Positions 1-64,000 of a stretch of DNA of 64,000 bases are shown here, piece after piece (the stretch's first letter is position 1; every line of letters begins with the position of its first letter). Where the stretch lies: sequence record NC_106597.1; one strand, written 5' to 3'. The DNA comes from Escherichia phage BB1. The translations under genes and the position numbers were made by a program. Under the pieces are notes generated by a model. That model made no database searches. It saw only the letters and a list, made by a program, of their open reading frames with translations, and was not told where the DNA came from.

Positions 1-1506
1 CACACGGCAACCCAAACATACAAGATGATTGAAGAGATTATGGGTGGTGACTTCCAAACATTCACCAAACTAATTTATCAATCAGTGGGTTCCAATCTAG
101 ACTTTCTAAAAGCAACAGATGCAACACGTAAGGCTTTTCTTGTTAACTTGTTCAATCAAGAACAGTACAAAGAAATGTCAGAAACTATTAAGGCTGACCG
201 TAAAGAAATAGCAAATACCTTAAATAATTTGCAGGGCCAAATGGCTGTAATTACGAAAATCCTTAATGGAAAGAATAACTTGGGAACCTTACAAGAACCA
301 GTCGAAGTGCCGGAGTTTGATGAAGAGCCATTAGCACAAGAACTTACTGAATCGAAAATTAAGGCGGCATTAGCCAAGTCTCAAGAGGCTAATATTACTA
401 AATTGCGTAATTTGGACAAAGCTGTACAAGTTGCCGAACAATCTTTCGAGCCTTTTAAAAATTTGCCTGCGCCCACTGACCAAAACGAAGAGATCTCAAG
501 TGTTACGCGTGACCTAACGATTGTGACCTCACGTGCGGGCGAAGTTAAGAAACGTTATCAGAAGTTCAAGCAAGAGGCTTCAAATACTGAATGCCCTACC
601 TGTGGTACTCATCTAGATACAACTGCTGCTCAAAAAGCAATGGATATGGCTAGAACAGAATATGATCCTCTGTTCAAAGAGAAGCAATCTCTTGAAGCTA
701 AGCTAGAACAGTTGAAGAAAGAACAACTTGAGTATGTTGCGTATACTAGAGCAAAGGATGCTTTGGATAAAGCAGTGGTAGCTAGAGACGAGTTCAAAAA
801 TTCAATGAGTGATGCTTCTTTTGAAGAACTCAATGTGCAAATCCTACAGGTGCAAATCCGACAATTAGAACAGGAAATCGCTGATGGGCGTTCTAAGGTT
901 GCAATTGCTAAAGAACATAATGCAAATGTTGAGTTAGCCAATGCAAAATATAAAGCGAAACTAGAGCAGATTGAGAAAGCTGAAGCAGAAATGTCCGAGA
1001 TTACTTCTAAACTGGATGGAGTATCCGAAGCTGTTGCTGATCTCGATATTCTGATTGCTGCATTAAAGAATCTAGTAGGGTATAAACTAGAGCATAGTGT
1101 GAAAGTATTTGAAGAGCTAATTAATAAATACCTTTCAATTATGACTGGTGGTAAATTCGCACTTGGATTTGAACTTGATGAAACAAAATTACAAGTAGTA
1201 ATCTTCAATGATGGAAACCGTACCAGTATGGAGAACTGCTCTACTGGTCAGCAAAGTCGAATTAATCTAGCAACCCTGTTAGCTATTCGGATGCTGTTAA
1301 CATCTATTAGTAAAGTTAATATTAATCTTCTATTCCTTGATGAAGTAATTAGCTTTATTGATACAAAAGGACTTGATACTCTCGTTGAACTATTAAATGA
1401 GGAAGAGAGTCTAAATTCTATCATTGTTTCTCATGGGCATACGCATCCACTAGCTCATAAGATTACTGTCAAAAAAGATGCAGAAGGATTTTCCTACTTA
1501 GAATAA
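1..1506 (+). CDS. SbcC/Rad50-like recombination nuclease ATPase subunit, C-terminal part (5' end lies outside the window)
   Basis: Frame is open from position 1; long coiled-coil segment, CxxC zinc-hook-like ECPTCG, ABC signature STGQQSRINLA, Walker B LLFLDEV, SHGH near C-terminus. Confidence 0.7.
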   Translation, partial: HTATQTYKMIEEIMGGDFQTFTKLIYQSVGSNLDFLKATDATRKAFLVNLFNQEQYKEMSETIKADRKEIANTLNNLQGQMAVITKILNGKNNLGTLQEPVEVPEFDEEPLAQELTESKIKAALAKSQEANITKLRNLDKAVQVAEQSFEPFKNLPAPTDQNEEISSVTRDLTIVTSRAGEVKKRYQKFKQEASNTECPTCGTHLDTTAAQKAMDMARTEYDPLFKEKQSLEAKLEQLKKEQLEYVAYTRAKDALDKAVVARDEFKNSMSDASFEELNVQILQVQIRQLEQEIADGRSKVAIAKEHNANVELANAKYKAKLEQIEKAEAEMSEITSKLDGVSEAVADLDILIAALKNLVGYKLEHSVKVFEELINKYLSIMTGGKFALGFELDETKLQVVIFNDGNRTSMENCSTGQQSRINLATLLAIRMLLTSISKVNINLLFLDEVISFIDTKGLDTLVELLNEEESLNSIIVSHGHTHPLAHKITVKKDAEGFSYLE

Positions 1507-1509
1507 AAC

Positions 1510-1992
1510 ATGGCTGTAGATAGTAGAGAGAAAGGTAAACGTGGCGAATATCAGGTAAGAGATATTTTACGTGAACGTACAGGTCTTGAGTGGGAACGTG
1601 TTCCTGGTTCTGGTGCTTTTGGCCAGAGCCACGGACTGAAAGGTGACATCTACCTTCCACCACAAAGCGGGCACATTAGTAAATACTGCTTCGAAGTTAA
1701 GTGGTATAAAGATGATAATATATCAAGTAATTTATTTAATGTTGGTGAATCCACTCTAGAGAAATGGTGGCAGCAGTGCTCACGTGAAGGTGAGCAGATG
1801 AACTCCAAGCCTGCATTAATATTCAAAAAAGACAGAGGACAGTGGTTAATAGCTTTGGATAGCTCAGACCCGATGGTTGACAACTTAATGAGTCGTACCC
1901 ATATGGTGTTAAATAAGAAAGACATGGAAATCGTAATTGGCTTATTTGAACCGTGGCTACATCATGCATCTGTTGAGGACTTAATTAAATAA
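1510..1992 (+). CDS. PD-(D/E)xK-type nuclease (Holliday-junction-resolvase-like), putative
   Basis: 160 aa; GDIY followed by FEVK with spacing typical of a D...ExK catalytic core; sits between the SbcC-like and flap endonuclease genes. Confidence 0.45.
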   Translation: MAVDSREKGKRGEYQVRDILRERTGLEWERVPGSGAFGQSHGLKGDIYLPPQSGHISKYCFEVKWYKDDNISSNLFNVGESTLEKWWQQCSREGEQMNSKPALIFKKDRGQWLIALDSSDPMVDNLMSRTHMVLNKKDMEIVIGLFEPWLHHASVEDLIK

Positions 1993-2867
1993 TGAGTAAA
2001 TCCTGGGGAAAATTTATTGAAGAAGAGGAAGCTGAAATGGCTTCCCGTCGTAACCTAATGATTGTCGATGGAACTAACTTAGGCTTTCGCTTCAAGCATA
2101 ACAATAGTAAAAAACCATTTGCCTCAAGTTATGTTTCCACTATTCAGTCTCTTGCAAAATCTTATTCTGCTAGAACTACAATAGTTTTAGGAGATAAAGG
2201 GAAGTCTGCATTCCGCTTAGAGCATCTTCCCGAGTATAAAGGGAATCGAGATGAGAAATACTCACAGCGTACGGAAGAGGAGAAAGCATTAGATGAGCAG
2301 TTCTTCGAGTATTTGAAAGATGCTTTCGAATTATGTGAAACTACATTCCCAACTTTCACTATTCGTGGTGTAGAAGCAGATGATATGGCAGCTTATATTG
2401 TTAAGTTGATCGGACATCTATATGATCACGTTTGGCTGATTTCTACTGACGGTGACTGGGATACTTTATTAACTGATAAAGTATCTCGCTTCTCTTTCAC
2501 AACACGTCGTGAATATCATCTTCGTGATATGTATGAGCATCATAATGTTGACGATGTAGAGCAGTTTATCTCTCTAAAAGCAATTATGGGTGATTTAGGG
2601 GATAATATCCGTGGTGTTGAAGGTATTGGGGCAAAACGCGGGTATAACATTATTCGTGAATTTGGTAACGTTCTGGATATTATTGATCAGCTTCCACTGC
2701 CTGGAAAACAGAAATATATACAGAATTTAAATGCTTCGGAAGAATTGCTTTATCGAAACCTAATTCTGGTTGATTTACCTACCTACTGTGTGGATGCTAT
2801 TGCTGCAGTGGGTCAAGACGTATTAGATAAGTTTACAAAAGATATTTTGGAGATTGCAGGACAATGA
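1992..2867 (+). CDS. flap endonuclease / 5'-3' exonuclease (T5 D15-like)
   Basis: 291 aa; N-terminal MIVDGTNLGFR 5'-nuclease motif, acidic clusters, helix-hairpin-helix GDNIRGVEGIGAKRG; same length as the T5 exonuclease. Confidence 0.85.
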   Translation: MSKSWGKFIEEEEAEMASRRNLMIVDGTNLGFRFKHNNSKKPFASSYVSTIQSLAKSYSARTTIVLGDKGKSAFRLEHLPEYKGNRDEKYSQRTEEEKALDEQFFEYLKDAFELCETTFPTFTIRGVEADDMAAYIVKLIGHLYDHVWLISTDGDWDTLLTDKVSRFSFTTRREYHLRDMYEHHNVDDVEQFISLKAIMGDLGDNIRGVEGIGAKRGYNIIREFGNVLDIIDQLPLPGKQKYIQNLNASEELLYRNLILVDLPTYCVDAIAAVGQDVLDKFTKDILEIAGQ

Positions 2868-3310
2868 TTAAAATTAAATTAACCCATCCAGATTGTATGC
2901 CTAAGATTGGCTCCGAAGATGCCGCAGGTATGGATCTGCGAGCGTTCTTTGGTACTAACCCTGCTGCAGATTTACGTGCTATTGCACCAGGCAAATCTCT
3001 TATGATTGACACCGGTGTCGCGGTAGAAATTCCGCGAGGTTGGTTCGGTTTGGTGGTCCCTCGTAGCTCCTTAGGTAAACGTCATCTGATGATTGCAAAC
3101 ACCGCAGGAGTGATTGACTCAGACTATCGTGGAACTATTAAGATGAACCTTTATAACTATGGTTCTGAAATTCAAACTCTGGAAAATTTTGAAAGACTTT
3201 GTCAGCTAGTAGTAGTACCGCACTACTCAACTCATAATTTTGAAATCGTTGACGAACTAGGGGAGACTGGTCGTGGGGAAGGCGGATTTGGAAGTTCAGG
3301 AAGCAAATAA
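2864..3310 (+). CDS. dut: dUTP pyrophosphatase
   Basis: 148 aa; dUTPase motifs AAGMDLRA, GLVVPRSSLG, GVIDSDYRG and a Gly-rich C-terminus; start overlaps the upstream stop (ATGA). Confidence 0.85.
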   Translation: MIKIKLTHPDCMPKIGSEDAAGMDLRAFFGTNPAADLRAIAPGKSLMIDTGVAVEIPRGWFGLVVPRSSLGKRHLMIANTAGVIDSDYRGTIKMNLYNYGSEIQTLENFERLCQLVVVPHYSTHNFEIVDELGETGRGEGGFGSSGSK

Positions 3311-3536
3311 TTTTACCGATCCTAATATGGTAGGTATTAATACTAATACGTCAACTTATCAGATTAAAACTACTGAACCAGAAACGGTTGTACTAAAAAC
3401 AGATAAAGAAGGTAATGTTATTTTCTGGGATCCTGAAGGTTTTGTAGAGCTTTGTACTAATACGGATAATGAGCAGTTAAAAATATTATTAACTATTTAT
3501 AATCTTGGTATTATAGAAGGTTGTAGAAGTGAATAA
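3273..3536 (+). CDS. hypothetical protein
   Basis: 87-aa ORF overlapping the dut 3' end; ends just before the bidirectional terminator. Confidence 0.3.
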   Translation: MGKADLEVQEANNFTDPNMVGINTNTSTYQIKTTEPETVVLKTDKEGNVIFWDPEGFVELCTNTDNEQLKILLTIYNLGIIEGCRSE

Positions 3537-3540
3537 TAGA

Positions 3541-3580
3541 AAACCCCAGTGGATTTTGTCCACTGGGGTTTCTTTTTAGC
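3541..3580. terminator. bidirectional rho-independent terminator between convergent genes
   Basis: Hairpin CCCCAGTGG-attttgt-CCACTGGGG followed by TTTCTTTTT on plus strand and by a T-rich run on the minus strand. Confidence 0.75.
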
Positions 3581-3582
3581 TA

Positions 3583-6500
3583 TTATCTATTCGCTAGTAG
3601 AGAGTTAACTACTATGGTTAGATCTGCAATTTGCTTTTTAAGATCAGATACTTCTGATTCTAGAGCTGTGATCCTGCTATCAGATTCTCTGCTTACCTGT
3701 ACTAACAACCCGGTAATGGCCCCATAATCTACCGAATAGAATCGTTCCTCTCCAACGAGAGGCTCACCGTTTAGGGTGGCACCTGCGAGATCTGTATATT
3801 TTGTAAATCCACTTACAGCCTCCGGTAGCGCTTCCATCACTTCCTGGGCTATAACTCCCGCGTACGGCATACCGTTTTCTTTAAGGGTATATGTATATCC
3901 TTTCATTTTACGGAGAGATTCTGTAGCATTGGGTATCTCTACTATGTTATCTTTTAGATCCCTATCAGAAGCTTGGTTAAATGCGATTGCTTGAGCAGCC
4001 CCATTTACTTGGAGAACACGAGATCCATCAGTATTTTGTTGCGCATAAAATAAGTATCCATCAGTTAATTTACACTCAATAACAGAAGGTCTTCCAGTAG
4101 TATTACCCCATAATTGAAGTATAGCATCTTTAGCTGCATTTGATGTATTTTCAATTCTAAACTGTCGATTATTTGAACGACGTACAACTATAGCAGTACT
4201 ATCTGCAAAAACTCCACCACCATAATTAGGGGTCCTTATTGAAGTATTACCATCCTCCCCTAAACTTAATGAACTGCCCATCATCTCATTAGCTATAACA
4301 ACAGATTTTCCAGCTCCGGTTTTACCAAAATACCACATTCTAGTATTATTAGCTGTTCTACCTGCTAAATAACCACTTTCAGAAGTATCATCAACACTAG
4401 ATTTTAGGGTTAATGCCTCTCCATTTTTATTTATAAAAAGAGGGACTTTAAAATCAGCATATTGATCCGTAATTATACGATTCCATGCACCTATAGTGCC
4501 AGATTCAATACTTCTCAGATAATATTTATTACCCCTACCGGCTAGTTGAGTAGCATAGTTACCACTAAAACCTATATGTACCCCACCATATACAACATTG
4601 TTTTCAGGACTATTAACTTGACCAGCAATACCATAAAACTTATTGATAGTGTTATGTTGTGTATTCCAGTCTACACCAGTAGAAGATAACATACCTGAAG
4701 GAGCTGAGAAGGTCCCATCCTTATTAAAATTAAAGAATTTATGACTAGCAGAACTAGTCATATCCCTAACAATAATCTGTCCAGCTTCTTCTGTTGCCCT
4801 AAACTCACTTTGTCCTAATATGGTATCAGCACTATTTACTAACTGAGATGTGTATGTATTTTTTGTTACAGCATCGCCTCTAGCAGAAAAACTATTAGCA
4901 CCAACAACACTACCATTAAAAGTAAAAGAAGGTGCAGTAGCAGAAAAGGCGTTACCAGAGTTAAGATTATTAGTTAAAGCAAAATTAGGAGATAATCCCT
5001 GACGGAAAGGATGATTAGAGTAAAAGCCAGAACCGCCACCAGTAAAGTTCAAGAGGTTGCTAACATTACCCTCAGCATTTCCATCACCCGCATCTGTTAC
5101 TCCAAATTTAAATTTAACCCCGTTAGTTCCTAATACATAGTCTTCCGTTGGAACATTTATAACAACCTTTGGGTCTGTCATAATGTTCACAGGAAATGCT
5201 TTATAGTGCACATAAACTGCTATGTGTTGAGCATAGTCCTTGTTACTTCCTTTTATGCATAGAATACCCAACTCATTGGGGTCATACGTTGTGAATACTC
5301 CATATGCTATACTAGGGCTATCGCTCCAGCCACCACAAGTTACGTAGCCAGAAAAAACATTATTATTCATCTCATGGCCGGCCGATCTACCAGGAGTACG
5401 AATAGATATAGGTACTGGCATAACCCCATTACCATTAACACCTCCAGTATAAAATATAACTGGATAGTATTTCCCATCAACAGCACCTGAAGGCGCATTA
5501 ATAGTTTGGTAAGTACCTATAAATCCTGTAGTAGGTATACCTAAATTTTGTTGAGTTACAGTAAGATTCCTAACAGCTATAGTATCCGTATTAATCTCAT
5601 TTGGTACGAATAGTTGACCATTATGTTTAAAATGGAATGTTTTATAAGATGGGCCAGTATCTTCTCCCATAATCTGCAGAGTTGCAGCAGCAGTACCATC
5701 AGAAAGTTTTTCAGGGTATAAGCGCATACGCGCTCTTTGAGTACCATTCACAGCTCTTAAGTAACTATTAATAATACCTCCAGCAGCTGCCGTACTATCA
5801 CTATATCCAGTTAATGATAGACCAGCAAATAATGGTGCATGCTGGGAACCTAGCTCAATAAGCTGTCTACAGTAGCTAGGATCGTAACTATTAAGGATAG
5901 ATCCCCAGGCAGACCATGTTGAGGTACCTGGGTTATAACTACGTTCGTATATCCTATTAGTACTAAAGGTAATGTATATCTGACAACATCCAGCAACCCC
6001 ATTAGCACTATTTTGTAGTACCATTAAGTTTCCCGCTTCTTGAATAGGATAATTACGGGCTATAGTTGCATTAGCAGATAGATTCTGGTAATAGAAACCT
6101 GCAGACTCACCCGTAAGATCATTCAAGTTCTGATCTGTTAAGGTAGAAAATCTACGATACATTACTTCCAGATTTCTACGTGCGTCAGAAGTATTAAGAG
6201 CACCAGTGCCGCCCTGAGCTATTGCGAGAGGTTGCCACCTACTAGTTGTAGGATTAAATGCTCCCCACTGACCACCAGCATCAACCTGTAAGTAACAGCC
6301 ATCCGACTGAATATCTGTTGAACAAACGATGGTTCTTGTATCACTGGAACGTTGGAAGCGGTTTAGCTGTAGATTAGTTCTCGCTTCAGCAGCTGATCTA
6401 CCTCCGGTACCACCCTGTCCTACTGCAAGAGGTATGTATGTCCTATTCTCTATATCATAAGCTCCCCAGAGTTTATTGGAAGTAATAATTATTTTTGCAC

Positions 6501-7485
6501 CTTCATTAGGGTTTAATAGTTGAGTTTCAGAATTTAGTTGGACGAGCTTATCAACCTCATTCTTACGTGCATGACGTGTCCACTGCGGGCCAGTAGATGT
6601 ACTCCAACGATAGGTGTATAATGAGCGAGACGCCCATCCTTGGAAAACACCAGTGTACGCTGGACTACCATCCACTTGACTAATAAACCCTGTAAGACTA
6701 CTCTCACCAGAGGCTATTGATGGGAAGCCTACTGCATTACTCATGATACGCATAAAGCCAATATACGCAGAAGGATTACCAGAAATATCAGGACAATCAC
6801 GAGGGGCATTACCTAAACCTATAGAGGCTTTCATGCCGGAAGCTACATTTTCAGCTTTAGTAGCTGAAGCAGCCGCATTAGTTTCCGAAGTTTTAGCATT
6901 AGTTTCTGATACTTTAGCAGCATTAGCACTGTTAGCAGCAGCAGTTTTACTACTATTAGCGTTAGTTTCAGAAGTTTTAGCGGCAGAAGCAGATGCAGCA
7001 GCATTAGTTTCTGAGGTTTTTGCTGCGGAAGCAGATGCAGCAGCAGCAGTTTTGCTACTATTAGCATTGGTCTCAGAAGTTTTAGCCGCTGTTTCACTAG
7101 CTTTTGCATTGGTTTCTGAAGTTTTTGCAGCCGTCTCACTAGCTTTTGCGTTAGTCTCAGAAGTCTTAGCAGCTTTAGCGCTATTAGCAGAAGTAGTAGC
7201 AGAAGAGGCAGACTGAGTTGCAGATTGCTGGGAAGATGCTGCGGAAATTTCTGCTTCATTCTCAGAGTCTTTAGCGTTTAGCTCTGACTGTTTAGCATTA
7301 ATCTCTGATTGTTTAGCTGCTGCAGCAGAAGCTTTAGAGGATTCTATAGCAGTAGTTAGTTCTCCTGCCGTAATAGAGCTAATGGAATTAGAAAGCACAA
7401 CTGTATACTTAGGATACTTACTTGCAGTTATGCTATTCTGGTCCATAATGACCATTTGCTGTAAAATTATTTTAGTTATAGCCAT
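3583..7485 (-). CDS. L-shaped tail fibre protein (pb1-like) with C-terminal intramolecular chaperone domain
   Basis: 1300 aa; N-terminal Ala/Ser/Thr-rich tandem repeats (AKTSETNAKASETAAK...); C-terminal S74-type autoproteolytic chaperone motif (DRDLKDNI..., GYTYTLKENG); position matches ltf in T5. Confidence 0.8.
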   Translation of the reverse strand: MAITKIILQQMVIMDQNSITASKYPKYTVVLSNSISSITAGELTTAIESSKASAAAAKQSEINAKQSELNAKDSENEAEISAASSQQSATQSASSATTSANSAKAAKTSETNAKASETAAKTSETNAKASETAAKTSETNANSSKTAAAASASAAKTSETNAAASASAAKTSETNANSSKTAAANSANAAKVSETNAKTSETNAAASATKAENVASGMKASIGLGNAPRDCPDISGNPSAYIGFMRIMSNAVGFPSIASGESSLTGFISQVDGSPAYTGVFQGWASRSLYTYRWSTSTGPQWTRHARKNEVDKLVQLNSETQLLNPNEGAKIIITSNKLWGAYDIENRTYIPLAVGQGGTGGRSAAEARTNLQLNRFQRSSDTRTIVCSTDIQSDGCYLQVDAGGQWGAFNPTTSRWQPLAIAQGGTGALNTSDARRNLEVMYRRFSTLTDQNLNDLTGESAGFYYQNLSANATIARNYPIQEAGNLMVLQNSANGVAGCCQIYITFSTNRIYERSYNPGTSTWSAWGSILNSYDPSYCRQLIELGSQHAPLFAGLSLTGYSDSTAAAGGIINSYLRAVNGTQRARMRLYPEKLSDGTAAATLQIMGEDTGPSYKTFHFKHNGQLFVPNEINTDTIAVRNLTVTQQNLGIPTTGFIGTYQTINAPSGAVDGKYYPVIFYTGGVNGNGVMPVPISIRTPGRSAGHEMNNNVFSGYVTCGGWSDSPSIAYGVFTTYDPNELGILCIKGSNKDYAQHIAVYVHYKAFPVNIMTDPKVVINVPTEDYVLGTNGVKFKFGVTDAGDGNAEGNVSNLLNFTGGGSGFYSNHPFRQGLSPNFALTNNLNSGNAFSATAPSFTFNGSVVGANSFSARGDAVTKNTYTSQLVNSADTILGQSEFRATEEAGQIIVRDMTSSASHKFFNFNKDGTFSAPSGMLSSTGVDWNTQHNTINKFYGIAGQVNSPENNVVYGGVHIGFSGNYATQLAGRGNKYYLRSIESGTIGAWNRIITDQYADFKVPLFINKNGEALTLKSSVDDTSESGYLAGRTANNTRMWYFGKTGAGKSVVIANEMMGSSLSLGEDGNTSIRTPNYGGGVFADSTAIVVRRSNNRQFRIENTSNAAKDAILQLWGNTTGRPSVIECKLTDGYLFYAQQNTDGSRVLQVNGAAQAIAFNQASDRDLKDNIVEIPNATESLRKMKGYTYTLKENGMPYAGVIAQEVMEALPEAVSGFTKYTDLAGATLNGEPLVGEERFYSVDYGAITGLLVQVSRESDSRITALESEVSDLKKQIADLTIVVNSLLANR
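6838..7330 (-). repeat. in-frame tandem nucleotide repeats encoding the Ala/Thr/Ser-rich repeat region of the tail fibre
   Basis: Reiterated units of about 21-24 nt (gcattagtttctga.gttttagc variants); both antisense ORFs in the track show periodic low-complexity translations. Confidence 0.7.
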
Positions 7486-7907
7486 TATTGAGTTACCCCA
7501 TCGCTAATATAAACTTTGCCTTCCATAATACGGAAAGAGCTAGCAGCGCTACCAACAGCTGTTCTAGTAATTATAACATCGTAGTATCCAGCTAACCTTT
7601 GTCTAGGATTATACCTATCTCTTTCTTTAGATGCTTTAGATGCAATAGTAGTTACAGCATTAACAGGTAAACTTATAGATGCTACACCTTGTTTAGCATC
7701 TATAATAGAAGTGGTAAAGGATGCTAAATTTTCAGCCCCATCCTCTAAACTACTCTTAATACTTCCTCTAAGAGAGAAGCCAGTAAGATCTACTGGCTTA
7801 GATGTAGCAGGATAAACACTATCATCTACATCCATAAATTGCATAAGTAAACCATAAGGTACGTTTTCGTCTACTACTAAATCAATAACTCTATTTTCTG
7901 TACTCAT
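7485..7907 (-). CDS. tail collar protein (p132-like)
   Basis: 140 aa, start overlaps the tail-fibre stop; length and position match T5 p132. Confidence 0.5.
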
Positions 7908-7912
7908 TATTT

Positions 7913-10051
7913 TTACCTTATATGGATATACCCGTTTTGCAGGTCTATCTTCATTTTGTAAGATCCCTCTGGATTAGAGGATAGTGCGGCTGCACGATCA
8001 TATATAATATTTACACCAATTTGTGATAAGAAAGCGTTATTAGCAACAATTTTACTAGCAGTTACCGTACCATTAACTATCATATCACCATGTAAAACCA
8101 TTGCAGGGCTAGCCCATGCTGAACCATTCCACTGCCTAGTGAATGCTGTTCCTGGTGCCCCACTTTTATACTCGGTTAATACATCATATTTAACAGGACC
8201 AGTACCAAAATTAGATGTAAAAAACGAATTAGCCTGAGAATCATTCCATGCCGTTAAGTTAGCAATAGCAAGAGAATACATTCCAGGACCACGTTGTCCG
8301 TCTGCTCCTGGCCGCCCATCAGCACCTGGTTTTCCATCGGCACCTGGTTTTCCATCAGCACCTGGTAGTCCATCAGCTCCCGGCTTACCATCTACCCCTT
8401 CTGTACCGCTCCATTGAACTACATCTGACCAACTAGTTCCGGATACTAATTGATTAGTAACAGGGTCCAGAGTACCCGTAGAACAGTAAATATTCTGAGT
8501 ATTAGATATTCTATTCGGCGGAGTTTTAGACCAACCAGAAGGTGGGTATGCAGGGCTTGTTGGTTTAGCAGGTAATGAAGTACCTAGAATATAAATAAAT
8601 ACTGTTTGCTTACCTTGTATACCTGTTTCTATATCAATATCGCCATTAGGTGTACCAATTACAACTCCACTAGAAATTCTTAATGTATCACCATCGAAAC
8701 GAATATATTGCGTAGCATTACCAATATCTACTTTTGGCTTCGCAGTAGCATTATCCATGCCCATCCAAATACCAGATTTTGTATCTCCCCAAGTTTTACC
8801 TTGAGTATAAATTGCTGGGTTGTCTTGACCAGTTAAGTTAGTCATTACAAAGTTCGCAGCATTAATGGTTTTAGTTATTACACTTCCATCAACGTTAATT
8901 ATCTTTTTAATAGGGTCAAAAGATATTGGTGCTTTTCCTTCTGCATCTAGAAGACCTATATTAATAGCACCTGTAGCAGCATCTATTAGGAAGGTTTGTT
9001 TCCAGGTAGATCCATCTTTGATCTTACCCTTAATGTACGCGTAATTTACTTCGATACCAGTTTCATTAACAAAACTATTATCTAATGGAGTACTCTCATT
9101 TAATATAAATGTCTGTACTGCGGAATCAGTAACATCTTGAGCATCTGGTCCCCAGGCAATAGATGACACTTTAAATTTATGCTCTACTTTCCATGGAAAT
9201 GATATAATTGTTGCTGACTGAGCAGCACCCACGTTGATTTTTTGTGCCTTAGTCCATCCAGTTCTAGCAAATTCTGCTGAATCTATATATGATAGAACGA
9301 ATTCACGAACGTTGGCGCCTGTCCCTCTATTCCAATCCCATTGCACACGTAAATCATAGCGTTCTTTACCATCCGCTATACGCGCAGCTTTAAACACAAT
9401 ATTAACAGGAGCTGTAGGAGGTACAAAGTTATATCTAACTTCAAAGACAGTAGGATACTCATAGTATCCAGATGAATCAATAGTTACTCCGTCTGGCAGG
9501 GATACTTGTCCAGAAATTCTTACCTTATAGGATCCGATTGGCACACCACCAAACATAATAGTTGGCATCAACGCACCAACATAATATTTAACCCACGGAT
9601 TATTAGCATTAGAATTATTTTTTAATTCTATAGTACAATAATCAGCTTCTCCTGTAGTATCTATATAAACTATTGGCGCTCCAACACCTACGTCTACAGG
9701 CTCTGATTCACATCTAACACCTGTAATTCTAGGTGCTGACTTCATTTTAAAAGTTTGTTTATCAGATAGATTAATACCTATCTGAGCATTAAGTAGTTCA
9801 GAGTCTATTATAGAATCATAAAATGCACCCTGAACTTCATAAGTTGTTGTAGGTTTTAAGTTATTAATAGTTACAGAAAAGGTATCAACTCCAGTAAAAT
9901 CTCTACGAGTAACGTTGCTACCTTCTTTAAGCCAAAAAGATCTACCTATAACGTCATAATCAGAATAGATAGAATGCTGGATATACGCCAACGTATATCC
10001 AGTTAAGACGCTATTTAGAACCATTTTAGCTGGTGCATTATTTGAAATCAT
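7913..10051 (-). CDS. baseplate / central fibre protein (pb4-like) with collagen-like repeat
   Basis: 712 aa; contains [36 protein letters not shown]; position between collar and baseplate hub genes. Confidence 0.6.
8285..8400 (-). repeat. collagen-like G-X-Y coding repeat inside the pb4-like gene
   Basis: Three near-identical copies of ggttttccatc(g/a)gcacctggt on the plus strand encoding the GKPGADG heptad. Confidence 0.7.
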
Positions 10052-12901
10052 TTAAATAGTAGCCCAACCAACAGATTGCTCACCATTTTCCCCTTCTGCT
10101 CTAATCCTGAATCGTAGTTTACGATTAATTCCTAAAGCACCAGAGTTTAATAGTGCAAAATCCGCCTTATTATATGTTAATAGATAGTCATAGGTATAGG
10201 CATCCTCTATCCTAATACTACGAAGCATTCTATCCTGAGAATCATGTATTTCTAGAGTATAATAAATTTCTGGAATTATTTCTTCCTCGGGTATCTTATC
10301 CCAAGCAAGTTTCACGTCTGGTCCAACAAATTCAGTCACGTCTCCAGAAGCTGTATTAGTTACTCTAAAGTTACTAACTACACTTAAGTTTCTAGCAGAG
10401 TTAAGATCCACGGAAAGGGTAACAGGAGAACTACGTCTACCATTAATATCAACAGCACGTAACTCAAAAATAGCTAAACCAGCAGGCTCACCTATAATCT
10501 CCTGAACCATCCTTTCATTAGGATTATTCTCTAATTGCTGAATTATGTAAGGATCTACATGACCTGAATGAGCTATAGAATAATATACTACGTTATTAGT
10601 AAGACTAGGTAGCCAAGATAGTTCCCCATTTTTACCTATAGCACCTATCATACCACCAGGAGTTGGTGTATACTTAAAGTCCCTAGGAGGAAGTACATTA
10701 TTACTAATATCTGGAATATCATTACCACTGTTATCCACTTGATCAGAGTTGATAAATACATCTTCACCATACTCTTGTAGTGTTAAGTTAATCTTACCAT
10801 CACGAGTATTTTCTACTTCATCTACTAGGAAGAACTTATCCTTCCACCCATAACGCTCATAAGTAAAAGCAATCGGATCATTTGGCTCTATACCAATAAA
10901 CTTATAAGGTACTGAGAAGCTAAGTGTACGTGAGTATCTAGATTTTTTAAGTTCCCTATCTGCATAACTACGAGCAGTGTAGTAGTTAGTAATATTTGCA
11001 AAAGATAGCTGAAGTTTTTTATCCAAACCCTTATCTTGTTCTTTAAACTTAGAGTTATAGAATGTAATAGAGTTTGTTTTCCAACTTAGCGCAGGATCTA
11101 CTAGGGATGCTTGTACTGAGTTAAACTTATTTCTACCAGTAGTATCAGATAAGTCTAAGTCCCCGTAAGTATCTAGAAAACCTATCTTCAAAGGAGTTGT
11201 AGAATGCTTCTCTACAGTTATTCTATACTCACCAGATAAGTTATTTATAGCTCCGCCAAAAGAATCCAGTACTCCTTGAACATTTTTAAATACTGATTCG
11301 GAGGTATCTAATATAGTGTTTAACTGAACTACTTGGCGATGTTCAGAAATAGAATCACTCCAACCAACATATCTCCAATAGGGTTGCCAGCTAATCTGAT
11401 AAGATTCATCAATTATATCTAGAATTTTTGCTTCTGATATAATCTTTTGTAGCGGGAACTGATCCAGAGTTATATTAGCCCCATAACGTTCAGAGGTTAG
11501 ATAGTCCATGAGCTGCCAGATACCGTTAAGGCTAGTTTTATCAGCTTTAACAGACCCATCAGAGCTATATACTTTGACTTTCTTACCTTGTACTTCAGCA
11601 CTAATTTCTGGAATTTCAGTTCTATTCTCATTAATAGTAAATCTAACTACAGCGTAGGCTGTGTCTAAGAGCTTATAACGAGAATCCCAGTATTCTGGGC
11701 CATTGCCATTTTGATTTTGTAAATAGAAACCCTTTCTTTTAGCGATATCCACTAATACTTGAGCTGCTGTCTGATCTGGTTTGCCATGAAAAGTCCATAT
11801 TCTTATGTCACCATTACCATCATTATACTTATACTCCTGACCATGAACAGAAGGTTGAGAAGTGCTTGTACCAGCAGCTAGTCTATGCATTGTATCACCT
11901 ACTAGTTTCTTACGACCGAAGCAGGTTCTAGTATTGGAATCTGCTTCATCGAAACAGATCATTGGGCTGTCCCCAATATAGAAATCTAGGAATCCATCAA
12001 TTTCTCCTTCCGAAAAAGCATAGACTACATACACTATATTAGGGTTATTTAGCTCAGTATCTGCAAAAATAGGGATACCAGGGATTTTCTGAACCCCATA
12101 TACAACAGGTATAAATTTAGCAGCTAAGTTAAAGTCTAAATCAACTTCTTTAGTTACAGTCTCATAATACTTTTTAAGACTGTAACTTCTTGATAGCCCA
12201 AAAAGTTTCTTCTTGGACTGAAGTTTATAACGCTCTTCTTTTACTTGATATTTAGCTAATATAGTGGTACTTTTATTAGAGTGGAAGAAGCCATAGTCTT
12301 CTTGGTACTCAGGACGTTTAGCACCATTAGAAGGTTGTAATTGTCCATTAACAACTTCAAGCCCTCGGTGGGAAGCATCATCGGTATAACGACCGTTCAC
12401 TCTATCAAAATCATAGAACTGATTAGAACAGTTCCATGTTATAACAGAGGTTCCTATACCGGAAGTACTAACGTTGTCCTTTATTCCGCCGCCAGTAATT
12501 TTACCACGAAAGAATAGTAAAGGTCCATTAGTATCAGGATCTACAGGAAGAATATTACCTTCTTCATCAATTATAGCTTGATGTATAGTGATAGTTCTAT
12601 CTAAGAAAGATACTCCATTTTGAACTAGTTTTAATACTTCATCTTCTGCTGTACCAGTTATGGTAAAAGATAGACTACCAATAGATAGTTCACGGTTTTG
12701 CTTATGGGAGCCGATACTTTTTACTTTACCAGATCTATATAAGATTCCATTATAGGTAACATCTCTAAAGTAGTCAGTTAAATAAACATAAGTAGCAGCA
12801 GAGCCTGATGAACTAGGAAGCTCTAAAGCTATAAGACAAGCTGTTTTTAGCTTGTCATGAGTATTAAGATATGTTTTAGCACTATCGAGTATCTGCTTCA
12901 T
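10052..12901 (-). CDS. baseplate hub protein (pb3-like)
   Basis: 949 aa, same length as T5 pb3; position between the distal tail protein and pb4-like genes. Confidence 0.6.
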   Translation of the reverse strand: MKQILDSAKTYLNTHDKLKTACLIALELPSSSGSAATYVYLTDYFRDVTYNGILYRSGKVKSIGSHKQNRELSIGSLSFTITGTAEDEVLKLVQNGVSFLDRTITIHQAIIDEEGNILPVDPDTNGPLLFFRGKITGGGIKDNVSTSGIGTSVITWNCSNQFYDFDRVNGRYTDDASHRGLEVVNGQLQPSNGAKRPEYQEDYGFFHSNKSTTILAKYQVKEERYKLQSKKKLFGLSRSYSLKKYYETVTKEVDLDFNLAAKFIPVVYGVQKIPGIPIFADTELNNPNIVYVVYAFSEGEIDGFLDFYIGDSPMICFDEADSNTRTCFGRKKLVGDTMHRLAAGTSTSQPSVHGQEYKYNDGNGDIRIWTFHGKPDQTAAQVLVDIAKRKGFYLQNQNGNGPEYWDSRYKLLDTAYAVVRFTINENRTEIPEISAEVQGKKVKVYSSDGSVKADKTSLNGIWQLMDYLTSERYGANITLDQFPLQKIISEAKILDIIDESYQISWQPYWRYVGWSDSISEHRQVVQLNTILDTSESVFKNVQGVLDSFGGAINNLSGEYRITVEKHSTTPLKIGFLDTYGDLDLSDTTGRNKFNSVQASLVDPALSWKTNSITFYNSKFKEQDKGLDKKLQLSFANITNYYTARSYADRELKKSRYSRTLSFSVPYKFIGIEPNDPIAFTYERYGWKDKFFLVDEVENTRDGKINLTLQEYGEDVFINSDQVDNSGNDIPDISNNVLPPRDFKYTPTPGGMIGAIGKNGELSWLPSLTNNVVYYSIAHSGHVDPYIIQQLENNPNERMVQEIIGEPAGLAIFELRAVDINGRRSSPVTLSVDLNSARNLSVVSNFRVTNTASGDVTEFVGPDVKLAWDKIPEEEIIPEIYYTLEIHDSQDRMLRSIRIEDAYTYDYLLTYNKADFALLNSGALGINRKLRFRIRAEGENGEQSVGWATI

Positions 12902-13512
12902 AGACTTTCCCTCAAGGAAAGTGAAATACCAGAGTAAGTACCATTGTTATTTAATGTAGAACCAAAAGAATCAGCATTCATTAGCTTAGTTCTAAATAAG
13001 ATACCATTAAAAACTGGTTTTTCACTACCCGTAGTAGTAATAAATAGGTCAGGGTATAAGGATAAGTTCCATACATTTCCTGAGCTAGTAAAATTTGTTA
13101 TTTTATAGACTTTTGGGTGATTGGATAATTTAAATAGATCTCCAGCTTTTGGTAGTCCTGTCAAAGTTCCATTAGTATTTAGTATAATCTGAGAACCTTT
13201 CTGGCCTGCTGGTATAGTAACACTTTTAGTATCACCACGTACTCTAAATGCTTCATACTGAGGTAGAAGTACTTCTAGATAATCTCCAGTTCTTTTATAT
13301 TCTAAAATTTTAGAATCTAGGAATGCATATTCATCTGGGAAAAGTTCCGGGTATGAGATATTAATTCCCCAGTATTGAGCAGATATTTTAACCTCTTTGA
13401 CTTTACCATTAGGTAATTCATCACGAATCATAGGGTCATTATCTACTACGTTGACGCTTTCAAAACCTAACCCTGGGTACTCTGGGTTCGTGTATGGATC
13501 TGGTAGTCTCAT
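12898..13512 (-). CDS. distal tail protein (Dit, pb9-like)
   Basis: 204 aa; directly downstream of the tape measure gene with an overlapping stop/start with the hub gene. Confidence 0.55.
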   Translation of the reverse strand: MRLPDPYTNPEYPGLGFESVNVVDNDPMIRDELPNGKVKEVKISAQYWGINISYPELFPDEYAFLDSKILEYKRTGDYLEVLLPQYEAFRVRGDTKSVTIPAGQKGSQIILNTNGTLTGLPKAGDLFKLSNHPKVYKITNFTSSGNVWNLSLYPDLFITTTGSEKPVFNGILFRTKLMNADSFGSTLNNNGTYSGISLSLRESL

Positions 13513-13579
13513 AGTTAATTTCTCCTCTTTAATAACAATATTATAATAGTATTGGAAAATTTTATCAAGAAATTTTTAT

Positions 13580-13617
13580 TTTTCCATAAAGAAAAGGAGG
13601 ACATAAAGTCCTCCTCC
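13580..13617 (-). terminator. rho-independent terminator downstream of the tape measure gene
   Basis: Hairpin GGAGGAC-ataaa-GTCCTCC followed on the minus strand by TTTTCTTTATGG. Confidence 0.55.
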
Positions 13618-13621
13618 AATA

Positions 13622-16600
13622 TTACATATTACCAAGAGATTTAAGGGTGGATCCATTCTCATTAAGAGCCAGTTCCACGGCATCTCTTAAAGCAGTGCTG
13701 TTATTCGATGCAAAATCTCTAAAGCTAGCAGCATCCATTGTGCTAATATTCAGAATGATTGGTCTTCCAGAGGTAGTCTTTGATCCATCAGAAAGCTGAT
13801 CATTAGGTGTGGCTTTCATAGGAACCATAGGAGTTACTACTTCGGTACCATGCTCACCCATTTGATAACTAACCCCAGGGTACATCATACCACCTTCAGC
13901 ACGAGGAACAAATGAGTTGGCATTACCAATACCTTTATCACCACGTAGGTAGGATAATTCTCCTGAGCTAGCTTGCATAGATACATCAACGTTCTTCTGT
14001 CGCTCACCTAGGGTTAGGTACTGAGTAGTATCTGCTCCAGAATCTGCAATAGAAGACATACCAGATGCAGAAGATGCTTGAGCAAGAGCTAAGGCACCTG
14101 CTAAACCTGCCGCCACCATCAAAGGAATAGAGAACGGGTATGGTACAGCTGTTGCTGCCTGCATTACTGCCACTGCTGTCTGGATAATAATTTGTTTCTT
14201 TGCTGCGTCTTGCTGGATTTTTAACTTTTCAGCTTCTAACTTTTTCAGTTTAGCTTTAGATGCTTCAGATTTACCATCTCGTTTCTGTTCTGCTGCAATA
14301 GCCTGATCAATTGCACTAACCTGTTGACTAGTACTATATTGAATCATAGAGGCCACAGTCTGCATACCAGAAGCAATCATAGACGTAGTATCTAGAGATC
14401 CCTGTGAGAATTGAATCATAGAGTTAGTTAAATTACCCATGCTTTGAGCTACAGCAGTTGCTTCGGAATTTAACTCAGATAGTTTAGAGATTGCCTGATC
14501 ATATGAAGACATCCTATTCTGCATATCAGCAAAATCTTTATCTGCTCCAGATAGACCAGTTGTAGGAGTATAAGTAGCTCCAACAGAAGAACCTACCTGT
14601 TGCTGCATCTGAGCATTACGTTGTGCTGTTAAAGCTGACATCTGGGCCCTTGTCTTGGCTATTTCGGCATTCCAGCGCATTTGCTCGTTAGCATTACCTT
14701 TGGTAAGTTCTTTCATCTGAGTATAAAAATCTAACTGCATTTCCATTTTTTGCATTTCCCCTGCCAGAGGGAACATGGAAGTTAGAGTATTTTCAAAGGC
14801 TTCTTGCCTTTTACTGGTCATTTCAGCTTGCTGATCCTGACGGAATTTCCATATTTCACGTTCAATTTGGGCTTGAGAACGTCTAGACTGTTCAGCCTCT
14901 TTCTGTTTATCAGCTTGTTTTGTATACCATTCGTACTTCTCTTTTTCAATGGTCAATTCAAGATTTAACTGTGCTAGACGATACTGAGTATCTGTCATAG
15001 TACGGTTATTTAAGAGAGCTATCTCACGATCTACACCAAGAATTTTATCTGTGTAATCCTTGACCTTCTTCTGAGCTTCCATACCATGATTGGTAAGTTT
15101 AAGTTTCTCCAGCTGAATTTTTTCAATTTCTTTCTCAACAGCTTTATTTCCCTGGTTTGTTTGAAGAACACGGCGTAAAGCAGTTTCTTGCTCTTCTAAC
15201 TGTTGCAACTCTAAACGTCTACCAGCTTCCTGAGCTTTTTCCTTATCCTTAGTTTGATTATACACATCAGCTATTTTCTGTTGAACTGCTAACTGATTTT
15301 TAGTTTCATTACCCGTTAGTTTAACGTACTCGGATAAGGCTTGGGAAGCAGTTTTCATCTCAGATAGGGTGTTAAACCCTAAGTTGAGACTTTTAACATA
15401 CTCATCCGCACTCTTACCAGTTCCTGCGGAGAGAGATTCTACATTTCTAATTACCTCTTCAAAAGTTGCACTAGTTTTAGCAGCGGTATCTGTACTACTA
15501 GCTATATTTTGAAAGTCATTAGCTAAATCACTAGCCGTTTTCTTAGTCTGATTATATGCTTTTTGTTGTTCTGTCAGGCTCTTTAGAGCAGCAGAATTAA
15601 AGTCGTATACAGCATCTGGGTCATACACATCTTTCTGTAGATTAATCTGTTTCTGGAACTCTGGATTAGCTTTTGCAGCAGCAGCTCCAGCAGCTTGATA
15701 AGCCGATTTCCAAGCATTGAGGTTCTCTGTAGAATCCTCTACTTCCTTACCAAGTCTAGTTACTTGTAGACCCATAGCCGCTGTTTCTTCTACAAACTTT
15801 TTATTAGCTTCGGAAGCGCCCGCGGCTGCAATACCAACAGGAATACCTTCACCAACTTGACGTATAGCTAGTTTTGTATAGAAATCTGCTTGTTCCATTC
15901 GTTTATCGAACTCAGATTTTAGCTTATTACGCTTATCAAGAGATTCCTTATACATATCTAGAGCTTTATTATAGCCTTCTTCAGAAGCGGCCAAACTTAA
16001 AGCAACAGCACCAACGTTGGTAGGATCTATCTGTCTATTAGTTTTTTCTTGAGCTCTAGCTGCTTCAGCAGATACAGAAGCCTGAGAAGTATAAAATACT
16101 GTGTTGATAGCATCAATTACTGGCCCTAAGTACTTAGCAGCAGCTTGTTGTATTGTTCTTAGTGCAGCATCTGCGTTAGCAGCAAATTGCTCCCACGGAG
16201 TAGCACGTAAAACTTCATCTAAGTAACCAAAACGTTTAGTAGATTCTGCTATAACAGCATTAGCATACGCTTGCTGTTTCTGGAAGGTAGTAAGGCTATT
16301 AATATTATATGTTATACCCGTGTTTGCAGCATTTAACTGTTTAACGTAATCAGCATAAGCATCGTTAAGACGAATAGTAACACCAAGTTCATCCAGAAGT
16401 TCGATTTCTTGTTTAGATACACCCTTAATTACACGGTTAAGTGCGTCAGTCATATCAACGCCAAGAACAGCAGCAGCACGACGAGCTACTAGACCAAACT
16501 TATTAAGTTGTTCAGCATCAAATCCATAAGCGGACGCTGAGGATGCTTGTCTCATAGCTTCTTCAAAAGAGATTGCATAGCCAGCTGCCTCTTGCAGTGA

Positions 16601-17305
16601 TCTAGCAAGGGACTGAACAGGAGTACCTGTCTGAGTACCTACTATAACACCAAATTTTTCTAGACGATTTAGCTGATCACCTAGTTTAAGTTGTTCGAAT
16701 GCAGATTGCAAAACGAAGATGTTGGAAGCAAGAGCTGCGTACATAATAGGTAAACTACCACCTATCTTAGCCATTGCTGCAAAATCACGAGTTGCACCGC
16801 GTGCTGAACCAGAAGTATTACCAATAGCTCTAGAAGCTCTACCAGCAGCACCAGCAGTATCATTAAAACCTCTAGCTGTACCGCCTAAAACTCTATTGGT
16901 ATCATACAATCTATCTTGAACTTTCTCTGTTGCAGCTGCAACATCATTACCCATTGCTTTAACAGATCTAGAAACTCCATCGAATCCAATTTCTAGTTTA
17001 TCTGTTACTTCAATAAGTTGGATAGCCAGGTAATCTAGCTTATCACCAATACCATCAATGGATTTAGTGATACCAGCCATACCCCTACTAGCTTGCATTT
17101 TAGTAAGACTTTTTGCTGCTCTATCTGCTGCCCTCTCAATGGAGTATAGAGTTCTGGGCATTTTACCTAACTGTTCATTTGTTAGTTCAGAAGCAGCAGC
17201 AGCGTTCTCTAATGCATCAGCTACGTTTTCAATAGACTTTGCAGTACGAGTTGCCCCCTTCTGTTTAACGTCTATTAGTAATTCTCGTATTAGCTTATCA
17301 GTCAT
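13622..17305 (-). CDS. tail tape measure protein (pb2-like)
   Basis: 1227 aa; long Ala/Gln-rich coiled-coil segments, hydrophobic stretch and Gly-rich C-terminal region; size and position as in T5. Confidence 0.85.
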   Translation of the reverse strand: MTDKLIRELLIDVKQKGATRTAKSIENVADALENAAAASELTNEQLGKMPRTLYSIERAADRAAKSLTKMQASRGMAGITKSIDGIGDKLDYLAIQLIEVTDKLEIGFDGVSRSVKAMGNDVAAATEKVQDRLYDTNRVLGGTARGFNDTAGAAGRASRAIGNTSGSARGATRDFAAMAKIGGSLPIMYAALASNIFVLQSAFEQLKLGDQLNRLEKFGVIVGTQTGTPVQSLARSLQEAAGYAISFEEAMRQASSASAYGFDAEQLNKFGLVARRAAAVLGVDMTDALNRVIKGVSKQEIELLDELGVTIRLNDAYADYVKQLNAANTGITYNINSLTTFQKQQAYANAVIAESTKRFGYLDEVLRATPWEQFAANADAALRTIQQAAAKYLGPVIDAINTVFYTSQASVSAEAARAQEKTNRQIDPTNVGAVALSLAASEEGYNKALDMYKESLDKRNKLKSEFDKRMEQADFYTKLAIRQVGEGIPVGIAAAGASEANKKFVEETAAMGLQVTRLGKEVEDSTENLNAWKSAYQAAGAAAAKANPEFQKQINLQKDVYDPDAVYDFNSAALKSLTEQQKAYNQTKKTASDLANDFQNIASSTDTAAKTSATFEEVIRNVESLSAGTGKSADEYVKSLNLGFNTLSEMKTASQALSEYVKLTGNETKNQLAVQQKIADVYNQTKDKEKAQEAGRRLELQQLEEQETALRRVLQTNQGNKAVEKEIEKIQLEKLKLTNHGMEAQKKVKDYTDKILGVDREIALLNNRTMTDTQYRLAQLNLELTIEKEKYEWYTKQADKQKEAEQSRRSQAQIEREIWKFRQDQQAEMTSKRQEAFENTLTSMFPLAGEMQKMEMQLDFYTQMKELTKGNANEQMRWNAEIAKTRAQMSALTAQRNAQMQQQVGSSVGATYTPTTGLSGADKDFADMQNRMSSYDQAISKLSELNSEATAVAQSMGNLTNSMIQFSQGSLDTTSMIASGMQTVASMIQYSTSQQVSAIDQAIAAEQKRDGKSEASKAKLKKLEAEKLKIQQDAAKKQIIIQTAVAVMQAATAVPYPFSIPLMVAAGLAGALALAQASSASGMSSIADSGADTTQYLTLGERQKNVDVSMQASSGELSYLRGDKGIGNANSFVPRAEGGMMYPGVSYQMGEHGTEVVTPMVPMKATPNDQLSDGSKTTSGRPIILNISTMDAASFRDFASNNSTALRDAVELALNENGSTLKSLGNM

Positions 17306-17311
17306 ATTTTA

Positions 17312-17353
17312 TTTTTCCCAATAAAAAAGGCTCTGGGCAAATCACCCAGAGCC
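17312..17353 (-). terminator. terminator-like hairpin plus T-run immediately upstream of the tape measure start
   Basis: GGCTCTGGGC-aaatca-CCCAGAGCC followed on the minus strand by TTTTTTATTGGGAAAAATAAAAT then ATG. Confidence 0.5.
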
Positions 17354-17388
17354 AAGCCTCATCGTGGAACGCCCATTGGAGGAAACTT

Positions 17389-17757
17389 TTACCGTGCACG
17401 AGATCTAGCATGTGGCTTAACGTTAGGAATCCTTCCGTTTTGCGGTTTATGCTTCTCGGCACGTTTACGTGCAGCATCTACAGCTTTAGCATCAAATATA
17501 TTGATAATGTGTAGAACAAATTCTTTTTCTATAGGATCAGTAATCCCATAAATATCAAATAAAACACCTAAAGCAGCTTTGTCTTTACCTATAAAAATAG
17601 GAAAGTCACCAGGTATGAAACAGTCAATTAGACTATTATAAATATTCATACTAATAGCTACAATAGGTGGAAAGTCTTCAAGTTCAACAGGCATAGCCTT
17701 AGGATCAGGCTCTATACCCATTGATTCACAAAGTATTAAATATTGTTGTTTAGTCAT
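17389..17757 (-). CDS. putative tail assembly chaperone
   Basis: 122 aa, acidic N-terminus; sits in the position between tail tube and tape measure genes where siphophage chaperones lie. Confidence 0.3.
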   Translation of the reverse strand: MTKQQYLILCESMGIEPDPKAMPVELEDFPPIVAISMNIYNSLIDCFIPGDFPIFIGKDKAALGVLFDIYGITDPIEKEFVLHIINIFDAKAVDAARKRAEKHKPQNGRIPNVKPHARSRAR

Positions 17758-17818
17758 TTTAGATGCTGAGCTTTTAATACACTTATCTGCAAAATCAGCA
17801 ACAGCATCTAGTAATTCT

Positions 17819-18223
17819 TTACGCTTTTGAGCTACGAAAAGTGTCTAAGTGGAACACTGTCTGGTTGATCCAAGAATCAAACGCGGCGGAGTTCTGCATA
17901 AGCATTACAGCATTATCACGACTAAATGGAACTTCAGTAGCAGGATCAGCATCTGTTTCAATCAGCATCAGTTTTTCAACGTCACCTACAGTCAAACCAG
18001 TCCAACCTTTAATCGCAGCATCAACGAAGGCTTCAATGAACTTATCATCATCCTGTACCTGAATCAAAGTACCGTTAACCCACTCGTCACGCTTAGCAGA
18101 AGTGATAACTCGCTTAGAAGTAGCACGAGACATATAATTAAGCTCTAGCTTAAAGTTAGGCATACCTGGGTATGAAAGGGTGACAGTACGAGTTTCTAGG
18201 GTAATATCTTTTAAGTTAATCAT
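17819..18223 (-). CDS. putative tail assembly protein
   Basis: 134 aa; start overlaps the upstream gene stop. Confidence 0.3.
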   Translation of the reverse strand: MINLKDITLETRTVTLSYPGMPNFKLELNYMSRATSKRVITSAKRDEWVNGTLIQVQDDDKFIEAFVDAAIKGWTGLTVGDVEKLMLIETDADPATEVPFSRDNAVMLMQNSAAFDSWINQTVFHLDTFRSSKA

Positions 18224-19119
18224 TATTTTCTTTCTCCAAAGAAGTTTATTTCTACAGGATCTGAATCAGCAGTTGGTATTACATCATACTCTACCTGATA
18301 CAAATCTGAGAAGTTTAGGCGTTTTGAAATACGTGCTAAAGGGAATGTTATAGAAACATATTTATTTTTAATAATTAGTGGAGTTCTTGTTTCCGGGTCT
18401 AGATTCAAGAACTTATCTCCTACCAATCTCTTAACGTAATAGAAAGCTAGCGTTGCGGAAGCATTCATCTCATTGACATAAGCTCGTTTATTAGTATAAA
18501 CTTTATTTATATCAAATATACTTCTATCTTCTCTCCAAGAACATTGTTGCTGGAAGGACATAGATGCTGAAATTAATGCGGGCAATGGCGCGCTATTAGT
18601 ATACACAGCTGGAGGACTATATGGAAGTACTTCACCTTGTGTAATTGTATATCCATCGCGGAAAGTAGATACTTCAGAGAATTTTCCAGACTCAATACCA
18701 ACATTTAGGATCGGTATACTCTTATCTAAAGAAAAATCAACTGTTGATACATAACAGTTTTCGAAATAAATACAGCTATTATTATGATTAATAATATACA
18801 TATTGAACATAATAGGTTCAATATTGGGAGTATTTCTTGGCAAAAATAAAGAATTTCCCTCACGCGTGAATCCCATCCAATCAAAGAAATTAGATTCAAT
18901 AAGCGTAGTACTGAAATTTATTGCCAATGAAATAGATGAAGGATCTTGAGCATTAATAATAGAGTCTGCATAGTTGGTACGATTATGAATAGTACGTCTA
19001 AGAGTTTTAAACTCTTGAAAAGACGTACTAGCATCATAGTTAGAGAGGGCATCGAAATGATACCCTCTACCATCATACTCAATAACTATTTTAGACTCTC
19101 GCATGAGAGAATAAAACAT
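18223..19119 (-). CDS. tail protein (p140-like)
   Basis: 298 aa, immediately downstream of the tail tube gene. Confidence 0.4.
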   Translation of the reverse strand: MFYSLMRESKIVIEYDGRGYHFDALSNYDASTSFQEFKTLRRTIHNRTNYADSIINAQDPSSISLAINFSTTLIESNFFDWMGFTREGNSLFLPRNTPNIEPIMFNMYIINHNNSCIYFENCYVSTVDFSLDKSIPILNVGIESGKFSEVSTFRDGYTITQGEVLPYSPPAVYTNSAPLPALISASMSFQQQCSWREDRSIFDINKVYTNKRAYVNEMNASATLAFYYVKRLVGDKFLNLDPETRTPLIIKNKYVSITFPLARISKRLNFSDLYQVEYDVIPTADSDPVEINFFGERK

Positions 19120-19123
19120 TTAA

Positions 19124-20518
19124 TTAACCACCTGCTGTTACAGTAATCTGTTTAGTGCCTTTAACTCCAGAACCATCTTTAGCAGTAGCTTCTACAGTTA
19201 CTGCACCAGTTTTACTAACATCTGCTTTTAGTAATCCTGTTGCACTGATAGTAGCTGCATCACCAGCAGTGATAGCCCAAGTAACTTCCTTATTTTCTGC
19301 GGAAGAAGGAGTAACTTCAACACTCATCTGAAGAGTGGCAGAAGTGTTTACTGTAGTAACATTACCCGCAGATTTAACAGTAATTGCAGTTACAGCATCA
19401 GTAGCACCATTACCATTAACAATCAAGTTATTAATAGTTGTTTTGGTATACTTACTAGAGAAGCCTAAGTAACCCTCATCACCTGCATCCAGCTCTGACG
19501 GAATAGCCTTAAACTCTACTGATGTACCAAGTACATCATCAGTCTCAATCGTAGGAATATTAACGTGCGCTTGTTTGGCTACCAGAATAGCTGCAGGACG
19601 TTCATCCTCATACTCGCCACCAAGTACTAGAGCTATTTCGAAGCGGTTAACTACCTTCAGAGTTTTGATAAGATCTTTATACAGTTCCATAGAACCAAGA
19701 GATTTATCATTCAGATAAGCAGTTAACGAACCAGTTAATTCAAAAGCACCAGTAAAGGAACCAATTGGAATAGTAACACGGGACATTACATTAGGTGTTA
19801 GATAAGTAATGTTGTTGTTAATAGTAAAAGTACCACCGGTAATTGGTATGTCGTAAGACTTATTGGTATCCATGTCCTTGATCTTAAGGATCGTTAATTT
19901 GTTCTTGATGTAAGAACCCTGGATAGTCATATAAGTTTCATCATCAATACCTATTTCATCTGGGTCAAATGGTTGCTCATCCAGAGGAATAAGCTGATTA
20001 CCATTACCAGACCAAGTTACACGGCCAATATCTTCAATATCAACGTTAACTTCTGCTTGATTAATCTGACAGGAATCGATATAACTCCATGCTTTATCAG
20101 TCAGAATATAAATGTGTAACATTGCTAACTCGTGATAAGAGTTATCTTTGAAGTTAACCATAAAGTTAGCTTCGTTATTGTGTGCCCCCGTATTACCTTC
20201 TAGGTTAATAGCTTTACCACTAGAAAGTGCATGCCATAACATATAGTCAGGAACAATTTGTTTGTTAGTAGTTTTGTCTTTATATGGCAGGATATAGGTA
20301 GAGAAACTCCACTCAGCTGCGTTTAAAGAGTCGTTAAAACGTTTAGAACCACGAGTTGGACGCGGACCAGCCTCATTAACAGTAATATCTGTTGAGTTAC
20401 TGTCCTGACCCCAAGAAATATCATCCTGAACTAGAATCTCTTGCGTGTTGGTCTTATTATGACCAGTCTTAACCGTAGACACGAAGATTCGAGTATTACG
20501 TAATAGTTGTAAAGACAT
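19124..20518 (-). CDS. major tail tube protein (pb6-like) with C-terminal Ig-like domain
   Basis: 464 aa as in T5 pb6; C-terminal Thr/Val-rich Ig-like (BIG2-type) segment. Confidence 0.75.
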   Translation of the reverse strand: MSLQLLRNTRIFVSTVKTGHNKTNTQEILVQDDISWGQDSNSTDITVNEAGPRPTRGSKRFNDSLNAAEWSFSTYILPYKDKTTNKQIVPDYMLWHALSSGKAINLEGNTGAHNNEANFMVNFKDNSYHELAMLHIYILTDKAWSYIDSCQINQAEVNVDIEDIGRVTWSGNGNQLIPLDEQPFDPDEIGIDDETYMTIQGSYIKNKLTILKIKDMDTNKSYDIPITGGTFTINNNITYLTPNVMSRVTIPIGSFTGAFELTGSLTAYLNDKSLGSMELYKDLIKTLKVVNRFEIALVLGGEYEDERPAAILVAKQAHVNIPTIETDDVLGTSVEFKAIPSELDAGDEGYLGFSSKYTKTTINNLIVNGNGATDAVTAITVKSAGNVTTVNTSATLQMSVEVTPSSAENKEVTWAITAGDAATISATGLLKADVSKTGAVTVEATAKDGSGVKGTKQITVTAGG

Positions 20519-20544
20519 TTAATTATTTTCTCCTAATCTGTAAC

Positions 20545-21030
20545 TTATCTGCGAAGTGACCTACGTGGAGGCTGATACCTCACTGTTACATTTATTTCTG
20601 CTAAACCATATGGGGCCAGTAGACCCTCATCTGTACTAACTGATGTAATGATCATATCAGTTGCCTCACATGGGAAGGTCGATCCATTAGGTTTACTAAC
20701 AGTATATTCTAAATTTCCACCTGTGTCAATAACGGTTTTTATATCCGCTACGAGTTTTTCAAGTTGCTCTTGAATGTCTGTTTTCTCTTTATCGTACACC
20801 AGGATTGGAAGTTCTAAAAACATCCACTGTTGGCCTGAAGGAAGATACTGCCCAGTTTCAGTTCCGATATGAACTGCTACATAAGGAAACTCTCGTATTT
20901 CCTCAAATTTATAGGTTTGACGAGAAACGTTTCCGTATAGATTATTAAAATATTCGTCAGGTTGAGAACCATCCATTTGTTTAGAGATTCGGTCAACCAT
21001 AGCTTGTGCAATACTTGTTCTGTGGTCCAT
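20545..21030 (-). CDS. tail terminator protein (p142-like)
   Basis: 161 aa; position between head-completion genes and the tail tube gene. Confidence 0.45.
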   Translation of the reverse strand: MDHRTSIAQAMVDRISKQMDGSQPDEYFNNLYGNVSRQTYKFEEIREFPYVAVHIGTETGQYLPSGQQWMFLELPILVYDKEKTDIQEQLEKLVADIKTVIDTGGNLEYTVSKPNGSTFPCEATDMIITSVSTDEGLLAPYGLAEINVTVRYQPPRRSLRR

Positions 21031-21033
21031 TTA

Positions 21034-21801
21034 TTAGGTTCCTTGATTAACCTTAATTTTATATCTGGAGTGAATCAGGTCTCTTGCAGCTTTTGCTATA
21101 GCCTCACCAATAAGTTTTTGTGGGTTTCTAGCGCCAGGATAAGGTCGTAGAGATAATCTTCTGTATGTAGATACTGCCGGATTGAACACAGAATATGGAC
21201 GAGTCATATAATTATATGTTACGTTCAATTCAGGGGAGCCTTTACTAGTTTCAGAATCACGAAGCATAACATCTTTAATTTTTAAAGAGTTTGCAAAGCG
21301 ACCGGTCCTAAATTTTAGTGGTGCTCCCGCTTTTTTCATATCCTTTATTAAGTATTCTTTAGCAACTATCTCCAGTATAACCTTCATATTGCTATTAGAC
21401 ACGAAACGTCCAGAAGCACCTGTTACTGCACCAGAATATCCATCTTCAACATCACTAGGATCACCAAAATTTACCTGCACTCTACCAGTAGAACGTTTTT
21501 TACCTACTGAGGATTTTTTACCAGCGGTTGCTTGTATTAAGTTCTCTAGAGCACCTAAATCTCCAGAAAGATCTAAACTAGAGGATACAGCTTTTAATAT
21601 AGAAGCTGTTCTAATATTAAGGAGATCTTGTGATACAGGTTTTGAAAACTTAAAAGATACTTGAGCAACAGTACCATCTCTGGTAGGATCTTTTAATCCT
21701 GTTTCAACAGAGTATACAACAGTATTCTTATTGTTTTCAGATCGACTTGCAGTATCTAGCTGCTCTTTAATAATTTGTCTAGCTAGATCAGAAAGAGACA
21801 T
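21034..21801 (-). CDS. head-tail joining / tail completion protein, putative
   Basis: 255 aa; position only. Confidence 0.35.
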   Translation of the reverse strand: MSLSDLARQIIKEQLDTASRSENNKNTVVYSVETGLKDPTRDGTVAQVSFKFSKPVSQDLLNIRTASILKAVSSSLDLSGDLGALENLIQATAGKKSSVGKKRSTGRVQVNFGDPSDVEDGYSGAVTGASGRFVSNSNMKVILEIVAKEYLIKDMKKAGAPLKFRTGRFANSLKIKDVMLRDSETSKGSPELNVTYNYMTRPYSVFNPAVSTYRRLSLRPYPGARNPQKLIGEAIAKAARDLIHSRYKIKVNQGT

Positions 21802-22313
21802 TATACTCTCCTATATACTTCAATAATAGTACGAATATGCTCTGGAATACCAGATTTAGTATTATTGAAGGTTACTGTTTCACCACCAATTGTTTTAGCT
21901 TGGCGATAATCTTGTTTGTGCCAATGATCTACTAGCATACATGCTGCAAGTTTGAGATCTTCAGGTATTGGATTGAATCCACCTTGTGTATATGCTACAT
22001 CCATATAACCTTCTGGAGGATTAAATTTGAGAAGGATAATACCATCAGAGTATAGCTTATACTGCTCTGGGTCAATCTCATTATCGTTAATCGTCACTTT
22101 AGTTACGGAGGTAGCAGATGGTGAGCTCAGAAAATATTTCCTACGTGTAGGTTTTGTATTGATTAACTGGTCTACCGCATCAGCATCATCCATGCCTAGA
22201 AGGCTCGTGATCAGCGCATTGGCAGCAGTAATCATCATTTCTACACCAGATTCTAATTCAGGTCGTTTTAAACCGCCATATAATCTATAATCTTCGGCTG
22301 TGATGATTTGCAT
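21801..22313 (-). CDS. head completion (head-tail connector gp6-like) protein
   Basis: 170 aa; N-terminal ITAEDYRLY resembles gp6-type connector proteins; directly downstream of the capsid gene terminator. Confidence 0.4.
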   Translation of the reverse strand: MQIITAEDYRLYGGLKRPELESGVEMMITAANALITSLLGMDDADAVDQLINTKPTRRKYFLSSPSATSVTKVTINDNEIDPEQYKLYSDGIILLKFNPPEGYMDVAYTQGGFNPIPEDLKLAACMLVDHWHKQDYRQAKTIGGETVTFNNTKSGIPEHIRTIIEVYRRV

Positions 22314-22314
22314 T

Positions 22315-22351
22315 TATTTTTCCCAATAAAAAAGGAGAGCCGAAGCTCTCC
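22315..22351 (-). terminator. rho-independent terminator downstream of the major capsid gene
   Basis: GGAGAGC-cgaa-GCTCTCC followed on the minus strand by TTTTTTTATTGGGAAAAATAA. Confidence 0.65.
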
Positions 22352-22372
22352 TTATCGGCTGAAAAGCCTGTA

Positions 22373-23749
22373 TTAAGATGCAGCGTAAGCACCAGATACA
22401 ACGCCATTATTAAAGTAACGTTGCAGGTTAACACGCTGAGTAACGTAGTACGCATCACGCTGTTTACCAGCTTGGCGCTCACGTTCAACAGTAACAGCAC
22501 GCTGACGTGGCATTACGAAGTTATCTTTGTAAACAATAACTGCGAACTCTGCGGAGGTAGCTTTAGCCGGGAAGTACTCAGAAACTACAACCGGCAGACC
22601 GTAAATACGACCAACCTGACCTTGCAGTTTAACAGCATCATTACCAACCTGGGCAACATCCTGCCATTCTTCATCTTCCAGCAGATCGTAATAAGCATCC
22701 ATAGATACGATCAGTACCAGTTTGCTCAGTTTCAGACCATGACGGCCCAATTTACGACGCAGTTTAGAGATAGTTTTAGCAGTTACCAGAACAGAACCAT
22801 CAGCTTTAGCTTCAGTAATAACTTTAGCACTGTCTTCACTAGCAAGAGTCAGCAGACCTTTCGGCTTACCAGAACCATCACCAGTCATGAAAGCTTCTTC
22901 GATAGAAACAGCATGTGCTTCAATCAGACGCTTACGAAGCAGTGGCAGCAAGGAGAAGATTGCATCTTCTTCAGTTTCATCAGTAATGAAGGATTTAGCA
23001 GCCAGTTTGTAAGTTTTGAAACTGATCTCTTTAAGAGCGCCTTTAACTTCATTACCAGTAGTAGCATCAGTACCGTAAGTAGCGGCATCTACCCAAGTAG
23101 CTTTACCAGCATCTGGTTCAACCAGCATAGTAAGAATTTTGCTGGACATTGGCAGTTCTTCAAACAGAGCACCAACTACTAGTTCTTTCTGCAGGTCACG
23201 AATAATACGCTGGGAGAAAATAGTTTCATAGCTTTCACTAGAAACTTCTACTGAAGAGGACTGGTTTACAGTTTTCAGGTGTCTCTGGCCATGTTCGGTA
23301 TCAAATACACCTTTTTCCATCACGTAGGACAGAAGAACCAGTTTCTCCACTTCGTCTTCAAAGTTTTCTTGAGTACCGTACAGTGCTTTAGCTACGCTAT
23401 CACCGACGAAGGAACGCCCTTCACGAGCTGCCAGCAGAGATTTGATTTCGTCCTGAAGACCAACAATAGTTTCCTGCTGTTTTTCTACAGTCTGTGCAAA
23501 CAGTTCTGCGCTCTTCTTGGATTTTTCATCCAGGGATTTAACCAGTTCCAGAGCTTCTTCTAGCTTCTGACGATCTTCGCCAACTGCTTTAGAAACCAGA
23601 TCATTCATACGAGCCAGTTCTTTTTCTTCCTGCTCTTTACGCATACGTTCAGCTTCCTGAGCTTTCTGAGCAGCGGTCAGACCTTCCAGAGATTTAGCCA
23701 GATCACCCAGACCAAGTTCTTCTTTCAGCTTATTAATATCAATAGTCAT
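22373..23749 (-). CDS. major capsid protein (pb8-like, HK97 fold, with N-terminal scaffolding domain)
   Basis: 458 aa as in T5 pb8; N-terminal coiled-coil delta-like region followed by the capsid domain. Confidence 0.85.
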   Translation of the reverse strand: MTIDINKLKEELGLGDLAKSLEGLTAAQKAQEAERMRKEQEEKELARMNDLVSKAVGEDRQKLEEALELVKSLDEKSKKSAELFAQTVEKQQETIVGLQDEIKSLLAAREGRSFVGDSVAKALYGTQENFEDEVEKLVLLSYVMEKGVFDTEHGQRHLKTVNQSSSVEVSSESYETIFSQRIIRDLQKELVVGALFEELPMSSKILTMLVEPDAGKATWVDAATYGTDATTGNEVKGALKEISFKTYKLAAKSFITDETEEDAIFSLLPLLRKRLIEAHAVSIEEAFMTGDGSGKPKGLLTLASEDSAKVITEAKADGSVLVTAKTISKLRRKLGRHGLKLSKLVLIVSMDAYYDLLEDEEWQDVAQVGNDAVKLQGQVGRIYGLPVVVSEYFPAKATSAEFAVIVYKDNFVMPRQRAVTVERERQAGKQRDAYYVTQRVNLQRYFNNGVVSGAYAAS

Positions 23750-23766
23750 TTTTAAATAATTCTCCG

Positions 23767-24399
23767 TTATTCTTTAACGTAGCCTAAAGCTATCGCAAGT
23801 TTTTCTAGTTCAGAAAGATTACGTTCTTGAGCTGGGACAGCTTTAGAACTTATTGCAGTAAAAGATTTACGCCATTCAGTATAATCATGACCATTCATGC
23901 TCTTAGCGAGATTGAATGTCGAGTCCTGATTACAAGGTACAGAAACTACCGAAACTTCGTATAGTTCTAAATCTTTAATAATAAATATATCAGTAGCTTC
24001 ATCCCACTCTGCATCTAGGCAGCGGAATCCGATACTAAAAGTTTTCAGTACACCGTTTTTAATTAGTGAAAAGATAGCCGGGTCAGAACTTTCATAGATC
24101 TCGCATTCGATTTCGAGACCCATTTCAGTAGGATTAAGATCAATACACTTGCCGATTGGACGACGATGGTCGTGTCCGAAAAGAATAATCGGGTTTTTCA
24201 TGTAGTTAGCAAGTGCATTAGATGTTTTCCATGCCGAAGCAGGGATTACATCACCAGCGCGATCTTTACTAATTGTATTAGCGAATCCACGTATTTTTAC
24301 AACACCCTCTTTGGATTCGCTATCAATAGATTTAATATAAGCATCTAAATGAACCGGTGCTGATTTTAACTTGTTATAGTCAATAGCAGCTTGTGTCAT
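23767..24399 (-). CDS. prohead maturation protease (pb11-like)
   Basis: 210 aa; FGHDH motif typical of HK97-type prohead proteases; between decoration and capsid genes. Confidence 0.7.
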   Translation of the reverse strand: MTQAAIDYNKLKSAPVHLDAYIKSIDSESKEGVVKIRGFANTISKDRAGDVIPASAWKTSNALANYMKNPIILFGHDHRRPIGKCIDLNPTEMGLEIECEIYESSDPAIFSLIKNGVLKTFSIGFRCLDAEWDEATDIFIIKDLELYEVSVVSVPCNQDSTFNLAKSMNGHDYTEWRKSFTAISSKAVPAQERNLSELEKLAIALGYVKE

Positions 24400-24402
24400 T
24401 TA

Positions 24403-24882
24403 TTAGCCTCCACTTGGGTTTACTGTCACAGTACATGTAGTAGAAGGTTTACTAACTTTCTTACTATCTGTTACAGTTACTTTATAAGCTCCAGAATCCC
24501 CAGTAGCTGCTGTAGGCTTAGTATAGGTAGCTCCTGAAGCCTCTGGAATAGGAGAACCATCTTTAGTCCATGCATAAGTATATGGACCAATACCACCGGT
24601 TGCAGTAACAGAAAGGGTTAACGCTGCTCCCTCTTCAACGGACATGCTAGCAGTTAAATCCTTAGAAAGAGTTAATGGTGGAGCAGGAGGAACTGCTTTA
24701 CCATAGGTCTCTACAAATTTCTTCCATACTTTACGGTTAGTATGCGCAGATGAAAGTCCTAGTTCTCTACGCAGAAAAGCGTAGCTAGGAACATATTTAT
24801 GCGCAGCAACCGTAGCAAAGAAGATATGAGATTCTGGCAGTTTTTCACCAAAAATGGTCTTTAGACCACTATAATCAATCAT
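24403..24882 (-). CDS. capsid decoration protein (pb10-like) with C-terminal Ig-like domain
   Basis: 159 aa; C-terminal Ig-like segment (TLSVTATGGIGPYTYAWTKDG...KVTVTDS). Confidence 0.6.
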   Translation of the reverse strand: MIDYSGLKTIFGEKLPESHIFFATVAAHKYVPSYAFLRRELGLSSAHTNRKVWKKFVETYGKAVPPAPPLTLSKDLTASMSVEEGAALTLSVTATGGIGPYTYAWTKDGSPIPEASGATYTKPTAATGDSGAYKVTVTDSKKVSKPSTTCTVTVNPSGG

Positions 24883-26096
24883 TCTTTATCTCCCTCGGTG
24901 GAACCTTGAGGTCTACCACCTTCTTGACCAGATACGCCTGTTGCAGAACCAGCAACGTTAGCAGGAATACGAATCTTATTCATCTGCTCATCATCTAAAG
25001 GTTCAAGGTTCAGCTCTAAACGAGCTTCGTTACCAGTTATAATACCATTATTAACCAATGAGGTTAAATGTTTAGCCTCAGATTCTTTATCTGGTGTTAA
25101 TGCAGCTACTTCCTTAGTATTAGGAGTAATCTTATAACCAAAAAAGAAAGTAAGAGAACTAGTCAGCTTGTTCAGCATAGGGATGATAGTCATATAGTAG
25201 AACAATTCGATGTTTGGTCGAATGTTCGCATTATTACCACCATCAAGCAGTACTTGCGGAACACCAAAGGCTAGACAGATAGATTTATTAAATCCTTCAA
25301 TGTCTTCCTTAAAGTCTAGATCTTTAAAAGAGGATATTTGGGAGTACGGTTTAGCTTTCATACCACCATCTAGAATCAGGACAGAGGACTGACCAGTACT
25401 AGGATTATAATCTAGTTGTAATTCTTCTTGTTTACGCTCACGCAATTTCTTGTTCAGGATTTCATCCGTCTCAAGAATAAGACCAATCACGGTTCCGTTA
25501 TCGAGGAATTTCTCTTTAAAGTTAAGCATCTTGGAACGCTTCTCAAGAGAATCAATAACAGTAGCAACACGAGATTGTCCAGAAATTTGAGAGTTTGTGC
25601 CACACACGTAACTGTTATCCTTTATAAAGATAATCTCATCTACGCGATAGTCTATCTGATTATTAAATATAAATTTTTTGATAAACTTATTGGCATCTGC
25701 CTCTACTTGCATTAGTGCAGCAGGGACATGATAAAGTGCTGTGCCATCCCAATAGATGTATGCACAACCTTCAAAAAGTAGGTCAGTGACTACAAGTCTA
25801 CGGAATGTGCTTATATCCATGAATGGATTAGGTCGTACATTTAAGAGAGTGTCTAGAGTCTTTGTCTTGATGCCATTGGCATACGTGACAATATTATATT
25901 TATCTCCGACAGTATAAGAACACTCCGCCGCACTATCTATAACCATATTAGCAGTTCTATTGAGAATCTCAATTTTACTGTAGGCTTGTCCAGTGGTAAA
26001 AGGCTTACGGTTAGTGCGATGACTAACTGGTTCCATGTCTCTTATAATACGTTGACCCGGATTTAGCTTTTCAGTAATCCAGCTTTTAAAACCCAT
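24879..26096 (-). CDS. portal protein (pb7-like)
   Basis: 405 aa; position between terminase and protease genes; overlapping stop/start with the decoration gene. Confidence 0.75.
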   Translation of the reverse strand: MGFKSWITEKLNPGQRIIRDMEPVSHRTNRKPFTTGQAYSKIEILNRTANMVIDSAAECSYTVGDKYNIVTYANGIKTKTLDTLLNVRPNPFMDISTFRRLVVTDLLFEGCAYIYWDGTALYHVPAALMQVEADANKFIKKFIFNNQIDYRVDEIIFIKDNSYVCGTNSQISGQSRVATVIDSLEKRSKMLNFKEKFLDNGTVIGLILETDEILNKKLRERKQEELQLDYNPSTGQSSVLILDGGMKAKPYSQISSFKDLDFKEDIEGFNKSICLAFGVPQVLLDGGNNANIRPNIELFYYMTIIPMLNKLTSSLTFFFGYKITPNTKEVAALTPDKESEAKHLTSLVNNGIITGNEARLELNLEPLDDEQMNKIRIPANVAGSATGVSGQEGGRPQGSTEGDKE

Positions 26097-26533
26097 TATA
26101 AGAACCTTGCGAATCCTGATTTTGTTTCAGTCTTGACTTGTGTCTTTTCTTGAGGATTCTGTAATTTGTCTTTCTGCTTTTGAACCCACACTTTTTGCTT
26201 ATTAGCAGAAAATAAAGGAGGTTCTTTTGTGTAAACCTTATGTAATAATTGGTGATGGTGTACACAAAGGGTAACAGTGTCTTCTACTAGCTCATGCCTA
26301 TATCGATCATAGAATGCCGTCCTATTTGAAAGGACTGTTTCTTCGTCAGTGAAATCCAATTGGAGTTCTTTAGCAAATTTTTTAACTAGTAGAGACACCG
26401 TATGGTAATGATGAAGCTCTAATTCTTCAGCACAACCGCAGATAGCACATTGAGAGTCTTTTTTATATTGACTTTTTATTCCGTCTCTCATAAGGGATAT
26501 AGCATCGCGTTTATATTTTATATTGCTTGCCAT
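26096..26533 (-). CDS. small Cys/His-rich protein, possible HNH-type nuclease
   Basis: ORF 26096..26620; likely start at 26533 (SD GAGGAG upstream); CAICGC...LHHYH...CVHHH cluster. Confidence 0.35.
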   Translation of the reverse strand: MASNIKYKRDAISLMRDGIKSQYKKDSQCAICGCAEELELHHYHTVSLLVKKFAKELQLDFTDEETVLSNRTAFYDRYRHELVEDTVTLCVHHHQLLHKVYTKEPPLFSANKQKVWVQKQKDKLQNPQEKTQVKTETKSGFARFL

Positions 26534-26647
26534 AGTGTTCTCCTCAACTGTATGAATATAGTATACATAATCGTATCGAATTTGTAAAGGGGATTTTAAA
26601 ATGCAGGAATGGGATACCAACTGAGTAGTATCCCATCCTATATTTAT

Positions 26648-27964
26648 TTATTTACCACGGGAAATAGAGTAAATTCCATAGCGCAGCGCATCACAAAGGT
26701 GAGAGTTAGCATCATGACGTGGTTTTTCACGTGATAATTTCTCTTCACCCTCTTGGAAATCCCACTTGTAGTTCTGCAATGCATGGATTAATGAGGAACA
26801 TGAAGCATCTACAATAATCTTACCCTGCTGGAATAGCGCTTGCAAGCATGCTAGACCGTCTAGGACAGATTTTTTAGCTGGAGCTGATGCAATTTCATGT
26901 TCATAAGCTAAGTCCTGACGGAACTGAGCTGCGGCAGAGTCAACAAAAACACGATCAACTTTATAACGATCTATACAGTGCTGAATATACGCAGCATGCT
27001 GAGCTGTAGTTTTCTCCGCCTGCTGGTACTCTTCTAATACATAGTAAGTATCTGTATCATAGTGATATTTAATAGTAAGAACTGCTGTAGGGTCACGATA
27101 ACCAACGTCAATGCCAAGCAACGTTTCGAATGCCTCATCATCTTTAAAGAAGTGACGCATACCTTTGAGGTCTTTAACATGATCGATAGCATTAAAGGTA
27201 TCAAAGATCTGACCTTCGAATACAGAGAAGTCAGCCTCGTATTCCTGGCGGAAGTAGTTTTTACTAACTGTACGGCGTGCTTCCTCAATATCATTCAAGT
27301 CAGCACGCGGGTTATCACGATATGTACCATGAATAGATACCCAGTTAGGCAACGTATCATCAAATCCGTAGGCGTAAAACTCTTTAAACCAGTTACCTCC
27401 ACGAGGGGTGGAAATAAATAGAGCCTTAGAATTAGGTTTATCTAGAGTAGGACGCAGCTGAACCCTGAAGGCATCACCTCCCACATCGGAAATTGCCGCC
27501 TCGTCAAAAATGATAAAATCATATGAACGTCCAACTGCGGAGTCAGCCTGAGCCGCAGAAGCTAGTTTAAATAGAGAACCATTAGCTAACTCAATCTCTT
27601 TATCTTTAGCGTTCTCACGTTCGGTTTGTAGGCCATACTTCTTAATGAGACCACGAATCTGAGACCATCCGATATTGGCCAGTGAGTAGTTAGGGGCAAC
27701 TACTAGCACCTTCACATTAGGTTCCAGCAATTTTAGGAACCCAAGAGTATATGCTATAAAGGATTTACCTACACGGCGTGACACACACGCCGTTACAAAA
27801 CGATGTCTAGGATCTTCTAGAGCATTGATAATTGCTATTTGAGGACCATTAGGTGTAATACCTTCTTGCGCTAGTATTCCCGAAACAGGCAGACGAAAGA
27901 AACGTTTGTCTATTCCGAAATCAATAACATCTACTGTGTTAACGTAGGGTCTTGATACTTCCAT
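26648..27964 (-). CDS. terminase large subunit
   Basis: 438 aa; Walker A-like RRVGKS, ATPase then C-terminal nuclease-type acidic residues. Confidence 0.85.
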   Translation of the reverse strand: MEVSRPYVNTVDVIDFGIDKRFFRLPVSGILAQEGITPNGPQIAIINALEDPRHRFVTACVSRRVGKSFIAYTLGFLKLLEPNVKVLVVAPNYSLANIGWSQIRGLIKKYGLQTERENAKDKEIELANGSLFKLASAAQADSAVGRSYDFIIFDEAAISDVGGDAFRVQLRPTLDKPNSKALFISTPRGGNWFKEFYAYGFDDTLPNWVSIHGTYRDNPRADLNDIEEARRTVSKNYFRQEYEADFSVFEGQIFDTFNAIDHVKDLKGMRHFFKDDEAFETLLGIDVGYRDPTAVLTIKYHYDTDTYYVLEEYQQAEKTTAQHAAYIQHCIDRYKVDRVFVDSAAAQFRQDLAYEHEIASAPAKKSVLDGLACLQALFQQGKIIVDASCSSLIHALQNYKWDFQEGEEKLSREKPRHDANSHLCDALRYGIYSISRGK

Positions 27965-28446
27965 TACTTCTTACCTCCAGTAGCTAGGGAAGTAATTAAG
28001 TCCATGTAGTTTTGATCCCCGGCTCCAGCAATAATATTATTCTGGATATTGGTCTGACTAGCAGGAGCTCGGACGGCAGCTTTAGCTTTTTCTAGCTCCA
28101 CCATCATTTTCATCTCTTCCATCTTCATTTTATGTGCCTTCCATAGAATATCCATAATATCCTGGTCAGAACCCATGCCAGTTTCTTCCAGTTCCTCCAG
28201 CTTACGTTTAATAACTTCATCTAGAACACCGAACAAACGATCTCTGTTACGGAAACCACTTTCCATAAAAATATCGTTTAAATAGTTCTTAACTTCACTA
28301 CGATTCATAATATCTCGGAAAGCAATTTCGGACATTCCAAGACTACGTGCGGCAGAAGGCACATCGCTACCACACTGTAAATAAGCTTCAATTACATCCA
28401 TCCCTTCAGGGGACATAAGATCTGGTACTAATACATCATTTGCCAT
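27964..28446 (-). CDS. terminase small subunit, putative
   Basis: 160 aa with predicted HTH ([16 protein letters not shown]); directly upstream of and overlapping the TerL start. Confidence 0.5.
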
Positions 28447-28456
28447 ATTTCCTCCT

Positions 28457-30229
28457 TTAGGTAAGGCGTTGAACTGTTACTCGTAGTCTCGGTAAGAAAA
28501 CTGCAGAACCTAAACTAACGTGTAGTATAACACCTAATTCTGCATTACCATTACCAAGATTTTTTATTGTATATATAAAACTGTTTCTACTAAAAGCTCC
28601 GCTATCTGGAGTATATTTATAAGCAGAAGTAGTATGGAAAGGCACTAATTTTCCAGGAGGAAGAACTAAAATTTGGTGAAATATAGCATCCCCTCCCGTA
28701 TAACTTTGTGATTTTCTTCCTTGCACCTGAAAAACACTACCATTCCACGTATTTACTGGTAACCCAGCAACATTAAGGTTACCCGATAATATTTCACTAG
28801 TTAGTATAACAGTAGAGTTATTATTTGGTAGGCCTAGTCCAACTGTTGCTAGTGATTTATAAACATTACCAGTGCCCGGATAGGTCGGAGTAATATCATT
28901 ACCAATATAGGCACTAGCCACATTACCGGATAATAGGCGTAAAGGTATTGATGAAGGTCCCCAGACAACACCATTCTCATTACCAATAGTATTATTATTA
29001 GAGTTTACATACCAGGTCTTACTAGCAGAGAACTTATAAATACTAAGTTGTGCTCTTGTACCACTATAGTTGACTGGTGCCCATATAGATCCTTTGTTAG
29101 AGCATACAAATTCACATCTTCCAGTAGTATCCCCAAACACCCCACCATGCGCAGCGTTTACTCCAATATACTCCATATCAGCACGAGAACTTAGATTCCC
29201 TAGAGCATTCTGATTAATAAACTTCCAACCAGTAGTAGATAACTTAACTCCCTTAATAGTAAAGTTGGACGGAGAAATTATTATGTCAGAACCTGTAAAG
29301 GGATTGCTAGAAACAGACATACTACCATTAGAATACCTTAGGTTCAGCACATACCATATAACTTTTGTAGGGGTTACTCCATAACCATCTTGAACTATTT
29401 TTGTATTAGCTGATTGACTTACTAACTTAGTAGTAGAACCTCTACAAACATATCTATACCCACCATCACTAAAGTGCTGTACTATATTGCTAGGGATTGT
29501 TTGTTTGTATCCAGCATACCCCCTAATATTAGAATTACATACATAAAACCAGTTGTGCCCACGTTTACCAGCCCCCATTGGAGCCATCCAGTTAGGATCC
29601 CAATAGTACGTATCACCTGAAGATATAGGAACAGAAGTACTTCCTATAGGATACCCTAGTTGTTTGAAAGTTTCAGCTACAGTAGCACCTACAGGTGCAC
29701 CACCACCTGGTCTTACAACACCATGATAAGTACTATGTAGTACAGTACCGCCAGTACCACTTCTAGCTATAGATTCTTCATGCCCTAGAGAACTATTATA
29801 GGAATAAGTACCTGAAGCTAGACTATTACCAAAAGCAAATCCAGCAGTTTGACTTAAGCTAGCAAATGATCTAAAAGGATCGGCCTGAGGATCGGCCTGA
29901 GTAGAAGAAAGAAACTGCCCAACTTGAGATTGAGTACCATTCAAAAAACCACGATGGGTACCATTAACTTCTATAGCTGTTAGTATAACTCTACCAGGAT
30001 CATTACTCTTTAAGTTAGCTATTGCAGAAGGCATCTGGCATACATAGAAACCATTCCCAGCACTACTTAATGCGCTCTCATAAGTGCTTTCTACTAATAC
30101 GAAGGGCATATCAGAATGAAAAATAGTATTAGTACTAGGGTTTTTATGAGCATTAATATCTCCACCACTAGCAGTATTTAGTGATAATACAGTTTTACCA
30201 TCACTATATTTTCCAGCGAAAAAACCCAT
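28457..30229 (-). CDS. receptor-binding tail protein (pb5/Oad-like)
   Basis: 590 aa Gly/Ser/Thr/Asn-rich protein divergent from the llp-like gene, as oad and llp are arranged in T5. Confidence 0.6.
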
Positions 30230-30254
30230 ATAATCTCCTATTATAAAAATGTAT

Positions 30255-30283
30255 TTGCTTTCATCCCTCTATTTTGCTATAAT
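30255..30283 (+). promoter_or_regulatory. strong sigma70 promoter of T5 PN25 type driving the lipoprotein gene
   Basis: TTGCTT - 17 bp - TATAAT followed by AGATTCATAAATT; AT-rich upstream region. Confidence 0.7.
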
Positions 30284-30314
30284 AGATTCATAAATTAGAA
30301 ATGGAGAGATAAAT

Positions 30315-30581
30315 ATGAAAAAGTTTGTGATTGCACTAGTTGCCGCAGTTATGTTATCTGGTTGTGCACCTGCTCCCAAACCATTTTGTACAGGATTTGT
30401 AAAATCTTTTGGTGGTGTGGGAGAAGAACATTACGGTCTCAAGGTTCAAAAAGTTCGTATTAAGGGAGATCGCTTTCCAGTAGTACAGCTCCGTACTAAG
30501 TTTGGATGGTGGGATCTCAGTCAGTTTGACCTTAAATATGGTGATTGTAAATTTAAACTAGAACAATCTAATTACCTGTAA
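30315..30581 (+). CDS. llp: lytic-conversion lipoprotein (Llp-like receptor-blocking lipoprotein)
   Basis: 88 aa; signal peptide with lipobox LSGC; divergent from the receptor-binding protein gene. Confidence 0.7.
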   Translation: MKKFVIALVAAVMLSGCAPAPKPFCTGFVKSFGGVGEEHYGLKVQKVRIKGDRFPVVQLRTKFGWWDLSQFDLKYGDCKFKLEQSNYL

Positions 30582-30628
30582 TTAGTATAAAACAAAAAGA
30601 CATCCAAGTAAACTAAATTTTTTATTTC

Positions 30629-30967
30629 TTGGATGGTGTACTGGCAGAAAACACTATGCAAGAAAATGAGAAGCCCTTCCAGGAACCCATGCCACTTGAG
30701 ATGAATCCTAGGGCAAAAGCAGTTCATGATGCAATTAATGAAATCATTCAGGATGTCATACAAGACACTATGGAAGATGTAATGGGAACATCATTTCTTC
30801 TAGAAGAATCTGGATTTGATGAAATGATGGATCTCGTAGGAACAGTTATAATGGTTCGTGCAATTGCTAGAATATTCCAAATACCACATTTACGGGAGCA
30901 TGAAAGACATGTCAAACGGCAACAAAAGAAAGAACAGGCGCGGAGAAGTGTACGAAGCGTGGATTAA
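30629..30967 (+). CDS. hypothetical acidic protein
   Basis: 112-aa ORF; 3' part overlaps next ORF in another frame, true extent uncertain. Confidence 0.3.
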   Translation: MDGVLAENTMQENEKPFQEPMPLEMNPRAKAVHDAINEIIQDVIQDTMEDVMGTSFLLEESGFDEMMDLVGTVIMVRAIARIFQIPHLREHERHVKRQQKKEQARRSVRSVD

Positions 30968-31043
30968 CATTTACGGATTTGGCTTTGTATTATTCCTAAT
31001 CTTCGTAGGTTTTTGGTTAGCAGCTATGGCGGGGTGGATCTAA
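30900..31043 (+). CDS. small membrane protein
   Basis: ORF 30858..31043 with likely internal start; C-terminal hydrophobic helix; stop overlaps next start (TAATGG). Confidence 0.3.
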   Translation: MKDMSNGNKRKNRRGEVYEAWINIYGFGFVLFLIFVGFWLAAMAGWI

Positions 31044-31150
31044 TGGAATGGGTAATTATTGCACTACTGGGGATTGTGATTATTGGGCAGTGTATTTTAG
31101 ATAATCACTTAGCTAGAATTGAAACCTTACTATCGGAGAAACGTAAATGA
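31043..31150 (+). CDS. small membrane protein (35 aa)
   Basis: MEWVIIALLGIVIIGQ...; below the ORF-track threshold; ATGA overlap with next gene. Confidence 0.3.
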   Translation: MEWVIIALLGIVIIGQCILDNHLARIETLLSEKRK

Positions 31151-31341
31151 TGGAAGTGGCAGTTACACTAATAGTAATATTAGTCTGGGTAATCCTCATT
31201 GCCTCTCGTATCGTGTATATTCGCCTAAAAACTCTAGAAGCCCAGGTAAAACAACAACAAGTTGCGCTAGAAAAGCTAGTACTACTGCAACGGTGTGATA
31301 GCACCCGTATTCTGCAAATTGAGAAGGAATTAGATGTTTAG
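31147..31341 (+). CDS. small membrane protein (64 aa)
   Basis: N-terminal TM helix followed by a coiled-coil-like segment. Confidence 0.4.
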   Translation: MMEVAVTLIVILVWVILIASRIVYIRLKTLEAQVKQQQVALEKLVLLQRCDSTRILQIEKELDV

Positions 31342-31579
31342 TATTGTAATTGCTTTTATTATCGGGATACTCGCTGGAGTTTTCGGGACGACTGCGGCAA
31401 TCAATAAGCATCGGGAATATATTGCGGGAGTGACGCGGGAGATTGCGGAAAGGGAGCGGAAGTTTGACGAGAAACGTGCGGAGTTTGAGCGGAAGTGGTC
31501 GGATGGATCTCGGGCGTCGCGGAAGAGATTCCGTGAGTTCAGACCAGAACACAGGTTTGATGACCCTTCTATGCGCTAA
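31334..31579 (+). CDS. small membrane protein (81 aa)
   Basis: N-terminal TM helix then Arg/Glu-rich tail; start overlaps upstream gene. Confidence 0.4.
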   Translation: MFSIVIAFIIGILAGVFGTTAAINKHREYIAGVTREIAERERKFDEKRAEFERKWSDGSRASRKRFREFRPEHRFDDPSMR

Positions 31580-31744
31580 TTTGGAAATCTCGAAATTTCA
31601 TAAGATTACACATGGAGGTGTGCCCAGTGGGTCGGGGGAGAATACTTAGTCTGCTAACCGCCACCCCCCGTTACTATTAGCAGGGTAATTGTTTCATCCT
31701 GCAACCATTTTAATCGCAGGATGAAATTATTTCAACTTTAATTA

Positions 31745-32479
31745 TTACGCAACTTTTAATTTCTCAATATATTGTTGCGGGCTGCAACTATATTCTGCGC
31801 GTTCTTCCTCGGTCATACCTTCCCAGCATAGTTTTAAACGGTCAGCTAGGAATTGATAATCATTATCATCGTCGAGCGATTCATCAATAAAGGTTTCACC
31901 TATTAATGTTACACCTATTGATAGAATATCATTAACGGCTTGCGCGTCCAGCGTTTTAAATCCGTATGATGCTGCCGCCGATAGCACACCTTTATGATCA
32001 TCAATCATTGTAAAATCAGCGTTCGGATATAACTGTTTAAATAATTCAAAATAATAAGATTTATATACTGCGTCTTTGCTGTGGTATATTTCGCTAACTT
32101 TATCAGCTTTAAAATATTTATGCAGTGTGTCGCGGGAAAATACGCGGATATTGCTATTTCCTCGACCTCGCAAGCCTTGTTTGCGCAAGAAATAATAGTC
32201 CGACTTACTCATCAATCGAGCGGTGCAAATAATGTTTAAAGTATTTGCATCATTCATGCACTGGCGCATATATTCAACCAATGGCAATAAAGTATCTTGC
32301 ATTATTAAATGATGTTTGCAGGCTTCATTTTTATATTTATTTAAATCTAAATTGCCCTCATTATCAAAGCAAGGCGCTACACGATGGAAAGAATTAACGA
32401 TAGTGCCGTCTAAATCCCAAATCATGACGCGGGAAATATGCGGGAAATTACGGAAAGAATTAATAATAGATTTATTCAT
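31745..32479 (-). CDS. dmp: HAD-family 5'-deoxyribonucleotidase (Dmp-like)
   Basis: 244 aa; HAD motif I WDLDGTIV near N-terminus; length matches T5 dmp. Confidence 0.6.
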   Translation of the reverse strand: MNKSIINSFRNFPHISRVMIWDLDGTIVNSFHRVAPCFDNEGNLDLNKYKNEACKHHLIMQDTLLPLVEYMRQCMNDANTLNIICTARLMSKSDYYFLRKQGLRGRGNSNIRVFSRDTLHKYFKADKVSEIYHSKDAVYKSYYFELFKQLYPNADFTMIDDHKGVLSAAASYGFKTLDAQAVNDILSIGVTLIGETFIDESLDDDNDYQFLADRLKLCWEGMTEEERAEYSCSPQQYIEKLKVA

Positions 32480-32558
32480 TTGTTACGTTCTCCATTAAAG
32501 GGATTTAGTTATTTCAGCATTACCCGCTATTTATAAGCGGGTAATAATAAATTAACTA

Positions 32559-32954
32559 TTAAAGACCATAAGCCAACGCATCGGCAATAAAACTAACATC
32601 CTCACCTGATACGCTGGAACGAATACCAGCACAAGTATATACTTTTGCACTGATCAATTGATCATCAAGGCAAGCGGGGCAAGGCGCGACAACTGCAAAG
32701 GCAAGGCCGGATTTTACGGCGTCGATGATAATCGTTTCTTGCTTCACCGTATCAACATAAACACCTTTTGCTTTAATATGACTGGTTAGTTTGCCCTGCG
32801 TATATGCGAATGTTGTAACCTGTAAAGCGTCATTGAAATCTAATAGATCATCAATAACATGCCCCGCCTCGACGTGGTAACGTTCGCCGTTAGAATAAAC
32901 CAGAACAATTGAGGATTGAGCGCGGTCAAATGGGATGCGATTAGATTTAGCCAT
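32559..32954 (-). CDS. hypothetical protein
   Basis: 131-aa ORF in the pre-early block. Confidence 0.4.
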   Translation of the reverse strand: MAKSNRIPFDRAQSSIVLVYSNGERYHVEAGHVIDDLLDFNDALQVTTFAYTQGKLTSHIKAKGVYVDTVKQETIIIDAVKSGLAFAVVAPCPACLDDQLISAKVYTCAGIRSSVSGEDVSFIADALAYGL

Positions 32955-32990
32955 GTTTATAACTCCAGTTATTTTAATAAGGAATTTAAT

Positions 32991-33281
32991 TTATTTGATA
33001 ATAATCTGCATTTGGTACGGCGTTAATTCACCGTTTACGGGTAAATTATTATCACTCAACCATTCATAAAAAGCGTCATCATCATCAAAAGGAACAACAT
33101 CATTATCACGATAATCGACCGTAATAATACCATCAGTATTAGTTTTAGCGGCTAGGATAGGCCCGAAGCTGTAAACTTTATCGGATTCCATTTCATCCGG
33201 TGAAATGAATGCTTTTTCGTCCAATGTTTTGGGTAGTGTAACTTTCATTTTTTGACTCCTGTAATAGCGGCTATATTTCAA
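32991..33281 (-). CDS. hypothetical protein
   Basis: 96-aa acidic ORF. Confidence 0.4.
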   Translation of the reverse strand: MKYSRYYRSQKMKVTLPKTLDEKAFISPDEMESDKVYSFGPILAAKTNTDGIITVDYRDNDVVPFDDDDAFYEWLSDNNLPVNGELTPYQMQIIIK

Positions 33282-33302
33282 GCCGCTAGGGGAATAATTT
33301 AA

Positions 33303-34967
33303 TTATGCGAAGAATTTACCATTCTTAAAGTCGATCAAAGTACGCTGACCGTTTGCATAGGTAATTAAATGCGTTTGCGTCCAGCTTGACGCGCCAACGT
33401 TGTAACCCATATCCAGACTACCAGCTACTCCAGCGGTATAAACGCCACCGTAAATGCTAGCGGTATGGGTGTGTCCCGTGTTTAGCTTGCCCAATTTCTT
33501 AAACTGTTTAGGATTGCCACGACTGCCGTTAATGCCGTTGTGACCGTGTACACCGCACTCAATGCCTGCAATCTTGAAAGATTGGTCAGTGGTTAGGAAA
33601 ATGGCGTTAAACTCACAACCTGCAACCTTGCGCAGCGCATAATCTAGCACGTTAAAAGTATCATCATGATCACTGATCGCCGCGTAAATTGCAGCATTCA
33701 GGCGGTGATATAGTTCGGCGTTGGCTGGATCGTCTTTGATGTTAGCATTACGATCATCTAACCAGCGGGATAGCGCCAAATCGTGATTAGATTCAACAAT
33801 GATTGTTTGAGAGAAATCACGTTCCATTGATTCCAGCACGCGCCCCGTATCGATAAGATCATCCAGAACTTTATCACGTCCAGCGGCATACTGTTTTGCT
33901 AGGAATACACCGGATGCACGGTTATGATGATTGCGCGATGTAAAATCATGCACGTCATGAATAAACTGATATTTAGGTTTAAGAATATCAAGCAAGCTAT
34001 TTTCGCCAGCCCATGACGCAACGGCACAATCATCATCTAATTTTTCGGCGTGAATATCGCCATATTGCAAGCCTAAAACATGCCCCGACGTTTCATAGCA
34101 TCCAGCAGGAGTAGCGCAAACATTCAGATCATAAAACACCCCGCTTTCATCCATCGTTTCAAGCTGGCGAACAAAAAATTCCCCGTCGTCGTCGAACTCA
34201 ACAATAAGCGCACCGAAGTTATGCAGCGCCTCGGCCTTTTGTCCTGCTTTCTGCTGAATGTAGTTTTTGAGCGTTGCCGTTCCGGTTGAATACATACGGC
34301 GCACTACTTCACCTTTTAAAGCTGGCACGCTTTCAGCGGTAATTTTAGCGTGACCAATTGCCAGCCCTTCAATATTTAAAGCCGTTGCAGTTTCTGCAAA
34401 TCCTGAAAGCGGATAGTCTGCGGTAGGCAAAACATTAATTTCAGCCATGAAAGCAAAACGGCGGTTATTTAAAAACACGTTTTTGCTGCAAATATATTTA
34501 TCAAATGCGGGATCGTATTTGATACCGTCTGCACCTTCTCCATTCTGGAAGCCGTTTTTATTATAAATATACTTAGAAACAAGCAAATCAGCACCGATAT
34601 ATTCAGCGAATTTTTCCAGACTTGCTAAAAAGTTTTTATGTGGGAAAGTATTATTCTGAATCGACGTAATAATAAAGCGTTTACCCTGTTTTACTTCCCA
34701 TTGCTCAACCGTACTAGAAACAATCCCCGCCGCTTCTGGGCGCTCATCGTTTTTAATGGCTTTTGCTACTTTTGCCGCTTTCGGTTTAGCTGGTTTATTT
34801 GCTTCCAGCCAGTCGCAGATAGCGGTTGAATGCTTCGTTGTATCGTAGACCGCTTTTGATATATCGTCGCAGACTTCCAGTTTAGTAGCGCGCAGACGTT
34901 TACCATAGAAATTAAAGTCAGCGGCCATTTTCAGGATAACGGTTTGTTTTTCTGCGGAAATAATCAT
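33303..34967 (-). CDS. A1: pre-early protein A1-like (calcineurin-type metallophosphoesterase)
   Basis: 554 aa; metallophosphoesterase motifs GDIHAE, GHNG, GHTH; size close to T5 A1. Confidence 0.6.
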   Translation of the reverse strand: MIISAEKQTVILKMAADFNFYGKRLRATKLEVCDDISKAVYDTTKHSTAICDWLEANKPAKPKAAKVAKAIKNDERPEAAGIVSSTVEQWEVKQGKRFIITSIQNNTFPHKNFLASLEKFAEYIGADLLVSKYIYNKNGFQNGEGADGIKYDPAFDKYICSKNVFLNNRRFAFMAEINVLPTADYPLSGFAETATALNIEGLAIGHAKITAESVPALKGEVVRRMYSTGTATLKNYIQQKAGQKAEALHNFGALIVEFDDDGEFFVRQLETMDESGVFYDLNVCATPAGCYETSGHVLGLQYGDIHAEKLDDDCAVASWAGENSLLDILKPKYQFIHDVHDFTSRNHHNRASGVFLAKQYAAGRDKVLDDLIDTGRVLESMERDFSQTIIVESNHDLALSRWLDDRNANIKDDPANAELYHRLNAAIYAAISDHDDTFNVLDYALRKVAGCEFNAIFLTTDQSFKIAGIECGVHGHNGINGSRGNPKQFKKLGKLNTGHTHTASIYGGVYTAGVAGSLDMGYNVGASSWTQTHLITYANGQRTLIDFKNGKFFA

Positions 34968-35057
34968 AGTAATAAAACTCCATTAAAGGGATTAGATTAA
35001 TAACGGCAATATTGCCAAATATAACGCCTCAAATAATAGGCGTTATAATTTGCAACA

Positions 35058-35255
35058 TTAATTTAAAGGCACTAGGCTAGAACTAACACCACAAGCAACG
35101 GCAGCGATAAAACAAAGCAAGCCCAAACGTTTTGCTAACTTAGATTTACGTTTAAAATAATATGAATCTAAATCATTTTGAAAATAAGCAAATAATAATG
35201 AGGCCGCCATAATAAACAAGCCTAGAATTAATGATTCAGTAGGAAAGAAAATCAT
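35058..35255 (-). CDS. small membrane protein
   Basis: 65 aa, two hydrophobic helices. Confidence 0.3.
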   Translation of the reverse strand: MIFFPTESLILGLFIMAASLLFAYFQNDLDSYYFKRKSKLAKRLGLLCFIAAVACGVSSSLVPLN

Positions 35256-35346
35256 TTTTTAAAACTCCTGATTTAAGGGAAGAAAATAACTATCGCTAAA
35301 CAGTTATATTATTGCCCCCTCACTAAAAGGGGGCAAGGTATAACTA

Positions 35347-35754
35347 TTATTCGCCTGCGGCTTGTTTTACTTCATCGGCAACGCCTAACAGTTGCGCTAC
35401 TGCGTCCAGCGTTTCAAGTTTTGCACTTTCCAGACTTGCCAGATCGTCGGCGTCTTTGATAATGCCGGAATCAATAGCATGTTTAGCGATAACGCGCACA
35501 TAGTGAGCTTTACGCACAGAGCTACCGCCACCAACTTTACGCGGCTTATCGCTTTTTTGATAGGCTTTTGCACTGGTCAATTTTGAGCGAACGGATACAG
35601 GGGAAGCCGCGCCAACTGCTTTTGCAATCTCTTTTAAACCGTCGCTATTTGCGAAATCTAAACCGTTTTCATTAATTAACTGCTGATACATGGAAACAGC
35701 TTTCTGAGTGTTTTCTTCATTCCATGCGAATTTTGCGGTTTTAACGTTAGTCAT
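35347..35754 (-). CDS. pre-early DNA-binding protein, possibly A2-like
   Basis: 135 aa, basic central region; position downstream of the repeat region and upstream of the A1-like gene. Confidence 0.35.
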   Translation of the reverse strand: MTNVKTAKFAWNEENTQKAVSMYQQLINENGLDFANSDGLKEIAKAVGAASPVSVRSKLTSAKAYQKSDKPRKVGGGSSVRKAHYVRVIAKHAIDSGIIKDADDLASLESAKLETLDAVAQLLGVADEVKQAAGE

Positions 35755-35852
35755 GATATAAACTCCTATTAGTTTAATTTAAGGGATTAGATTAACTTAA
35801 TGTTAATCGTTATATCCCCCTGAAATAAGGGGGATATAAAGTTAACACTAAA

Positions 35853-36104
35853 TTACAGAACAGCTTCCCATTTTTCGTTACGTTGAACAACCTTTACAAC
35901 GTCGCCGGATTTAACGCGAACGTTAAAAACAGGTTTGCCGTTGTTACTACGTTCATTTTCAACATATACCGCGTCGATTGTATCAAACGGCATAAGCGCC
36001 GCGCCTTTAATACGTTCGGCCTTTCCGGTTAATTCATCCGTTTTAGTAACGAAAGGAATAAAAACGGATTGACCAATTTTTGGCGCGGTAATAACGTTTT
36101 GCAT
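35853..36104 (-). CDS. hypothetical protein
   Basis: 83-aa ORF. Confidence 0.4.
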   Translation of the reverse strand: MQNVITAPKIGQSVFIPFVTKTDELTGKAERIKGAALMPFDTIDAVYVENERSNNGKPVFNVRVKSGDVVKVVQRNEKWEAVL

Positions 36105-36332
36105 AATATAAACTCCGAGTTATTTGGTGGATTGTTCCGCATTACCTGCTAGAAAGTAGCAGGTAATAAGTAACAATCCGCTCGCCAGTATAATCGATTT
36201 AAAGAACTCCACGTAGGCCGCTATATCCCAGTTAGGGGGCGGGATGCATTATGGTAAGCACCGACCGTCAAATTTTATCAAGTTATCGCTCTTATCGAAC
36301 TGGGTACATCTTAAAACCTATCGGCTAGGTTG

Positions 36333-36536
36333 TCAAGCGGTTTTTTGCAGTTTTTTATGATTTTCTTTCAAGTCAATCATAATATTTCGCCAGATCATTT
36401 CTAAACCTTGCTGGCGACCTTTCTTGTACTGCGTGAATCTATATTTTACTGATCTTTGTGCTACTGTCAACAAGTTTTTTGTTTTGCTATCTAGTGCCTT
36501 AATAGGCTTGCCAGTGATCAAAAGCGTTTGTTTCAT
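36333..36536 (-). CDS. hypothetical basic protein
   Basis: 67 aa, Lys-rich; first ORF downstream of the DnaA-box region. Confidence 0.25.
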   Translation of the reverse strand: MKQTLLITGKPIKALDSKTKNLLTVAQRSVKYRFTQYKKGRQQGLEMIWRNIMIDLKENHKKLQKTA

Positions 36537-36945
36537 ATCGTCGATTCCTTATAATGAATAAGTTTACCGCCGATAGGCTTTAAGATGTACCCAATTTTTA
36601 AAGAGCGTGGCGGTAAACTTCCCGCCGTGTAGTTCGTCATTGCCGCCCTACGAAATAAATAATAGGGGATTCCCGAAAATGGCGCAACCTTATTTTTGTA
36701 AAGAAACGTAAAGACACGATCCACCGGACGGCGTGCGGCGACGGCCTAAAATTAAAAGAAACGGGCGCGCGAATACCACAAAACATAGCAAATAGGCAAG
36801 TAATTTTTTCATTTATATTTACTTTGCCCTACTTGACAAAACCTAAAAAGCTCGTGACAGCGATAAACGGCTTATCCCTTTATGATGAGATGGCTAAAAA
36901 CTTCATCGCGTTCTAGGGCGTTTTAGGCGCATTCTAGCCTTGTTG

Positions 36946-37020
36946 ATAACTTATCCCCAGAAGCAAAAATGAAATTTTCCTAGTTATCCACTTGACTTTT
37001 ATTTTCCAGTGGATAACTAC
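36946..37020. repeat. DnaA-box-like sites with a 12-bp inverted repeat
   Basis: TTATCCCCA (36951-36959); TAGTTATCCACT (36981-36992) and its reverse complement AGTGGATAACTA (37008-37019) around a TTGACTTTTATTTTCC spacer. Confidence 0.6.
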
Positions 37021-37139
37021 TTATTTTATAAAATAAATTAATTGACTTTTATCTGTTAGTATGCATCGGAAAGATAGCAGACTAATAATTGCTAGGATGA
37101 TAATCATGCTGGTGGATTGTAACGGCTTAAATTATTAGC

Positions 37140-37262
37140 AGACTATTAATCACGGAAAATCTCATTAGCCAACTAACTATTTCATGATATATAATATACT
37201 TATAAATTAATGAGAAATAATAATTATAATAAATAATAACTACAGTAAATAATAACTATAAG
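37140..37262. repeat. AT-rich tract with reiterated AATAATAACTA-type units
   Basis: About 120 bp of low-complexity A+T sequence between the DnaA-box groups. Confidence 0.5.
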
Positions 37263-37311
37263 AAACTATCGGCCTAAGTGAGAACCACTATCATTTAAGT
37301 TATTCACAACG

Positions 37312-37408
37312 TTATCCACAGCACAAAATAATTTGACACGATAGGCGGCGATATAAGGACTTTTGCACAGACTTATCCACAGGTTATTCCACTGTATAAA
37401 TATACAAG
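37312..37408. promoter_or_regulatory. two consensus DnaA boxes plus palindrome (left arm of a large imperfect inverted repeat)
   Basis: TTATCCACA at 37312-37320 and 37373-37381, followed by CTGTATAAATATACA. Confidence 0.6.
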
Positions 37409-37674
37409 GTAAAAAGGTAGTGTTAACAACTGCAATCAATTTTGAGCGGCCTAAATCGCATTCTAACGAGCTAAACGCTGCGGAGTAATATTAAAGTAAA
37501 GCCTTAATGCGGCGGCCTGGTGGCTTCACCGTGTTTTGCTCTTTATTACACCGCTGCGCGGTTAGCATAAAATTAGACGCTAGGCAAGGAAAATAAAAAG
37601 GTAAAATAATATTTGCCTATGCTAGAAAATTACCTTTATCATTCACTCACCGATTAACGAGGGAGGCCGAACAA

Positions 37675-38670
37675 ATGAGGCTGTATAAACCAGATAACGC
37701 AACCGTCTTAAAAGGTGCATTGCGCAACCTGCTGGAGGGTAGCAAGTCAACCAGCATTAAACATTTTATTAACAAGGCTGAAACTATTCATCAAAACTTT
37801 TTTGATGATTATGACGGTTATGATATAGATAGTTTTCTACCACTATATAAGCAAGGGGCAACGCTTGTTTTATATAACCGTGATTGCCATATCTTTACAG
37901 GCAGGGGAGCGGGGCCGGATGCCGATTTTATTATTGCGCAGGGCAATAATATTGTTGCGTATCATAGCAATTCAGGCCGTCAATCATTTAATATAAATGG
38001 TTTTGAGCTTATTGGACTTGATCTGATAAATGGACTTTCTAGTATTGAGGGATTTTTAAATGTTATCTGGAAGTATTTACCCGCTGGATGGCATAAGCCG
38101 GATAATGACGGATCTCAATATACCGCTATAATGGCTTTTGATGGCGACGGTAATTTTTTGTTACCACGGGAGCTATACCCGTATATTTATGATGGGGATA
38201 TTGAAAGCGCTGGTTTTTCTTTCTGGAAAGATGAAGATCAGATTATTGACAGTATAGAAAACCATGCTGTAAATTCTAACACTCAAACTACTGAAAACAA
38301 AGGAAAAAATACCATGACTAAGATTGCTAACATCGTTGCCGCTAATAAATCCGCTGTTGTAAATGCTGCAAAACTGGAGGCGGGTAAAATTGCATTAACT
38401 CAAATCACGAAAGTAGCGGCTAAAAAAGCGCCGTTTATGATTAAAGGTTATATTGATACGCCGATTGGTCGTGTAGTGATCGCTAACCTGCTAAGTGTAG
38501 CGGTTGACCAGTACGCACCGAGTAACCAAAAGGCGAAAGCGGTAGCAGGTGCAGCTATGGAGGCGGCAATGTTGGAAATGGTGCAAAGTTTTAACATCGC
38601 TGAAATGATTGATGAAATGGTAAAAGGTATTGATATTTCTACTTTTACCACTAGCACCGAAAGCGAGTAA
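37675..38670 (+). CDS. hypothetical protein (331 aa)
   Basis: SD GAGGGAGG upstream; first gene of the plus-strand island. Confidence 0.5.
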   Translation: MRLYKPDNATVLKGALRNLLEGSKSTSIKHFINKAETIHQNFFDDYDGYDIDSFLPLYKQGATLVLYNRDCHIFTGRGAGPDADFIIAQGNNIVAYHSNSGRQSFNINGFELIGLDLINGLSSIEGFLNVIWKYLPAGWHKPDNDGSQYTAIMAFDGDGNFLLPRELYPYIYDGDIESAGFSFWKDEDQIIDSIENHAVNSNTQTTENKGKNTMTKIANIVAANKSAVVNAAKLEAGKIALTQITKVAAKKAPFMIKGYIDTPIGRVVIANLLSVAVDQYAPSNQKAKAVAGAAMEAAMLEMVQSFNIAEMIDEMVKGIDISTFTTSTESE

Positions 38671-38735
38671 TAATAACTAGCGGGGATTATTTCCCCGCTT
38701 TACTATTCCCTTGTTAACTAATAGGAGGCTAATAA

Positions 38736-39230
38736 ATGGCTGAGGAAAAATACGGCTTCTCGCTAGGGGAAGTGAGCACGGCTAAACACGATATGATCAT
38801 TTTAGTCGATTGTCATACAGGTTATTGCGGAGAAGGTTGGACGGAGGAACATTTTGTTCCTGCTGGTACGGATCTGGACGCTTTCGCTCATGAAATGGCT
38901 GTTGATAATGCTTCTCGTTTTGGTAGCGATGGCTATGAAGACGAAGAAACTGGCGAATGGTATGAAAATGAAAACGTATATGCAAGCCTTTATCATTATC
39001 AATTAAGTAAATCCGGCACATATGTAAACGGCGGCGATCCTATTAATTCCGTCATGAAATTAATTATTAAACATGGTGGCGTCGAGATAATTGATAACAA
39101 AGCGGTAATATATGCAAACCGATTAAAACAGCTTATTTATATTCCTGATAGTACCCGATGGGAGGAATATGCTGTTTTGCATGACGAATTAAAACGATGT
39201 TTCAATATTGAAGCCTTACAAGTAGTCTAA
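38736..39230 (+). CDS. hypothetical acidic protein (164 aa)
   Basis: SD TAGGAGG upstream. Confidence 0.5.
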   Translation: MAEEKYGFSLGEVSTAKHDMIILVDCHTGYCGEGWTEEHFVPAGTDLDAFAHEMAVDNASRFGSDGYEDEETGEWYENENVYASLYHYQLSKSGTYVNGGDPINSVMKLIIKHGGVEIIDNKAVIYANRLKQLIYIPDSTRWEEYAVLHDELKRCFNIEALQVV

Positions 39231-39335
39231 TGTAAAGTTTTGTAAAGGTCGCCTTTTATGGTGGCCTTTTTTGTTATAATGCCTTTACACCAAAACGGTG
39301 GATTGAAAATTTTCCCAAAAATTTGGAGGCTTAAA

Positions 39336-39566
39336 ATGGTTGCTTATTCTTCTGCTAGTCATCTGTTTACCGCGCAAGGCTGGGTATCTAATCGTGCTGT
39401 CATCTATGAAATGGTGCAGGAGTTCGGCATTGCTAAAACCTATAATACCATTCAGGAACTATATAACGCCGATAAAATCGATCAGCAAACGGCTGGCTTT
39501 TTGCTGGATACCCTGAAAGCTGAACATTGCACTAAAAAACAAGCCGCTAAAATTGTTTTAATGTAA
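39336..39566 (+). CDS. hypothetical protein (76 aa)
   Basis: ORF 39258..39566; likely start at 39336 preceded by TGGAGG. Confidence 0.4.
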   Translation: MVAYSSASHLFTAQGWVSNRAVIYEMVQEFGIAKTYNTIQELYNADKIDQQTAGFLLDTLKAEHCTKKQAAKIVLM

Positions 39567-39615
39567 TTAATAACGGGGCGATACTTTCGCCCCGATAACT
39601 AGGAGGCTATCACAA

Positions 39616-39765
39616 ATGGTTATTTTTCGATCTATTTTAGCGGGTATCTTGGGCGCTATTTTATCGTTATTTGCGATAGCTTTCGGCGTTCACGCTGTTA
39701 TTATTGGCGCTGGCATTGCCGTATTTTCTTATCTGTTAGGCTGCATGACTAGTAAAGGAGAATAA
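39616..39765 (+). CDS. small membrane protein (49 aa)
   Basis: Below ORF-track threshold; SD AGGAGG 7 nt upstream; one long hydrophobic helix. Confidence 0.35.
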   Translation: MVIFRSILAGILGAILSLFAIAFGVHAVIIGAGIAVFSYLLGCMTSKGE

Positions 39766-39767
39766 AA

Positions 39768-39980
39768 ATGATTCGTAACGTTTCCCTTGCACGTTCGAAA
39801 GGCTTTAAGCTGGTGGATGTAAACACGTTTGAGCGGGAAGATTGTAAAATCGAATATGTAGCACGTAACAAAAATGCCTTTCGTGTTACCGAGAAAAAAT
39901 TCGACAAGCGCGGCAACGTGATAGCTGAAACAGTTAAACATTTTGCCACCTTTTATGCTGCCTTTCGTGGGGTGTTATAA
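39768..39980 (+). CDS. hypothetical protein (70 aa)
   Basis: Starts 2 nt after the previous stop. Confidence 0.4.
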   Translation: MIRNVSLARSKGFKLVDVNTFEREDCKIEYVARNKNAFRVTEKKFDKRGNVIAETVKHFATFYAAFRGVL

Positions 39981-39981
39981 A

Positions 39982-40326
39982 ATGGTTATTTATGAAGGCA
40001 ATCGCTTTGTTGCTAATTGCCGTCCGGCATTATTAGCAAACTATTTAAATCAGCTTTCCCCAGCCTATAAGGGCGTTATTAATATTTATGAGGGCAAGGC
40101 GCATTATAAAATTAATGCGGTCGTTGCCCGTGAACTAGCGTTTCAATTTTTGACTTTTGCATCTTGTGACGTTCAGGTTATGGGGGAAGCATTAATTGCA
40201 GAAAATGAAGAGGATTTTATTAATATTTTCCGTAAGGTATGCACTGAGCGCTTGATAATGAAAGGCGCGTATATTCAATCAACTGCGGAAAGTATTGAAA
40301 CAGCATTTCGAAAGGTGGCGCAATGA
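39982..40326 (+). CDS. hypothetical protein (114 aa)
   Basis: ORF 39943..40326; likely ATG at 39982 adjacent to the previous stop. Confidence 0.4.
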   Translation: MVIYEGNRFVANCRPALLANYLNQLSPAYKGVINIYEGKAHYKINAVVARELAFQFLTFASCDVQVMGEALIAENEEDFINIFRKVCTERLIMKGAYIQSTAESIETAFRKVAQ

Positions 40327-40392
40327 AATTATATATTTTCGTTGGTAATAGTAAGGCCGCTATTGGCAAAAATATATTTACTAGTGGTTATT

Positions 40393-40587
40393 ATGAGCAA
40401 TAAAATTATTGTTACCAAAACCAGTACAATGGTTGATGTTTTTTACGTTCCCGATACGCCGGAAAACCGACAAGCGGTCGAGCGTGGCGAGTATGATAAA
40501 GTGATTTATGATCACGATGGTTATTATCAACATTTGGTGGATTCCTACGGGGAGGAGGAAAAAATCACGCACCGACTACCAGACTAA
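40393..40587 (+). CDS. hypothetical protein (64 aa)
   Basis: ORF 40342..40587; internal ATG at 40393 more plausible. Confidence 0.35.
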   Translation: MSNKIIVTKTSTMVDVFYVPDTPENRQAVERGEYDKVIYDHDGYYQHLVDSYGEEEKITHRLPD

Positions 40588-40844
40588 TAATCACAGGGCA
40601 CAACTACTAGGAAGTGCCCCCCAATTCTCAAATGAGAATGATTCTCATTTGACCGCGCCCGAGATGGTTAGCCTGCTAATGGTTAGGGTGTTACGTGTCG
40701 CCTTGTGTGATCGTTAGCGAGCTAACCAATTTTTAAGCCTCCTCCAATTTTGCCATTGTTTTAGTATCCCCGCCAAAATTAAACGCGTTAGAATGCGATC
40801 TAGGACGTTTTAACGCTATATTAGAACTATTCACTGCGCAGGAA

Positions 40845-40956
40845 TACTGTATAAATATACAGTAGGATAAGCTGTGGATAAGTCTGTTAATAACGCCTCA
40901 AAATGGCTAGGATTCTGTCAAGTCAAATCGTGCTGTTAATAAGTCTGTGGATAACT
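40845..40956. promoter_or_regulatory. two consensus DnaA boxes (reverse orientation) plus 16-bp palindrome (right arm of the inverted repeat)
   Basis: CTGTATAAATATACAG at 40847-40862; TGTGGATAA at 40873-40881 and 40946-40954. Confidence 0.6.
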
Positions 40957-40974
40957 TAAATAACAGTGTTTCTC

Positions 40975-41160
40975 ACTTCCATTCTTAAATGCAAATTATT
41001 ATCATTTGTATTTCACTATCTAACTAATAATCATTTCACTTTTTAAATGAGAATCGTTTCACTTCCTGAATAATTTTCATTTCACTTTTTAAATGCGAAT
41101 GATTCTCATTATCATTCCGCTTTTTAAATGCGAATTATTATCATTATCATTCGCATTCAG
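40975..41160. repeat. AT-rich tandem repeats
   Basis: Three copies of TTTCACTTTTTAAATG(A/C)GAAT-like units and ATTATCATT reiterations. Confidence 0.6.
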
Positions 41161-41182
41161 GCTAGCAGGGCAATTGCCCTGC
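41161..41182. repeat. perfect palindrome CAGGGCAATTGCCCTG
   Basis: 16-bp palindrome centred on AATT, immediately before the direct-repeat array. Confidence 0.5.
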
Positions 41183-41188
41183 GCTTTT

Positions 41189-41788
41189 GTGCAAATCCGA
41201 CATTGCTCCATGGGTGTTACGTGCGGGCGTGTATGTGCGAATCCGACAATTTTTGGTAGTGTGCAAATCCGACCCGAAAAATTTTTATAGTGTGCAAATC
41301 CGACAATGAATTTTCCTAAAAACTCCAGCAATCACGAACTGCGTTCGAATCCTGTGGGGTATGTGCAAATCCGACATGGTTTTTCTAGGATTAAGATGTG
41401 CGAATCCGACAAGATTTTTGTGACTTCGATTGGAGGGTGTGTGATTGTGTGAGTTTGGGGAGAAGTTGAAAGAGTGAGAGAAATTTGGGGGAACTGCGGG
41501 AGGGGTGCATGTTTGGTGCGGAGCACCTGATTTGCGGGGATTTTGTGGAAGAGTTGAGAAGATTTGGGTTAATTTGAGATAAGTGCAGATAAAGTAAAAT
41601 TTTATTAGCTAAATGGGGCAAAATAGCTTGACAAGTGAAAATTTCTGTGGCTCCAAAAACTCAGGCAATCATGGGCCTTCGGCCCGAAATAATGCTGCCG
41701 TTTTCAGGAGATTATATGTTCCTAAAAACTTAGGCAATTGTGCAAATCCGACCAGTTTTTAAACTCTTGTCAGTGTGCAAATCCGACA
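41189..41788. repeat. array of 8 direct copies of a 14-bp motif GTGC(A/G)AATCCGAC(A/C)
   Basis: Copies at 41189, 41235, 41261, 41292, 41363, 41398, 41740, 41775, all same orientation, irregular spacing; non-coding. Confidence 0.7.
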
Positions 41789-42286
41789 GTAATTTCTAGA
41801 AATGTGTTTTGGAAAAATGTCTTCTAGAAATAACCGCCCTCCCAATAACCGCCCTGTATTAACCGCCTATTGCTGGAGTTTCTAGGAATATGAAAACCGC
41901 CTAAGTTGACTAGAGTTTTCCTAGAAACTTAGGAGTCTAGAAGAAAGTGTTGTGCCATCCTAGCAGATGAGCGGCAACAGGTGTATCATCTTGAACACAA
42001 ATATTGCCTTTAAATATTATAAGGTAAATAAAAGTTAATATACCCCCATTTCATGAGAGTTAGTCCCTCTAGGCGCGTGCGATTTGATACATCCTCCTGA
42101 GTCTCGGGGAGGAAGAACAATTGACGAGAACCTGCGAACAGAACCGTCATCAAGTGTTTTCCTACGAGGAATGATGTAAATCTACGGCCTAGAGGTAAAA
42201 ACAAGTTGATGTTTTTAATCTATGAGATTATTATAACACATTATTCTCACGAATGTCAAGCAAATTTCGTTACTTTTAAATTTTCG

Positions 42287-43015
42287 TCATGAGTTTGGAG
42301 TTGGGTAAATTTTTATGCAACCTTGACTTAATAGATATTTTTCTGCCTCTACAGCTTTAATATTGAATATCTCTTTTGCTCCATCGAATTTATAATGATT
42401 AGCAAATTTATTCTCGAAAAATTTATGTGCTTGGTGTTCTATTTTGTAAGCAAGTTCTTTCGATCCTTTCTTGTACTGGTAGATACCAAATACTTCCATA
42501 TCTTCAAAACCCGGCACACGCAATTTATCATACTCTAGATTCTTAAACCTTTGATGTGGCTCTCTAGAAACCCCAATCTTTGTCTTTAATTTCTTCCTAG
42601 ACTGATCTTTATTAGAGAAGATATAGAGATATGTGGGAAATTGAACATCTTCTTCTACTTCCGGTTTCTCGATAGGTGTATTGAGGTTGCTTTCTCTAGC
42701 ACATTGTAAACAACCGTGCCCATCTAGGTGAGATCTAGCAGTTTGCATAAAGTATCCTTTATGCTTATAGCACCATATCTCTACTAACTGATTGGCTGTC
42801 TTATAATTAACTCTTTCATACCCATACTCTTCTTTCTGGACTTTTAAAGCTTTCCTAATAAAGATAAGGTTTAAGGCCTCTTGTTGGAAGTCAGGGTGAA
42901 GTTGCCTAATCTTCGTTATATTAGTAGAGCCATTTGACTTCAAAAAGTTTTTAAGAGGAAACCTCCTGGCTTCCTCGCGTAGCTTTTTATTAATTTCAGC
43001 ACGTAAATCATCCAT
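42287..43015 (-). CDS. T5orf172 / GIY-YIG-like domain protein, putative
   Basis: 242 aa; YLYIFSNK ... KIGVSRE pattern resembling a GIY-YIG-related core, preceded by a Cys/His cluster (HLDGHGCLQCA). Confidence 0.35.
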   Translation of the reverse strand: MDDLRAEINKKLREEARRFPLKNFLKSNGSTNITKIRQLHPDFQQEALNLIFIRKALKVQKEEYGYERVNYKTANQLVEIWCYKHKGYFMQTARSHLDGHGCLQCARESNLNTPIEKPEVEEDVQFPTYLYIFSNKDQSRKKLKTKIGVSREPHQRFKNLEYDKLRVPGFEDMEVFGIYQYKKGSKELAYKIEHQAHKFFENKFANHYKFDGAKEIFNIKAVEAEKYLLSQGCIKIYPTPNS

Positions 43016-43733
43016 CTTTATTAACCTTTAGAATAACTCCTTTTGACGCCATGAAAAGGAATGTTGCTAAGTAAGATGACTCGGAGTTTAGCGCAGAATA
43101 ATCTACACTTCCTCTAGGTCTAGTTTCTTGTTTAGTGTCAAGAATTGTTGCTATATCAAACTTAACAGACTTTGCAACTTTTCTAGCTTGTTCAGGATCA
43201 CGTAAAATTTCAAAGTGTGCAGCATCTAGAATAGGATTAGATGTTGTTGAGTCGTCAACTATACTTAGATGAACCTGCGCAAGTGTCGATACAATTCCTA
43301 GCTTTAATTCAGATAGAGAAGAATAAGGTGGTTCTACTTTCTTTGTAAGTCTAGGAAGATGATCGTATTTACATTGCTTAGGTGGAATCATCAAAATCTT
43401 AGGATAACATTCTAGGGCTGTCTTTGCACTTCCTTCTTTAAAATGTGGGAGTTCTTTATCAGCAAAGACATGGAATGAATCTGCTGAAAATCCTTTAATA
43501 GTCGGATCAACAGTTTGAATCAGACGACGTATACTAATATAAGAAGGAGCTAACGTAACTTCTTCTGCATCTTTATTATATTTAGGTTGTCCACTAGCAT
43601 TAATGTATGCAGGATAGAACTCTGCACAAAATGCCACTGCATGTGCCTCTAACTCATTAAGCTGAGAAACACATTTCCCATTACAAGCTCTAGCTAATTT
43701 AATAATCTCTGCTAAATTCTTTTTTATACTCAT
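43008..43733 (-). CDS. hypothetical protein (241 aa)
   Basis: Overlaps both neighbours; middle gene of a three-gene operon. Confidence 0.45.
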   Translation of the reverse strand: MSIKKNLAEIIKLARACNGKCVSQLNELEAHAVAFCAEFYPAYINASGQPKYNKDAEEVTLAPSYISIRRLIQTVDPTIKGFSADSFHVFADKELPHFKEGSAKTALECYPKILMIPPKQCKYDHLPRLTKKVEPPYSSLSELKLGIVSTLAQVHLSIVDDSTTSNPILDAAHFEILRDPEQARKVAKSVKFDIATILDTKQETRPRGSVDYSALNSESSYLATFLFMASKGVILKVNKDG

Positions 43734-44344
43734 TAATTACCTCTCTTATCTTCATTAATAGCAGCTCCCAACGCTTCAAGGATAGTATCACTTATACTCC
43801 CAGGTCTAAGATTATTAAAGTGAGTAACATAGAGGGGACTTTTAAAACCTTCAGCATCCGCAGGTGCTACGCTTCGCATATCAGATTCAAAAGCTTCTTG
43901 AGTATGTTTCAACTGTACAGAAGGGCCGTAATCTTCCCCAAACTTATATGACTTCGTACTACTTACCACACCCCCACAAGGAACATTGTGCATATCCGAC
44001 ATTAACCTTTTATCGGAGTTACTCAGCATTGAGATTGTCCCTGACTGCCACGGATCTCTAATAGTTACAGGAGTACTAGGACGGTTAACCTCAGCCTTCA
44101 CTAGTTTGTATCCTGCATCGATCAGTGCATTAATCAGGTTATCAGCCGGGATGCGAGCCGTGCCAAAAATCTTACGAGCATCTTCGAGCTTACCTTCAAG
44201 ATCTTTACATGCTCTAAGGTCAGTGTGTGCAAATGTTAGCTTCATAGATTTGAGTTGTATAGTAGCAGTTAAATCTTTAAAGCTATAATCCCATGTGTTC
44301 AGTTCATGGTCTGGTACTACTTGAATAGGTTGTTGTGTAAACAT
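43733..44344 (-). CDS. hypothetical protein (203 aa)
   Basis: First gene of the three-gene operon; start overlaps the stop of the upstream small gene. Confidence 0.45.
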   Translation of the reverse strand: MFTQQPIQVVPDHELNTWDYSFKDLTATIQLKSMKLTFAHTDLRACKDLEGKLEDARKIFGTARIPADNLINALIDAGYKLVKAEVNRPSTPVTIRDPWQSGTISMLSNSDKRLMSDMHNVPCGGVVSSTKSYKFGEDYGPSVQLKHTQEAFESDMRSVAPADAEGFKSPLYVTHFNNLRPGSISDTILEALGAAINEDKRGN

Positions 44345-44529
44345 TATTTATTCTCCAGTTTGTCTAACAGTTTATGTGCTGCTAGATTATATTGTTTAAG
44401 TTCACGATTAAGGATTTGGTTTTCGCACTTTAACTCTAGATTCTTGTTGTTAAGAATGTTGCAGATTAGTAGAAGTGCTAGTATTAGTAACAGAGAACCT
44501 ACGAGCATTAAAAGAAAAAGAGTTTCCAT
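44344..44529 (-). CDS. small membrane-anchored coiled-coil protein
   Basis: 61 aa; N-terminal TM helix then heptad-like Leu/Asn/Lys segment. Confidence 0.4.
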   Translation of the reverse strand: METLFLLMLVGSLLLILALLLICNILNNKNLELKCENQILNRELKQYNLAAHKLLDKLENK

Positions 44530-44762
44530 TATTTGAGCCCTAAGTGCTTTTTAAGCTGTTTAATAAAATCTTCAGGAGTATGGTTTCTATTGCCCTGAAC
44601 TACAAATAACTTCAGAGCTTCATGCTGTAGGTTAAGCCTAGCCTTTTCACCACGTAGTTTTCTGTTATCATCTATAGTCCTATTAAGATCACGAGTCTTT
44701 TTAATAGATATGCTGATTGCAAATAATAGTGCTATTGCAAGAATAATTAATACAATTTCCAC
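44529..44762 (-). CDS. small membrane-anchored coiled-coil protein
   Basis: 77 aa; same architecture as its neighbour. Confidence 0.4.
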   Translation of the reverse strand: MEIVLIILAIALLFAISISIKKTRDLNRTIDDNRKLRGEKARLNLQHEALKLFVVQGNRNHTPEDFIKQLKKHLGLK

Positions 44763-44779
44763 TATAGTCTCCTTTTATA

Positions 44780-44817
44780 TGTACTCAAAAGGCCAGAACA
44801 ACTAAGTCCTGGCCTCC
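44780..44817 (-). terminator. rho-independent terminator
   Basis: AGGCCA ... TGGCCT hairpin followed on the minus strand by TTTGAG. Confidence 0.45.
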
Positions 44818-44822
44818 TAAAA

Positions 44823-45194
44823 TTAATGAAGTTGTTTACCACTTCTTAACATAGTGGCCGTTTCCATAAGACCTAGCGTAGCATCACGCTTATTGATCTG
44901 TTTACCAAGTTCATCAGTACGTTTACCGATGTAAGCATTAATAGCCATATTCATAGCTGTAGCGAGATCTTCTTTGGTTATCTCTTCATCGTCTAAAGCT
45001 AATTTAGCCAAAGAATCAAATGTGCTAGAGAGTCCTATAAGATCTGAGGTTTCTCCAGCCAAAATAGGATTAATGTTATCTACTGTTACTTCTAGCATGG
45101 AGTTGACAATATCTTCACCGTCTATTAGACCAGTTTCAATATTACTCTCCCACTCCTTCATCTGCTCCAATAATGGATTTTTCTTTTCTGTCAT
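44823..45194 (-). CDS. hypothetical acidic protein
   Basis: ORF 44823..45260 (TTG at 45260); internal ATG at 45194 more likely. Confidence 0.35.
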   Translation of the reverse strand: MTEKKNPLLEQMKEWESNIETGLIDGEDIVNSMLEVTVDNINPILAGETSDLIGLSSTFDSLAKLALDDEEITKEDLATAMNMAINAYIGKRTDELGKQINKRDATLGLMETATMLRSGKQLH

Positions 45195-45603
45195 GGTAGA
45201 GGTTTCCTGTATCAGTTGGTAAGAAGGACGATTGAGCTTTAGGCGGATGTTGTTTAGCAATCCAGTTAAGAATCAGTACACGACTAGGAACAATATCAGT
45301 GTTGTACCAGAAATCATGAACCCATTGACGAGCATCCTCAAACTTACCAAATTTATACGCTTTCTTAAACAATTCAAACCCAAAACAATCTGGTGTGAAG
45401 TCTACTTCACGATATTGAACTACTTTAGAACCAGTTAGGTCTTGGATCGCTGCATTAATTTCTGTATGCGAGAATTTTGTTTCGTGAAACTTGTTAAAGA
45501 ATCGGTAGTTGAAGCGTCCGTTCGTTTCGACAAACAACTGGATGAAAAGATCGTTAAATTGGTTATCAAACCAGTAATTCTGTAGTTGTTGTAGTGCTGT
45601 CAT
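45142..45603 (-). CDS. hypothetical protein (153 aa)
   Basis: ATG start at 45603; Trp/Phe-rich. Confidence 0.45.
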   Translation of the reverse strand: MTALQQLQNYWFDNQFNDLFIQLFVETNGRFNYRFFNKFHETKFSHTEINAAIQDLTGSKVVQYREVDFTPDCFGFELFKKAYKFGKFEDARQWVHDFWYNTDIVPSRVLILNWIAKQHPPKAQSSFLPTDTGNLYHDRKEKSIIGADEGVGE

Positions 45604-45800
45604 TTACGAACTCCGTTGATTGCCACGATGATGCCTTCGTACATAAAAGGAAGTAACCCAGAAGTGTAGAAGATATTTTCCGTTATTCCTAGATGTCGAA
45701 AAAGTGTATTAAATAATGCTGTTAGAAATACAATCTGAGGCAGTAATACAAAATACTCAGTTACAATCTTTGGTGCCTGATAAACAAGACGTTTTATCAT
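45600..45800 (-). CDS. small membrane protein (66 aa)
   Basis: Two hydrophobic helices; SD AAGGAGA upstream. Confidence 0.4.
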   Translation of the reverse strand: MIKRLVYQAPKIVTEYFVLLPQIVFLTALFNTLFRHLGITENIFYTSGLLPFMYEGIIVAINGVRK

Positions 45801-45837
45801 TGTTTTTAAGTCTCCTTATTACTTTGGCCTACTCCAC

Positions 45838-45868
45838 AATAATAAAAACTGCAAGCACTAATAGTGCT
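45838..45868 (-). terminator. rho-independent terminator
   Basis: AGCACT-aat-AGTGCT hairpin followed on the minus strand by GCAGTTTTTATTATT. Confidence 0.45.
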
Positions 45869-45899
45869 ATTAGCCCCGCAGTAATTGGTACTAAATCAA

Positions 45900-46226
45900 T
45901 CATGGGAGACGCCATACGTAATTAGCTGTCTGTAGAGTCTTAGCGGTATCATCATGGTACATTACTACAGACTTTGGTGAATAGCTATCAGCTAGTTCTT
46001 TACGAATCATCTTACATTCTTCACCAGTATCGATATTTTTAACTATCACTTTCATATTAAGGGGTGTTAATACAGAAAGCGGTTTCCAGGAGTCCTCAAT
46101 TTCAATTCCTACCTTTTTCTCGATTAACATGAGAACTTCTAGCGTATCATCTGGAATGCTAATATTATTATTCACAAACTGTAGTATCTTATGTAAGGTA
46201 TTTAATTCATTAAAATTAAGCTTCAT
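45900..46226 (-). CDS. hypothetical protein (108 aa)
   Basis: ORF with overlapping neighbour. Confidence 0.4.
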   Translation of the reverse strand: MKLNFNELNTLHKILQFVNNNISIPDDTLEVLMLIEKKVGIEIEDSWKPLSVLTPLNMKVIVKNIDTGEECKMIRKELADSYSPKSVVMYHDDTAKTLQTANYVWRLP

Positions 46227-46461
46227 CTTTAAGAATATCCTCTACCATATCACAAGACTGTTGCAATTCATCAGCAATACGTTTAATATCGGTTTTTGTT
46301 ATTTTACCGATTAACATCACCAGTAACATAGAAAGTATAATAAGCGGGACTGGAATAACAAACAGTGCTACCTTAACTATATTCTTTGGTGCCCATGTAT
46401 GGTACTTAGTAACCAGTACACCAACCACAATCAAATAAAACGCTAGAATAAACATCATCAT
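46216..46461 (-). CDS. membrane protein (81 aa)
   Basis: Two TM helices. Confidence 0.4.
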   Translation of the reverse strand: MMMFILAFYLIVVGVLVTKYHTWAPKNIVKVALFVIPVPLIILSMLLVMLIGKITKTDIKRIADELQQSCDMVEDILKDEA

Positions 46462-46739
46462 TTTTTAATCTCCGTGATTATCTGTGTACGCATTACTTTA
46501 GCAGGTAATTTATTATTCCCAACTATTGCTTCTATATTATTTAATTTTTCCTTAAGAATATCCGAGCGTCTTTGTGCTAATTCAATGTCCTGCTCTTGCT
46601 CTAGCAAACGGTGGTGTAGTCCATCATTAGTAATAAGCATATTTTCCATGCTTTTTCGTGCATTCACAATCCCAATAACTCCACCAATCGCTACTAGTGT
46701 CATAAGCACTAGCAATCCAATGAGAATTTCTGTAATCAT
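46458..46739 (-). CDS. small membrane-anchored coiled-coil protein
   Basis: 93 aa; N-terminal TM helix then coiled coil; start overlaps the HNH-copy stop (ATGA). Confidence 0.4.
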   Translation of the reverse strand: MITEILIGLLVLMTLVAIGGVIGIVNARKSMENMLITNDGLHHRLLEQEQDIELAQRRSDILKEKLNNIEAIVGNNKLPAKVMRTQIITEIKK

Positions 46740-46865
46740 TTATTTAAGTCCTCTAAAGTAGGTAAGGGTTTTGTATGATCAAAAGTTTCTATAACAGCAT
46801 TAGGCCCATGTAGTTCTAAACGTAGTTCATTAGCTCTTTGAACTGCCAACTCTAAATCTAGATAC

Positions 46866-47273
46866 CTAAAGTAGCCTCCGTGTACTGTAATGCTTTCGGC
46901 GCTTCTGGCCTGGACTCTCCATTGTTGTCGATCTTTTTTTCCAGGTAACTCCTAAGTACCCCGAATTAGATTGAGCGATTTTGCTACGATTATTCTCTTG
47001 GGACGTACAATCTTTTAAATTACACCATCTATTATCTTTTCTTATATTATTTAAGTGGTGTACTAGATTTGGAATATACCCCTCCATGTACAAAAAGGCT
47101 AATCTATGGGCTGCATATCTTTTTCTATTTATCCCAATAAATATATAACCATCCTTATCAGGACTACCAGCAATACTACCTGCTTTACCTCGTCCTCTAC
47201 TGACTTTCCTTATAAACTCGCCCGTTTCCGGGCGGTATTCAAATAACTCTTTTAATCTTTCTTGTGTTAGCAT
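46866..47273 (-). CDS. HNH homing endonuclease, apparently frameshifted copy (N-terminal frame)
   Basis: 135 aa homologous to the intact 178-aa HNH at 53813..54349 up to SGYLGVTWKKR, then diverges; the homologous C-terminus continues in another frame down to 46736. Confidence 0.5.
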   Translation of the reverse strand: MLTQERLKELFEYRPETGEFIRKVSRGRGKAGSIAGSPDKDGYIFIGINRKRYAAHRLAFLYMEGYIPNLVHHLNNIRKDNRWCNLKDCTSQENNRSKIAQSNSGYLGVTWKKRSTTMESPGQKRRKHYSTRRLL

Positions 47274-47545
47274 TTTTTCTTTAATTGCTTGACTTCACGC
47301 TCAAAGCTAGCTGCTCGGCGTTCTGCCACTGCTTGATGCTCCTTAGCAAAGCGTGCCTCTTGTTTTGCTAAGTTAAAGGCCATAGCGTTCTTGTTAAGAG
47401 AATCATACATCTTCTTCATCGCCGGAATAGACATTTTCATCAGTTGCCCCTCAAATCCTTGCATGTCGAGGAGAATTGCTAATACATTGGCCATTTCAGT
47501 CTTGGTAAGGTTAGAGGCGTCGAAGTCTTTAGTCATGTTTTCCAT
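47267..47545 (-). CDS. hypothetical protein
   Basis: ORF 47267..47563; the upstream ATG lies inside the conserved promoter leader, so ATG at 47545 after GAGAGG is more likely. Confidence 0.4.
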   Translation of the reverse strand: MENMTKDFDASNLTKTEMANVLAILLDMQGFEGQLMKMSIPAMKKMYDSLNKNAMAFNLAKQEARFAKEHQAVAERRAASFEREVKQLKKKC

Positions 47546-47577
47546 TAGAATTTCCTCTCTCATTAATTTATGAACTT

Positions 47578-47606
47578 ATTATACAGAATTTTAAGGCTTA
47601 AAGCAA
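47578..47606 (-). promoter_or_regulatory. T5-type early sigma70 promoter
   Basis: Minus-strand TTGCTT - 17 bp - TATAAT then conserved leader ...ATAAATTAATGAGAGAGG. Confidence 0.65.
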
Positions 47607-47623
47607 CTGAATTTTTTAATTAC

Positions 47624-48055
47624 TTACCAATCGTTAACAACGCCGGAGAACTCAGAAGCAAAAACTTTTTCAAATTTCTCTGCAATTTCAGGATGATCTT
47701 TGCAGATCAGCTCAATACAGGCTTCTGGAGTCATTCCTTCATCTTCAGGATCCCCATAGTATTTATCCCAAAGATCATCAGGAATGATATGCTCCGCCAA
47801 ATCTTGGAAAGAGATTAACTGATAACGTTCTGCTTCCTCGGGGATAAGGATTTCACAAAGATCTTTATCTATATCACTACGGTAATCAGCAATTAGCAGG
47901 GCATTGCAAGCATGACACTCCCAAACCATCAAGCGTTCAGAAATAGGATTAGACTTATCCTGTACGTAAGACTGAAACAGGGTTCGGAAAGTTGCCTTAA
48001 CTTGTTCAAACTTATCTGCTGCTGCGAAAACTAGAGCTTTATCAACTTTGTTCAT
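47624..48055 (-). CDS. hypothetical acidic protein (143 aa)
   Basis: Acidic, Cys-containing ORF. Confidence 0.4.
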   Translation of the reverse strand: MNKVDKALVFAAADKFEQVKATFRTLFQSYVQDKSNPISERLMVWECHACNALLIADYRSDIDKDLCEILIPEEAERYQLISFQDLAEHIIPDDLWDKYYGDPEDEGMTPEACIELICKDHPEIAEKFEKVFASEFSGVVNDW

Positions 48056-48085
48056 TTTGTTTCCTTCTCATCAATTTATAAAGTA

Positions 48086-48114
48086 ATTATACAGAAACTT
48101 AAGCATTTTAGCAA
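48086..48114 (-). promoter_or_regulatory. T5-type early sigma70 promoter
   Basis: TTGCTA - 17 bp - TATAAT, leader ...ATAAATTGATGAGAAGG, 23 nt to ATG. Confidence 0.65.
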
Positions 48115-48214
48115 ATAAAACTTTTAATTAAAATGCCTAGTCCTGTACCAATAGCAATACAAATGATTATAAGTATTGCTACTACTTGTATGATTCGTTT
48201 AATAATACCCATGA

Positions 48215-48736
48215 TTAGACATTTAACATCCAACTAGTTTTATCATGAGAGGTATATTTACCACTCATTATGTCTTCCAGCCGTACTGGTGATTTTGCAT
48301 ACTCAACGCAAACGTTAATATAACGAGGGTCTCCCATTAACTCAAAGTGAGTATGCCCGTGTAAGTTCTTCTTGCCCCTTAACTCTTCTGGATGTACTGG
48401 AGCATGGGAAAGCCAAAAGTTTTTATACTTAACTAGGGATTGTACATTATCTACTACTCCTACTAAGTCTTTGAAAGATAATCCTTCTCGCTCTAAGTCG
48501 TGGTTCCCCAAAACTAATGTAGTTCTAACATTGCTAAAGAGTTTTTCGAACTTCTCCAAACCATTTCTAGATACAAATGCATCTCCTAAAATATAAAATA
48601 CTGTACGCTTATCTTTCATGGATGTAATAGTATCCATAATAAATTCATCATGCTCTTCCATAGTAGAGAAGATTGGTCTGAATTTAGTAATATTTGCATG
48701 TCCTAAGTGGAGATCACTCCAAAAGCAAACTTTCAT
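48215..48736 (-). CDS. metallophosphoesterase
   Basis: 173 aa; DLHLGH, GDAF, GNHD, GHTH calcineurin-like motifs. Confidence 0.6.
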   Translation of the reverse strand: MKVCFWSDLHLGHANITKFRPIFSTMEEHDEFIMDTITSMKDKRTVFYILGDAFVSRNGLEKFEKLFSNVRTTLVLGNHDLEREGLSFKDLVGVVDNVQSLVKYKNFWLSHAPVHPEELRGKKNLHGHTHFELMGDPRYINVCVEYAKSPVRLEDIMSGKYTSHDKTSWMLNV

Positions 48737-49611
48737 TAAAGAATCCTCTGTATGCCACAGCTATCTTCTCGAAGCGTGGTAAATGTTGTAATTTTGCCAG
48801 TTTCATCATTAACTTGCGCAACCGTCAACTGCCCGTTGAAAACACCGCCAGTATCTAGGTAAACACGATTCTGGTATAAAATAGGGTAAGGTACTCCAGT
48901 ATGCCCATGAAACACAAAGTCTACCCCACTAACTGGGGGTACTTCTACCATGTATTTCTCTTTAAACCCTGCATAACGCTGGAAATGTGAGTGTTCTTCA
49001 CCATTTTTAGCTAAGTGAAAACCTATTTCTTGGATTACATCTCGATCCCATAAGTATGGCTCAACATGGTATCCAGGATGGTCATGTGGGTCTTCCTTAG
49101 CTGTTTCTACTTGTGCAATAAGGCTATCCCATACTGGGGTTTCTACTTCGTTACCGCATTCTTTGTACGTAAAAGATACACCACCATGAACAACACCATA
49201 CTTTTTACCACGATGCAATACAGTCAGAAATACTGGCATTTTTTCAGCCATGTCTTCAGCAATATTTTTAATGGTATCTGCATCTAGTTCATTCATGGCC
49301 CACATACCACCGTTATACATCCAGTTAGCCCAATCTCCCACAATCATAAATTGGTCATGATTACCACGGACACTGATAAAGCGTGGATTATACAGGAATT
49401 TGGCTAAAACTTGTAGGTTCTGCGTGCCTCGATCAATTAAATCCCCTACGCATACAACGCAGTCTTTCTTGCCGTTATAGCCAGCTAATTGTAGTGCATC
49501 TTCTAGTAAATCGTTGCATCCATGAATATCCCCAACAAAGAATAAGTTAACATCATCAGGTACTACTAGTGTTTTATGCACATTAAATTCTTTTTTCATA
49601 ATTATTCCCAA
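48736..49611 (-). CDS. Ser/Thr protein phosphatase (lambda-PPase-like)
   Basis: 291 aa; GDIHG, GDLIDRG, GNHD motifs. Confidence 0.75.
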   Translation of the reverse strand: MGIIMKKEFNVHKTLVVPDDVNLFFVGDIHGCNDLLEDALQLAGYNGKKDCVVCVGDLIDRGTQNLQVLAKFLYNPRFISVRGNHDQFMIVGDWANWMYNGGMWAMNELDADTIKNIAEDMAEKMPVFLTVLHRGKKYGVVHGGVSFTYKECGNEVETPVWDSLIAQVETAKEDPHDHPGYHVEPYLWDRDVIQEIGFHLAKNGEEHSHFQRYAGFKEKYMVEVPPVSGVDFVFHGHTGVPYPILYQNRVYLDTGGVFNGQLTVAQVNDETGKITTFTTLREDSCGIQRIL

Positions 49612-49847
49612 ATAACATTTAAAATAGTTGTACCATAATTATTTGATAGTTTGAGAGTATAACCCTCTTTATTGAGGGCTTTTATAGCTTCATAACTAAT
49701 TTCGTCACGATTAAGCTGTACAAAAGAACCTCCAATCTCGACAGAAGATACTATCCTCCGCTTAACCCATCTATACGTTTTCTTTCGGCTCTTGAGAAGA
49801 GCAGCTCTATTAACTCTAGCTAAACGTTTTGCTTGCTCTGCTAACAT
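49602..49847 (-). CDS. hypothetical protein (81 aa)
   Basis: Basic ORF directly downstream of a promoter cassette. Confidence 0.4.
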   Translation of the reverse strand: MLAEQAKRLARVNRAALLKSRKKTYRWVKRRIVSSVEIGGSFVQLNRDEISYEAIKALNKEGYTLKLSNNYGTTILNVIWE

Positions 49848-49874
49848 TTAATCCTCCTATCAATCTATATAAAT

Positions 49875-49903
49875 ATTATACCAAAATTTTTAGCAAAAAG
49901 CAA
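49875..49903 (-). promoter_or_regulatory. T5-type early sigma70 promoter
   Basis: TTGCTT - 17 bp - TATAAT, leader ...GATTGATAGGAGG. Confidence 0.6.
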
Positions 49904-49944
49904 GTAAAATAAAAGCCTGATCCGCTAAGATCAGGCTTGGTTTA

Positions 49945-50235
49945 TTAATCCTCTGGATTATCATCCAGGAAATTTTTAATAGCTTCGTGCATAGTTTCTT
50001 TACGAAGCTGACGTCCAATCAAAATATGGTTAGCTTCTACTCGACCATTAGGTAAGCGATCCGCCAGAACTACTACAGGAACTTGGCGCACACCAAATTT
50101 CTGCATTAATTCTGTATTATCAGTCTCTTTATGGATTTCCAAATTATAGTCACTGACTACTTTATCAAATACTGGCTCAAACATTTTGCAAGGATTGCAA
50201 GTGGAACCTTTCAATAGATATACTAATTTACTCAT
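49945..50235 (-). CDS. thioredoxin/glutaredoxin-like protein
   Basis: 96 aa; CNPC redox motif early in a thioredoxin-fold-sized protein. Confidence 0.45.
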   Translation of the reverse strand: MSKLVYLLKGSTCNPCKMFEPVFDKVVSDYNLEIHKETDNTELMQKFGVRQVPVVVLADRLPNGRVEANHILIGRQLRKETMHEAIKNFLDDNPED

Positions 50236-50659
50236 AGTTATTAATGGCCTCTAAGAAGTTTTTCATAGTTTTTACAGTTGCGGTGCTCAGATCAAGATTT
50301 ACACCCAAACACTCGGTTAATGCTTCCTGATAAGGAGCCTTTAATCTGCCTTCTGGGACTTCTACCTTCTTATATTCTTTATTTTTGACCTTTTTAATCA
50401 TAGTCTCTAGTACAAGAAGTGGTAATTTAGCACCTTCAATATCAGTACCCAAAAGTTCAGTTAAAATTTTATTAAGATCAAGACGAGTTAACTTTTTGCC
50501 TTTAGACATAGGAGCACCTACCTTTGTATCAATAGATTTTTCCGCTTTCTTTTCGAGCTTTTTGTACTCAGGAGAGTCATGATCGCGGAGTGCAATGTTT
50601 AGCTCGTAATGTGGTATACGAAAATGTTCCGCCATTTGAGTATAGAAACGATCAGACAT
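50228..50659 (-). CDS. hypothetical protein (143 aa)
   Basis: ORF downstream of a promoter cassette. Confidence 0.4.
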   Translation of the reverse strand: MSDRFYTQMAEHFRIPHYELNIALRDHDSPEYKKLEKKAEKSIDTKVGAPMSKGKKLTRLDLNKILTELLGTDIEGAKLPLLVLETMIKKVKNKEYKKVEVPEGRLKAPYQEALTECLGVNLDLSTATVKTMKNFLEAINNYE

Positions 50660-50692
50660 AATATATACCTCTCTTAACTAATTTATGTATAT

Positions 50693-50721
50693 ATTATATA
50701 ATAACTGGGGCTAAAAGTCAA
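50693..50721 (-). promoter_or_regulatory. T5-type early sigma70 promoter
   Basis: TTGACT - 17 bp - TATAAT, leader ...ATAAATTAGTTAAGAGAGG. Confidence 0.6.
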
Positions 50722-50734
50722 CTACTTTTTTATC

Positions 50735-51151
50735 TTAATCTACTGCATGTATAAATCTTTTCCTAACTAGATACATAGTTATTGGGTAAATTGAGTACAT
50801 AAGTATCGGGGAGAAAAGGGTGAAATACGCTGTAACTCCCCCAGCTAACATCAAAGGTATTAATGCTAGAGTAAGGGCCATAAGAATCATGCCGAATGAA
50901 ACAGCCAAAGCTATGGATATAGGATTCTCTAGTTCCATCCATAACCAACAATATTTCGTATCTCTATGGCAATTGCATTTACAAACGCCGAATGAACCCA
51001 TAATTATATACTCTAGTCCGTGAATAACCTTTATTAATAAGCTATTTCGGGTAGTTAATGCAATGATAGTAAAGACTATCATTAAAACGAATACTACTAG
51101 ACTTATTTTCCAGATACCTAGCAGCATCATAGTGAATAGTTCTGCAAACAT
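50735..51151 (-). CDS. integral membrane protein (138 aa)
   Basis: Four predicted TM helices and a CxCxC motif; immediately downstream of the endolysin gene. Confidence 0.4.
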   Translation of the reverse strand: MFAELFTMMLLGIWKISLVVFVLMIVFTIIALTTRNSLLIKVIHGLEYIIMGSFGVCKCNCHRDTKYCWLWMELENPISIALAVSFGMILMALTLALIPLMLAGGVTAYFTLFSPILMYSIYPITMYLVRKRFIHAVD

Positions 51152-51228
51152 GGCTTTCTCCTATCTTCAAAAATTATTAAAGCCCCCTTTGCCTAAAAAG
51201 GCGGGAATATTCCCGCCTCAGTTATTAA

Positions 51229-51642
51229 TTAAACTAGTTCGACATGACCGCCATCATAGGTACCACGTTTTATTTCGTCGTGATAATCTCCTGAAGCATT
51301 CCAATCAGCACCAAAACGAAGTTTAATGCCTAGTTCTTTACCAGCTTGTTCAAAAGCCTTTTTAACTGCCCAAAATGCTTCTAAGTCATTCCAATCAATT
51401 TTGCCATTAATGTATGGAGCAAAATCAAGGGCATCCCCAGTAATATGCTTGCTTTTACTAGGATCTTTTAAAAATGAAGTACCATTAGCAATATTCTGGG
51501 CACTTTGTGCTACTGTACGAATACCCTGTACGATCGTGAAATCATATGGAGATAATTCTAAAGCTCTACGAGCTACTTTTTGTAGCTCTGGCTTAACGGT
51601 AGCTAATTGTTTTTCGCTATTTTTACCAAATTTAAAACTCAT
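51229..51642 (-). CDS. endolysin, L-alanyl-D-glutamate peptidase (M15 family, EndoT5-like)
   Basis: 137 aa; SKHITGDALD and GGHVE zinc-ligand motifs. Confidence 0.75.
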   Translation of the reverse strand: MSFKFGKNSEKQLATVKPELQKVARRALELSPYDFTIVQGIRTVAQSAQNIANGTSFLKDPSKSKHITGDALDFAPYINGKIDWNDLEAFWAVKKAFEQAGKELGIKLRFGADWNASGDYHDEIKRGTYDGGHVELV

Positions 51643-52295
51643 ATTGATCTACCTAAAGATCTCTGTTGTGGAGAACAGAGCTTTGTTAAATACTCGTTAA
51701 ATTTCTCAGAATCGGCCGCATCTACAGGATTATCTTTCCAAGCAATACCAATATATCCAGCATAGATATTGTTTAGATTGAAATACGGACAAGTGTATAT
51801 GTAATTAAAAGTAACGTTCTTAAACGCAGGTATATTTAACCCCATGTATTTATTTACTTTTACACTTAAATCCGATGCGTAGTTAAAGCCCTCTAAGTGA
51901 CGTCTATATAGCTCAGACGTTTTATTTACCGCTTTATCGGCCAAGTCAGCCCTATCTAATTGCGCATTGCTTTCCCATGCAATAATGTTAGAATAATCAT
52001 TAATGGCATCGGGTTTATACTTGACGACAAAAACAGCATCTGCACCCGTTTGAGAAAAGAGAACCATGCTCTTTTCTCTAGCTACATTAGGAAAGTTATC
52101 TATCCTTTGAGTTTGAACATCCTGTAGAACCGCAGACGTGGAGAAAGTCTTTAAGAACGACATCACCTCGCTAGTATTACTAACAAATAAGAAAATAATG
52201 ACAGCAACTAAGATAGTTAGCAGACGTTTAAGAAGCGATGCTGGATCTTTCGCTTCTTGGAGCAGTACTGTTAATAATTGTAAGAACTTTTCCAA
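51639..52295 (-). CDS. holin (T4 T-like, large periplasmic domain)
   Basis: 218 aa; single N-terminal TM helix then large soluble domain; TTG start after GGAGG; overlaps the endolysin start (ATGA). Confidence 0.55.
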   Translation of the reverse strand: MEKFLQLLTVLLQEAKDPASLLKRLLTILVAVIIFLFVSNTSEVMSFLKTFSTSAVLQDVQTQRIDNFPNVAREKSMVLFSQTGADAVFVVKYKPDAINDYSNIIAWESNAQLDRADLADKAVNKTSELYRRHLEGFNYASDLSVKVNKYMGLNIPAFKNVTFNYIYTCPYFNLNNIYAGYIGIAWKDNPVDAADSEKFNEYLTKLCSPQQRSLGRSI

Positions 52296-52319
52296 TTGTA
52301 ACCTCCTCTAACCATTACC

Positions 52320-52348
52320 ATTATACTAATTTTGGAGGAAAATTACAA
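52320..52348 (-). promoter_or_regulatory. candidate sigma70 promoter for the holin-endolysin operon
   Basis: TTGTAA - 17 bp - TATAAT on the minus strand, 25 nt upstream of the holin start. Confidence 0.4.
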
Positions 52349-52404
52349 TGTGTTTTTAAAGATCACTTCTGGAGCATAAAATTTTATCGTTGTCAAGAAG
52401 AATT

Positions 52405-52442
52405 TTAGATAAAAGAAAAGCCAGGGTCGTTAAACCCTGGCT
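52405..52442 (-). terminator. rho-independent terminator
   Basis: AGCCAGGG-tcgttaaa-CCCTGGCT hairpin followed on the minus strand by TTTCTTTTATC. Confidence 0.6.
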
Positions 52443-52451
52443 TAAAATTAC

Positions 52452-53051
52452 TTACTCTTCGTTATGCTCCTCGGATTGAGGTAACTGGGCTTTATTATAT
52501 TGCTCAGATCGATATTTTGCCAAGATTTCAATACGCTTATGGATTTCTTTGCTATCTAGATAGATATTTTTGTTGTCTTTTACCATCTCGTCGATTTCGT
52601 CTATTGAGAAGAACGGATAGTAGACATCTAGCATCATATCTTCTACGAACTTATTGTAAGATTCATAGGCTTTCTTGATTTCTTGACCCTTCTCACAGAA
52701 TCCGCCGGAGAACGTGTGTCCCATTAGCGTAGCATGTGGATGTACTACCCATCCATGGCAGGATAGGAAAATTGTGCAGTAAGCAGAAGCACTAGGACCA
52801 ACCAGATGTCCTATAACTGTTCCACGGCAATTAGCAATTAAGTTAGATAACTGTGCAGCAGTATCAACATAACCACCAGGGCCATTAATCATCAGATTAA
52901 TTTCGTCGTCCTCATTTGCTTGCATAAGTACCATTGATAAATCACGGTATTCATCTGGCGGACCTAATTCTTCATCAAAGAAAAAGGTATACTCATTAGA
53001 TTGGCGAATGGAGTGAAACAGGTTAGTCTTTTCTTCTTTTTTATTAGTCAT
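52452..53051 (-). CDS. ClpP-like serine peptidase, putative
   Basis: 199 aa; INGPGG followed by a candidate active-site Ser (GPSASAY) and His, as in S14 peptidases. Confidence 0.4.
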   Translation of the reverse strand: MTNKKEEKTNLFHSIRQSNEYTFFFDEELGPPDEYRDLSMVLMQANEDDEINLMINGPGGYVDTAAQLSNLIANCRGTVIGHLVGPSASAYCTIFLSCHGWVVHPHATLMGHTFSGGFCEKGQEIKKAYESYNKFVEDMMLDVYYPFFSIDEIDEMVKDNKNIYLDSKEIHKRIEILAKYRSEQYNKAQLPQSEEHNEE

Positions 53052-53063
53052 AGCGATCCTTGA

Positions 53064-53816
53064 TTATCCAACTAGTGGTTCTAGCTCTAAGTCACAGAAG
53101 TTATAAACTTCTAGTTTAAGGTTATTGATACCATCGAATTTATTAACTAATTCGTGAGTAATATATTTTGCAGGAATACCACTTTCAGATGGATGATCTG
53201 ATTTAATAGTAAACTTCTGCTCAGCGGGTACTACATTTACTATCAAAGAATCCATATCTAAATGGTTTGTTTCTCTGAGTAGCTCTCCTTCATTGGGGAA
53301 TCTAACATCTGTTATTACGGCGACGTCTGGGTCGTCTTTAGCGATGGATTGCTCCAGAATTATGAGCCAAATGCGTTCATGCACCAGCTGCCTTCCTAGC
53401 TCTGTCCCTACGAGCTGTAACATTTTTCTCGGAGAAATAAATAAACTATAAAGTCCGTCTTCTTTATTCTCTGAGATAAGTTGTTGAGGATTAAGGTATT
53501 TTTCCTCAAAAATAGGCCAAACGTACGAGAAGTCTTCAAACTTATCGATACCGTACTTAAACCACACATCTCTGGCTCGCTCCAATTGAGATTGTGTGAC
53601 CGTAAACCATTGGTCAACCTCTTTCCCCCTGCGCTCTCCTAGAAACTCTGGAGTTACACCGAGGATTACGGATGCAAGTTCATAAACGGGCTTAGCAAAA
53701 CTATAACGACGGGATAAACACGTTGGATACGTGTCATTACACCAATCGATAATTAATTTTGCAACGGTATCTTTTCCTGCACCTGCTTCGCCATGCAGAC
53801 CCACTAGTACACTCAT
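53064..53816 (-). CDS. deoxynucleoside monophosphate kinase
   Basis: 250 aa; P-loop GEAGAGKDT at the N-terminus. Confidence 0.6.
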   Translation of the reverse strand: MSVLVGLHGEAGAGKDTVAKLIIDWCNDTYPTCLSRRYSFAKPVYELASVILGVTPEFLGERRGKEVDQWFTVTQSQLERARDVWFKYGIDKFEDFSYVWPIFEEKYLNPQQLISENKEDGLYSLFISPRKMLQLVGTELGRQLVHERIWLIILEQSIAKDDPDVAVITDVRFPNEGELLRETNHLDMDSLIVNVVPAEQKFTIKSDHPSESGIPAKYITHELVNKFDGINNLKLEVYNFCDLELEPLVG

Positions 53817-54349
53817 TTATTAAGTTCCTCTAAAGTTGGTAAAGATTTTGTAGAATCAAAAGTTTCTATAACAGCATTTTCACCGTGCAATTGTAAACGA
53901 AGTTCATTGGCTCTTTTAACGGCGGATCCTAGATATAGGTAATCAAAGTGACCTCCGTATATATTATTACCCTTAGAATTAGCAACGTTTACTTCCCACT
54001 TCTGGTCACGTTTCTTCCAGCTAACTCCTAGATAACCAGATTTACTTCTGGCAGCTTTATTTCTCTGGTTTTCTTGGTTATTGGACTCTCTAAGATTTAG
54101 CCAACGATTGTCACCACCTACGCGGTTTATGTGATCCACCATCTCAGGAAAATAGCCCTCCATATAAAGGAATGCTAGCTGATGTGCTAGGTAAGGTTTT
54201 CCATCTACCTTTATTTGTATATACCCATCTTTCCTAAGTGTACCTGCAATATTACCCGCTTTTTGATTACCAACACTCACTAATCTAGTAAATAATCCAG
54301 TATCAGGGGTATATTCAAGTAATTCCTTTAACCTTTCTTGTGTCACCAC
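53813..54349 (-). CDS. HNH homing endonuclease (intact copy)
   Basis: 178 aa; AHQLAFLYMEGY...VDHINRVGGDNRWLNL...NQENQRNKA HNH core plus AP2-like YLGVSW; stop overlaps the kinase start. Confidence 0.7.
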   Translation of the reverse strand: MVTQERLKELLEYTPDTGLFTRLVSVGNQKAGNIAGTLRKDGYIQIKVDGKPYLAHQLAFLYMEGYFPEMVDHINRVGGDNRWLNLRESNNQENQRNKAARSKSGYLGVSWKKRDQKWEVNVANSKGNNIYGGHFDYLYLGSAVKRANELRLQLHGENAVIETFDSTKSLPTLEELNK

Positions 54350-54350
54350 A

Positions 54351-54704
54351 TTAATCTTTCCTATTGTTAATTGGTGGATAATATACTAAACAACGTTTTT
54401 CTTGCAAATCTTGACGATAGAAGCAAACCATACTTGTCAGTCGTGAAATATATGAATATTCTGCCTCACGGCATTTTGCCAACATATTCCAATCTTTGTA
54501 TGGTACAACAACTACTACGCCATCTTCTCCATTTGTAGCTAGTTTCTTTTCAAACTTAAAGTCAAAGCTACAAGGTTGAAGTCCTTTAGGCCAGTCTACA
54601 TGAGCTTGCTTTAACTCATGAGATGGCTCTGGTTTTATTTCTTCTGCACAGCCTGTGATTGTGATTGCGGCTGCGAGCAGTATTCCAAGTTTCCAGTTAA
54701 ACAT
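54351..54704 (-). CDS. lipoprotein, candidate o-spanin
   Basis: 117 aa; signal peptide with lipobox ITGC; Cys- and Pro-containing mature part; start overlaps the 3' end of the upstream TM/coiled-coil gene. Confidence 0.4.
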   Translation of the reverse strand: MFNWKLGILLAAAITITGCAEEIKPEPSHELKQAHVDWPKGLQPCSFDFKFEKKLATNGEDGVVVVVPYKDWNMLAKCREAEYSYISRLTSMVCFYRQDLQEKRCLVYYPPINNRKD

Positions 54705-55084
54705 GCTAATCTTTCCTCGAACTCTTTACTCTGCTTTTTAGCAATTAATGTTACCAATCCAGGCTTTGCAGCGATAATATCTTGGCGACTAAGAGCTTTG
54801 TCTAACTGCTTAATCTTTTTGTCTAGATCTGCTTGAGAAATATTATTCATTGTGAAATACTGGTTCATTCGAGTCTCACGAAGTTCGCTTTCAGCTTTCA
54901 CCTTATTGAGGGAAGTCTCTAGAGAAGAAATCTTTTTAGTAGCTACCGCAAGATCTCCTGCTAAAGTCTCCACTTTATCTACTAAGTGATAAGCACCGAA
55001 CCCGATGCCTATCGCTAGACCTGCTCCCAGGATATACCACTTACCGTGCCATATTCCTGAAAGAAGTTTTTGTATCAAATCCAT
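54635..55084 (-). CDS. membrane-anchored coiled-coil protein, candidate i-spanin
   Basis: 149 aa; N-terminal TM helix, long coiled coil, C-terminal Cys. Confidence 0.4.
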   Translation of the reverse strand: MDLIQKLLSGIWHGKWYILGAGLAIGIGFGAYHLVDKVETLAGDLAVATKKISSLETSLNKVKAESELRETRMNQYFTMNNISQADLDKKIKQLDKALSRQDIIAAKPGLVTLIAKKQSKEFEERLACLTGNLEYCSQPQSQSQAVQKK

Positions 55085-55739
55085 GCGCTGCTAACCTGTC
55101 TTTATCTGATACTTTAATCATATCAGGCTCACCAGTTCCTAGTACACCGAAGATATACTGTTCGAGAACTTGGTGTAAACGGTATAAGTTACTTTCAATT
55201 TCCTGCCACGGAATACCTGACTGATGGAAACGAATGTTAGTCTGAATTACGAAGTTACGAACATCATCGTTATCGTTCTTTTTAATACCTTTCACATATG
55301 CAATCGGTACACGTAGTTCGGATAAGATACGTTCTGCTTTAGGTTTTGCCTCAACAAGCAAATCACGCATTGTTTCACGAACATCTCCACGACTCTTATC
55401 CAGTAAGTAAGAGCGAGCATGCAATCCCATCTCTTCCATTTTATCGAACATAGTGTCGAGATTAAACGTTTTGAAGCTAAATGCTGGATGCCAACAGTAC
55501 AACTCGTGTAACCAGTAAACTTCACCTGCAACAAATAGTGGGTTTACAAAATATTCGAAATCACCACGGAAAGATAGCGAACCATCACGAAATACCTGGC
55601 GACTATGCACGATATTCTTTTCTGCATCATCAGTTACTTTAACCAGTAGCTCTTCAGTTTTACGCTCCCAAACACGATCGGGGTCAAACAAACTATTCTG
55701 CAAATCATATACATCGGCGAATTTAGAAATGATCCTCAT
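55041..55739 (-). CDS. hypothetical protein (232 aa)
   Basis: ORF directly downstream of a promoter cassette. Confidence 0.45.
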   Translation of the reverse strand: MRIISKFADVYDLQNSLFDPDRVWERKTEELLVKVTDDAEKNIVHSRQVFRDGSLSFRGDFEYFVNPLFVAGEVYWLHELYCWHPAFSFKTFNLDTMFDKMEEMGLHARSYLLDKSRGDVRETMRDLLVEAKPKAERILSELRVPIAYVKGIKKNDNDDVRNFVIQTNIRFHQSGIPWQEIESNLYRLHQVLEQYIFGVLGTGEPDMIKVSDKDRLAAHGFDTKTSFRNMAR

Positions 55740-55770
55740 ATTTAATCCTCTTGCCTCAATCTATAAACAT

Positions 55771-55799
55771 ATTATACAAAAGTTTGGGCATCTAAGCAA
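55771..55799 (-). promoter_or_regulatory. T5-type early sigma70 promoter
   Basis: TTGCTT - 17 bp - TATAAT, leader ...ATAGATTGAGGCAAGAGG. Confidence 0.6.
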
Positions 55800-55807
55800 C
55801 TAAAATT

Positions 55808-55849
55808 TTGTTATAAAAATAGCCCAGTCGCAAAAGTGCAGGCTGGGCT
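55808..55849 (-). terminator. rho-independent terminator
   Basis: AGCCCAG ... CTGGGCT hairpin followed on the minus strand by ATTTTTATAAC. Confidence 0.5.
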
Positions 55850-55893
55850 TTGTCATTATTTGCTTTTGCTAGTAAGTTGACTTAGTGTCAATC

Positions 55894-56274
55894 TTATGTG
55901 ATATTAGTTTCTCTAGCTTTGCGTAGTACCCCTGCATTTCTCCATAATTTGATGTCAGCAACTGTTTCTTTGTACGGAGCAATAGTAGAACCAATTGGGC
56001 CAGCAATTAATAACCCAAAGAATCCTACAATACGCATGTAGAATAAACATTCTTTGCCTGTCATTTTCTCTACTGCCTTTTTCTGCTTTTCATCCTTAAA
56101 TTCATGTTCCTGATCATCAATACGTAGATACTTAACAAACCATTCAGCAGAATATTCGTCCAAATGTCTAATAATAGCTATCGCATATCCAGCACCAATT
56201 AAAAACCAAGTTGTAACAAGAATTAGTAATATAGTCATATCATCTCCAGTTATGGCTAGCAGCCACCTCACCAC
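55894..56274 (-). CDS. membrane protein (126 aa)
   Basis: Three predicted TM helices. Confidence 0.4.
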   Translation of the reverse strand: MVRWLLAITGDDMTILLILVTTWFLIGAGYAIAIIRHLDEYSAEWFVKYLRIDDQEHEFKDEKQKKAVEKMTGKECLFYMRIVGFFGLLIAGPIGSTIAPYKETVADIKLWRNAGVLRKARETNIT

Positions 56275-56348
56275 TTACCGCACTAAGGGGCACGACTCCC
56301 TTATCCGTAACAGTTGCAGGTGACGCAACTCGGTCCTACGCGAGTTCT

Positions 56349-56633
56349 TTAAATATTCCGCATTTCAGCTTTAAACTTTTTCATATTACGAGTTTTTCTA
56401 TAAAAGAAAAGTACAGATGCTGGCCCTAAAAGAATATCCATAGTAAATATCATAGATCTAGCACACCTGAGTAATGTTTTATCATCAAGAGGTGGTAGGT
56501 CTAATGGTCGGGTTTTATGTATAACGTATAATATTACATCTTTATTCTTAGAAATATATAGATCATCAATCAAGCTGTAAATAGCAACCACAGACCCGAT
56601 GACGAACCAAAGAGCAAAGGGAGAGATAATCAT
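56349..56633 (-). CDS. membrane protein (94 aa)
   Basis: Two TM helices. Confidence 0.35.
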   Translation of the reverse strand: MIISPFALWFVIGSVVAIYSLIDDLYISKNKDVILYVIHKTRPLDLPPLDDKTLLRCARSMIFTMDILLGPASVLFFYRKTRNMKKFKAEMRNI

Positions 56634-56926
56634 TTCAGATCCTTTTCATTAATTAGAATATCAGTAAACAGTGGAGTAAATCCTAGACTCATAGTGGGTC
56701 CAAAGGTTTTCATAGCTATCCATAACTGCATAGTAATCATCCCATCTTTAATCTCTGGATCTTTATACTCCCCAATACGTTTCTTGGCAAAAGCAACTAT
56801 ATCTGGATTATTTTTATTTTCCTGAATATAGTCATGCCAAAACTGGGTATTCTCACTACGTAGGAATGTTAAAATATCCTTAGTTGCTGGAATCTGCACC
56901 GTGCTGTTGATGTTTAGCCTTTTCAC
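56630..56926 (-). CDS. hypothetical protein (98 aa)
   Basis: Overlaps neighbours. Confidence 0.35.
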   Translation of the reverse strand: MKRLNINSTVQIPATKDILTFLRSENTQFWHDYIQENKNNPDIVAFAKKRIGEYKDPEIKDGMITMQLWIAMKTFGPTMSLGFTPLFTDILINEKDLK

Positions 56927-57323
56927 GTTCTTCTCTCCGACGTTTACATTCTTTCATCATATGAGCTGCTACAACTTCGTGGTAGTAGTCATTAATGTTA
57001 TCTTCTGGCAAGAAATGCTTGATAGTCTCTAGCTGACAAATAACTCGATGAAGATGGTTATTTGGTAGACACAATTTTATACCTGAAACAAATCCAGAGA
57101 AGCCTGGAACACTGAACATGGGTTGGGCTTCTACTCTACCTTCAGAGTTGATATTAAGCTCAATTGAGATACCCATTTTCATGCTATAAAGCTGGCAATA
57201 TTCTCCATTACCAGACCTTGACCAAACAGTGAAGTCCTCATCAATTTGATCTTGGATTTCTGTAATTGCAAATTTAATTCTAGGGTCTAAATTATTCATC
57301 TTCACCTTCAAAGTCGCAATCAT
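56880..57323 (-). CDS. hypothetical protein (147 aa)
   Basis: ORF with Cys/His residues. Confidence 0.35.
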   Translation of the reverse strand: MIATLKVKMNNLDPRIKFAITEIQDQIDEDFTVWSRSGNGEYCQLYSMKMGISIELNINSEGRVEAQPMFSVPGFSGFVSGIKLCLPNNHLHRVICQLETIKHFLPEDNINDYYHEVVAAHMMKECKRRREEREKAKHQQHGADSSN

Positions 57324-57597
57324 AACGACAAGTAAAAGAACTAGAGCTATTAGTACGTTGAGTAGTTATTTCACCATGTTTACTAATAGTAACGGCTGGA
57401 GTAGAGAAGTTTTTATTAGTATATATTTCTACTTTACCATTACGTTCCTTAACATCACGAACTTTACCATATTCAGTAATAATGCCGTTCTGTTGGACTT
57501 TAACATTGCCATTTTTCATAGAAACTTTGGTAGACGCCAGAGAACCGAAACTAACTGCGGAGATCATCAGTGCAATAATAAACTTATTCATCTTCAT
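57292..57597 (-). CDS. secreted small protein
   Basis: ORF 57292..57657; likely start at 57597 giving an MKMNKFIIALMISAVSFGSLAS signal peptide. Confidence 0.35.
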   Translation of the reverse strand: MKMNKFIIALMISAVSFGSLASTKVSMKNGNVKVQQNGIITEYGKVRDVKERNGKVEIYTNKNFSTPAVTISKHGEITTQRTNSSSSFTCRYDCDFEGEDE

Positions 57598-57865
57598 CCT
57601 CCCCACTACAATCACGACATACATCATAATCGTTGAAAGAGCGTTCGTGAGCTTCACACCACCAAGAACAAGAATCGCAGAGGAACATTTCGGTTTTCTC
57701 CAGTGCTTGACCTAAAAGATCATCAGCTTCCTCAGCAGTAATCTTCAATCCGCACACATCTGCCACACGTTCTTTAATTAAACGACCTGCTTCATGGTAA
57801 GACATACAGGTTCCCGCAACATCATGTTCAAGAACATGAATGGCACAGTCTAGGCGATTTTTCAT
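57584..57865 (-). CDS. Cys-rich small protein (93 aa)
   Basis: Paired CxxC-like motifs; directly downstream of a promoter cassette. Confidence 0.4.
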   Translation of the reverse strand: MKNRLDCAIHVLEHDVAGTCMSYHEAGRLIKERVADVCGLKITAEEADDLLGQALEKTEMFLCDSCSWWCEAHERSFNDYDVCRDCSGEDEDE

Positions 57866-57895
57866 TTCAAACCTCTCTCATCAATTTATAAATAT

Positions 57896-57924
57896 ATTAT
57901 AGCAAGAAAAGAGAGGTTTAGCAA
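57896..57924 (-). promoter_or_regulatory. T5-type early sigma70 promoter
   Basis: TTGCTA - 17 bp - TATAAT, leader ATATTTATAAATTGATGAGAGAGGTTTGAA then ATG. Confidence 0.65.
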
Positions 57925-57941
57925 ATGAATTATTTCAGAAT

Positions 57942-58289
57942 TTAGTCATAGCACCACCATAACCCACGCTTACGCATGTCATGATCGCGATTATAATCGT
58001 AATTTTCTGGATCTTTCATCACGCGGTGGAGTTCTTGACGATTCCCTTGACGAACCATTTTATTAGAATGCCACTTAACATTCTTACTAATAGAATTCCA
58101 GTTATAACCATCCTTTTTCTCATTACGAATGGTTGCTTCCTTCATTTCCTGTTCTACATCATCCCAGGATTTAGTATAAATAACACGAATCCAGTAGCCA
58201 TTTTCTTTAAGGAAAGAATATTCTTGAGAGAATTGTTCTTTAGACTTCCACCACTGATCACCAGATTGTTTACGATAAGTACGGCTCAT
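57942..58289 (-). CDS. hypothetical protein (115 aa)
   Basis: Trp/Lys-rich ORF. Confidence 0.4.
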   Translation of the reverse strand: MSRTYRKQSGDQWWKSKEQFSQEYSFLKENGYWIRVIYTKSWDDVEQEMKEATIRNEKKDGYNWNSISKNVKWHSNKMVRQGNRQELHRVMKDPENYDYNRDHDMRKRGLWWCYD

Positions 58290-58360
58290 ATTACCTCCAT
58301 TAAGTCTTTTAAATTAACCTAATGTGGATGAATTTTATTATACATAAATTATTTACCTAT

Positions 58361-58400
58361 ATACAGAAAAACCCCAGACTACTTATTCAATAGCTGGGGT
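58361..58400 (-). terminator. rho-independent terminator
   Basis: CCCCAG ... CTGGGG hairpin followed on the minus strand by GTTTTTCTG. Confidence 0.5.
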
Positions 58401-58410
58401 TTGTTATTAA

Positions 58411-58725
58411 TCACAGATCGGGGCGTTCATCTTCGAAACAGCTTGAGCTGATTCCTTCTCCGAATCCTACAAAGCCATCAAATTCATCATTTGAGATGCC
58501 CATAATCATTGCTTCCATTTTTCTAATCTCCGAAATTTTCATGCCTGCTTTACTATTCTTATAGTATTTGCGAGGGTTCCCACACATCCAACAAGAACAG
58601 ATGCAAGGAGTAGTAGTGATAATACCTAACCGCTTAGGGCTTTCTTCATGTGGGAAGACTGTCCAATACTTCTTGCGGTTGTTCTTCACACGTTGCCGGT
58701 GATGGCGTCTTAATGCTCGATCCAC
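58411..58725 (-). CDS. Cys-rich small protein (104 aa)
   Basis: CICSCWMCG cluster. Confidence 0.35.
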   Translation of the reverse strand: MDRALRRHHRQRVKNNRKKYWTVFPHEESPKRLGIITTTPCICSCWMCGNPRKYYKNSKAGMKISEIRKMEAMIMGISNDEFDGFVGFGEGISSSCFEDERPDL

Positions 58726-58806
58726 ACATTTCTCCTAAAACTTGGGAGATAAACGGAGTTTGCTCGACTACCTTGCGTAGTTCGGAGAAATCGTATCCAA
58801 ACCCCA

Positions 58807-59175
58807 TTACATCGCCTGAGTAAATGTACGACTAATAACGTCGTTCTGTTGTTCACGAGTCAGTGCGTTAAATCGAACAGCGTAGCCAGAGACACGGATG
58901 GTCAACTGAGGGTATTTTTCAGGATGTTTCTGCGCATCCAAAAGCTGATCACGGCTTAACACATTGACATTTAGGTGCTGACCACCTTCGATTTGAGGGG
59001 CGACTTCCACTTTGACTTCACGGAAGGCTTCGGGATCGAATTGTGGTGTGATACCTTCTAGATCTTCAACTAGAACTTTCTGTTTAAGTTCACCGTTGTC
59101 GGAGTATAGCTGAATAATCTGATTTTCATGAACAAGGTTAATTACGCCAGATTTAAGATTTTGATATGCTTTCAT
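58807..59175 (-). CDS. autonomous glycyl radical cofactor (GrcA/YfiD-like)
   Basis: 122 aa; glycyl-radical signature [25 protein letters not shown] and GGQHLNVNV...[10 protein letters not shown]. Confidence 0.8.
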
Positions 59176-59217
59176 TAGATCTCCCCGATGTTAGAATTTG
59201 GCTCAGCTATTTATTCT

Positions 59218-59412
59218 TTATACTTTTCCATAGTATACGGAAACTGTCTTACCAGTTTGGTTCATGACATATGCTACTTCATCTTCTTTTAAAAAGATGG
59301 CTTGGTCTACTCCAACTATAGCCAATCTTTTATTTCTAGGATTAAAGCTTACACTTTTGCCTGTATGAATCTGTTCCCCATTCTTGGCTGACATTATTTT
59401 AATTGTTAACAT
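59218..59412 (-). CDS. hypothetical protein (64 aa)
   Basis: Small ORF before the first tRNA. Confidence 0.35.
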   Translation of the reverse strand: MLTIKIMSAKNGEQIHTGKSVSFNPRNKRLAIVGVDQAIFLKEDEVAYVMNQTGKTVSVYYGKV

Positions 59413-59449
59413 AGCTGCTCCTAAAGTTAGCTATCTCTAGCTCTTTTAA

Positions 59450-59525
59450 TGGTAGTTAGTAGTGGATTTGAACCACTGTAGTCGCTCCGTATGAAGGAGG
59501 TGCATAACCTCTCTGCCAACTAACT
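59450..59525 (-). tRNA. tRNA-Met (anticodon CAT; could be an Ile2 or initiator type)
   Basis: Hand-folded: 7-bp acceptor, T-arm AGTGG-TTCAAAT-CCACT, anticodon loop TTCATAC, encoded CCA. Confidence 0.55.
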
Positions 59526-59678
59526 AGTTAATTCTTTATAGGTTAGATCTAGAAGATCTTTCTTACTGATAAGTCCTTCTCTATATTGGTCAATAAACAT
59601 ATCTATTCTAGAGTTCTCTGAGACTTCTATATCAGAAAGTTCAGCAAATATTTTTGCAAGTTTATCAATATCTTCCAT
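59521..59678 (-). CDS. hypothetical small protein (52 aa)
   Basis: Sub-threshold ORF between two tRNAs. Confidence 0.25.
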
Positions 59679-59692
59679 ACATAACCTTAATT

Positions 59693-59769
59693 TGGTACTC
59701 CGGGAGGGATTTAAACCCCCGATCTCTCGGTTATCAGCCGAGTGCTTTAGATCGCTAAGCTACCGAAGC
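59693..59769 (-). tRNA. tRNA-Ile (anticodon GAT)
   Basis: Hand-folded: acceptor with G-U pairs, anticodon stem CTCGG/CCGAG, loop CTGATAA, T-arm GGGGG-TTTAAAT-CCCTC, encoded CCA. Confidence 0.55.
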
Positions 59770-59770
59770 A

Positions 59771-59998
59771 TTAACATTTTACAGCAGAGCGTTTGCCATT
59801 TCTAGGTGCACCTGGAAGTCGTGCACGTTCTGCCATTCTTCGCTTAATCTTTGAGATATTTTCTAGTGTTTGTTCTTCAGGCTTAATACTTGAAACACTA
59901 CACCACTGATTACCATCCCATGCGGTAATGATCATAACACCATTACTCATGATCTTTTCTGTAAAAGTAATCCTCATTATAGCAACTCGTCTAAGCAA
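59771..59998 (-). CDS. hypothetical protein
   Basis: 75-aa ORF. Confidence 0.3.
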   Translation of the reverse strand: MLRRVAIMRITFTEKIMSNGVMIITAWDGNQWCSVSSIKPEEQTLENISKIKRRMAERARLPGAPRNGKRSAVKC

Positions 59999-60270
59999 GA
60001 GGTATATTTAAGTTTACCATCTTTATCTACTTTGATTTCGACTTCCGCTCGTGGTACTTGACGAACTGCACCATGAATCATCTTATAGTTAATAGACTTA
60101 GACGGTTCATAATCTTTTGGAAAGACTTGCTTAACCGTTACTACCTTGTACCCCTCACGCGGTGTTAGTACAACTACTTGATCACCTTCTTTGATTTTCC
60201 AAGAGCCAGGAAATTCATAGGTATAGCGTTGACCACCAGTTTGGAACACAACAGAAAGATAACGTTTCAT
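59977..60270 (-). CDS. hypothetical protein (97 aa)
   Basis: Directly downstream of a promoter cassette. Confidence 0.4.
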   Translation of the reverse strand: MKRYLSVVFQTGGQRYTYEFPGSWKIKEGDQVVVLTPREGYKVVTVKQVFPKDYEPSKSINYKMIHGAVRQVPRAEVEIKVDKDGKLKYTSCLDELL

Positions 60271-60300
60271 TTGGTTTCCCTCTCATTAATTTATATAAAT

Positions 60301-60329
60301 ATTATAACAATAAATAAGAGAGAAAGCAA
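60301..60329 (-). promoter_or_regulatory. T5-type early sigma70 promoter
   Basis: TTGCTT - 17 bp - TATAAT, leader ...ATAAATTAATGAGAGGG. Confidence 0.65.
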
Positions 60330-60337
60330 ATGAATTT

Positions 60338-60505
60338 TTAATAAAGTTTAGTCACTTCATAAACTATACTACGAGATTCTTTATTACGTTCTATTAAATT
60401 AGCATATGCTTTTTCAGCTTCATTTTTAGTATTAAAGTCTATAACGTGGGAGGTATTCGCTCTATTTGAATAACTATACCAGATAACTACTAATAATTTA
60501 AACAT
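60338..60505 (-). CDS. hypothetical small protein
   Basis: ORF 60338..60532 starts at GTG inside the adjacent tRNA; ATG at 60505 more likely. Confidence 0.3.
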   Translation of the reverse strand: MFKLLVVIWYSYSNRANTSHVIDFNTKNEAEKAYANLIERNKESRSIVYEVTKLY

Positions 60506-60519
60506 AATAGTCCTTAAAT

Positions 60520-60606
60520 TGGTGCTGGGCACAGGATTCGAACCTGCAACGGGATTACTCCTCCTGATTACAAATCAGGTGCATTCAACCATTCTGCCAA
60601 CCCAGC
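60520..60606 (-). tRNA. tRNA, class II-like (long variable arm), anticodon reads TGT; identity uncertain
   Basis: Perfect 7-bp acceptor, T-arm GCAGG-TTCGAAT-CCTGT, encoded CCA, 3-bp D-stem, 16-nt variable region, anticodon stem CCTGA/TCAGG with loop TTTGTAA. Confidence 0.4.
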
Positions 60607-60614
60607 AGAACCCG

Positions 60615-60779
60615 TTATTTCAACGGGATTTCTTTTTCAATAACAGGAGACTTATCAGTCATAACTGTCATTGCCATTTGTTGTAGAAATTCAAAGGTGA
60701 AGGCTACACGCTCTTCACCAATCTCTACTTCTACACGTTTCTTTTGTTTGTCGATCTTGACTTTTAGGTTATCAGCCAT
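60615..60779 (-). CDS. hypothetical small protein (53 aa)
   Basis: Sub-threshold ORF; ATG overlaps the stop of the upstream 83-aa ORF. Confidence 0.25.
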   Translation of the reverse strand: MADNLKVKIDKQKKRVEVEIGEERVAFTFEFLQQMAMTVMTDKSPVIEKEIPLK

Positions 60780-61023
60780 TAGATAGTACAGTACTGGTAG
60801 TTGGCAATACTACAGATGAAGCAACAGTGTTTAAATGCTTTCTCCAGTCTAGGTTAAATTGTTTTCGAAACTCTTCATAAGGTTCTTCTGGATAAAAGCT
60901 AAAACCTCCTTTCTCATCATTCAGGATAACAGAGCCGTCAGTTTGTTCGTATGCTCGGTATGTTTCTCCAATAACAATAACTCGTTTATCGGTACTTTTA
61001 TTACGAAACTCAAAAACGTGCAT
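60772..61023 (-). CDS. hypothetical protein (83 aa)
   Basis: ATG start at 61023. Confidence 0.35.
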   Translation of the reverse strand: MHVFEFRNKSTDKRVIVIGETYRAYEQTDGSVILNDEKGGFSFYPEEPYEEFRKQFNLDWRKHLNTVASSVVLPTTSTVLSNG

Positions 61024-61039
61024 AATGTTTCCTTAAAGT

Positions 61040-61115
61040 TGGAGCGGCTAGAGGGAATCGAACCCTACTCAGCGAGGCTTGGAAGGCCTGCGACACAACC
61101 CGTGTGCTTAACCGC
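61040..61115 (-). tRNA. tRNA-Gly (anticodon TCC; Trp-CCA reading not excluded)
   Basis: Acceptor GCGGTTA/TAGCCGC, T-loop TTCGATT, anticodon loop CTTCCAA, encoded CCA. Confidence 0.45.
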
Positions 61116-61123
61116 TTATTATT

Positions 61124-61199
61124 TGGCTGGAGAAGGAGGAATCGAACCTACCATTAACGGAGTCAAAGGCCGTTGTGCTAACCGTTACACTACTCTCCA
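61124..61199 (-). tRNA. tRNA-Gln (anticodon TTG)
   Basis: Acceptor TGGAGAG/TTCTCCA, anticodon stem ACGGC/TCCGT, loop CTTTGAC, T-loop TTCGATT, encoded CCA. Confidence 0.5.
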
Positions 61200-61205
61200 A
61201 TTATT

Positions 61206-61281
61206 TGGCTGGAGTGCCTGGGATCGAACCAGGAACCTTCGGAGTCAGAGGCCGACGATCTGCCAATTGATCTACACTCCA
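61206..61281 (-). tRNA. tRNA-Gln (anticodon CTG)
   Basis: Acceptor TGGAGTG/CACTCCA, D-arm GATC-AATTGGCA-GATC, anticodon loop CTCTGAC, T-arm CCTGG-TTCGATC-CCAGG, encoded CCA. Confidence 0.5.
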
Positions 61282-61290
61282 AAAATGCTA

Positions 61291-61527
61291 TTAACTAGAC
61301 GCTGTTTCTACCGGCTGAGATACAGCAGGCTGTTCTAACGTATCTGGTACTGATACAGAGAAAAGAGCTTGTAATGCTGCAATATCACGCTCGTAAGTAT
61401 CAATACGAGTAGTAAGAGTATCTACCATCTGTTTATGGTAGGCTAAGTTATTCTGAGATTCATCTCGAAGAGTTTGCAGTTCTGCAAGACGTGTTAACAT
61501 AATTTCACTAATTAAAGCATTACTCAT
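61291..61527 (-). CDS. hypothetical coiled-coil protein (78 aa)
   Basis: ORF between tRNAs. Confidence 0.35.
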   Translation of the reverse strand: MSNALISEIMLTRLAELQTLRDESQNNLAYHKQMVDTLTTRIDTYERDIAALQALFSVSVPDTLEQPAVSQPVETASS

Positions 61528-61717
61528 TTGTTTCTCCTAAGTTTTCCGGTTCTTCTAAACGTTTGCCTTCATGATCTACTCGAATAACTCCGCATCCTTC
61601 GCAAATCACAACTGCACCATAACCTTCTTTGACCTCAGCTTCTGTAATCAAACCAGAAAGATCACCAGTATCTCTGCCCCACATATCAATGGAGCATTGT
61701 TTGCAGAAATCAGCCAT
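61520..61717 (-). CDS. zinc-ribbon-like small protein (65 aa)
   Basis: CKQC ... CEGCG Cys pairs. Confidence 0.35.
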   Translation of the reverse strand: MADFCKQCSIDMWGRDTGDLSGLITEAEVKEGYGAVVICEGCGVIRVDHEGKRLEEPENLGETNE

Positions 61718-61742
61718 ATTTTATTTCCTATTTAAGTTAATT

Positions 61743-61819
61743 TGGGGTGGCTAGTGGAATTCGAATCCACATAGGCCTGATTCACAATCAGGATCATTAA
61801 CCAGTTATGATATAGCCAC
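61743..61819 (-). tRNA. tRNA-His (anticodon GTG)
   Basis: Acceptor GTGGCTA/TAGCCAC, D-stem TCAT/ATGA, anticodon stem CCTGA/TCAGG with loop TTGTGAA, T-arm GTGGA-TTCGAAT-TCCAC, encoded CCA. Confidence 0.6.
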
Positions 61820-62187
61820 AATTGAAAACTCGCAGGGTTAGCGAAACCATCCTCAATTAGCATGTTCTAGAATACTAATCAAGTTATCTCCTATTGCACG
61901 CAGCTCAAGACGAGTACGAATTTTCAATTGTGGCGGCTCTCAGAAACTCTTCTCCTCTAGCCTTAGCAGCTTACTCCCGAACGCATGTCGGGTAAGTCTT
62001 ACTAAGAACATCAAGTAGCACCGTTACACTTTGAGCCATAGATATATCAAGAAGCAGAAGGACTTGAACCTTCATGAGATAGACCATTTATCTCAGCCGC
62101 TTTATGAGGTATGTTGCAGGGAGTGGATGTTCCCTATAAACCTTTTAGGCAGCCCCGTCTACCGATTCCGGCATACTTCAAGAATTT

Positions 62188-62361
62188 TTATAAACCAGCA
62201 GAAGCCTCATTCAAAGCATCAACAATAGCTTCACGTTGGGTCATTCCATACCCGGTGGAATCTAGGTGGGGCAAATAAGCCATCCATCCCTTATCTGTTT
62301 CATGAAGACATGCTTTAAATTTTTTACCATCCTTCATTGTTACAGTAACTGTTTTGCTCAT
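62188..62361 (-). CDS. hypothetical small protein (57 aa)
   Basis: Sub-threshold ORF with SD AAGGAAA; MSKTVTVTMKDGKKF... Confidence 0.3.
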   Translation of the reverse strand: MSKTVTVTMKDGKKFKACLHETDKGWMAYLPHLDSTGYGMTQREAIVDALNEASAGL

Positions 62362-62381
62362 AAGATTTCCTTATAGTTAAT

Positions 62382-62471
62382 TGGCAGAAGATAATGGAGT
62401 CGAACCATCACCGTATCACTACAGCGGGCTGGTTTTCAAGACCAGTTACGTACCACTACGTCCTATCTTCT
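62382..62471 (-). tRNA. tRNA-Ser (anticodon TGA)
   Basis: 90 nt with long variable arm; anticodon arm CTGGT-CTTGAAA-ACCAG; T-arm GATGG-TTCGACT-CCATT; perfect 7-bp acceptor; encoded CCA. Confidence 0.65.
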
Positions 62472-62477
62472 ATTATT

Positions 62478-62568
62478 TGGCGGAAGAGGAGAGATTTGAA
62501 CTCTCAAGCCGTTTTACCAGTCAGCCACTTTCCAAGCGGTTTTCGTCGCCAATTCGATTTGCTCTTCC
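62478..62568 (-). tRNA. tRNA-Ser (anticodon GGA)
   Basis: 91 nt with long variable arm; anticodon loop TTGGAAA; T-arm GAGAG-TTCAAAT-CTCTC; perfect acceptor GGAAGAG/CTCTTCC; encoded CCA. Confidence 0.6.
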
Positions 62569-62680
62569 AATAATAAGATGATGCCTCTATCACACCAGGC
62601 AGTTACGCCCCGCTGGGATTCGAACCCATTAAAACAGCTCAACCGAGATAGTAGGTTTAATTTACTCTGACCATCAAATT

Positions 62681-62757
62681 TGGTGCGTGACAAGGGATTC
62701 GAACCCTCAAAACCCGACTTCTAAGGACGGTATGTATGCCAATTCCATCAATCACGC
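62681..62757 (-). tRNA. tRNA with anticodon reading TAG (Leu-type anticodon in a short-variable-arm scaffold); identity uncertain
   Basis: Acceptor GCGTGAT/GTCACGC, T-arm GAGGG-TTCGAAT-CCCTT, encoded CCA, anticodon stem CCGTC/GTCGG (one mismatch) with loop CTTAGAA. Confidence 0.4.
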
Positions 62758-62762
62758 ATATT

Positions 62763-62841
62763 TGGTGGAGAATAACGGAATCGAACCGTTCTGATGTCCT
62801 CGGTGCAAGCGAGGTGTCCACTCCATGCAGACCCATTCCCC
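62763..62841 (-). tRNA. tRNA-Ala (anticodon TGC)
   Basis: Acceptor GGGGAAT/ATTCTCC with the G3-U70 pair diagnostic of tRNA-Ala; anticodon stem CCTCG/CGAGG, loop CTTGCAC; T-arm AACGG-TTCGATT-CCGTT; encoded CCA. Confidence 0.6.
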
Positions 62842-63079
62842 AAATTCTTTAGTTTACTAAGGCTATTAGCTCGGCGTAACTACAGCACCTTCGCTTCGAG
62901 CGGAAGGAACCGCGTCATCTCGCAAACCCGATACACTATTCAGTTGCCGCTGAATCTAGTGGACTAATCTAGAACTTCTCCCGAATCGTAGGGATCGTGC
63001 TTTTTGGCAGCCAGTCCTAGGTCGAGCTAATACCTTAGTGAACTATGATGAGGATTTCTCCTCATCAATTTATATAAAT

Positions 63080-63108
63080 ATTATAACAAGAAATTAAGCA
63101 TCAAGCAA
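63080..63108 (-). promoter_or_regulatory. T5-type early sigma70 promoter with no downstream ORF (drives a non-coding leader and the tRNA cluster)
   Basis: TTGCTT - 17 bp - TATAAT; leader ATTTATATAAATTGATGAGGAGAAATCCTCATC forms a hairpin over the SD-like GAGGAG; no ATG follows. Confidence 0.6.
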
Positions 63109-63126
63109 CTGCATTTTTCTTGAAAT

Positions 63127-63205
63127 TGGTAGATCGCCTGGGACTCGAACCCAGAACCTTCCGATTAAAAGTCGGATGCTACTAAACCTATTGAGCTAGC
63201 GATCT
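63127..63205 (-). tRNA. tRNA-Lys (anticodon TTT)
   Basis: Perfect acceptor AGATCGC/GCGATCT, anticodon stem TCCGA/TCGGA with loop CTTTTAA, T-arm CTGGG-TTCGAGT-CCCAG, encoded CCA. Confidence 0.55.
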
Positions 63206-63206
63206 A

Positions 63207-63374
63207 TTAGTAACCATTATATACTTCTTTAATAGAGTGAACTTTCAAGTAAGGGTGATTAATCCCAAACTTCGCCATTACTTCTTTCTCATCTTTTCCA
63301 TAATGAGCAAGTAAGGATTTTGAGGTATTCTTACCTAAACGTTTGTCACTTACTACTAATCGAAATACTTTCAT
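63207..63374 (-). CDS. hypothetical small protein (55 aa)
   Basis: Sub-threshold ORF with SD AGAGGA 6 nt upstream, between two tRNAs. Confidence 0.3.
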   Translation of the reverse strand: MKVFRLVVSDKRLGKNTSKSLLAHYGKDEKEVMAKFGINHPYLKVHSIKEVYNGY

Positions 63375-63394
63375 TTCGAAATCCTCTATTAAAA

Positions 63395-63472
63395 TGGAAG
63401 CGGGTGCAGGAATCGAACCTACCTCTTTCTAGCTTATGAGACTAGCGATCTCTACCAGAGATCTAACCCGCA
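63395..63472 (-). tRNA. tRNA-Met (anticodon CAT), second copy
   Basis: Anticodon loop CTCATAA, T-arm GTAGG-TTCGATT-CCTGC, encoded CCA; 1:72 position unpaired. Confidence 0.5.
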
Positions 63473-63478
63473 ATTGTT

Positions 63479-63554
63479 TGGTCAGTGCGGCAGGACTCGA
63501 ACCTGCGACCCGAAGCATCCAAGGCTCCCACGCTACCAACTGCGCTACGCACTG
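63479..63554 (-). tRNA. tRNA-Pro (anticodon TGG)
   Basis: Perfect acceptor CAGTGCG/CGCACTG, D-arm GCGC-AGTTGGTA-GCGT, anticodon loop CTTGGAT, T-arm GCAGG-TTCGAGT-CCTGC, encoded CCA. Confidence 0.6.
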
Positions 63555-63563
63555 TTAATTCTT

Positions 63564-63761
63564 TTATTGTGGAGGAATATTAATAATTCGTCCGTCTACA
63601 CAATAAACGGTACTAGGAATTGTACTATATATGTAGAAATTCTTTATATTACTCTCTCCGCCACAGAAATTTTTAGCAAATTCATACTCTTTATTAATGG
63701 TTGAGTCAAGTTTAAAACAACCAGTAAGTAGGAATACAGACAGCAGTAAAACTTTTTTCAT
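63564..63761 (-). CDS. small lipoprotein (65 aa)
   Basis: Signal peptide with lipobox LTGC; directly downstream of a promoter cassette. Confidence 0.4.
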   Translation of the reverse strand: MKKVLLLSVFLLTGCFKLDSTINKEYEFAKNFCGGESNIKNFYIYSTIPSTVYCVDGRIINIPPQ

Positions 63762-63793
63762 TTTGCTTTCCTTCTCAACACTTTATAAGGTAT

Positions 63794-63822
63794 ATTATAC
63801 CGAGAATTAAGCGAAATAGCAA
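63794..63822 (-). promoter_or_regulatory. T5-type early sigma70 promoter
   Basis: TTGCTA - 17 bp - TATAAT, leader ...AAGTGTTGAGAAGGAAAGCAAA then ATG. Confidence 0.6.
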
Positions 63823-63971
63823 ATGAATTTTTAATAAATTTACTTATTGTGTAGGCCACCTGGAGGCTACCAACCCCACGGCTGACAAAGAAGTTTGCGA
63901 GACTTCTCTTAACTGCCAGAATAGACCCGCCGATCTATCGGAACCTACTCAATAAGTAAACTTTATAGTAT

Positions 63972-64000
63972 CATTCTAGACAGGACTCGAACCTGCTATC
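63972..64000 (-). tRNA. partial tRNA (3' half only; 5' part beyond window end)
   Basis: T-arm ACAGGACTCGAACCTGC nearly identical to that of the tRNA-Pro gene, followed by a 7-nt acceptor strand; no encoded CCA. Confidence 0.3.

Follow-up and report, generated by a model that had tools for sequence, protein, structure and literature searches.

The early promoters of bacteriophage T5 follow a design that has been described since the 1980s, the original papers reportedly being those of Gentz and Bujard in 1985 and Kammerer et al. in 1986. One of them, N25, comprises a UP element, TTGctt, a 17-bp spacer, TATAAT and a 6-bp discriminator (T5 N25 literature), and replacement of its +3 to +20 segment lowers RNA output about 10-fold in vitro, where translation is not involved (PMC12464699). 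T5 early and late promoters are reported to diverge chiefly in the discriminator, with an early consensus of ATATT, and primer-extension products from T5-infected cells were obtained for only 11 of the 19 promoters that in vitro work had established (PMC7472727). The 32 "T5-like promoters" of AKFV33 share TTGCTw, a 17–18 bp spacer and TATAATA, with AAAAATT at −43 and TAAATT at +1 (PMC3326045). λ PR and T7 A1 resemble the T5 class in their use of σ70 holoenzyme, their near-consensus hexamers and UP element, and in having an initial transcribed sequence that affects escape (PMC12464699). They are, however, single promoters, whereas the T5 class numbers ∼30 promoters per genome, a family whose shared initial transcribed sequence doubles as leader and ribosome-binding site (RBS).

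The window, the whole stretch of 64,000 nucleotides of Escherichia phage BB1 (NC_106597.1) that was analyzed, is 96.6% identical to ECOP18 and ∼82–94% identical to T5 across the cassette region. AKFV33 is also a close relative, with 94.5% identity over 78% of the window from 40 to 64 kb. An earlier note on this DNA had proposed at least nine minus-strand copies of a promoter-leader cassette with T5 early-promoter architecture. All nine (47578, 48086, 49875, 50693, 55771, 57896, 60301, 63080 and 63794) are found exactly among the matches to the pattern TTG-N20-TATAAT, of which the window contains 13, compared with 1.85 ± 1.42 expected and with 13 reached in none of 100 shuffles. The hexamers are as claimed (−35 TTGCTT in five copies, TTGCTA in three and TTGACT in one), as is the 17-bp spacer in all nine. 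The architecture is likewise confirmed, the window being that of a T5-like phage and all nine copies sitting at promoters annotated in T5 (AY543070). The count is correct but incomplete, as there is a tenth full copy on the plus strand, beyond the range that had been considered (Table 1).

On a 74-bp matrix (−50 to +24) derived from the nine copies, these score 51.6–77.6 bits, against a maximum of 4.0 in 20 shuffles of the window, and scanning the whole window adds the tenth copy at 49.4 bits. A generic σ70 scan told us nothing useful in DNA so rich in A and T (48 sites versus 52.6 expected) and missed the five TTGCTT copies, TTGCTT agreeing with TTGACA at only three of six positions. It is therefore the whole module that exceeds chance, and not hexamer similarity alone.

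The module starts with an A-rich UP-like block, AAAAATT, at ∼−45 to −38, followed by the −35 hexamer TTGCTw, a 17-bp A/T-rich spacer that ends in TGn in half of the copies, a perfect TATAAT and a 6-bp A/T-rich discriminator. The 17-bp spacer and perfect TATAAT are common to the nine claimed copies and the copy at 30255. The AAAAATT block is present in nine of ten, with the T-tail of an overlapping terminator in its place in 49875, and information content is high at −45 to −38 for the window copies and for a T5-only consensus alike. No discriminator contains more than two G/C; the consensus is ATtTtT, and a single one of the ten window copies contains ATATT letter for letter, the others having A/T-rich variants of it. 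From an A at the predicted +1, the initial transcribed sequence reads ATAAATT(G/A)ATGAGAG, in keeping with the common leader recognized earlier, ATAAATT(G/A)ATGAGAG(A)GG or near variants, and the start codon lies 21–27 nt from +1. In nine of ten copies ATA[A/G]ATT starts 7 nt beyond TATAAT; that of 63794 (predicted +1 at 63786/7) is degenerate and shifted by 1. The purine run of the initial transcribed sequence doubles as the Shine-Dalgarno sequence: at +11 to +18 it reads GAGAGG/AAGGA and, in each of the nine copies with an ORF, lies 4–8 nt upstream of the start codon. The distance of 6–9 nt from RBS to start codon given previously holds roughly, the gap from Shine-Dalgarno core to ATG measuring 4–8 nt, with that of 49875 shorter. 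Cassettes are spaced 0.5–5 kb apart and precede small early gene blocks together with RNA and tRNA clusters. The +1 positions are predicted, because the 6-bp discriminator was adopted from the T5 N25 literature, and each copy is putatively active.

Table 1. Early-class promoter modules of the window, partial relatives, non-members and RNA genes, with T5 counterparts. Copies are named as in the text.
Feature	Coordinates (strand)	Promoter elements	Predicted +1	Start codon	Leader and remarks	T5 counterpart
Module, 47578	47548..47621 (−)	−35 TTGCTT from 47606; −10 TATAAT from 47583	A at 47571	47545 (RBS-supported)	26-nt leader ATAAATTAATGAGAGAGGAAATTCTA	Promoter feature 16245–16319, base-for-base identical; upstream of T5.032
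Module, 48086	48056..48129 (−)	−35 TTGCTA	48079	48055		16749–16822, annotated P-F30; 74-mer identical
Module, 49875	49845..49918 (−)		49868	49847	Upstream part overlaps intrinsic terminator, stem 49913–49938	18550–18624, itself overlapping terminator 18607–18637
Module, 50693	50663..50736 (−)	−35 TTGACT	50686	50659	Leader variant ATAAATTAGTTAAGAGAGG	19368–19442; upstream of T5.038
Module, 55771	55741..55814 (−)		55764	55739		24443–24517; upstream of T5.047
Module, 57896	57866..57939 (−)	Extended −10 (TGc)	57889	57865	Consensus leader ATAAATTGATGAGAGAGG	26722–26796; upstream of T5.053
Module, 60301	60271..60344 (−)	Extended −10 (TGt)	60294	60270		P11, 28597–28671
Module, 63080	63050..63123 (−)		63073		No ORF behind	P13b, 32001–32075
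Module, 63794	63764..63837 (−)			63761	Leader TATAAAGTGTTGAGAAGG, the most divergent of the set, with the register off by 1	P13a, 32757–32831
Module, tenth copy	30240..30313 (+)	−35 TTGCTT from 30255; −10 from 30278	30290	30315	Small ORF beginning MKKFVIALV	110349–110423, upstream of early lipoprotein gene llp
Partial relative (membership uncertain)	42217..42264 (−)	TTGACA-18-TATAAT			Then AATCTC ATAGATT; RBS absent, no credible downstream ORF	
Partial relative (membership uncertain)	37190..37216 (+)	TATAAT ATACTT; no recognizable −35			ATAAATTAATGAGAA; pre-early divergent region	
Holin promoter (not a member)	52295..52368 (−)	TTGTAA-17-TATAAT			Then GGTAATGGTTAGAGGAGG, without ATAAATT leader	20998–21071
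Late promoter (not a member; class contrast)	13514..13588 (−)	TTGATA-17-TATAAT			Then ATTGTTATTAAAGAGGAG; 7.2 bits	P-G25 ortholog; identical to 92013–92087
Structured non-coding RNA	62842..63045 (−)				Downstream of 63080	RNA2H
tRNA-Ala	62763–62841				After RNA2H homolog	
tRNA-Leu	62681–62757				After tRNA-Ala	

Positional orthology to T5 promoters holds for ten of ten copies, the original nine corresponding to P-F30, P11, P13b, P13a and five unnamed promoters. The window-only matrix recovers 29 of the 43 promoters annotated in T5 (AY543070; 75-bp features, most of them unnamed, which may be predictions). The 30 places returned by the whole-genome scan comprise these 29 and one reverse-strand echo of P11, and all lie in the early region except llp, whose promoter itself also scores 49.4. 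P-N25, P-N26, P-H207, P-K28a, P-D/E33, P11, P13a/b, P14b, P15a/b/c, P16-17 and P31A are among those retrieved. The window copies thus share phage group, positions and anatomy with the T5 early promoters (P-N25, P-N26, P-H207, P-K28a/b, P11, P13a/b, P15a). At least one is 100% identical to its counterpart, there are a few base changes per copy and nothing of substance differs; in BB1 the neighborhood includes insertions of the HNH type, and its receptor-binding/llp module is not that of T5. The AKFV33 consensus also matches the window cassettes, including the −43 AAAAATT and +1 TAAATT blocks; that description ends at TAAATT and is silent on the GATGAGAGAGG continuation, class specificity and ORF-less copies (PMC3326045). 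The cassette finding is therefore correct but ordinary, being already known from T5-like phages, and each copy is very probably a promoter for host σ70 polymerase that belongs to the T5 "early" class and is joined to a short, standardized 5′ leader.

At 47578, an in-leader ATG had been said to mislead ORF callers. This is so for the in-frame ATG at 47563, the annotated start of ECOP18_064, and applies to that one copy only. The corrected start at 47545 agrees with the T5 record, in which the leader is identical and T5.032 begins at the equivalent ATG. The 63080 copy had been described as ORF-less and feeding the tRNA operon. There is no ATG within 40 nt after the module and tRNAs do follow, but a structured RNA comes first, rather than a tRNA directly. 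Its counterpart P13b likewise precedes the stable RNA RNA2H, then tRNA-Ala and tRNA-Leu, and RNA2H is entered in the T5 annotation as a "stable RNA with unknown functions" (AY543070). The window homolog has a fold z of −5.9 and 61 consensus pairs, 10 of them kept via changes on both sides among 12 relatives, and no Rfam family matched it. Positions +7 to +28 of the 63080 copy form a 9-bp hairpin (63046–63067) that pairs GAGGAG. Taken together, the sequence suggests that this copy drives a conserved structured RNA and then tRNAs.

The module is specific to the early promoter class. Late P-G25 and P-J5, pre-early P-H22 and the holin promoter all have window orthologs with σ70 hexamers, but none of these orthologs carries the ATAAATT...GAGAGG leader. 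We measured variability as the fraction of positions variable among distinct ortholog variants from 27 relatives (identity floor 75%), a measure that could come out a little too low at consensus positions if the best match taken was sometimes a paralog. It was 0.000 for −10, 0.024 for both −35 and +1 to +7, 0.059 for the UP block, 0.09–0.12 for the spacer, discriminator and +8 to +17, and 0.17–0.23 toward the ends of the module. Each of the nine modules is more conserved than the 74 nt located 40 nt downstream of it, and these comparisons indicate purifying selection on each module block.

Conservation of the leader for translation alone, with an ordinary promoter followed by a standardized RBS for AU-rich ribosome loading and a Shine-Dalgarno sequence, would account for the placement of the purine run before every start codon, and for its decay in the RNA-feeding T5 promoters P15b, P16-17 and P14a. 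We nevertheless consider this highly improbable. Promoters with no ORF behind them still have ATAAATT, and their GAGAGG part decays or pairs; these are 63080/P13b and, in T5, P15b and P16-17, located directly before tRNA-Ser3 and RNAX in the T5 record. Across the 27 relatives ATAAATT varies to the same small extent as the −35 hexamer and less than the Shine-Dalgarno part (0.105), and the late and holin promoters have an equally good Shine-Dalgarno sequence (GAGGAG) without it. The loss of RNA on swapping +3 to +20 of N25 was, moreover, seen with no translation present (PMC12464699). The same block could instead act with the discriminator as a class tag for a phage factor such as gpT5.026, which binds RNA polymerase, or the D5 protein. 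That factor would shut early promoters down at the onset of late transcription, and conservation would then reflect regulation and not strength. Confinement of the block to early-class promoters and its tight constraint are consistent with such a tag. Klimuk et al. found that gpT5.026 weakens polymerase contact with the discriminator and that early transcripts rise about 5-fold without it, but its in vitro effect was moderate and the link to the discriminator was proposed as a possibility (PMC7472727). The discriminator itself, at 0.117, belongs to the more variable segments of the module, and side-by-side comparison of the ten sequences gave no common dyad symmetry. Short A/T palindromes around +1, which give rise to a reverse-strand echo at 60256–60329, occur in some copies only. 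A tag of this kind is thus rather unlikely, but it is compatible with the T5 early-promoter explanation and could hold in addition to it.

Reiteration itself might be explained by recombination. T4-type PeSL (promoter-early stem-loop) cassettes, reportedly described by Arbiol et al. in 2010 and defined by their role in modular shuffling, resemble the window cassettes: in both, a large virulent phage carries repeated early-promoter units between its small early genes. If the window cassettes were PeSL-like linkers, their similarity would permit block swaps or deletions and be a main reason for their reiteration. Alignment breakpoints with relatives do fall at the edges of seven of nine cassettes (e.g., 47624, 48139–48144, 49849–49862, 57859/60, 60339–60348, 63045, 63113–63127 and 63756/7). 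In L028 the 55771 module is 100% identical and the protein encoded downstream only 56%, and in three Epseptimavirus relatives the RNA2H homolog has no cassette directly upstream. However, of the 8 junctions that carry a cassette 5 have a breakpoint, as do 29 of the 44 gene or tRNA junctions that lack a cassette, so that the effect at cassettes disappears in this small-scale comparison (Fisher p = 1.0); cassettes show no enrichment of breakpoints over other junctions. Those common to most relatives flank two ORFs (46730–47285 and 53810–54348) that align to T5 H-N-H endonuclease genes. No hybrid cassette from a deletion between two cassettes was seen, and BLAST alignments would also stop, without any recombination, where a conserved island borders a fast-evolving gene. 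Nor is a stem-loop an integral part of each unit, since the scan-detected terminator overlaps 49875 only; T5 annotates one further terminator, at the ortholog of 55771. A linker role of this kind is very doubtful.

These data favor the host σ70 early promoter with its fused leader, for which the N25 literature supplies the 6-bp discriminator, escape-limited initiation and the effect of +3 to +20. By analogy, these properties may transfer to each BB1 copy. The near-consensus elements and UP block would recruit host polymerase very fast, so that promoter escape would become the slow step, and the C-poor, A/T- and purine-rich native initial transcribed sequence would keep escape fast. The same 20 nt would then yield an unstructured AU-rich leader with a strong RBS, in which the AU-rich part may have a translational role. 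Repeated every 0.5–5 kb, such a unit would provide each small early gene block, as well as the RNA and tRNA clusters, with its own strong start.

The reiterated promoter-leader module of the early region is a genuine repeat, far above chance expectation. A pattern search recovers all nine minus-strand sites claimed in the earlier note, at the coordinates it gave. Each carries a perfect TATAAT behind a 17-bp spacer, with TTGCTT (five copies), TTGCTA (three) or TTGACT (one) as the −35 hexamer. The shared leader is likewise present in 9/9 copies: after TATAAT come six A/T-rich nucleotides and an A, followed by TAAATT(G/A)ATGAGAG(A)GG or a slightly different version of it. The start-codon spacing, put at 6–9 nt by the earlier note, is roughly right: an ATG lies 4–8 nt past the Shine-Dalgarno core in eight of the nine copies. 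That the repeat is real follows from two measures. Across the 64 kb, TTG-N20-TATAAT matches 13 times; 100 dinucleotide-preserving shuffles give an expectation of 1.85 ± 1.42, and none of them reached 13. A weight matrix of 74 bp, spanning −50 to +24 and trained on the nine copies, scores them at 51.6–77.6 bits, against a maximum of 4.0 over 20 shuffled windows. A generic sigma-70 consensus scan of the window is of no use here, because it returns no excess of sites (48, versus 52.6 in shuffles) and misses the five TTGCTT copies, whose hexamer shares just three of six positions with TTGACA.

All nine copies coincide with promoter features annotated in the T5 record (AY543070), which holds ∼45 promoters, mostly as 75-bp features. 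Scanning the whole T5 genome with the window-only matrix yields 30 hits above 20 bits, 29 of which are annotated promoters (of 43 checked), including P-N25, P-N26, P-H207, P-K28a, P-D/E33, P15a and P31A; the one other hit echoes P11 on the reverse strand. With the exception of the llp promoter, all hits lie at 16–76 kb of T5. The repeated units are sigma-70 promoters of the T5 early class, and they carry the initial transcribed sequence and ribosome-binding site that are standard for it. Both the original observation and its attribution to T5 early promoters are correct, and both are already known; every copy has an annotated promoter of T5 as its ortholog. The module consensus is also in print for a close relative, AKFV33, which is 94.5% identical to the window over most of 40–64 kb. 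Its genome paper lists 32 promoters, whose consensus has TTGCTw, a 17–18 bp spacer and TATAATA and further includes TAAATT at +1 and, upstream of −43, AAAAATT (PMC3326045).

Module copies, related promoters and other features of the window, with T5 counterparts
Feature	Position	Strand	Predicted +1	T5 counterpart	Remarks
47578 copy	47578	−	47571	16245–16319	identical sequence
48086 copy	48086	−	48079	P-F30	74-mer identical
49875 copy	49875	−	49868	18550–18624	
50693 copy	50693	−	50686	19368–19442	
55771 copy	55771	−	55764	24443–24517	
57896 copy	57896	−	57889	26722–26796	
60301 copy	60301	−	60294	P11	
63080 copy	63080	−	63073	P13b	
63794 copy	63794	−	63786/7	P13a	
30255 copy (tenth full copy)	30240–30313	+	30290	llp promoter	49.4 bits, 74-bp matrix
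Partial relative	37190–37216	+			TATAAT ATACTT ATAAATTAATGAGAA; no recognisable −35
Partial relative	42217–42264	−			TTGACA-18-TATAAT, then ATAGATT; no RBS or ORF behind
Late promoter	13514–13588			P-G25	
Late promoter	20675–20749			P-J5	
Pre-early promoter	36417–36491			P-H22	
Holin promoter	52295–52368			holin promoter	
ORFs like H-N-H endonuclease genes	53813–54349 and 46866–47273	−		hegE, hegJ	65–67% nucleotide identity; T5 genes located elsewhere
Structured RNA	62842–63045	−		RNA2H	∼200 nt; between 63080 promoter and tRNA-Ala
Early-region end	1–3.6 kb				alignment with T5 AY543070
Late genes (llp area follows)	about 3.7–30 kb				alignment with T5
Terminal repeat, one copy, with pre-early genes	31621–41653				alignment with T5
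Left early region with tRNA cluster	41.7–64 kb				alignment with T5

The window belongs to a T5-like phage, Tequintavirus-like and of the Demerecviridae, and its matches among T5-like phages of Salmonella and Escherichia number in the hundreds. Over 47.4–52.4 kb its identity to Escherichia phage ECOP18 is 96.6%. The order of late genes, a single repeat copy and the left early region indicates a permuted assembly in which the ∼10-kb terminal repeat has been collapsed. The area of the receptor-binding protein and llp (28473–30859) has no DNA-level alignment with T5, which suggests a different receptor specificity. An early-class promoter is still retained there, before a small lipoprotein-like ORF (start 30315, MKKFVIALV...).

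This promoter is a tenth full copy, found by the matrix scan beyond the range given in the earlier note, whose count of at least nine thus stands. In T5 the same position holds the annotated promoter of llp, an early gene for a lipoprotein, located where the late region has its far end. A search with the −10 element plus leader alone adds two possible partial relatives. The plus-strand one sits within a pre-early divergent region, in which 230 nt replace 678 nt of T5 containing hegG and its promoter, and very AT-rich, AATAA-repetitive DNA lies downstream. The minus-strand one looks like a strong promoter and adjoins the stop of a 242-aa ORF. It faces ∼600 nt that extend to the terminal-repeat boundary at 41653, contain no credible ORF and abound in repeats of the motifs GGCGGTTA and TCTAGAA. 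T5 has no promoter annotated at its counterpart, and the alignment of T5 with the window ends at 41995. The TTG-N20-TATAAT match at 52320 (minus strand) is not a tenth minus-strand member: it is the holin promoter, whose transcribed part is unrelated and lacks the leader. Opposite the 60301 copy, a 29-bit matrix match at 60256–60329 (plus strand), seen likewise at T5 P11, is produced by an A/T palindrome surrounding +1, ATTTATATAAAT, and is very likely an echo, not a divergent promoter.

The T5 N25 promoter combines TTGctt and TATAAT, set 17 bp apart, with an UP element and a 6-bp discriminator, and promoter escape is its limiting step (PMC12464699). According to the same source, replacement of N25 positions +3 to +20 (the “antiDSR” of Kammerer et al.) lowers RNA output 10-fold in vitro. 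A 6-bp discriminator places the predicted +1 at the A 7 nt after TATAAT, within the 6–8 nt register of the earlier note; a search of the literature found no genome-wide map of T5 transcription start sites.

The leader distinguishes early promoters from others in the window. Sigma-70 hexamers are present in the orthologs of P-G25, P-J5, P-H22 and the holin promoter, in some cases along with a strong GAGGAG ribosome-binding site; the ATAAATT...GAGAGG leader is absent from all four. To gauge selection on the module, we compared the non-redundant ortholog sequences of 27 relatives, made up of T5, 23 IMG/VR loci and three genomes of Epseptimavirus. The variable-position fraction is 0.000 in the −10 element, 0.024 in both the −35 element and +1 to +7, 0.059 in the UP block, 0.09–0.12 in the spacer, discriminator and +8 to +17, and 0.17–0.23 at the module edges, figures in which an occasional paralog chosen as best match would flatter consensus positions. 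Every module is more conserved than the 74 nt located 40 nt downstream. In the ORF-less copies (63080/P13b, T5 P15b and T5 P16-17) ATAAATT is kept, whereas the purine run has decayed or, in the 63080 copy, is base-paired within a hairpin of 9 bp. The leader thus has two parts: the first seven transcribed bases are part of the promoter, and the purine run serves translation.

Alternative roles for the repeat were also considered. Alignment of 46–64 kb with the 27 relatives gave 70 breakpoints, which were clustered, and breakpoints occur at the edges of seven of the nine cassettes. In addition, the 55771 cassette is 100% identical in one distant relative, while the protein encoded downstream is only 56% identical. 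These features suggested recombination linkers similar to the promoter-early stem-loop (PeSL) elements of T4-type phages, a reading that was rejected. With junctions lacking a cassette as the control, no enrichment is left: a breakpoint is present at 5/8 cassette junctions and at 29/44 gene or tRNA junctions without one (Fisher p = 1.0). Mosaicism tracks gene boundaries generally, not cassettes specifically. The breakpoints common to most relatives flank the two ORFs with alignments to H-N-H endonuclease genes of T5, and at ORF 53813–54349 the alignment breaks exactly at the edges in 26/27 relatives. Both ORFs look like homing-endonuclease insertions, and most of the region's synteny breaks trace to them. 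An operator-like dyad was rejected on placing the ten copies side by side: short A/T palindromes surround +1 in some copies only, and there is no symmetry common to all.

The warning that an in-leader ATG misleads ORF callers holds for the gene behind the 47578 copy and not elsewhere, since in the other copies this ATG is out of frame or immediately stopped. At 47563 it is in frame, and it is the start both in the mechanical ORF list (98 aa) and of ECOP18_064 in GenBank (MT080103.1 41592–41888, 98 aa). The curated T5 start, that of T5.032, is 18 nt downstream at the ATG equivalent to 47545, is RBS-supported at 7 nt past the Shine-Dalgarno core, and follows an identical leader. The true start is 47545, not 47563, and the ECOP18 start is mis-called; the in-leader start is probably a recurrent mis-annotation among T5-like genomes.

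The 63080 copy, described earlier as lacking an ORF and feeding the tRNA operon, indeed has no start codon behind it, but an RNA intervenes: the predicted transcript comprises a hairpin, the ∼200-nt RNA, and then tRNA-Ala and tRNA-Leu. T5 annotates the homolog, in the same order, as “RNA2H, stable RNA with unknown functions”. The RNA folds with z = −5.9 relative to shuffles, and has 61 consensus pairs over 12 relatives, ten of them kept through two-sided changes. These changes include a whole 3′ hairpin rewritten between lineages, and one stem-loop has a 22-nt insertion. An Rfam search of 58.5–64 kb returned only tRNAs, with no family for the leader or this RNA. The +7 to +28 hairpin is an unproven candidate for a conserved element, as relatives show one-sided changes (A-U to G.U; an A.C mismatch in T5) and zero double compensatory ones. 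Three Epseptimavirus relatives (L004:24508–24741, L005:22957–23212, L006:24083–24315) have an RNA2H homolog without the cassette and hairpin (63046–63123 of the window) directly upstream; their homology begins at transcript position 29. RNA and promoter are thus separable units. Elsewhere in the cluster, 61043–61116 (minus strand), at the site of T5 tRNA-Gly(UCC), has a weak tRNA-like match to the Rfam tRNA-Sec model (30.9 bits, below threshold), is not called by ARAGORN, and may be a decayed tRNA gene. ARAGORN calls a tRNA-Thr at 60520–60606 (minus strand) of 87 nt, versus 75 nt in T5. It lies ∼175 nt from the P11-type promoter with a 64-aa ORF between, whereas the T5 tRNA abuts the promoter.

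According to Klimuk et al. (2020, PMC7472727), the discriminator is the main point of difference between early and late promoters of T5, and the phage protein gpT5.026 binds host polymerase, weakens its hold on the discriminator and lowers early transcription; that study already floated a tag-like idea for the discriminator. Besides aiding escape, the −6 to +7 block (A/T discriminator plus ATAAATT) might be a tag through which a polymerase-bound phage factor, gpT5.026 or a partner, shuts off early promoters at the early-to-late switch, although we regard this as unlikely. If true, it would explain why the block is constrained like the −35 hexamer and missing from pre-early, late and holin promoters. 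Its new part is the extension from the discriminator to the first transcribed bases, and it touches a question already under study, namely how T5 early promoters are shut off despite an unmodified sigma-70 polymerase.

Few bacterial promoters have been studied as closely as the T5 N25 type, on which widely used expression vectors are based, so the repeat brings nothing new on mechanism. Its main value is for annotation: the module reliably marks early transcription units in T5-like genomes, fixes true start codons such as 47545, and points to non-coding transcription units, the RNA2H/tRNA cluster being one.

Follow-up and report, generated by a model that had tools for sequence, protein, structure and literature searches.

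Two overlapping genes of the window, by which we mean the whole 64000-nucleotide stretch of DNA that was analysed, very probably encode a two-component spanin of the T5 family, whose predicted role is to disrupt the outer membrane of the host in the final step of lysis. The assignment of function rests on homology together with sequence features: judged by sequence, the pair belongs to the published T5 spanin family, and as such is already known, and it has all of the sequence-level hallmarks of a two-component spanin. With these genes, the lysis gene set of this T5-like phage (holin, endolysin and spanins) is complete. The biology and the family, down to the 70-bp overlap, have been in print since 2018, and a call made from features has little wider importance; it does help annotation, because many T5-like GenBank records say 'hypothetical protein' or omit the overlapped o-spanin.

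Identification of an overlapping i-spanin/o-spanin gene pair

The pair comprises the following features.

54635-55084, minus strand: i-spanin gene, ATG start, 149 aa; homologue of T5.045
54351-54704, minus strand: o-spanin gene, ATG start, 117 aa precursor and 99 aa mature lipoprotein; homologue of T5.044
54635-54704, minus strand: dual-coding overlap of 70 bp, in differing frames

The first-pass annotation had described genes for a 149-aa and a 117-aa protein, the second starting 70 bp inside the first in another frame, and the listing of open reading frames agrees with this exactly. For the i-spanin the overlap codes for the 23 C-terminal residues, C128 and C136 among them, and for the o-spanin the 23 N-terminal ones, i.e. 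its signal peptide and lipobox.

The window belongs to a Tequintavirus (T5-like phage), and its last 25 kb are ~94-95% identical to several Tequintavirus phages. At the DNA level, 445 phage records match the region 54000-55800, nearly all of them from Escherichia or Salmonella Tequintavirus, and many of the ~446 locus-bearing phage records label the pair as i-/o-spanin or Rz-like spanin. The 149-aa and 117-aa proteins are 100% identical to the 'i-spanin' bas31_0137 and the 'o-spanin' bas31_0138 of phage DaisyDussoix respectively, and T5.045 is 88% identical to the i-spanin and T5.044 97% identical to the o-spanin. Both of these T5 genes are annotated as 'Rz-like spanin' in the T5 reference record (NC_005859.1), with a note of T4 PseT.2 similarity. 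In addition, the i-spanin matches PHROG 739 (E 2.2e-37) and the o-spanin PHROG 812 (E 5.1e-30), both of which carry the name 'Rz-like spanin'. The two proteins had been put forward in the first-pass annotation as a candidate i-spanin/o-spanin pair, a proposal that is supported by the identity with DaisyDussoix and T5, by these PHROG matches and by the homology with T4 PseT.3/PseT.2 described below. By similarity, both subunits fall within the T5 spanin family (Kongari et al. 2018; PHROG 739/812), the 'T5 family' of i-/o-spanins having been defined by Kongari et al. in 2018, who wrote that 'the T5 spanins overlap by 70 bp' (PMC6139136). A full-text literature search for T5.044/T5.045 found nothing. 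We also observed that in many GenBank records one or both genes are given as 'hypothetical protein', or the o-spanin is mislabelled as an i-spanin or as 'putative terminase'.

The two-component spanin is a functional class, reportedly also defined by Summer in 2007. Membership of this class was assessed by the criteria of Kongari et al. 2018 (PMC6139136), which gave the following picture for the pair. The i-spanin has a single N-terminal transmembrane domain (type II) and a periplasmic domain that is predicted to be mainly helical from a model of modest confidence, and the o-spanin has a lipoprotein signal with a lipobox and without an inner-membrane retention signal. Each subunit has, from its sequence, at least one periplasmic cysteine available for a homotypic disulfide. 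Of the arrangements seen in spanin genes (embedded, overlapping or directly following), the pair has the overlapping one, in the form of the out-of-frame 70-bp overlap. With six periplasmic cysteines in total, it belongs to a class that Kongari et al. counted as 16 of 526 systems (PMC6139136).

Features of the i-spanin

A single hydrophobic segment was found in the i-spanin.

54980-55036, minus strand: predicted transmembrane segment, residues 17-35, YILGAGLAIGIGFGAYHLV

This segment is Gly-rich and of borderline hydrophobicity, with a Kyte-Doolittle 19-residue maximum of 1.55 at residue 17, the equivalent segment scoring 2.0-2.4 in distant homologues; it is invariant among five T5-like sequences. 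Lys is found before the segment and acidic residues after it, which by the positive-inside rule suggests an N-in/C-out orientation. Within residues ~22-63 there is a 28-residue window in which every a/d heptad position is hydrophobic, a pattern equalled in 24 of 2000 shuffles, and a single-sequence AlphaFold model has helices at residues 2-79, 84-101, 109-116 and 120-129 (mean pLDDT 64.5), a model of low-to-moderate confidence which was used for helix boundaries alone. The protein had earlier been described as having one N-terminal transmembrane helix and a long coiled coil; the helix was found at residues 17-35, and the coiled coil was verified in part, through the heptad window and the modelled helices, so that a long coiled coil is plausible, with modest support. 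The cysteines of the protein are C128 and C136, and the KPxL motif is invariant in a multi-genus alignment. A PDB sequence search did not find a solved structure of a relative.

Features of the o-spanin and its translation start

The N-terminus of the o-spanin, MFNWKLGILLAAAITITGC, is made up of an n-region containing K5, a hydrophobic core and the lipobox I-T-G-C.

54648-54659, minus strand: o-spanin lipobox I-T-G-C, residues 16-19, found by regular-expression match; Cys19 is the predicted lipidated residue
54714-54718, minus strand: Shine-Dalgarno-like GAGGA, lying within the i-spanin reading frame, 9 nt upstream of the o-spanin ATG

Cys19 is followed by Ala20 (the +2 position) and Glu21, with no Asp at +2. 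The earlier reading of this protein as a lipoprotein with the lipobox ITGC is thereby borne out, with ITG preceding Cys19 and Ala at +2, and in our alignment G18-C19 is invariant across four Demerecviridae genera and T4 PseT.2. The periplasmic cysteines of the o-spanin are C45, C78, C94 and C105, and the residues that are invariant in the multi-genus alignment are the lipobox Gly-Cys, P39, P68, Y85, C94, Y96, E102 and C105. The single-sequence AlphaFold model of this subunit was unreliable (pLDDT 48.8) and nothing was concluded from it. Phages Shiner and Stitch have an annotated ribosome-binding site at the place equivalent to GAGGA. In several relatives the o-spanin start is GTG, not ATG.

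Genomic context and transcription

The lysis genes and the genes that lie between them and the spanin pair are as follows.

51229-51642, minus strand: endolysin, 137 aa, M15-like; PHROG 465, E 2.2e-54; homologue of T5.040 (lys); 4-bp overlap with the holin gene
51639-52295, minus strand: T-type holin, 218 aa; PF11031 Phage_holin_T, E 8.1e-114; PHROG 860; homologue of T5.041
52320-52348: holin promoter-like site, downstream of the terminator-like hairpin
52418-52443, minus strand: strong intrinsic-terminator-like hairpin, 11 bp stem and T run
52452-53051: ClpP-like gene
53064-53816: dNMP kinase gene (dnk)
53813-54349, minus strand: HNH endonuclease gene; PF13392; PHROG 99

A T-like holin and an endolysin had been noted as an overlapping pair at 51229-52295, separated from the spanin genes by ClpP-like, kinase and HNH genes. 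The 4-bp overlap, PF11031 and PHROG 465 bear out the former, with the M15 call itself below cutoff (Pfam Peptidase_M15_4 at 23.2 bits against 25), and the ORF listing and family searches agree on the latter. The gene order T5.047-like gene, i-spanin, o-spanin, dnk, ClpP-like gene, holin, endolysin is found in Tequintavirus, Sugarlandvirus, Hongcheonvirus and Novosibvirus. Judged from this order, a spacing of ~2 kb from the holin-endolysin pair is normal and conserved throughout the four Demerecviridae genera examined, and no peculiarity of this genome. The pair also occupies the locus of the T5 spanin family, from the T5.047 homologue to dnk and upstream of the ClpP-like gene and the holin-endolysin pair, the sole difference being the HNH insert.

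The T5.047 homologue at 55739 has a TATAAT box and a Shine-Dalgarno sequence in front of it, and the terminator-like hairpin and the promoter-like site lie between the ClpP-like gene and the holin gene; the T5 record lists a terminator and a promoter at the positions equivalent to 52418-52443 and 52320-52348. From the T5 annotation and consensus scans, the spanin genes seem to form one transcription unit with T5.047, dnk and the ClpP-like gene, apart from the holin-endolysin pair, and the hairpin at 52418-52443 appears to end this predicted unit.

Some further observations were made on the surrounding genes. The T5.047 homologue (55041-55739, minus strand, 232 aa; PHROG 4243, unknown function) is the first gene of the apparent spanin operon and overlaps the i-spanin start by 44 bp; the label 'DNA polymerase III subunit epsilon', which it bears in some records, has no family support, and there was no Pfam match. 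One gene downstream of the endolysin there is a 138-aa ORF (50735-51151, minus strand) that corresponds by position and by its 417-bp length to T5.039, annotated in the T5 record as a hypothetical protein with four transmembrane domains; the adjoining lysis genes could hint at a lysis-regulatory role for it. Upstream of the operon, two small ORFs on the minus strand (55894-56274, 126 aa, and 56349-56633, 94 aa) correspond by position to T5.048 and T5.049, each of which is annotated with two transmembrane domains in the T5 record. The 12 tRNA genes at 59450-63554, minus strand (Met, Ile, Thr, Gln x2, His, Ser, Leu, Ala, Lys, Met and Pro), form a typical T5 tRNA region, in which the predicted tRNA-Thr is unusually long, at 87 nt versus 75 nt in the T5 annotation. 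Within dnk, the sequence around the T5 'major DNA single-chain interruption', CCCCCTGCGCTCTCC, is exactly conserved at ~53623-53642 (GCGC at 53631), and the phage probably has the same genomic nick site as T5. A second GCGC is found at 55085, directly upstream of the i-spanin ATG.

Homology with the T4 spanins and alternative functions

In pairwise BLASTP, the o-spanin matched T4 PseT.2 over nearly its full length (E 3e-7, 28% identity) and the i-spanin matched T4 PseT.3 from the transmembrane segment to the KPGLV motif (E 5e-6, 28% identity). The invariant o-spanin residues C94 and C105 align with the C-terminal Cys 87 and Cys 98 of PseT.2. The T4 genes pseT.3/pseT.2 complement the lysis defect of lambda RzamRz1am (Kongari et al. 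2018, PMC6139136), and C87 and C98 of PseT.2 are both essential (PMC6139136). The homology with the T4 PseT.3/PseT.2 family thus extends to this cysteine pair.

It might be argued that the lipoprotein, with or without its partner, acts not in lysis but as an envelope-modifying or superinfection-exclusion factor, in the manner of T5 Llp, which blocks FhuA. Such a role would be in keeping with a small lipoprotein of outer-membrane type whose gene lies in an early-region operon among nucleotide-metabolism genes, away from the holin-endolysin pair, and our literature search found no direct lysis experiment on a T5-family pair. However, Llp is presumably encoded at another locus, beside the receptor-binding protein gene, and in four Demerecviridae genera the o-spanin never occurs without a PseT.3-like bitopic helical partner. 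Moreover, its nearly full-length homology is with a validated spanin, PseT.2, of which it keeps the essential Cys pair (PMC6139136), and we regard an exclusion function as very unlikely.

More improbable still is a periplasm-spanning complex with some other role (anchoring, envelope remodelling in DNA transfer, or timing), with another factor disrupting the outer membrane. Such a complex would fit the location of the spanin genes in a transcription unit apart from the holin-endolysin pair, as well as the resemblance of the i-spanin to generic bitopic coiled-coil proteins, of which a weak FtsL-like match at E 2e-4, far below cutoff, is an example. Yet linkage to t and e is also lacking for the T4 homologues, which work as spanins nonetheless (PMC6139136), the first-pass notes on the window named no other spanin candidate, and the phage records inspected annotate just this pair as spanins within the stretches retrieved. 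Both of these alternatives are disfavoured because of the PseT.3/PseT.2 homology and the obligatory pairing across genera.

Conservation of both reading frames

The conservation of the two genes was examined in 28 T5-like loci, namely the window and 27 IMG/VR contigs. Both the i-spanin and the o-spanin ORFs are intact in all 28; the overlap is 70 bp in 25, and in the other three the genes are 666 bp apart with a homing endonuclease gene between them. Variable sites were then counted by codon position among the 25 overlapped loci. In the part that encodes only the i-spanin, 65 of 116 third positions are variable versus 10 of 117 second positions, and in the part that encodes only the o-spanin the figures are 49 of 95 and 10 of 95 respectively. 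Within the overlap, the third positions of the o-spanin frame vary little (4 of 23) and are as constrained as second positions, as expected because of dual coding. These data show that purifying selection acts on both frames.

Distant relatives, with 23-45% identity, were found in Klebsiella Sugarlandvirus, Pectobacterium Hongcheonvirus and Proteus Novosibvirus. They keep the transmembrane segment and the C-terminal C-x2-G-x4-C motif of the i-spanin, as well as the lipobox and the four periplasmic cysteines of the o-spanin at matching columns, and their annotated overlaps are 88, 34 and 10 bp. Some of the start codons in these annotations look misplaced: the i-spanin of Shiner and the o-spanin of M4H10_20 both seem N-terminally truncated. 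Minor allelic variants, the GTG starts among them, were noted in relatives (loci L002, L025, L027, L029, L034 and L036); in phage slur09 (L002, 844-1272) the i-spanin stops 7 codons early, which gives a 49-bp overlap.

That one or both ORFs are chance open frames with a meaningless overlap, for which nothing more speaks than how often short ORFs arise in alternative frames of AT-rich DNA in general, can be ruled out by their integrity in 28/28 loci, by the third-codon-position bias in each frame, and by proteins that are still recognizable at 23-45% identity in other genera, and also in T4, with the lipobox/Cys pattern kept.

Predicted mode of action of the T5-family spanin

For the pair as a two-component spanin, we propose a mode of action along the lines of the lambda and T4 models. 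The i-spanin would insert in the inner membrane through its N-terminal transmembrane segment, N-in/C-out, and extend a largely α-helical domain into the periplasm. The o-spanin would, after export and lipidation at Cys19, be delivered to the inner leaflet of the outer membrane, the sorting being predicted because Ala, not Asp, is at +2. The two periplasmic domains may then bind each other to form a complex that spans the periplasm through the peptidoglycan meshwork, probably stabilized by disulfide-linked homodimers, for which the conserved cysteines at hand are C94 and C105 in the o-spanin and C128 and C136 in the i-spanin. Once the T-type holin has freed the M15-type endolysin and the murein has been degraded, the freed complexes would fuse the inner and outer membranes, and this fusion would remove the last barrier to lysis. 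The 70-bp overlap represents compact coding, the o-spanin having its own putative Shine-Dalgarno sequence within the i-spanin gene.

Homing endonuclease genes around the spanin pair

The HNH gene occupies precisely the junction of the o-spanin stop (54351) with the dnk start (53816): it starts with GTG, 1 nt past the TAA of the o-spanin gene, and its own stop codon overlaps the ATG of dnk. In T5 and in most relatives, dnk directly abuts the o-spanin stop, and the HNH gene is rare, being found in nine phage records, eight at 99.8% identity and one, phage H8, at 91%, with flanks at 94-96%. Three independent endonuclease insertion sites bracket the pair, namely hegF upstream, a T5orf172-type gene between the two spanin genes, and the HNH gene downstream, the last being the one occupied in the window; phage H8 (L031) carries all three insertions. 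The T5orf172-type endonuclease is called GIY-YIG in the literature, and the between-gene site was published in 2018, an example being Shivani and phiR201, in which a homing endonuclease gene of ~700 bp parts the i-spanin gene from the o-spanin gene (PMC6139136).

The N-tail of the i-spanin (55041-55084 in the window, and loci L011-L038) occurs in three variants which track the upstream neighbour: MDLIQKLL... with a T5.047-type gene upstream that overlaps by 44 bp, M[RW]K[WG]FVDLVW... with hegF upstream, and MIKNFI... with a divergent T5.047 allele upstream (56-64% identity). The cytoplasmic N-tail and the extreme C-tail of the i-spanin vary by junction, but the CxxGxxxxC motif is preserved in every case, as is the lipobox. 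It is possible, albeit doubtful, that the spanin pair is a hotspot at which homing-endonuclease traffic remodels the spanin termini and the gene architecture. The downstream HNH site and the correlation between N-tail and upstream neighbour may perhaps not have been pointed out before.

Comparison with known spanin systems

The closest comparison is with T5.045/T5.044 of T5 itself, which share with the present pair the 70-bp overlap, the lipobox ITGC, the six periplasmic cysteines and the flanking genes (T5.047 upstream and dnk downstream). They differ in the N-tail of the i-spanin, which is MDLIQKLL... here but MRKWFVDL... in T5, a difference that tracks the absence of hegF upstream here, and in the HNH gene between the o-spanin gene and dnk, which is absent in T5.

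With T4 PseT.3/PseT.2 the pair has in common homology of both subunits, a transmembrane segment and a helical domain with the KPGLV motif in the i-spanin, a lipobox and a C-terminal C-x10-C in the o-spanin, and genes that are unlinked to the holin and endolysin genes. In contrast, the T4 genes are classed as separated (a 4-bp overlap, versus 70 bp here); PseT.3 is cysteine-free, whereas the i-spanin here has a C-terminal extension with C128 and C136; and PseT.2 has two periplasmic cysteines, as opposed to four in the o-spanin here. The pair therefore departs from the T4 family in the separation of the genes and in the cysteine-free i-spanin, but, as far as sequence comparison can indicate, the overlap and the i-spanin cysteines are variant features that give no grounds against T4 homology.

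Lambda Rz/Rz1, the prototype of the two-component spanins, and P2 LysB/LysC resemble the pair in consisting of a predicted type II inner-membrane protein and an outer-membrane lipoprotein, presumably with the same membrane-fusion function. In lambda, however, Rz1 is fully embedded in Rz and has 40 aa in its mature form, much shorter than the 99-aa mature o-spanin here, and the lambda and P2 spanin genes sit within the lysis cassette. P2 LysB/LysC is the prototype of the overlapped architecture, which the pair shares (PMC6139136). There is no sequence similarity to the lambda and P2 proteins: a Pfam scan of both proteins and of the T4 pair assigned none of them to a family, those of lambda Rz and Rz1 included, at E≤0.01 or even at E≤10, and Pfam and NCBIfam scans of both proteins gave just sub-threshold matches to generic coiled-coil/bitopic proteins such as FtsL. 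The first-pass label 'Rz/Rz1-type' consequently holds for function and architecture but not for sequence family, the relatives being T4 PseT.3/PseT.2, and the pair is best described as predicted functional analogues of lambda Rz/Rz1 and not as members of their family.

Follow-up and report, generated by a model that had tools for sequence, protein, structure and literature searches.

A GrcA/YfiD-type glycyl radical protein predicted in T5-like phages as a probable spare part for host pyruvate formate-lyase

The closest described relatives of the protein considered here are GrcA (YfiD) of E. coli and the phage T4 protein Y06I, which we take to be the product of gene vs.6. According to a passage of PMC8683613 that cites Wagner et al. 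2001, from Knappe's group, both proteins are radicalised by the activase of pyruvate formate-lyase (PFL-AE) and restore oxygen-cleaved pyruvate formate-lyase (PFL) in vitro. The same paper, from Drennan's group, describes the C-terminus of YfiD as a copy of the PFL radical domain and reports that YfiD is activated only when cleaved PFL is present; free YfiD is a poor substrate of PFL-AE, and binding and activation are separable. Furthermore, residues 1-60 of YfiD promote both the binding to cleaved PFL (cPFL) and the activation, and they are dispensable for catalysis (PMC8683613). In vivo, work from Sawers' group found that GrcA rescues a PflB-G734A strain, with the radical passing from G102 of GrcA to C419 of PflB (PMC12338860). 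A first-pass annotation of the DNA analysed here stated that GrcA can rescue oxygen-damaged PFL, a statement that agrees with the restoration in vitro (in the passage mentioned of PMC8683613) and with the rescue of PflB-G734A in vivo (PMC12338860). Phage-encoded spare parts are thus a class described as early as 2001. The gene discussed below already bears a glycyl-radical-domain annotation in the T5 RefSeq record and is annotated in many T5-like genomes.

The window analysed is a stretch of 64,000 nt from Escherichia phage BB1 (NC_106597.1), and the features in and around the grcA-like gene are collected in Table 1. Sequence comparison confirmed that the window belongs to a T5-like phage (Tequintavirus): the 2.5 kb surrounding the gene are 97.5% identical to Tequintavirus genomes (T5_ev212, SUT_E1520 and EC148), in keeping with the earlier description of the gene as phage-encoded, and this region is matched in 445 phage records. 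The gene shares 90.5% nucleotide identity with its T5 ortholog T5.056, which RefSeq labels "putative acetyltransferase-related protein" on the basis of InterPro IPR001150. The predicted product, of about 14 kDa, stands alone, with no fused catalytic glycyl radical enzyme barrel. The stop codon of the gene overlaps the ATG of the following small ORF (TAATG), which is typical of the usual tight packing of phage genes; the neighbouring small ORFs are unrelated to the grcA-like gene, which has its own ribosome-binding site and stop codon.

Table 1. Features of the grcA-like locus, numbered from the first nucleotide of the window
Feature	Position	Strand	Basis
grcA-like CDS, T5.056 ortholog	58807..59175	-	intact ATG-started ORF, 122 aa plus stop
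C-terminal glycyl radical domain, codons 61-122	58810..58995	-	alignments to 6owr, 1cm5 and 1h16 (phmmer)
RVSGYAVRF glycyl-radical signature, codons 94-102	58870..58896	-	motif position; alignment with PflB and GrcA
Phage-type N-terminal half, codons 1-60	58996..59175	-	resembles the T4-type vs.6 N-terminus; weakly resembles bacterial GrcA
Shine-Dalgarno GGGGAG, 5 nt 5' of the grcA-like ATG	59181..59186	-	direct reading of the sequence
T5 early promoter P11 homolog	60275..60341	-	T5 RefSeq annotation via blastn, 97% over 67 nt
T5 rho-independent terminator homolog, 3' of the T5.055 homolog	58367..58399	-	blastn, 100% over 33 nt
T5.055 homolog, 104-aa ORF	58411..58725	-	89.5% nt identity to T5.055
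53-aa ORF beginning on the grcA-like stop (TAATG)	58646-58807	-	annotated in T5_ev212
64-aa ORF between tRNA-Met and the grcA-like gene	59218-59412	-	annotated in T5_ev212

In family and sequence searches, the similarity of the predicted protein to the radical domain of GrcA and PflB is far above chance. The Pfam model PF01228 (Gly_radical) scored 66.4 bits (E 3.7e-18) against a cut-off of 22.2, and phmmer aligned residues 46-121 with the E. coli GrcA/YfiD structure 6owr (E 1.4e-30) and matched the protein to the last 62 residues of PflB (698-759; E 5e-27). Over its full length, residues 1-122, the protein aligned with positions 1-121 of the 121-position profile of PHROG 1209 (E 8e-48). With the GrcA equivalog model of NCBIfam, TIGR04365, the score was 121 bits, short of the cut-off of 170, and only residues 50-122 were aligned, and the GrcA2 and GrcA3 models of the same collection were likewise below cut-off. 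The TIGR04365 shortfall arises because the N-terminal half is phage-type and lies outside the bacterial equivalog models; the protein is therefore classed here among phage GrcA-like spare-part proteins and kept apart from the GrcA equivalogs. Judged from its sequence, it is an autonomous glycyl radical protein of the GrcA/YfiD type and a member of the vs.6/T5.056 family (PHROG 1209).

The RVSGYAVRF signature singled out in the first-pass annotation spans residues 94-102 and contains the radical glycine, G97 (codon GGC, 58885-58887), the counterpart in the alignment of G734 in PflB and G102 in GrcA. The overall GrcA/YfiD architecture proposed at the same time was also recovered, with an N-terminal part of about 60 residues followed by a C-terminal radical domain of about 60 residues. 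The AF2 model, built from a 50-sequence alignment with a mean pLDDT of 72.5, agrees with this division, its C-terminal half matching both the YfiD NMR structure 6owr (Foldseek E 4e-6, TM 0.75 target-normalised) and the C-terminus of PFL (2pfl). The reading of the protein as a GrcA-like cofactor is supported on grounds of homology, within a class that was already known.

An identity as formate C-acetyltransferase was considered and rejected: a barrel of about 750 aa with its Cys-Cys pair is absent from this protein of 122 aa, and TIGR01255 (formate C-acetyltransferase), whose cut-off is 994 bits, scored 85.9, over profile positions 683-744 only. PflB and TdcE share their radical domain with the last 62 residues of the window protein (49/62 and 51/62 identical, respectively), but the latter has neither the catalytic barrel of about 700 residues nor C418/C419, and therefore cannot itself be a formate-lyase. 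The labels given to orthologs in GenBank vary, and include "autonomous glycyl radical cofactor GrcA", "pyruvate formate-lyase", "2-ketobutyrate formate-lyase", "acetyltransferase-like protein", "ribonucleotide reductase subunit" and "hypothetical protein". Those that name a pyruvate or 2-ketobutyrate formate-lyase, an acetyltransferase or a ribonucleotide reductase subunit are over-annotations. In practical terms, the analysis serves to correct the labels "pyruvate formate-lyase", "acetyltransferase-related" and "ribonucleotide reductase subunit"; regarding mechanism, nothing new has been learned.

A different function considered for the protein is the replacement of a damaged part in NrdD, the anaerobic ribonucleotide reductase of the phage itself, by which dNTP supply, and not fermentation, would be secured. 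NrdD is a glycyl radical enzyme that is cleaved by oxygen, and T5.099 of T5 is an NrdD-like class III reductase whose C-terminus bears the radical motif RRVCGYLG. Whether there are spare parts for glycyl radical enzymes beyond PFL is an open matter according to a review (PMC13450708). This role is nonetheless very improbable here, as the best blastp match between T5 NrdD and the window protein has an E value of 5.2 and falls away from the radical site, while the window protein is about 80% identical to the tails of PflB and TdcE and carries the motif RVSGYAV, not RRVCGYLG. The NCBIfam matches of the window protein all fall in PFL-clade families, and NrdD is absent among them. In the T5 stretch inspected, NrdD occupies 17962-19686 and has a Zn-ribbon in addition to the RRVCGYLG motif.

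The radical domain is the most conserved part of the family. Its last 62 residues are identical to those of GrcA at 48 positions, of PflB at 49, of TdcE at 51 and of vs.6 from the T4-like phage RB14 at 49, so that the identity to the tails of the three E. coli proteins amounts to 77-82%. Across 50 phage and bacterial homologs, 39 alignment columns are invariant, every one of them within residues 63-119, and the window protein keeps all 39, including EGGxHLNxNVL and the whole 16-residue radical loop. In YfiD, EGGxHLNxNVL is the strand that duplicates β10 of PFL.

Homologs named vs.6 are carried by T4-like phages, with about 52% amino acid identity over the full length. Compared through the RB14 ortholog, the T4-type and T5-type proteins are both phage-encoded, about 120 aa long and members of PHROG 1209; both start with MKAYQ, and their RVSGYAVRF loops are identical. 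They differ in lineage, the T4-type belonging to myoviruses (Straboviridae) and the T5-type to siphoviruses (Demerecviridae), and in genomic context, as the T5-type gene adjoins the tRNA cluster whereas the T4-type gene lies in the vs-e region. A further difference is that T4 Y06I is a biochemically validated spare part for PFL, whereas the T5-type protein is known here from its sequence. With E. coli GrcA, the window protein has in common the standalone size of about 14 kDa, the radical domain (48/62), the fold match and the β10-duplicating strand. In contrast, its N-terminal 60 aa are barely similar to those of GrcA, which are disordered by NMR whereas AF2 predicts β strands in the T5-type protein; moreover, the window protein is phage-encoded, in a putative early phage transcription unit.

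At the DNA level, the match of the gene to the E. coli genome is confined to the 3' half (nt 184-369), the best being the 3' end of pflB at 77-78%. An attempt to assign the radical domain to one host donor (grcA, pflB or tdcE) gave no preference, the three being equally close to it (48-51 of 62 aa and 131-141 of 186 nt identical). Because it is equidistant from GrcA, PflB, TdcE and vs.6, no donor can be named. The C-terminal half of the gene has a GC content of 0.45, between that of the host 3' ends (0.48-0.50) and that of the window (0.385), and this partial shift toward the phage value indicates a long residence in the phage.

The T4-type gene differs in that the C-terminal half of vs.6 is almost that of E. 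coli grcA (60/62 aa), whereas the T5-type is equidistant. In RB14, vs.6 occupies 4001-4363 of the extracted stretch, and grcA of MG1655 occupies 4067-4450 of its own; nt 179-363 of the former gene are 97.8% identical, over 185 nt, to nt 200-384 of the latter. This similarity breaks off precisely at the stop codon and coincides with a jump in GC from 0.33 to 0.48. In the 5' half, which is phage-type, no DNA similarity to grcA was found. RB14 vs.6 is thus a sharp chimera, and the pattern indicates a very recent exchange of the radical-domain half between T-even phages and their host. No exchange of this kind is seen in the T5-type domain, which is older and ameliorated.

Since host DNA is resembled in the 3' half only, with pflB as the best match, and since the 3' half of RB14 vs.6 provides a precedent for phage mosaicism, the gene might be regarded as a non-functional passenger, that is, a fragment of host pflB or grcA acquired via illegitimate recombination. 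This is hardly credible, however, for an intact ORF with its own ribosome-binding site whose GC content is partly phage-like, a sign of long residence, and which is retained under selection. From 30 T5-like IMG/VR orthologous loci plus the window, comprising 29 distinct alleles with nucleotide divergence of up to 14%, the pooled Nei-Gojobori dN/dS was 0.069 for the whole gene, 0.11 for the N-terminal 60 codons and 0.017 for the radical domain. The gene is under strong purifying selection.

A tblastn search found a copy at 80% identity or more in 434 phage records; with the window's own version of pb8, the major head protein of T5, 440 records were found at this level. These are separate searches and the ratio is approximate; it makes the grcA-like gene essentially a core gene of T5-like phages, present in about 99% of genomes. 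Overall, a homolog is present in 1,583 of the 50,697 phage records. Besides the T4-like phages, jumbo phages that infect Klebsiella, Salmonella, Yersinia and Vibrio are among them, so that several unrelated phage lineages have the gene. Ranked by frequency, the top ten first words in the names of the organisms include Escherichia, Salmonella, Klebsiella, Shigella, Enterobacter, Aeromonas, Yersinia and Citrobacter. The hosts so named are facultative anaerobes with a pflB gene. Selection, ubiquity and partial GC amelioration largely refute the notion of a dead host fragment. The retention of the gene, under strong purifying selection, in about 99% of T5-like genomes, together with the homologs in T4-like and jumbo phages, suggests a real fitness role in the oxygen-fluctuating habitats of enteric bacteria.

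The N-terminal half is where the protein departs from its bacterial counterpart. In global alignments, its 60 aa resembled the N-terminus of RB14 vs.6 (z 5.9, 0/500 shuffles), and the resemblance to E. coli GrcA was marginal (z 3.0, 2/500 shuffles). The corresponding comparison of vs.6 with GrcA gave z 6.1, and vs.6 therefore bridges the T5-type protein and GrcA. Four β strands are predicted by AF2 in this half, with pLDDT of about 80, and a search of the PDB with the predicted fold gave no significant match. The N-terminus of YfiD is disordered by NMR (PMC8683613), and in view of this the folded N-terminal half of the model is to be taken as a lead and not as a finding. A divergent N-terminus that is predicted to be folded could mean that recognition or regulation by the window protein differs from that by YfiD.

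Two readings build on this half. In one of them, the protein would act as a decoy or modulator that binds PflA or PflB, sequestering the activase or shifting the flux of formate and acetyl-CoA without restoring activity. An N-terminal half that is unlike bacterial GrcA and predicted to be folded would fit this role, as would the separability of binding from activation, free YfiD being a poor substrate of PFL-AE (PMC8683613). It is quite unlikely, given that a decoy would need only part of what is conserved, whereas all the invariant residues of the radical loop and of the PFL-docking strand are kept, with the dN/dS of 0.017 in this domain, and given that T4 Y06I restores PFL activity in vitro, as recounted in the same passage of PMC8683613 as above. 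In the other reading, which is unlikely, the N-terminal half would alter the engagement with the target, for example by allowing activation by PflA without prior cleavage of PflB, bypassing the "safety lever" of YfiD, or by serving TdcE too. The positive points in its favour are two, the divergence of the N-terminal half and the purifying selection on it. If it were true, the phage would actively switch on or retune the formate-lyase flux of infected cells, which goes beyond the repair of damage.

Regarding expression, the gene probably belongs to an early minus-strand unit that would comprise P11, the T5.058 homolog, tRNA-Ile, tRNA-Met, the 64-aa ORF, the grcA-like gene, the T5.055 homolog and the terminator. 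The boundaries of this putative unit, its start at P11 and its end at the terminator after T5.055, are those of the T5 annotation, from which the promoter function of P11 is also borrowed. In a scan of the surroundings of the gene, sigma-70 promoter and terminator consensus sequences were no more frequent than in the shuffled background, and an Rfam scan of 57500-64000 returned tRNAs only, with no RNA family overlapping the grcA-like gene. The tRNA genes upstream of the gene, at 59450-63554 on the minus strand, number 12 according to ARAGORN and 10 according to Rfam.

The window protein is likely to be a spare part for host PflB, and probably also for TdcE. Its identity, architecture, conservation, selection and distribution were computed here, and the activation by PflA and the rescue of PFL are taken from the literature on its homologs. 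By analogy with YfiD/GrcA and T4 Y06I, we infer the following steps, as well as the benefit to the phage. Under micro-oxic conditions, oxygen would cleave active PflB at the radical glycine G734, leaving the 82-kDa core intact and the radical lost. The phage protein, expressed at an early stage of infection as part of a transcription unit shared with phage tRNAs, would then bind the cleaved PflB, its N-terminal half aiding recognition, and the host activase PflA would put a radical on G97. The C-terminal domain of the phage protein would fill the site that the PflB tail has vacated, and hand the radical to C419 of PflB. TdcE, a near-identical 2-ketobutyrate formate-lyase, is the probable second target. 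The phage would benefit from a continued fermentative output of acetyl-CoA, ATP and formate, in a host that would be unable to replace PflB or GrcA once T5 shuts off host gene expression.

This scheme calls on an activase, and the phage appears, from its sequence, to rely on host PflA. A search for a phage-encoded activase, in which every stop-to-stop segment of the window with a length of 80 aa or more was scanned for CxxxCxxC, returned as the one match the T5.055 homolog, for which Pfam gave no match. No radical-SAM protein is annotated in the T5 stretches inspected, and T5.100, beside nrdD, had no radical-SAM match; an NrdG-like activase is likewise not annotated in the T5 stretch inspected around nrdD. 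Both phage glycyl-radical proteins, the grcA-like one and NrdD, seem to depend on host activases.

As a spare part for PflB, the protein would represent a minimal metabolic "repair kit", in which a phage protein of 14 kDa revives a host enzyme of 170 kDa. Revival would be cheaper than making the enzyme anew, and would still be feasible after host transcription has been shut off. A literature search found no published work on the T5-type protein, and no report of a phenotype in a phage for any of the family members, T4 vs.6 included.

Some further observations concern the neighbourhood of the gene. The tRNA cluster is of the T5 type, its tRNA genes being interleaved with small ORFs. T5_ev212 lists a tRNA-Gly ahead of two tRNA-Gln, plus a second tRNA-Ser, and ARAGORN and Rfam gave neither in the window; the discrepancy may be genuine or may stem from missed detection. 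In the T5 RefSeq record, tRNA-Met is separated from T5.056, 3' of it, by just 13 nt, an interval with no annotated CDS. For the 64-aa ORF that occupies this interval in the window, Pfam gave a sub-threshold thymidine kinase fragment alone (E 0.039). On the other side of the gene, the 53-aa ORF overlaps the 104-aa T5.055 homolog; the former is the one annotated in T5_ev212, and T5 RefSeq annotates T5.055. The 104-aa T5.055 homolog is Cys-rich (TTPCICSCWMCGNPRKY), and Pfam gave no match for it.

Two protein clusters met in the searches differ from the general layout of the family. Cluster P0033, from Citrobacter phage YZU-L1, is a 67-aa version annotated from an internal Met, consisting of the radical domain alone. 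Cluster P0107, with 900 members of 127 aa from Logan assemblies, combines an N-terminus of the E. coli GrcA type with last residues (about 20) that are those of the PflB tail (…SLTKEQQQDVITRTFTQSM), and may be either a natural gene-conversion variant of grcA and pflB or an assembly chimera. Since P0107 carries this PflB-like tail, the GrcA reference sequence was taken from MG1655.

What the first reader, a model, noticed from the sequence alone, without database searches (positions are those of the whole stretch)
60520..60606. Atypical 87-nt tRNA: class II scaffold with a TGT-reading anticodon loop
Acceptor stem, T-arm and CCA are canonical, and the 3-bp D-stem plus 16-nt variable region resemble Ser/Leu/Tyr-type tRNAs. 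The only clean anticodon stem (CCTGA/TCAGG) encloses TTTGTAA, which reads UGU (Thr), a class I identity. A second odd case is 62681-62757, a short-variable-arm tRNA whose anticodon loop CTTAGAA reads UAG, normally a class II Leu anticodon. Either my hand folds are off, or the phage encodes tRNAs with unusual identity.
Basis: partly seen in the sequence, partly recalled or inferred. Interest (0 to 1): 0.5.

Follow-up and report, generated by a model that had tools for sequence, protein, structure and literature searches.

The report
Phage threonine tRNA with extra arm
This T5-like phage has a working threonine tRNA built on the long-armed body normally seen only in serine, leucine and tyrosine tRNAs, and that shape, not its host-like anticodon arm, probably protects it from host defence enzymes that cut the bacterium's own threonine tRNA.

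Summary
ARAGORN and the Rfam tRNA model both call window 60520-60606 (-) an 87-nt tRNA with anticodon UGU, a 3-bp D stem and a 15-nt variable region holding a 3-bp GUAA-capped hairpin. Window 62681-62757 (-) is a 77-nt tRNA-Leu(UAG) with a 5-nt variable loop. Neither fold is a hand-folding error.

The identity is probably ordinary. The Thr tRNA carries the ThrRS determinants (G1-C72, C2-G71, G35, U36). It lacks the tRNA-Ser marks G2-C71, G73 and a 5-bp arm, and the tRNA-Leu D-loop layout.

The same 87 nt are the only tRNA-Thr of phage Bas33 (HildyBeyeler). A July 2026 preprint reports that the Bas33 Thr(UGU) tRNA strongly rescues phages from the P2 OLD tRNase, whereas E. coli thrU does not.

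This tRNA still keeps the anticodon-arm motifs that published work links to OLD and PARIS-AriB cleavage. I therefore infer, without a test, that the Ser-like body and extra arm give the resistance.

Related phage tRNAs with an extra arm read Asn, Trp and Cys codons, and arm-less Leu tRNAs are common in phages. T5 itself has the canonical shape at all three loci. The gene is already annotated, but I found no description of its architecture or what it implies.

The parts
60520..60606 (-). tRNA-Thr(UGU), 87 nt, with a class II-like body
   Evidence: ARAGORN. Rfam RF00005 58.9 bits. 100% identical to bas33_0122 of phage HildyBeyeler.
60570..60572 (-). Anticodon UGU (reads ACA), inside the anticodon arm 60563-60579, CCUGA-UUUGUAA-UCAGG
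   Evidence: Coordinates checked. The arm differs from E. coli thrU (ACUGA-CUUGUAA-UCAGU) only at pair 27-43 and at position 32. It keeps U36AAUC|A41 and the paired CUG/CAG motif.
60548..60562 (-). 15-nt variable region AGGAGUAAUCCCGUU; the extra hairpin GGA-GUAA-UCC lies at 60552-60561
   Evidence: The stem covaries across relatives (GGA/UCC, GGG/CCC, GAC/GUC, AUC/GAU, CCG/CGG) and the loop is mostly GNRA.
60581..60597 (-). Ser-type D arm GCA-GAAUGGUUGAA-UGC (3-bp stem, 11-nt loop)
   Evidence: In the alignment I count 15 of 19 positions identical to the D arm of E. coli serT. In viral contigs the pattern GCARARTGGYTGAATGCA lies in tRNA-Ser in 92 of 107 called tRNAs.
60342..60607 (-). 266-bp cassette (tRNA-Thr87 plus a small ORF) that occupies the place of the 75-nt class I tRNA-Thr of T5
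   Evidence: In a BLAST of the window against T5, homology runs 59989-60341 and 60608-61234 and breaks exactly at the 5' end of the tRNA.
60338..60505 (-). 55-aa ORF of unknown function that starts 14 nt after the tRNA 3' end and travels with it
   Evidence: Matches phrog_15108, E = 6.6e-39. Found just after the tRNA in 6 T5-like loci and not found in the fetched T5 tRNA region.
62681..62757 (-). tRNA-Leu(UAG), 77 nt, class I shape (variable loop GUUUU at 62709-62713)
   Evidence: ARAGORN. Rfam 47.5 bits. The 30 nearest D arms all belong to tRNA-Leu. T5 has an 85-nt class II tRNA-Leu(UAG) at the same place.

Best explanation
The feature is a real phage tRNA that reads ACA as threonine. It is a mosaic. 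The acceptor end and anticodon arm are of threonine type and carry the elements host ThrRS uses. The D arm is of serine type, and a short GNRA-capped extra hairpin gives the molecule a class II shape.

Its likely job is to replace host tRNA-Thr(UGU) (thrU). That tRNA is cut in the anticodon stem by OLD-family Toprim tRNases: P2 OLD, which cuts both strands, and PARIS AriB, which nicks at C40|A41.

T5's own class I tRNA-Thr has a changed cleavage site. This allele instead keeps a host-like anticodon arm. I propose that its altered body, meaning the extra arm that emerges next to the cut strand together with the different D loop, stops the nuclease from docking.

Shown here: the structure, its conservation and covariation, the presence of the identity elements, the mosaic make-up, and the allele swap relative to T5.
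Shown by others for the Bas33 Thr(UGU) tRNA (identity with the window sequence is my inference): rescue from OLD in vivo.
Inferred: charging with Thr, and that the body rather than the anticodon arm gives resistance.
For: Structure and reality.

Thr identity:
- G1-C72 and C2-G71 occur in 7 of 7 long-arm Thr tRNAs and 26 of 27 class I phage Thr tRNAs, against G2-C71 in 81 of 89 phage tRNA-Ser.
- The discriminator is A73 rather than the G73 of tRNA-Ser, and the anticodon has G35 and U36. The identity rules are taken from PMC9976931.
- The variable region is 15 nt with a 3-bp stem, against a median of 18 nt and 5 bp in 89 phage tRNA-Ser, only one of which is as short as 15 nt.
- It is the only tRNA-Thr in phage Bas33. 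ACA makes up about 24% of Thr codons in the window's ORFs.

Function:
- bioRxiv 10.64898/2026.07.10.737580 reports that the Thr(UGU) tRNA of Bas33 gives strong rescue of HK97, HK542 and Bas34 from P2 OLD. E. coli thrU gives none and the T5 tRNA gives only partial rescue.
- PMC12409363 reports that Bas33 escapes PARIS when supplied with T5 tRNA-Lys alone, whereas T7, which has no tRNAs, needs Lys plus Thr.

The body as the source of resistance:
- The arm keeps C28-U29-G30 / C40-A41-G42, A37 and a full 5-bp stem. In PMC12445682, putting thrU's anticodon arm into a resistant phage tRNA-Thr abolished protection.
- It also keeps U16, U39 and A41, the AriB determinants in PMC12409363.
- Among the T5-like alleles I examined, the two class I alleles (T5 Thr75 and Asn78) have changed sites (UAAGCA, UAAGUU). 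The long-arm alleles (Thr87 and two Asn forms) keep the host-like UAAUCA and UAAUCC.
- There is precedent for the variable arm deciding nuclease sensitivity: the tRNA-Tyr of the T5-like phage SP15 against Retron-Eco7, and Septu cutting the tRNA-Tyr arm.
Against: - No aminoacylation data exist for this tRNA.
- A73, the A15-U48 pair and a 3-bp variable stem are also features of tRNA-Leu. Some leucylation, or serylation through the Ser-like body, therefore cannot be excluded from sequence alone.
- The rescue experiments used plasmid overexpression. They were not done with arm-deletion mutants, and the northern blot showing an intact phage tRNA used the Bas32 tRNA (class I), not the Bas33 one.
- Many class I phage tRNA-Thr(UGU) in other contigs also keep UAAUCA. 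A host-like arm is thus not specific to long-arm alleles.
- The PARIS paper leaves open that a phage tRNA-Asn (Bas34) is cleaved or insufficient. I did not determine which Asn allele Bas34 carries.
- That the Bas33 tRNA used in the preprint is this 87-nt sequence is inferred from its being the genome's only tRNA-Thr.
Confidence: 0.62

Rival explanations
1. It is an ordinary codon-supply tRNA whose shape is historical baggage. A tRNA-Ser(UGA)-type gene was recruited to Thr (UGA to UGU is one base), followed by changes in the acceptor stem. The shortened arm persists only because nothing selects against it, and nuclease resistance, if real, has another cause.
For: - The D arm is of Ser type.
- Ser UGA and Thr UGU differ only at position 36.
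- Alloacceptor remolding and anticodon shifts are documented elsewhere (PMC4783518, PMC3923123, PMC3113583).
- ACA, CUA and UUA are much used in the window's ORFs, so demand alone could keep these genes.
Against: - The hairpin is kept by compensatory changes in distant lineages and is nearly always 3-4 bp with a GNRA-type loop. That indicates selection on the arm itself.
- The same body (D arm, variable arm and T arm, 45 of 52 positions identical) carries Trp identity in Erwinia phages, while the acceptor stem and anticodon arm match at only 12 of 32 positions.
- It rescues from OLD although it keeps the published sensitivity motifs.
Confidence: 0.25
2. It is a mistranslating tRNA. The class II body makes SerRS or LeuRS charge it, neither of which reads the anticodon, so ACA is read partly as Ser or Leu, as with nematode nev-tRNAs.
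For: - It has a class II shape with a Ser-type D arm.
- A73, A15-U48 and a 3-bp extra stem resemble tRNA-Leu.
- nev-tRNAs show that such mischarging exists (PMC3333845).
Against: - It lacks G2-C71, G73 and a 5-bp arm for SerRS.
- It has the Ser-type D-loop register and U20a instead of the Leu register and A20a.
- G1-C72 and C2-G71 are invariant, and in the wider family the discriminator tracks the anticodon.
- It is the only phage tRNA-Thr, and ACA is about a quarter of Thr codons.
- Plaque formation is restored to near wild type when host thrU is destroyed.
Confidence: 0.05
3. It is a decoy. Its host-like anticodon arm binds the nuclease while the altered body prevents cleavage, so the tRNA works mainly as a competitive inhibitor rather than as a translational replacement.
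For: - The anticodon arm is nearly identical to thrU's.
- PMC12409363 raises inhibition by overexpressed viral tRNAs as a possibility.
Against: - For the Bas32 tRNA the preprint shows that host thrU is still degraded, which points to replacement, not inhibition.
- Overexpressed thrU itself gives no protection.
- A full set of ThrRS elements and a genomic CCA argue for use in translation.
Confidence: 0.06
4. It is a fold artefact or a decaying pseudogene.
For: The MFE fold is not the cloverleaf.
Against: - Rfam E = 2.7e-11.
- 98 phage records carry it at 90% identity or more.
- Covariation supports every variable helix.
- A functional rescue has been reported.
Confidence: 0.01

Closest known systems
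Phage-encoded nuclease-resistant replacement tRNAs (T5 tRNA-Lys/Thr/Asn against PARIS AriB; phage tRNA-Thr(UGU) against P2 OLD)
   Same: It sits in a phage tRNA cluster, has the same anticodon as a host tRNA that the defence nuclease cuts, and is reported to rescue infection (PMC12409363, PMC12445682, bioRxiv 10.64898/2026.07.10.737580).
   Different: In the described cases escape comes from substitutions in the anticodon stem or loop or from a shortened stem. Here the anticodon arm is host-like and the difference lies in the body, a Ser-type D arm plus an added hairpin. None of these papers mentions that.
tRNA-Tyr of the T5-like phage SP15, whose longer variable loop is needed to neutralise Retron-Eco7 (T5 tRNA-Tyr is reported as resistant for the same reason); Septu also cuts the tRNA-Tyr variable arm
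   Same: The variable arm decides whether a defence nuclease acts.
   Different: tRNA-Tyr is naturally class II, and the nuclease cuts inside the arm. Here an arm is present on an isoacceptor that normally has none, and the known cut sites are in the anticodon stem.
E. coli tRNA-Ser(UGA) (serT) and phage tRNA-Ser
   Same: Nearly the same D arm (15 of 19 positions by my count, with the same 3-bp stem and 11-nt loop) and a GNRA-capped variable hairpin.
   Different: C2-G71 instead of G2-C71, A73 instead of G73, a 3-bp instead of 5-bp arm, A15-U48 instead of G15-C48, and anticodon UGU.
Nematode nev-tRNAs (class II tRNAs with Gly or Ile anticodons, charged with Leu)
   Same: A class II body carrying an anticodon of a class I amino acid (PMC3333845, PMC4300185).
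   Different: nev-tRNAs keep Leu identity and are mischarged. Here the acceptor end matches the anticodon's amino acid, so faithful decoding is expected.
Alloacceptor tRNA remolding / tRNA gene recruitment
   Same: [quoted passage not shown]
   Different: It is known mainly from mitochondria and eukaryotic nuclear genomes and usually stays within one structural class. Here it crosses the class I / class II divide, and the same body recurs with several identities.
Type I tRNA-Leu of Streptomyces coelicolor and animal mitochondria (for the second tRNA, 62681-62757)
   Same: A tRNA-Leu without the long arm (PMC6614811).
   Different: It is phage-encoded and keeps the E. coli-type elements A73, A15-U48, G18G19 and A20a. 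E. coli LeuRS did not charge the S. coelicolor type I tRNA-Leu, so charging of the phage tRNA in E. coli remains to be shown.

Membership tests
tRNA (Rfam RF00005) | Score above the family's gathering score and a cloverleaf with a 7/5 acceptor/T branch | tested here: met
   58.9 bits against 29; ARAGORN cloverleaf.
tRNA (Rfam RF00005) | Helices supported by covariation; tertiary partners U8-A14, G18G19 with the UUCGAAU T loop, and the 15-48 pair | tested here: met
   97.2% of cells paired and 17 of 23 pairs with compensatory change. In the sequences the 15-48 pair covaries (A15-U48 or G15-C48).
tRNA-Thr (substrate of E. coli ThrRS) | G1-C72 and C2-G71 in the acceptor stem | tested here: met
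   Present in the window tRNA and invariant in 9 long-arm Thr sequences, while pairs 3-70, 4-69 and 5-68 covary. Rule taken from PMC9976931.
tRNA-Thr (substrate of E. coli ThrRS) | G35 and U36 in the anticodon | tested here: met
   Anticodon UGU at 60570-60572.
tRNA-Thr (substrate of E. coli ThrRS) | Class I architecture (4-5 nt variable loop, 4-bp D stem) | tested here: not met
   15-nt variable region with a hairpin and a 3-bp D stem. T5's syntenic tRNA-Thr is 75 nt and class I.
tRNA-Thr (substrate of E. coli ThrRS) | Is charged with threonine and decodes ACA | not testable with these tools
   Indirect support only: the Bas33 Thr(UGU) tRNA rescues phages when host thrU is destroyed.
Class II tRNA (bacterial Leu, Ser, Tyr) | Variable region of 10 nt or more that forms a hairpin; 3-bp D stem with positions 13 and 22 unpaired | tested here: met
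Class II tRNA (bacterial Leu, Ser, Tyr) | Anticodon for Leu, Ser or Tyr | tested here: not met
   UGU.
tRNA-Ser (substrate of E. coli SerRS) | Long variable arm of Ser length (about 5 bp or more) | tested here: not met
   3 bp and 15 nt, against a median of 5 bp and 18 nt; 88 of 89 phage tRNA-Ser have 16 nt or more. serT has 16 nt and 5 bp.
tRNA-Ser (substrate of E. coli SerRS) | G2-C71 and discriminator G73 | tested here: not met
   C2-G71 and A73. Phage tRNA-Ser have G1-C72 with G2-C71 in 81 of 89 and G73 in 80 of 89. Rule.
tRNA-Ser (substrate of E. coli SerRS) | Ser-type D arm | tested here: met
tRNA-Leu (substrate of E. coli LeuRS) | A73 and the A15-U48 pair | tested here: met
   Both are present (sequence; rule). 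This is the main reason leucylation cannot be fully excluded.
tRNA-Leu (substrate of E. coli LeuRS) | Leu-type D loop: G18G19 register with U16U17, and A20a | tested here: not met
   The D loop is GAAUGGUUGAA (no residue 17, U at 20a), against AAAUUGGUAGA in leuW.
Phage anti-defence replacement tRNA | Same anticodon as a host tRNA cut by a defence nuclease, and phage-encoded | tested here: met
   UGU in a T5-like tRNA cluster. thrU is the target of P2 OLD and AriB.
Phage anti-defence replacement tRNA | Substitutions at the nuclease's recognition or cleavage site in the anticodon arm | tested here: not met
   It keeps U36AAUC|A41, U16, CUG/CAG, A37 and a 5-bp stem.
Phage anti-defence replacement tRNA | Resists cleavage and restores infection | not testable with these tools
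   Rescue from OLD is reported for the Bas33 tRNA. Cleavage resistance of this molecule has not been measured.
Type I tRNA-Leu (second tRNA, 62681-62757) | Leu anticodon, Leu-type D arm, A73 and A15-U48, with a 4-5 nt variable loop | tested here: met
   13 of 42 unique phage tRNA-Leu in the sample have a variable region of 6 nt or less.

The most novel reading that the evidence does not exclude
Phages may switch the structural class of a tRNA as a general way to escape tRNases that read tRNA shape.

A short GNRA-capped hairpin is added to tRNAs that normally lack an arm (Thr, Asn, Trp, Cys, some Met/Ile). The tRNA can then keep a fully host-like anticodon arm, which suits ThrRS, the modification enzymes and the ribosome, and still not be cut by OLD-family Toprim nucleases. 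Conversely the arm is removed from tRNA-Leu, perhaps to escape nucleases that recognise or cut long arms.

One body (D arm GGCAGARUGGYUGAAUGCA, a mini-arm, and the T arm) would then be a portable chassis onto which different acceptor and anticodon modules have been placed.
Probability: 0.35. Interest if true: 0.8.

Novelty: new variant of a known kind. Interest (0 to 1): 0.6.

Why it matters
Textbooks and recent reviews say that in bacteria only Leu, Ser and Tyr tRNAs have the long arm. Phage tRNA clusters break this rule in both directions and often.
- The long-arm Asn query found 585 phage records matching at 80% coverage or more.
- The long-arm Thr allele is in 98 records.
- The arm-less Leu(UAG) allele is in 162 records.

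The model phage T5 has the canonical shape at all three loci, which may be why this has gone unremarked.

If the added arm is what makes a host-like tRNA-Thr resistant to P2 OLD and PARIS AriB, there would be a second escape route besides anticodon-arm mutation. It would also help locate where these nucleases contact the tRNA. The chassis could be used to design nuclease-proof tRNAs for phage engineering.

The idea can be tested directly with transcripts and enzymes that are already in use in published work.

Tried and rejected
- **MFE folding.** It does not return the cloverleaf for either tRNA. I did not take this as evidence against them, because the cloverleaf is only 2.3 kcal/mol above the MFE and covariation supports it.
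- **BLAST of the 87 nt against 5,426 E. coli genomes.** No match, so there is no host copy.
- **Pattern TGAATGCAN5YTTGTAA in viral contigs.** Almost all 120 hits were chance matches. The tighter pattern gave 10 viral loci. It also gave 16 bacterial hits, none of them a tRNA, and 57 metagenome hits, of which 8 are tRNAs with 6 distinct sequences. The pattern is narrow, so 'phage only' holds only for this D-arm type.
- **Domain neighbour analysis.** The Ser-like result for the D arm of Thr87 is partly circular, because the loci had been fetched with that D-arm pattern. The independent evidence is the isotype count of pattern carriers and the comparison with serT. The Leu D-arm result is not circular.
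- **Literature.** I searched for any description of class II-shaped phage Thr/Asn tRNAs or arm-less phage Leu tRNAs and found none. The word 'variable' does not occur in the main text of the PARIS, OLD (both) or eLife phage-tRNA papers.
- **Supplement of the OLD NAR paper.** It is not held, so I could not check whether this sequence was in their 245-tRNA library.
- **Bacterial Schlafen paper.** It gave no link to tRNA-Leu.
- **Bas34's tRNA-Asn allele.** I tried to identify it, but IrisVonRoten turned out to be Bas32, so the allele stays undetermined.
- **Promoter and terminator scan.** Nothing useful.
Full report
**1. The observation.**
The minus strand of window 60520-60606 reads GCUGGGUUGGCAGAAUGGUUGAAUGCACCUGAUUUGUAAUCAGGAGGAGUAAUCCCGUUGCAGGUUCGAAUCCUGUGCCCAGCACCA. 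ARAGORN calls it tRNA-Thr(tgt), 87 nt.
- a 7-bp acceptor stem;
- a 3-bp D stem with an 11-nt loop;
- the anticodon stem CCUGA/UCAGG enclosing UUUGUAA;
- a variable region A-GGA-GUAA-UCC-CGUU (15 nt, not 16);
- a canonical T arm, A73 and a genomic CCA.

The Rfam tRNA model gives 58.9 bits, E = 2.7e-11. The second tRNA, 62681-62757 (-), is called tRNA-Leu(tag). It is 77 nt long with the 5-nt variable loop GUUUU and scores 47.5 bits.

**2. The phage and the tRNA's distribution.**
The tRNA region matches 619 T5-like phage records. The 87-nt sequence occurs at 90% identity or more in 98 records, which nearly always annotate it as tRNA-Thr. It is 100% identical in Escherichia phage HildyBeyeler, whose locus tags identify it as Bas33.

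T5 itself has a 75-nt class I tRNA-Thr(UGU) at the same place and an 85-nt class II tRNA-Leu(UAG). In a BLAST of the window against T5, homology breaks exactly at the 5' end of the tRNA. A 266-bp cassette (the tRNA plus a 55-aa ORF) replaces the T5 gene.

Allele counts at 90% identity or more in the phage collection:

| Locus | Canonical T5-type allele | Alternative allele |
|---|---|---|
| Thr(UGU) | class I, 75 nt: 310 records | long-arm, 87 nt: 98 records |
| Leu(UAG) | class II, 85 nt: 54 records | arm-less, 77 nt: 162 records |
| Asn(GUU) | class I, 78 nt: 134 records | long-arm query: 585 records matching at 80% coverage or more |

**3. The structure is under selection.**
On 11 long-arm phage tRNAs (Thr, Trp, Cys) the cloverleaf plus the 3-bp variable hairpin is 97.2% paired. 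Compensatory changes occur in 17 of 23 pairs, including all three pairs of the extra hairpin. None of 500 shuffles reaches these values, and sliding the partners drops pairing to 27-42%.

On 9 long-arm Thr sequences alone, including metagenome variants, pairing is 98.3% and 10 of 20 pairs covary. The extra hairpins read GGA-GUAA-UCC, GGA-GCAA-UCC, GAC-GAAA-GUC, CCG-GAAA-CGG, GGG-GAAA-CCC and AUC-GAAA-GAU. In the Asn tRNAs they read AUCC-GCAA-GGAU and GAGC-GAAA-GCUC. In the sequences the 15-48 tertiary pair also covaries (A15-U48 or G15-C48).

**4. The tRNA is a mosaic.**
The D arm (U-GGCAGAAUGGUUGAAUGCA) is of Ser type. In the alignment I count 15 of 19 positions identical to E. coli serT, with the same layout. 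In viral contigs the pattern GCARARTGGYTGAATGCA lies in tRNA-Ser in 92 of 107 called tRNAs. The remainder are long-arm tRNAs with Thr, Trp or Cys anticodons plus a few odd calls.

The acceptor end is of Thr type. G1-C72 with C2-G71 occurs in 7 of 7 long-arm and 26 of 27 class I phage Thr tRNAs, whereas phage tRNA-Ser have G2-C71 in 81 of 89 and G73 in 80 of 89. The anticodon arm is almost that of E. coli thrU.

The variable region is shorter than in tRNA-Ser: 15 nt and 3 bp, against a median of 18 nt and 5 bp. Only 1 of 89 tRNA-Ser is as short as 15 nt.

Against the 87-nt Trp tRNA of Erwinia phage IT22, the body (D arm, variable arm and T arm) is identical at 45 of 52 positions. The acceptor end and anticodon arm match at only 12 of 32. 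Phages that carry such an odd tRNA also carry normal tRNA-Ser genes with other D arms.

**5. Which amino acid.**
According to the identity review PMC9976931:
- ThrRS reads acceptor pairs and the anticodon.
- SerRS reads mainly the long arm, helped by G73 and the acceptor stem, and G2-C71 is conserved in bacterial tRNA-Ser.
- E. coli LeuRS needs A73, A15-U48, G18G19 and A20a, but not the arm.

The window tRNA meets the Thr set. It fails the Ser set at G2-C71, G73 and arm length. It fails the Leu set at the D-loop register and at A20a, although it does have A73 and A15-U48.

In the wider family the discriminator follows the anticodon: A73 for Thr, G73 for Asn and Trp, U73 for Cys. Trp also has A1-U72. 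That is what faithful charging predicts and what anticodon-blind charging by SerRS or LeuRS does not.

The tRNA is the only tRNA-Thr in Bas33. ACA is about 24% of Thr codons in the window's ORFs, from a crude ORF set. I conclude that Thr identity is likely but not proven.

**6. What it does: evidence from others.**
Two OLD-family Toprim nucleases destroy host tRNA-Thr(UGU). PARIS AriB nicks at U36AAUC|A41 and also depends on U39, A41 and U16 (PMC12409363). P2 OLD cuts after the C of the paired CNG motifs, C28UG and C40AG. Resistance of class I phage Thr tRNAs needs both a changed motif and a shortened stem, and giving such a tRNA the thrU anticodon arm abolishes protection (PMC12445682).

A July 2026 preprint expressed the Thr(UGU) tRNAs of E. 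coli, T4, T5, Bas32, Bas33 and HK446. [quoted passage not shown]

In the PARIS study, Bas33 needed only T5 tRNA-Lys to escape, while T7, which has no tRNAs, needed Lys plus Thr. Neither paper, nor the eLife paper on anticodon-loop escape, uses the word 'variable' in its main text.

**7. My inference.**
The window tRNA keeps C28-U29-G30, C40-A41-G42, A37, a full 5-bp stem, U39, A41 and U16. By the published rules it should therefore be cut. It nevertheless rescues, unlike thrU, whose anticodon arm is almost the same. The difference must lie outside the anticodon arm.

The obvious candidates are the extra hairpin, which leaves the core a few nucleotides after the cut at 40/41, and the different D loop. 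The AlphaFold 3 model of AriB places the second monomer on the D loop.

Among the T5-like alleles I examined, the class I forms (T5 Thr75 and Asn78) have altered sites (UAAGCA, UAAGUU). The long-arm forms keep the host-like UAAUCA and UAAUCC. There is also a precedent for variable arms deciding nuclease action, in tRNA-Tyr with Retron-Eco7 and Septu.

This step has not been tested. The rescue used overexpression, no arm mutants exist, and many class I phage Thr tRNAs from other sources also have host-like arms.

**8. The second tRNA.**
The 77-nt tRNA-Leu(UAG) keeps a Leu-type D arm; the 30 nearest D arms in the sample all belong to tRNA-Leu. It also keeps A73, A14, A15-U48, G18G19 and A20a.

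Arm-less Leu tRNAs with UAG, UAA or CAA anticodons make up 13 of 42 unique phage tRNA-Leu in my sample. They also occur in Felixounavirus-like phages. CUA and UUA together are about half of Leu codons in the window's ORFs.

E. coli LeuRS tolerates loss of the arm in minimal substrates, but it failed to charge the type I tRNA-Leu of S. coelicolor. Charging is therefore expected but unproven. Why the arm was lost is unknown, and escape from an arm-reading nuclease is only a guess.

**9. Is it new.**
The gene is annotated in dozens of records, and its anti-OLD activity is in a preprint. What I could not find described is the class II architecture of phage Thr, Asn, Trp and Cys tRNAs, the arm-less phage Leu tRNAs, and the paradox of a host-like anticodon arm in a resistant tRNA.

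The narrow sequence pattern for this tRNA type found no tRNA in 185,579 bacterial and archaeal genomes. I rate it a new variant of a known kind, namely a phage replacement tRNA that escapes a defence nuclease by a different structural route.

Noticed in passing
window 60338-60505 (-): A 55-aa ORF (MFKLLVVIWYSYSNRANTSHVIDFNTKNEAEKAYANLIERNKESRSIVYEVTKLY; phrog_15108, function unknown) starts 14 nt after the tRNA-Thr87 3' end. It accompanies the tRNA in 6 T5-like loci and was not found in the fetched T5 tRNA region. Together they form the cassette that replaces T5's tRNA-Thr.
   Followed up: partly
window 61043-61118 (-): This sequence is identical to T5 tRNA-Gly1(UCC), which the T5 record annotates as convertible into an efficient amber suppressor. 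ARAGORN does not call it, and Rfam gives only 30.9 bits, to the tRNA-Sec model. It is another structurally atypical tRNA.
   Followed up: partly
window 62763-62841 (-): tRNA-Ala(UGC), 79 nt, has G3:U70 but a 7-nt variable loop and an odd D arm. ARAGORN calls it, yet the Rfam tRNA model gives no hit at E <= 1.
   Followed up: no
window 63127-63205 (-): tRNA-Lys(UUU), 79 nt, reads U36AAUCG41. It keeps U39, which the PARIS paper found necessary for AriB cleavage, whereas T5's resistant tRNA-Lys reads U36AAACC41. Whether this allele resists AriB is open.
   Followed up: no
L001 3777-3862 (HildyBeyeler); beyond the window's end: tRNA-Asn(GUU) tRNAs of 83-86 nt carry a 3-4 bp GNRA-capped extra hairpin, G73 and an anticodon arm like that of E. 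coli tRNA-Asn. The query found 585 phage records matching at 80% coverage or more, including T5-likes, 165-175-kb Klebsiella and Enterobacter phages, and Providencia and Proteus phages. tRNA-Asn is the third AriB target.
   Followed up: partly
L004 2992-3078 (Erwinia phage IT22), L080, L051, L097, L090: 87-nt tRNA-Trp(CCA) and 85-89-nt tRNA-Cys(GCA) are built on the same Ser-type D arm and mini-arm. Their discriminators (G73, U73) are canonical for their anticodons, and Trp also has A1-U72.
   Followed up: partly
L001 1829-1905 and 6791-6867; L257 12831-12907 and 17739-17815: Both Leu tRNAs (UAA and UAG) of Bas33 and of Bas32 are 77-nt class I forms, so these phages carry no long-arm tRNA-Leu at all. 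T5 has a single class II tRNA-Leu.
   Followed up: partly
window 60611-60627: The hairpin CCCGUUGAAAUAACGGG lies 4 nt upstream of the tRNA 5' end on the minus strand. On the plus strand it is scored as terminator-like. Its role is unknown.
   Followed up: no
L267, L271, L302, L281, L298 (metagenome contigs): Further long-arm Thr(UGU) tRNAs of 80-87 nt come from diverse metagenomes, with different stems in the extra arm and one with U73. The type is therefore not confined to phages of Enterobacterales and Aeromonas.
   Followed up: partly
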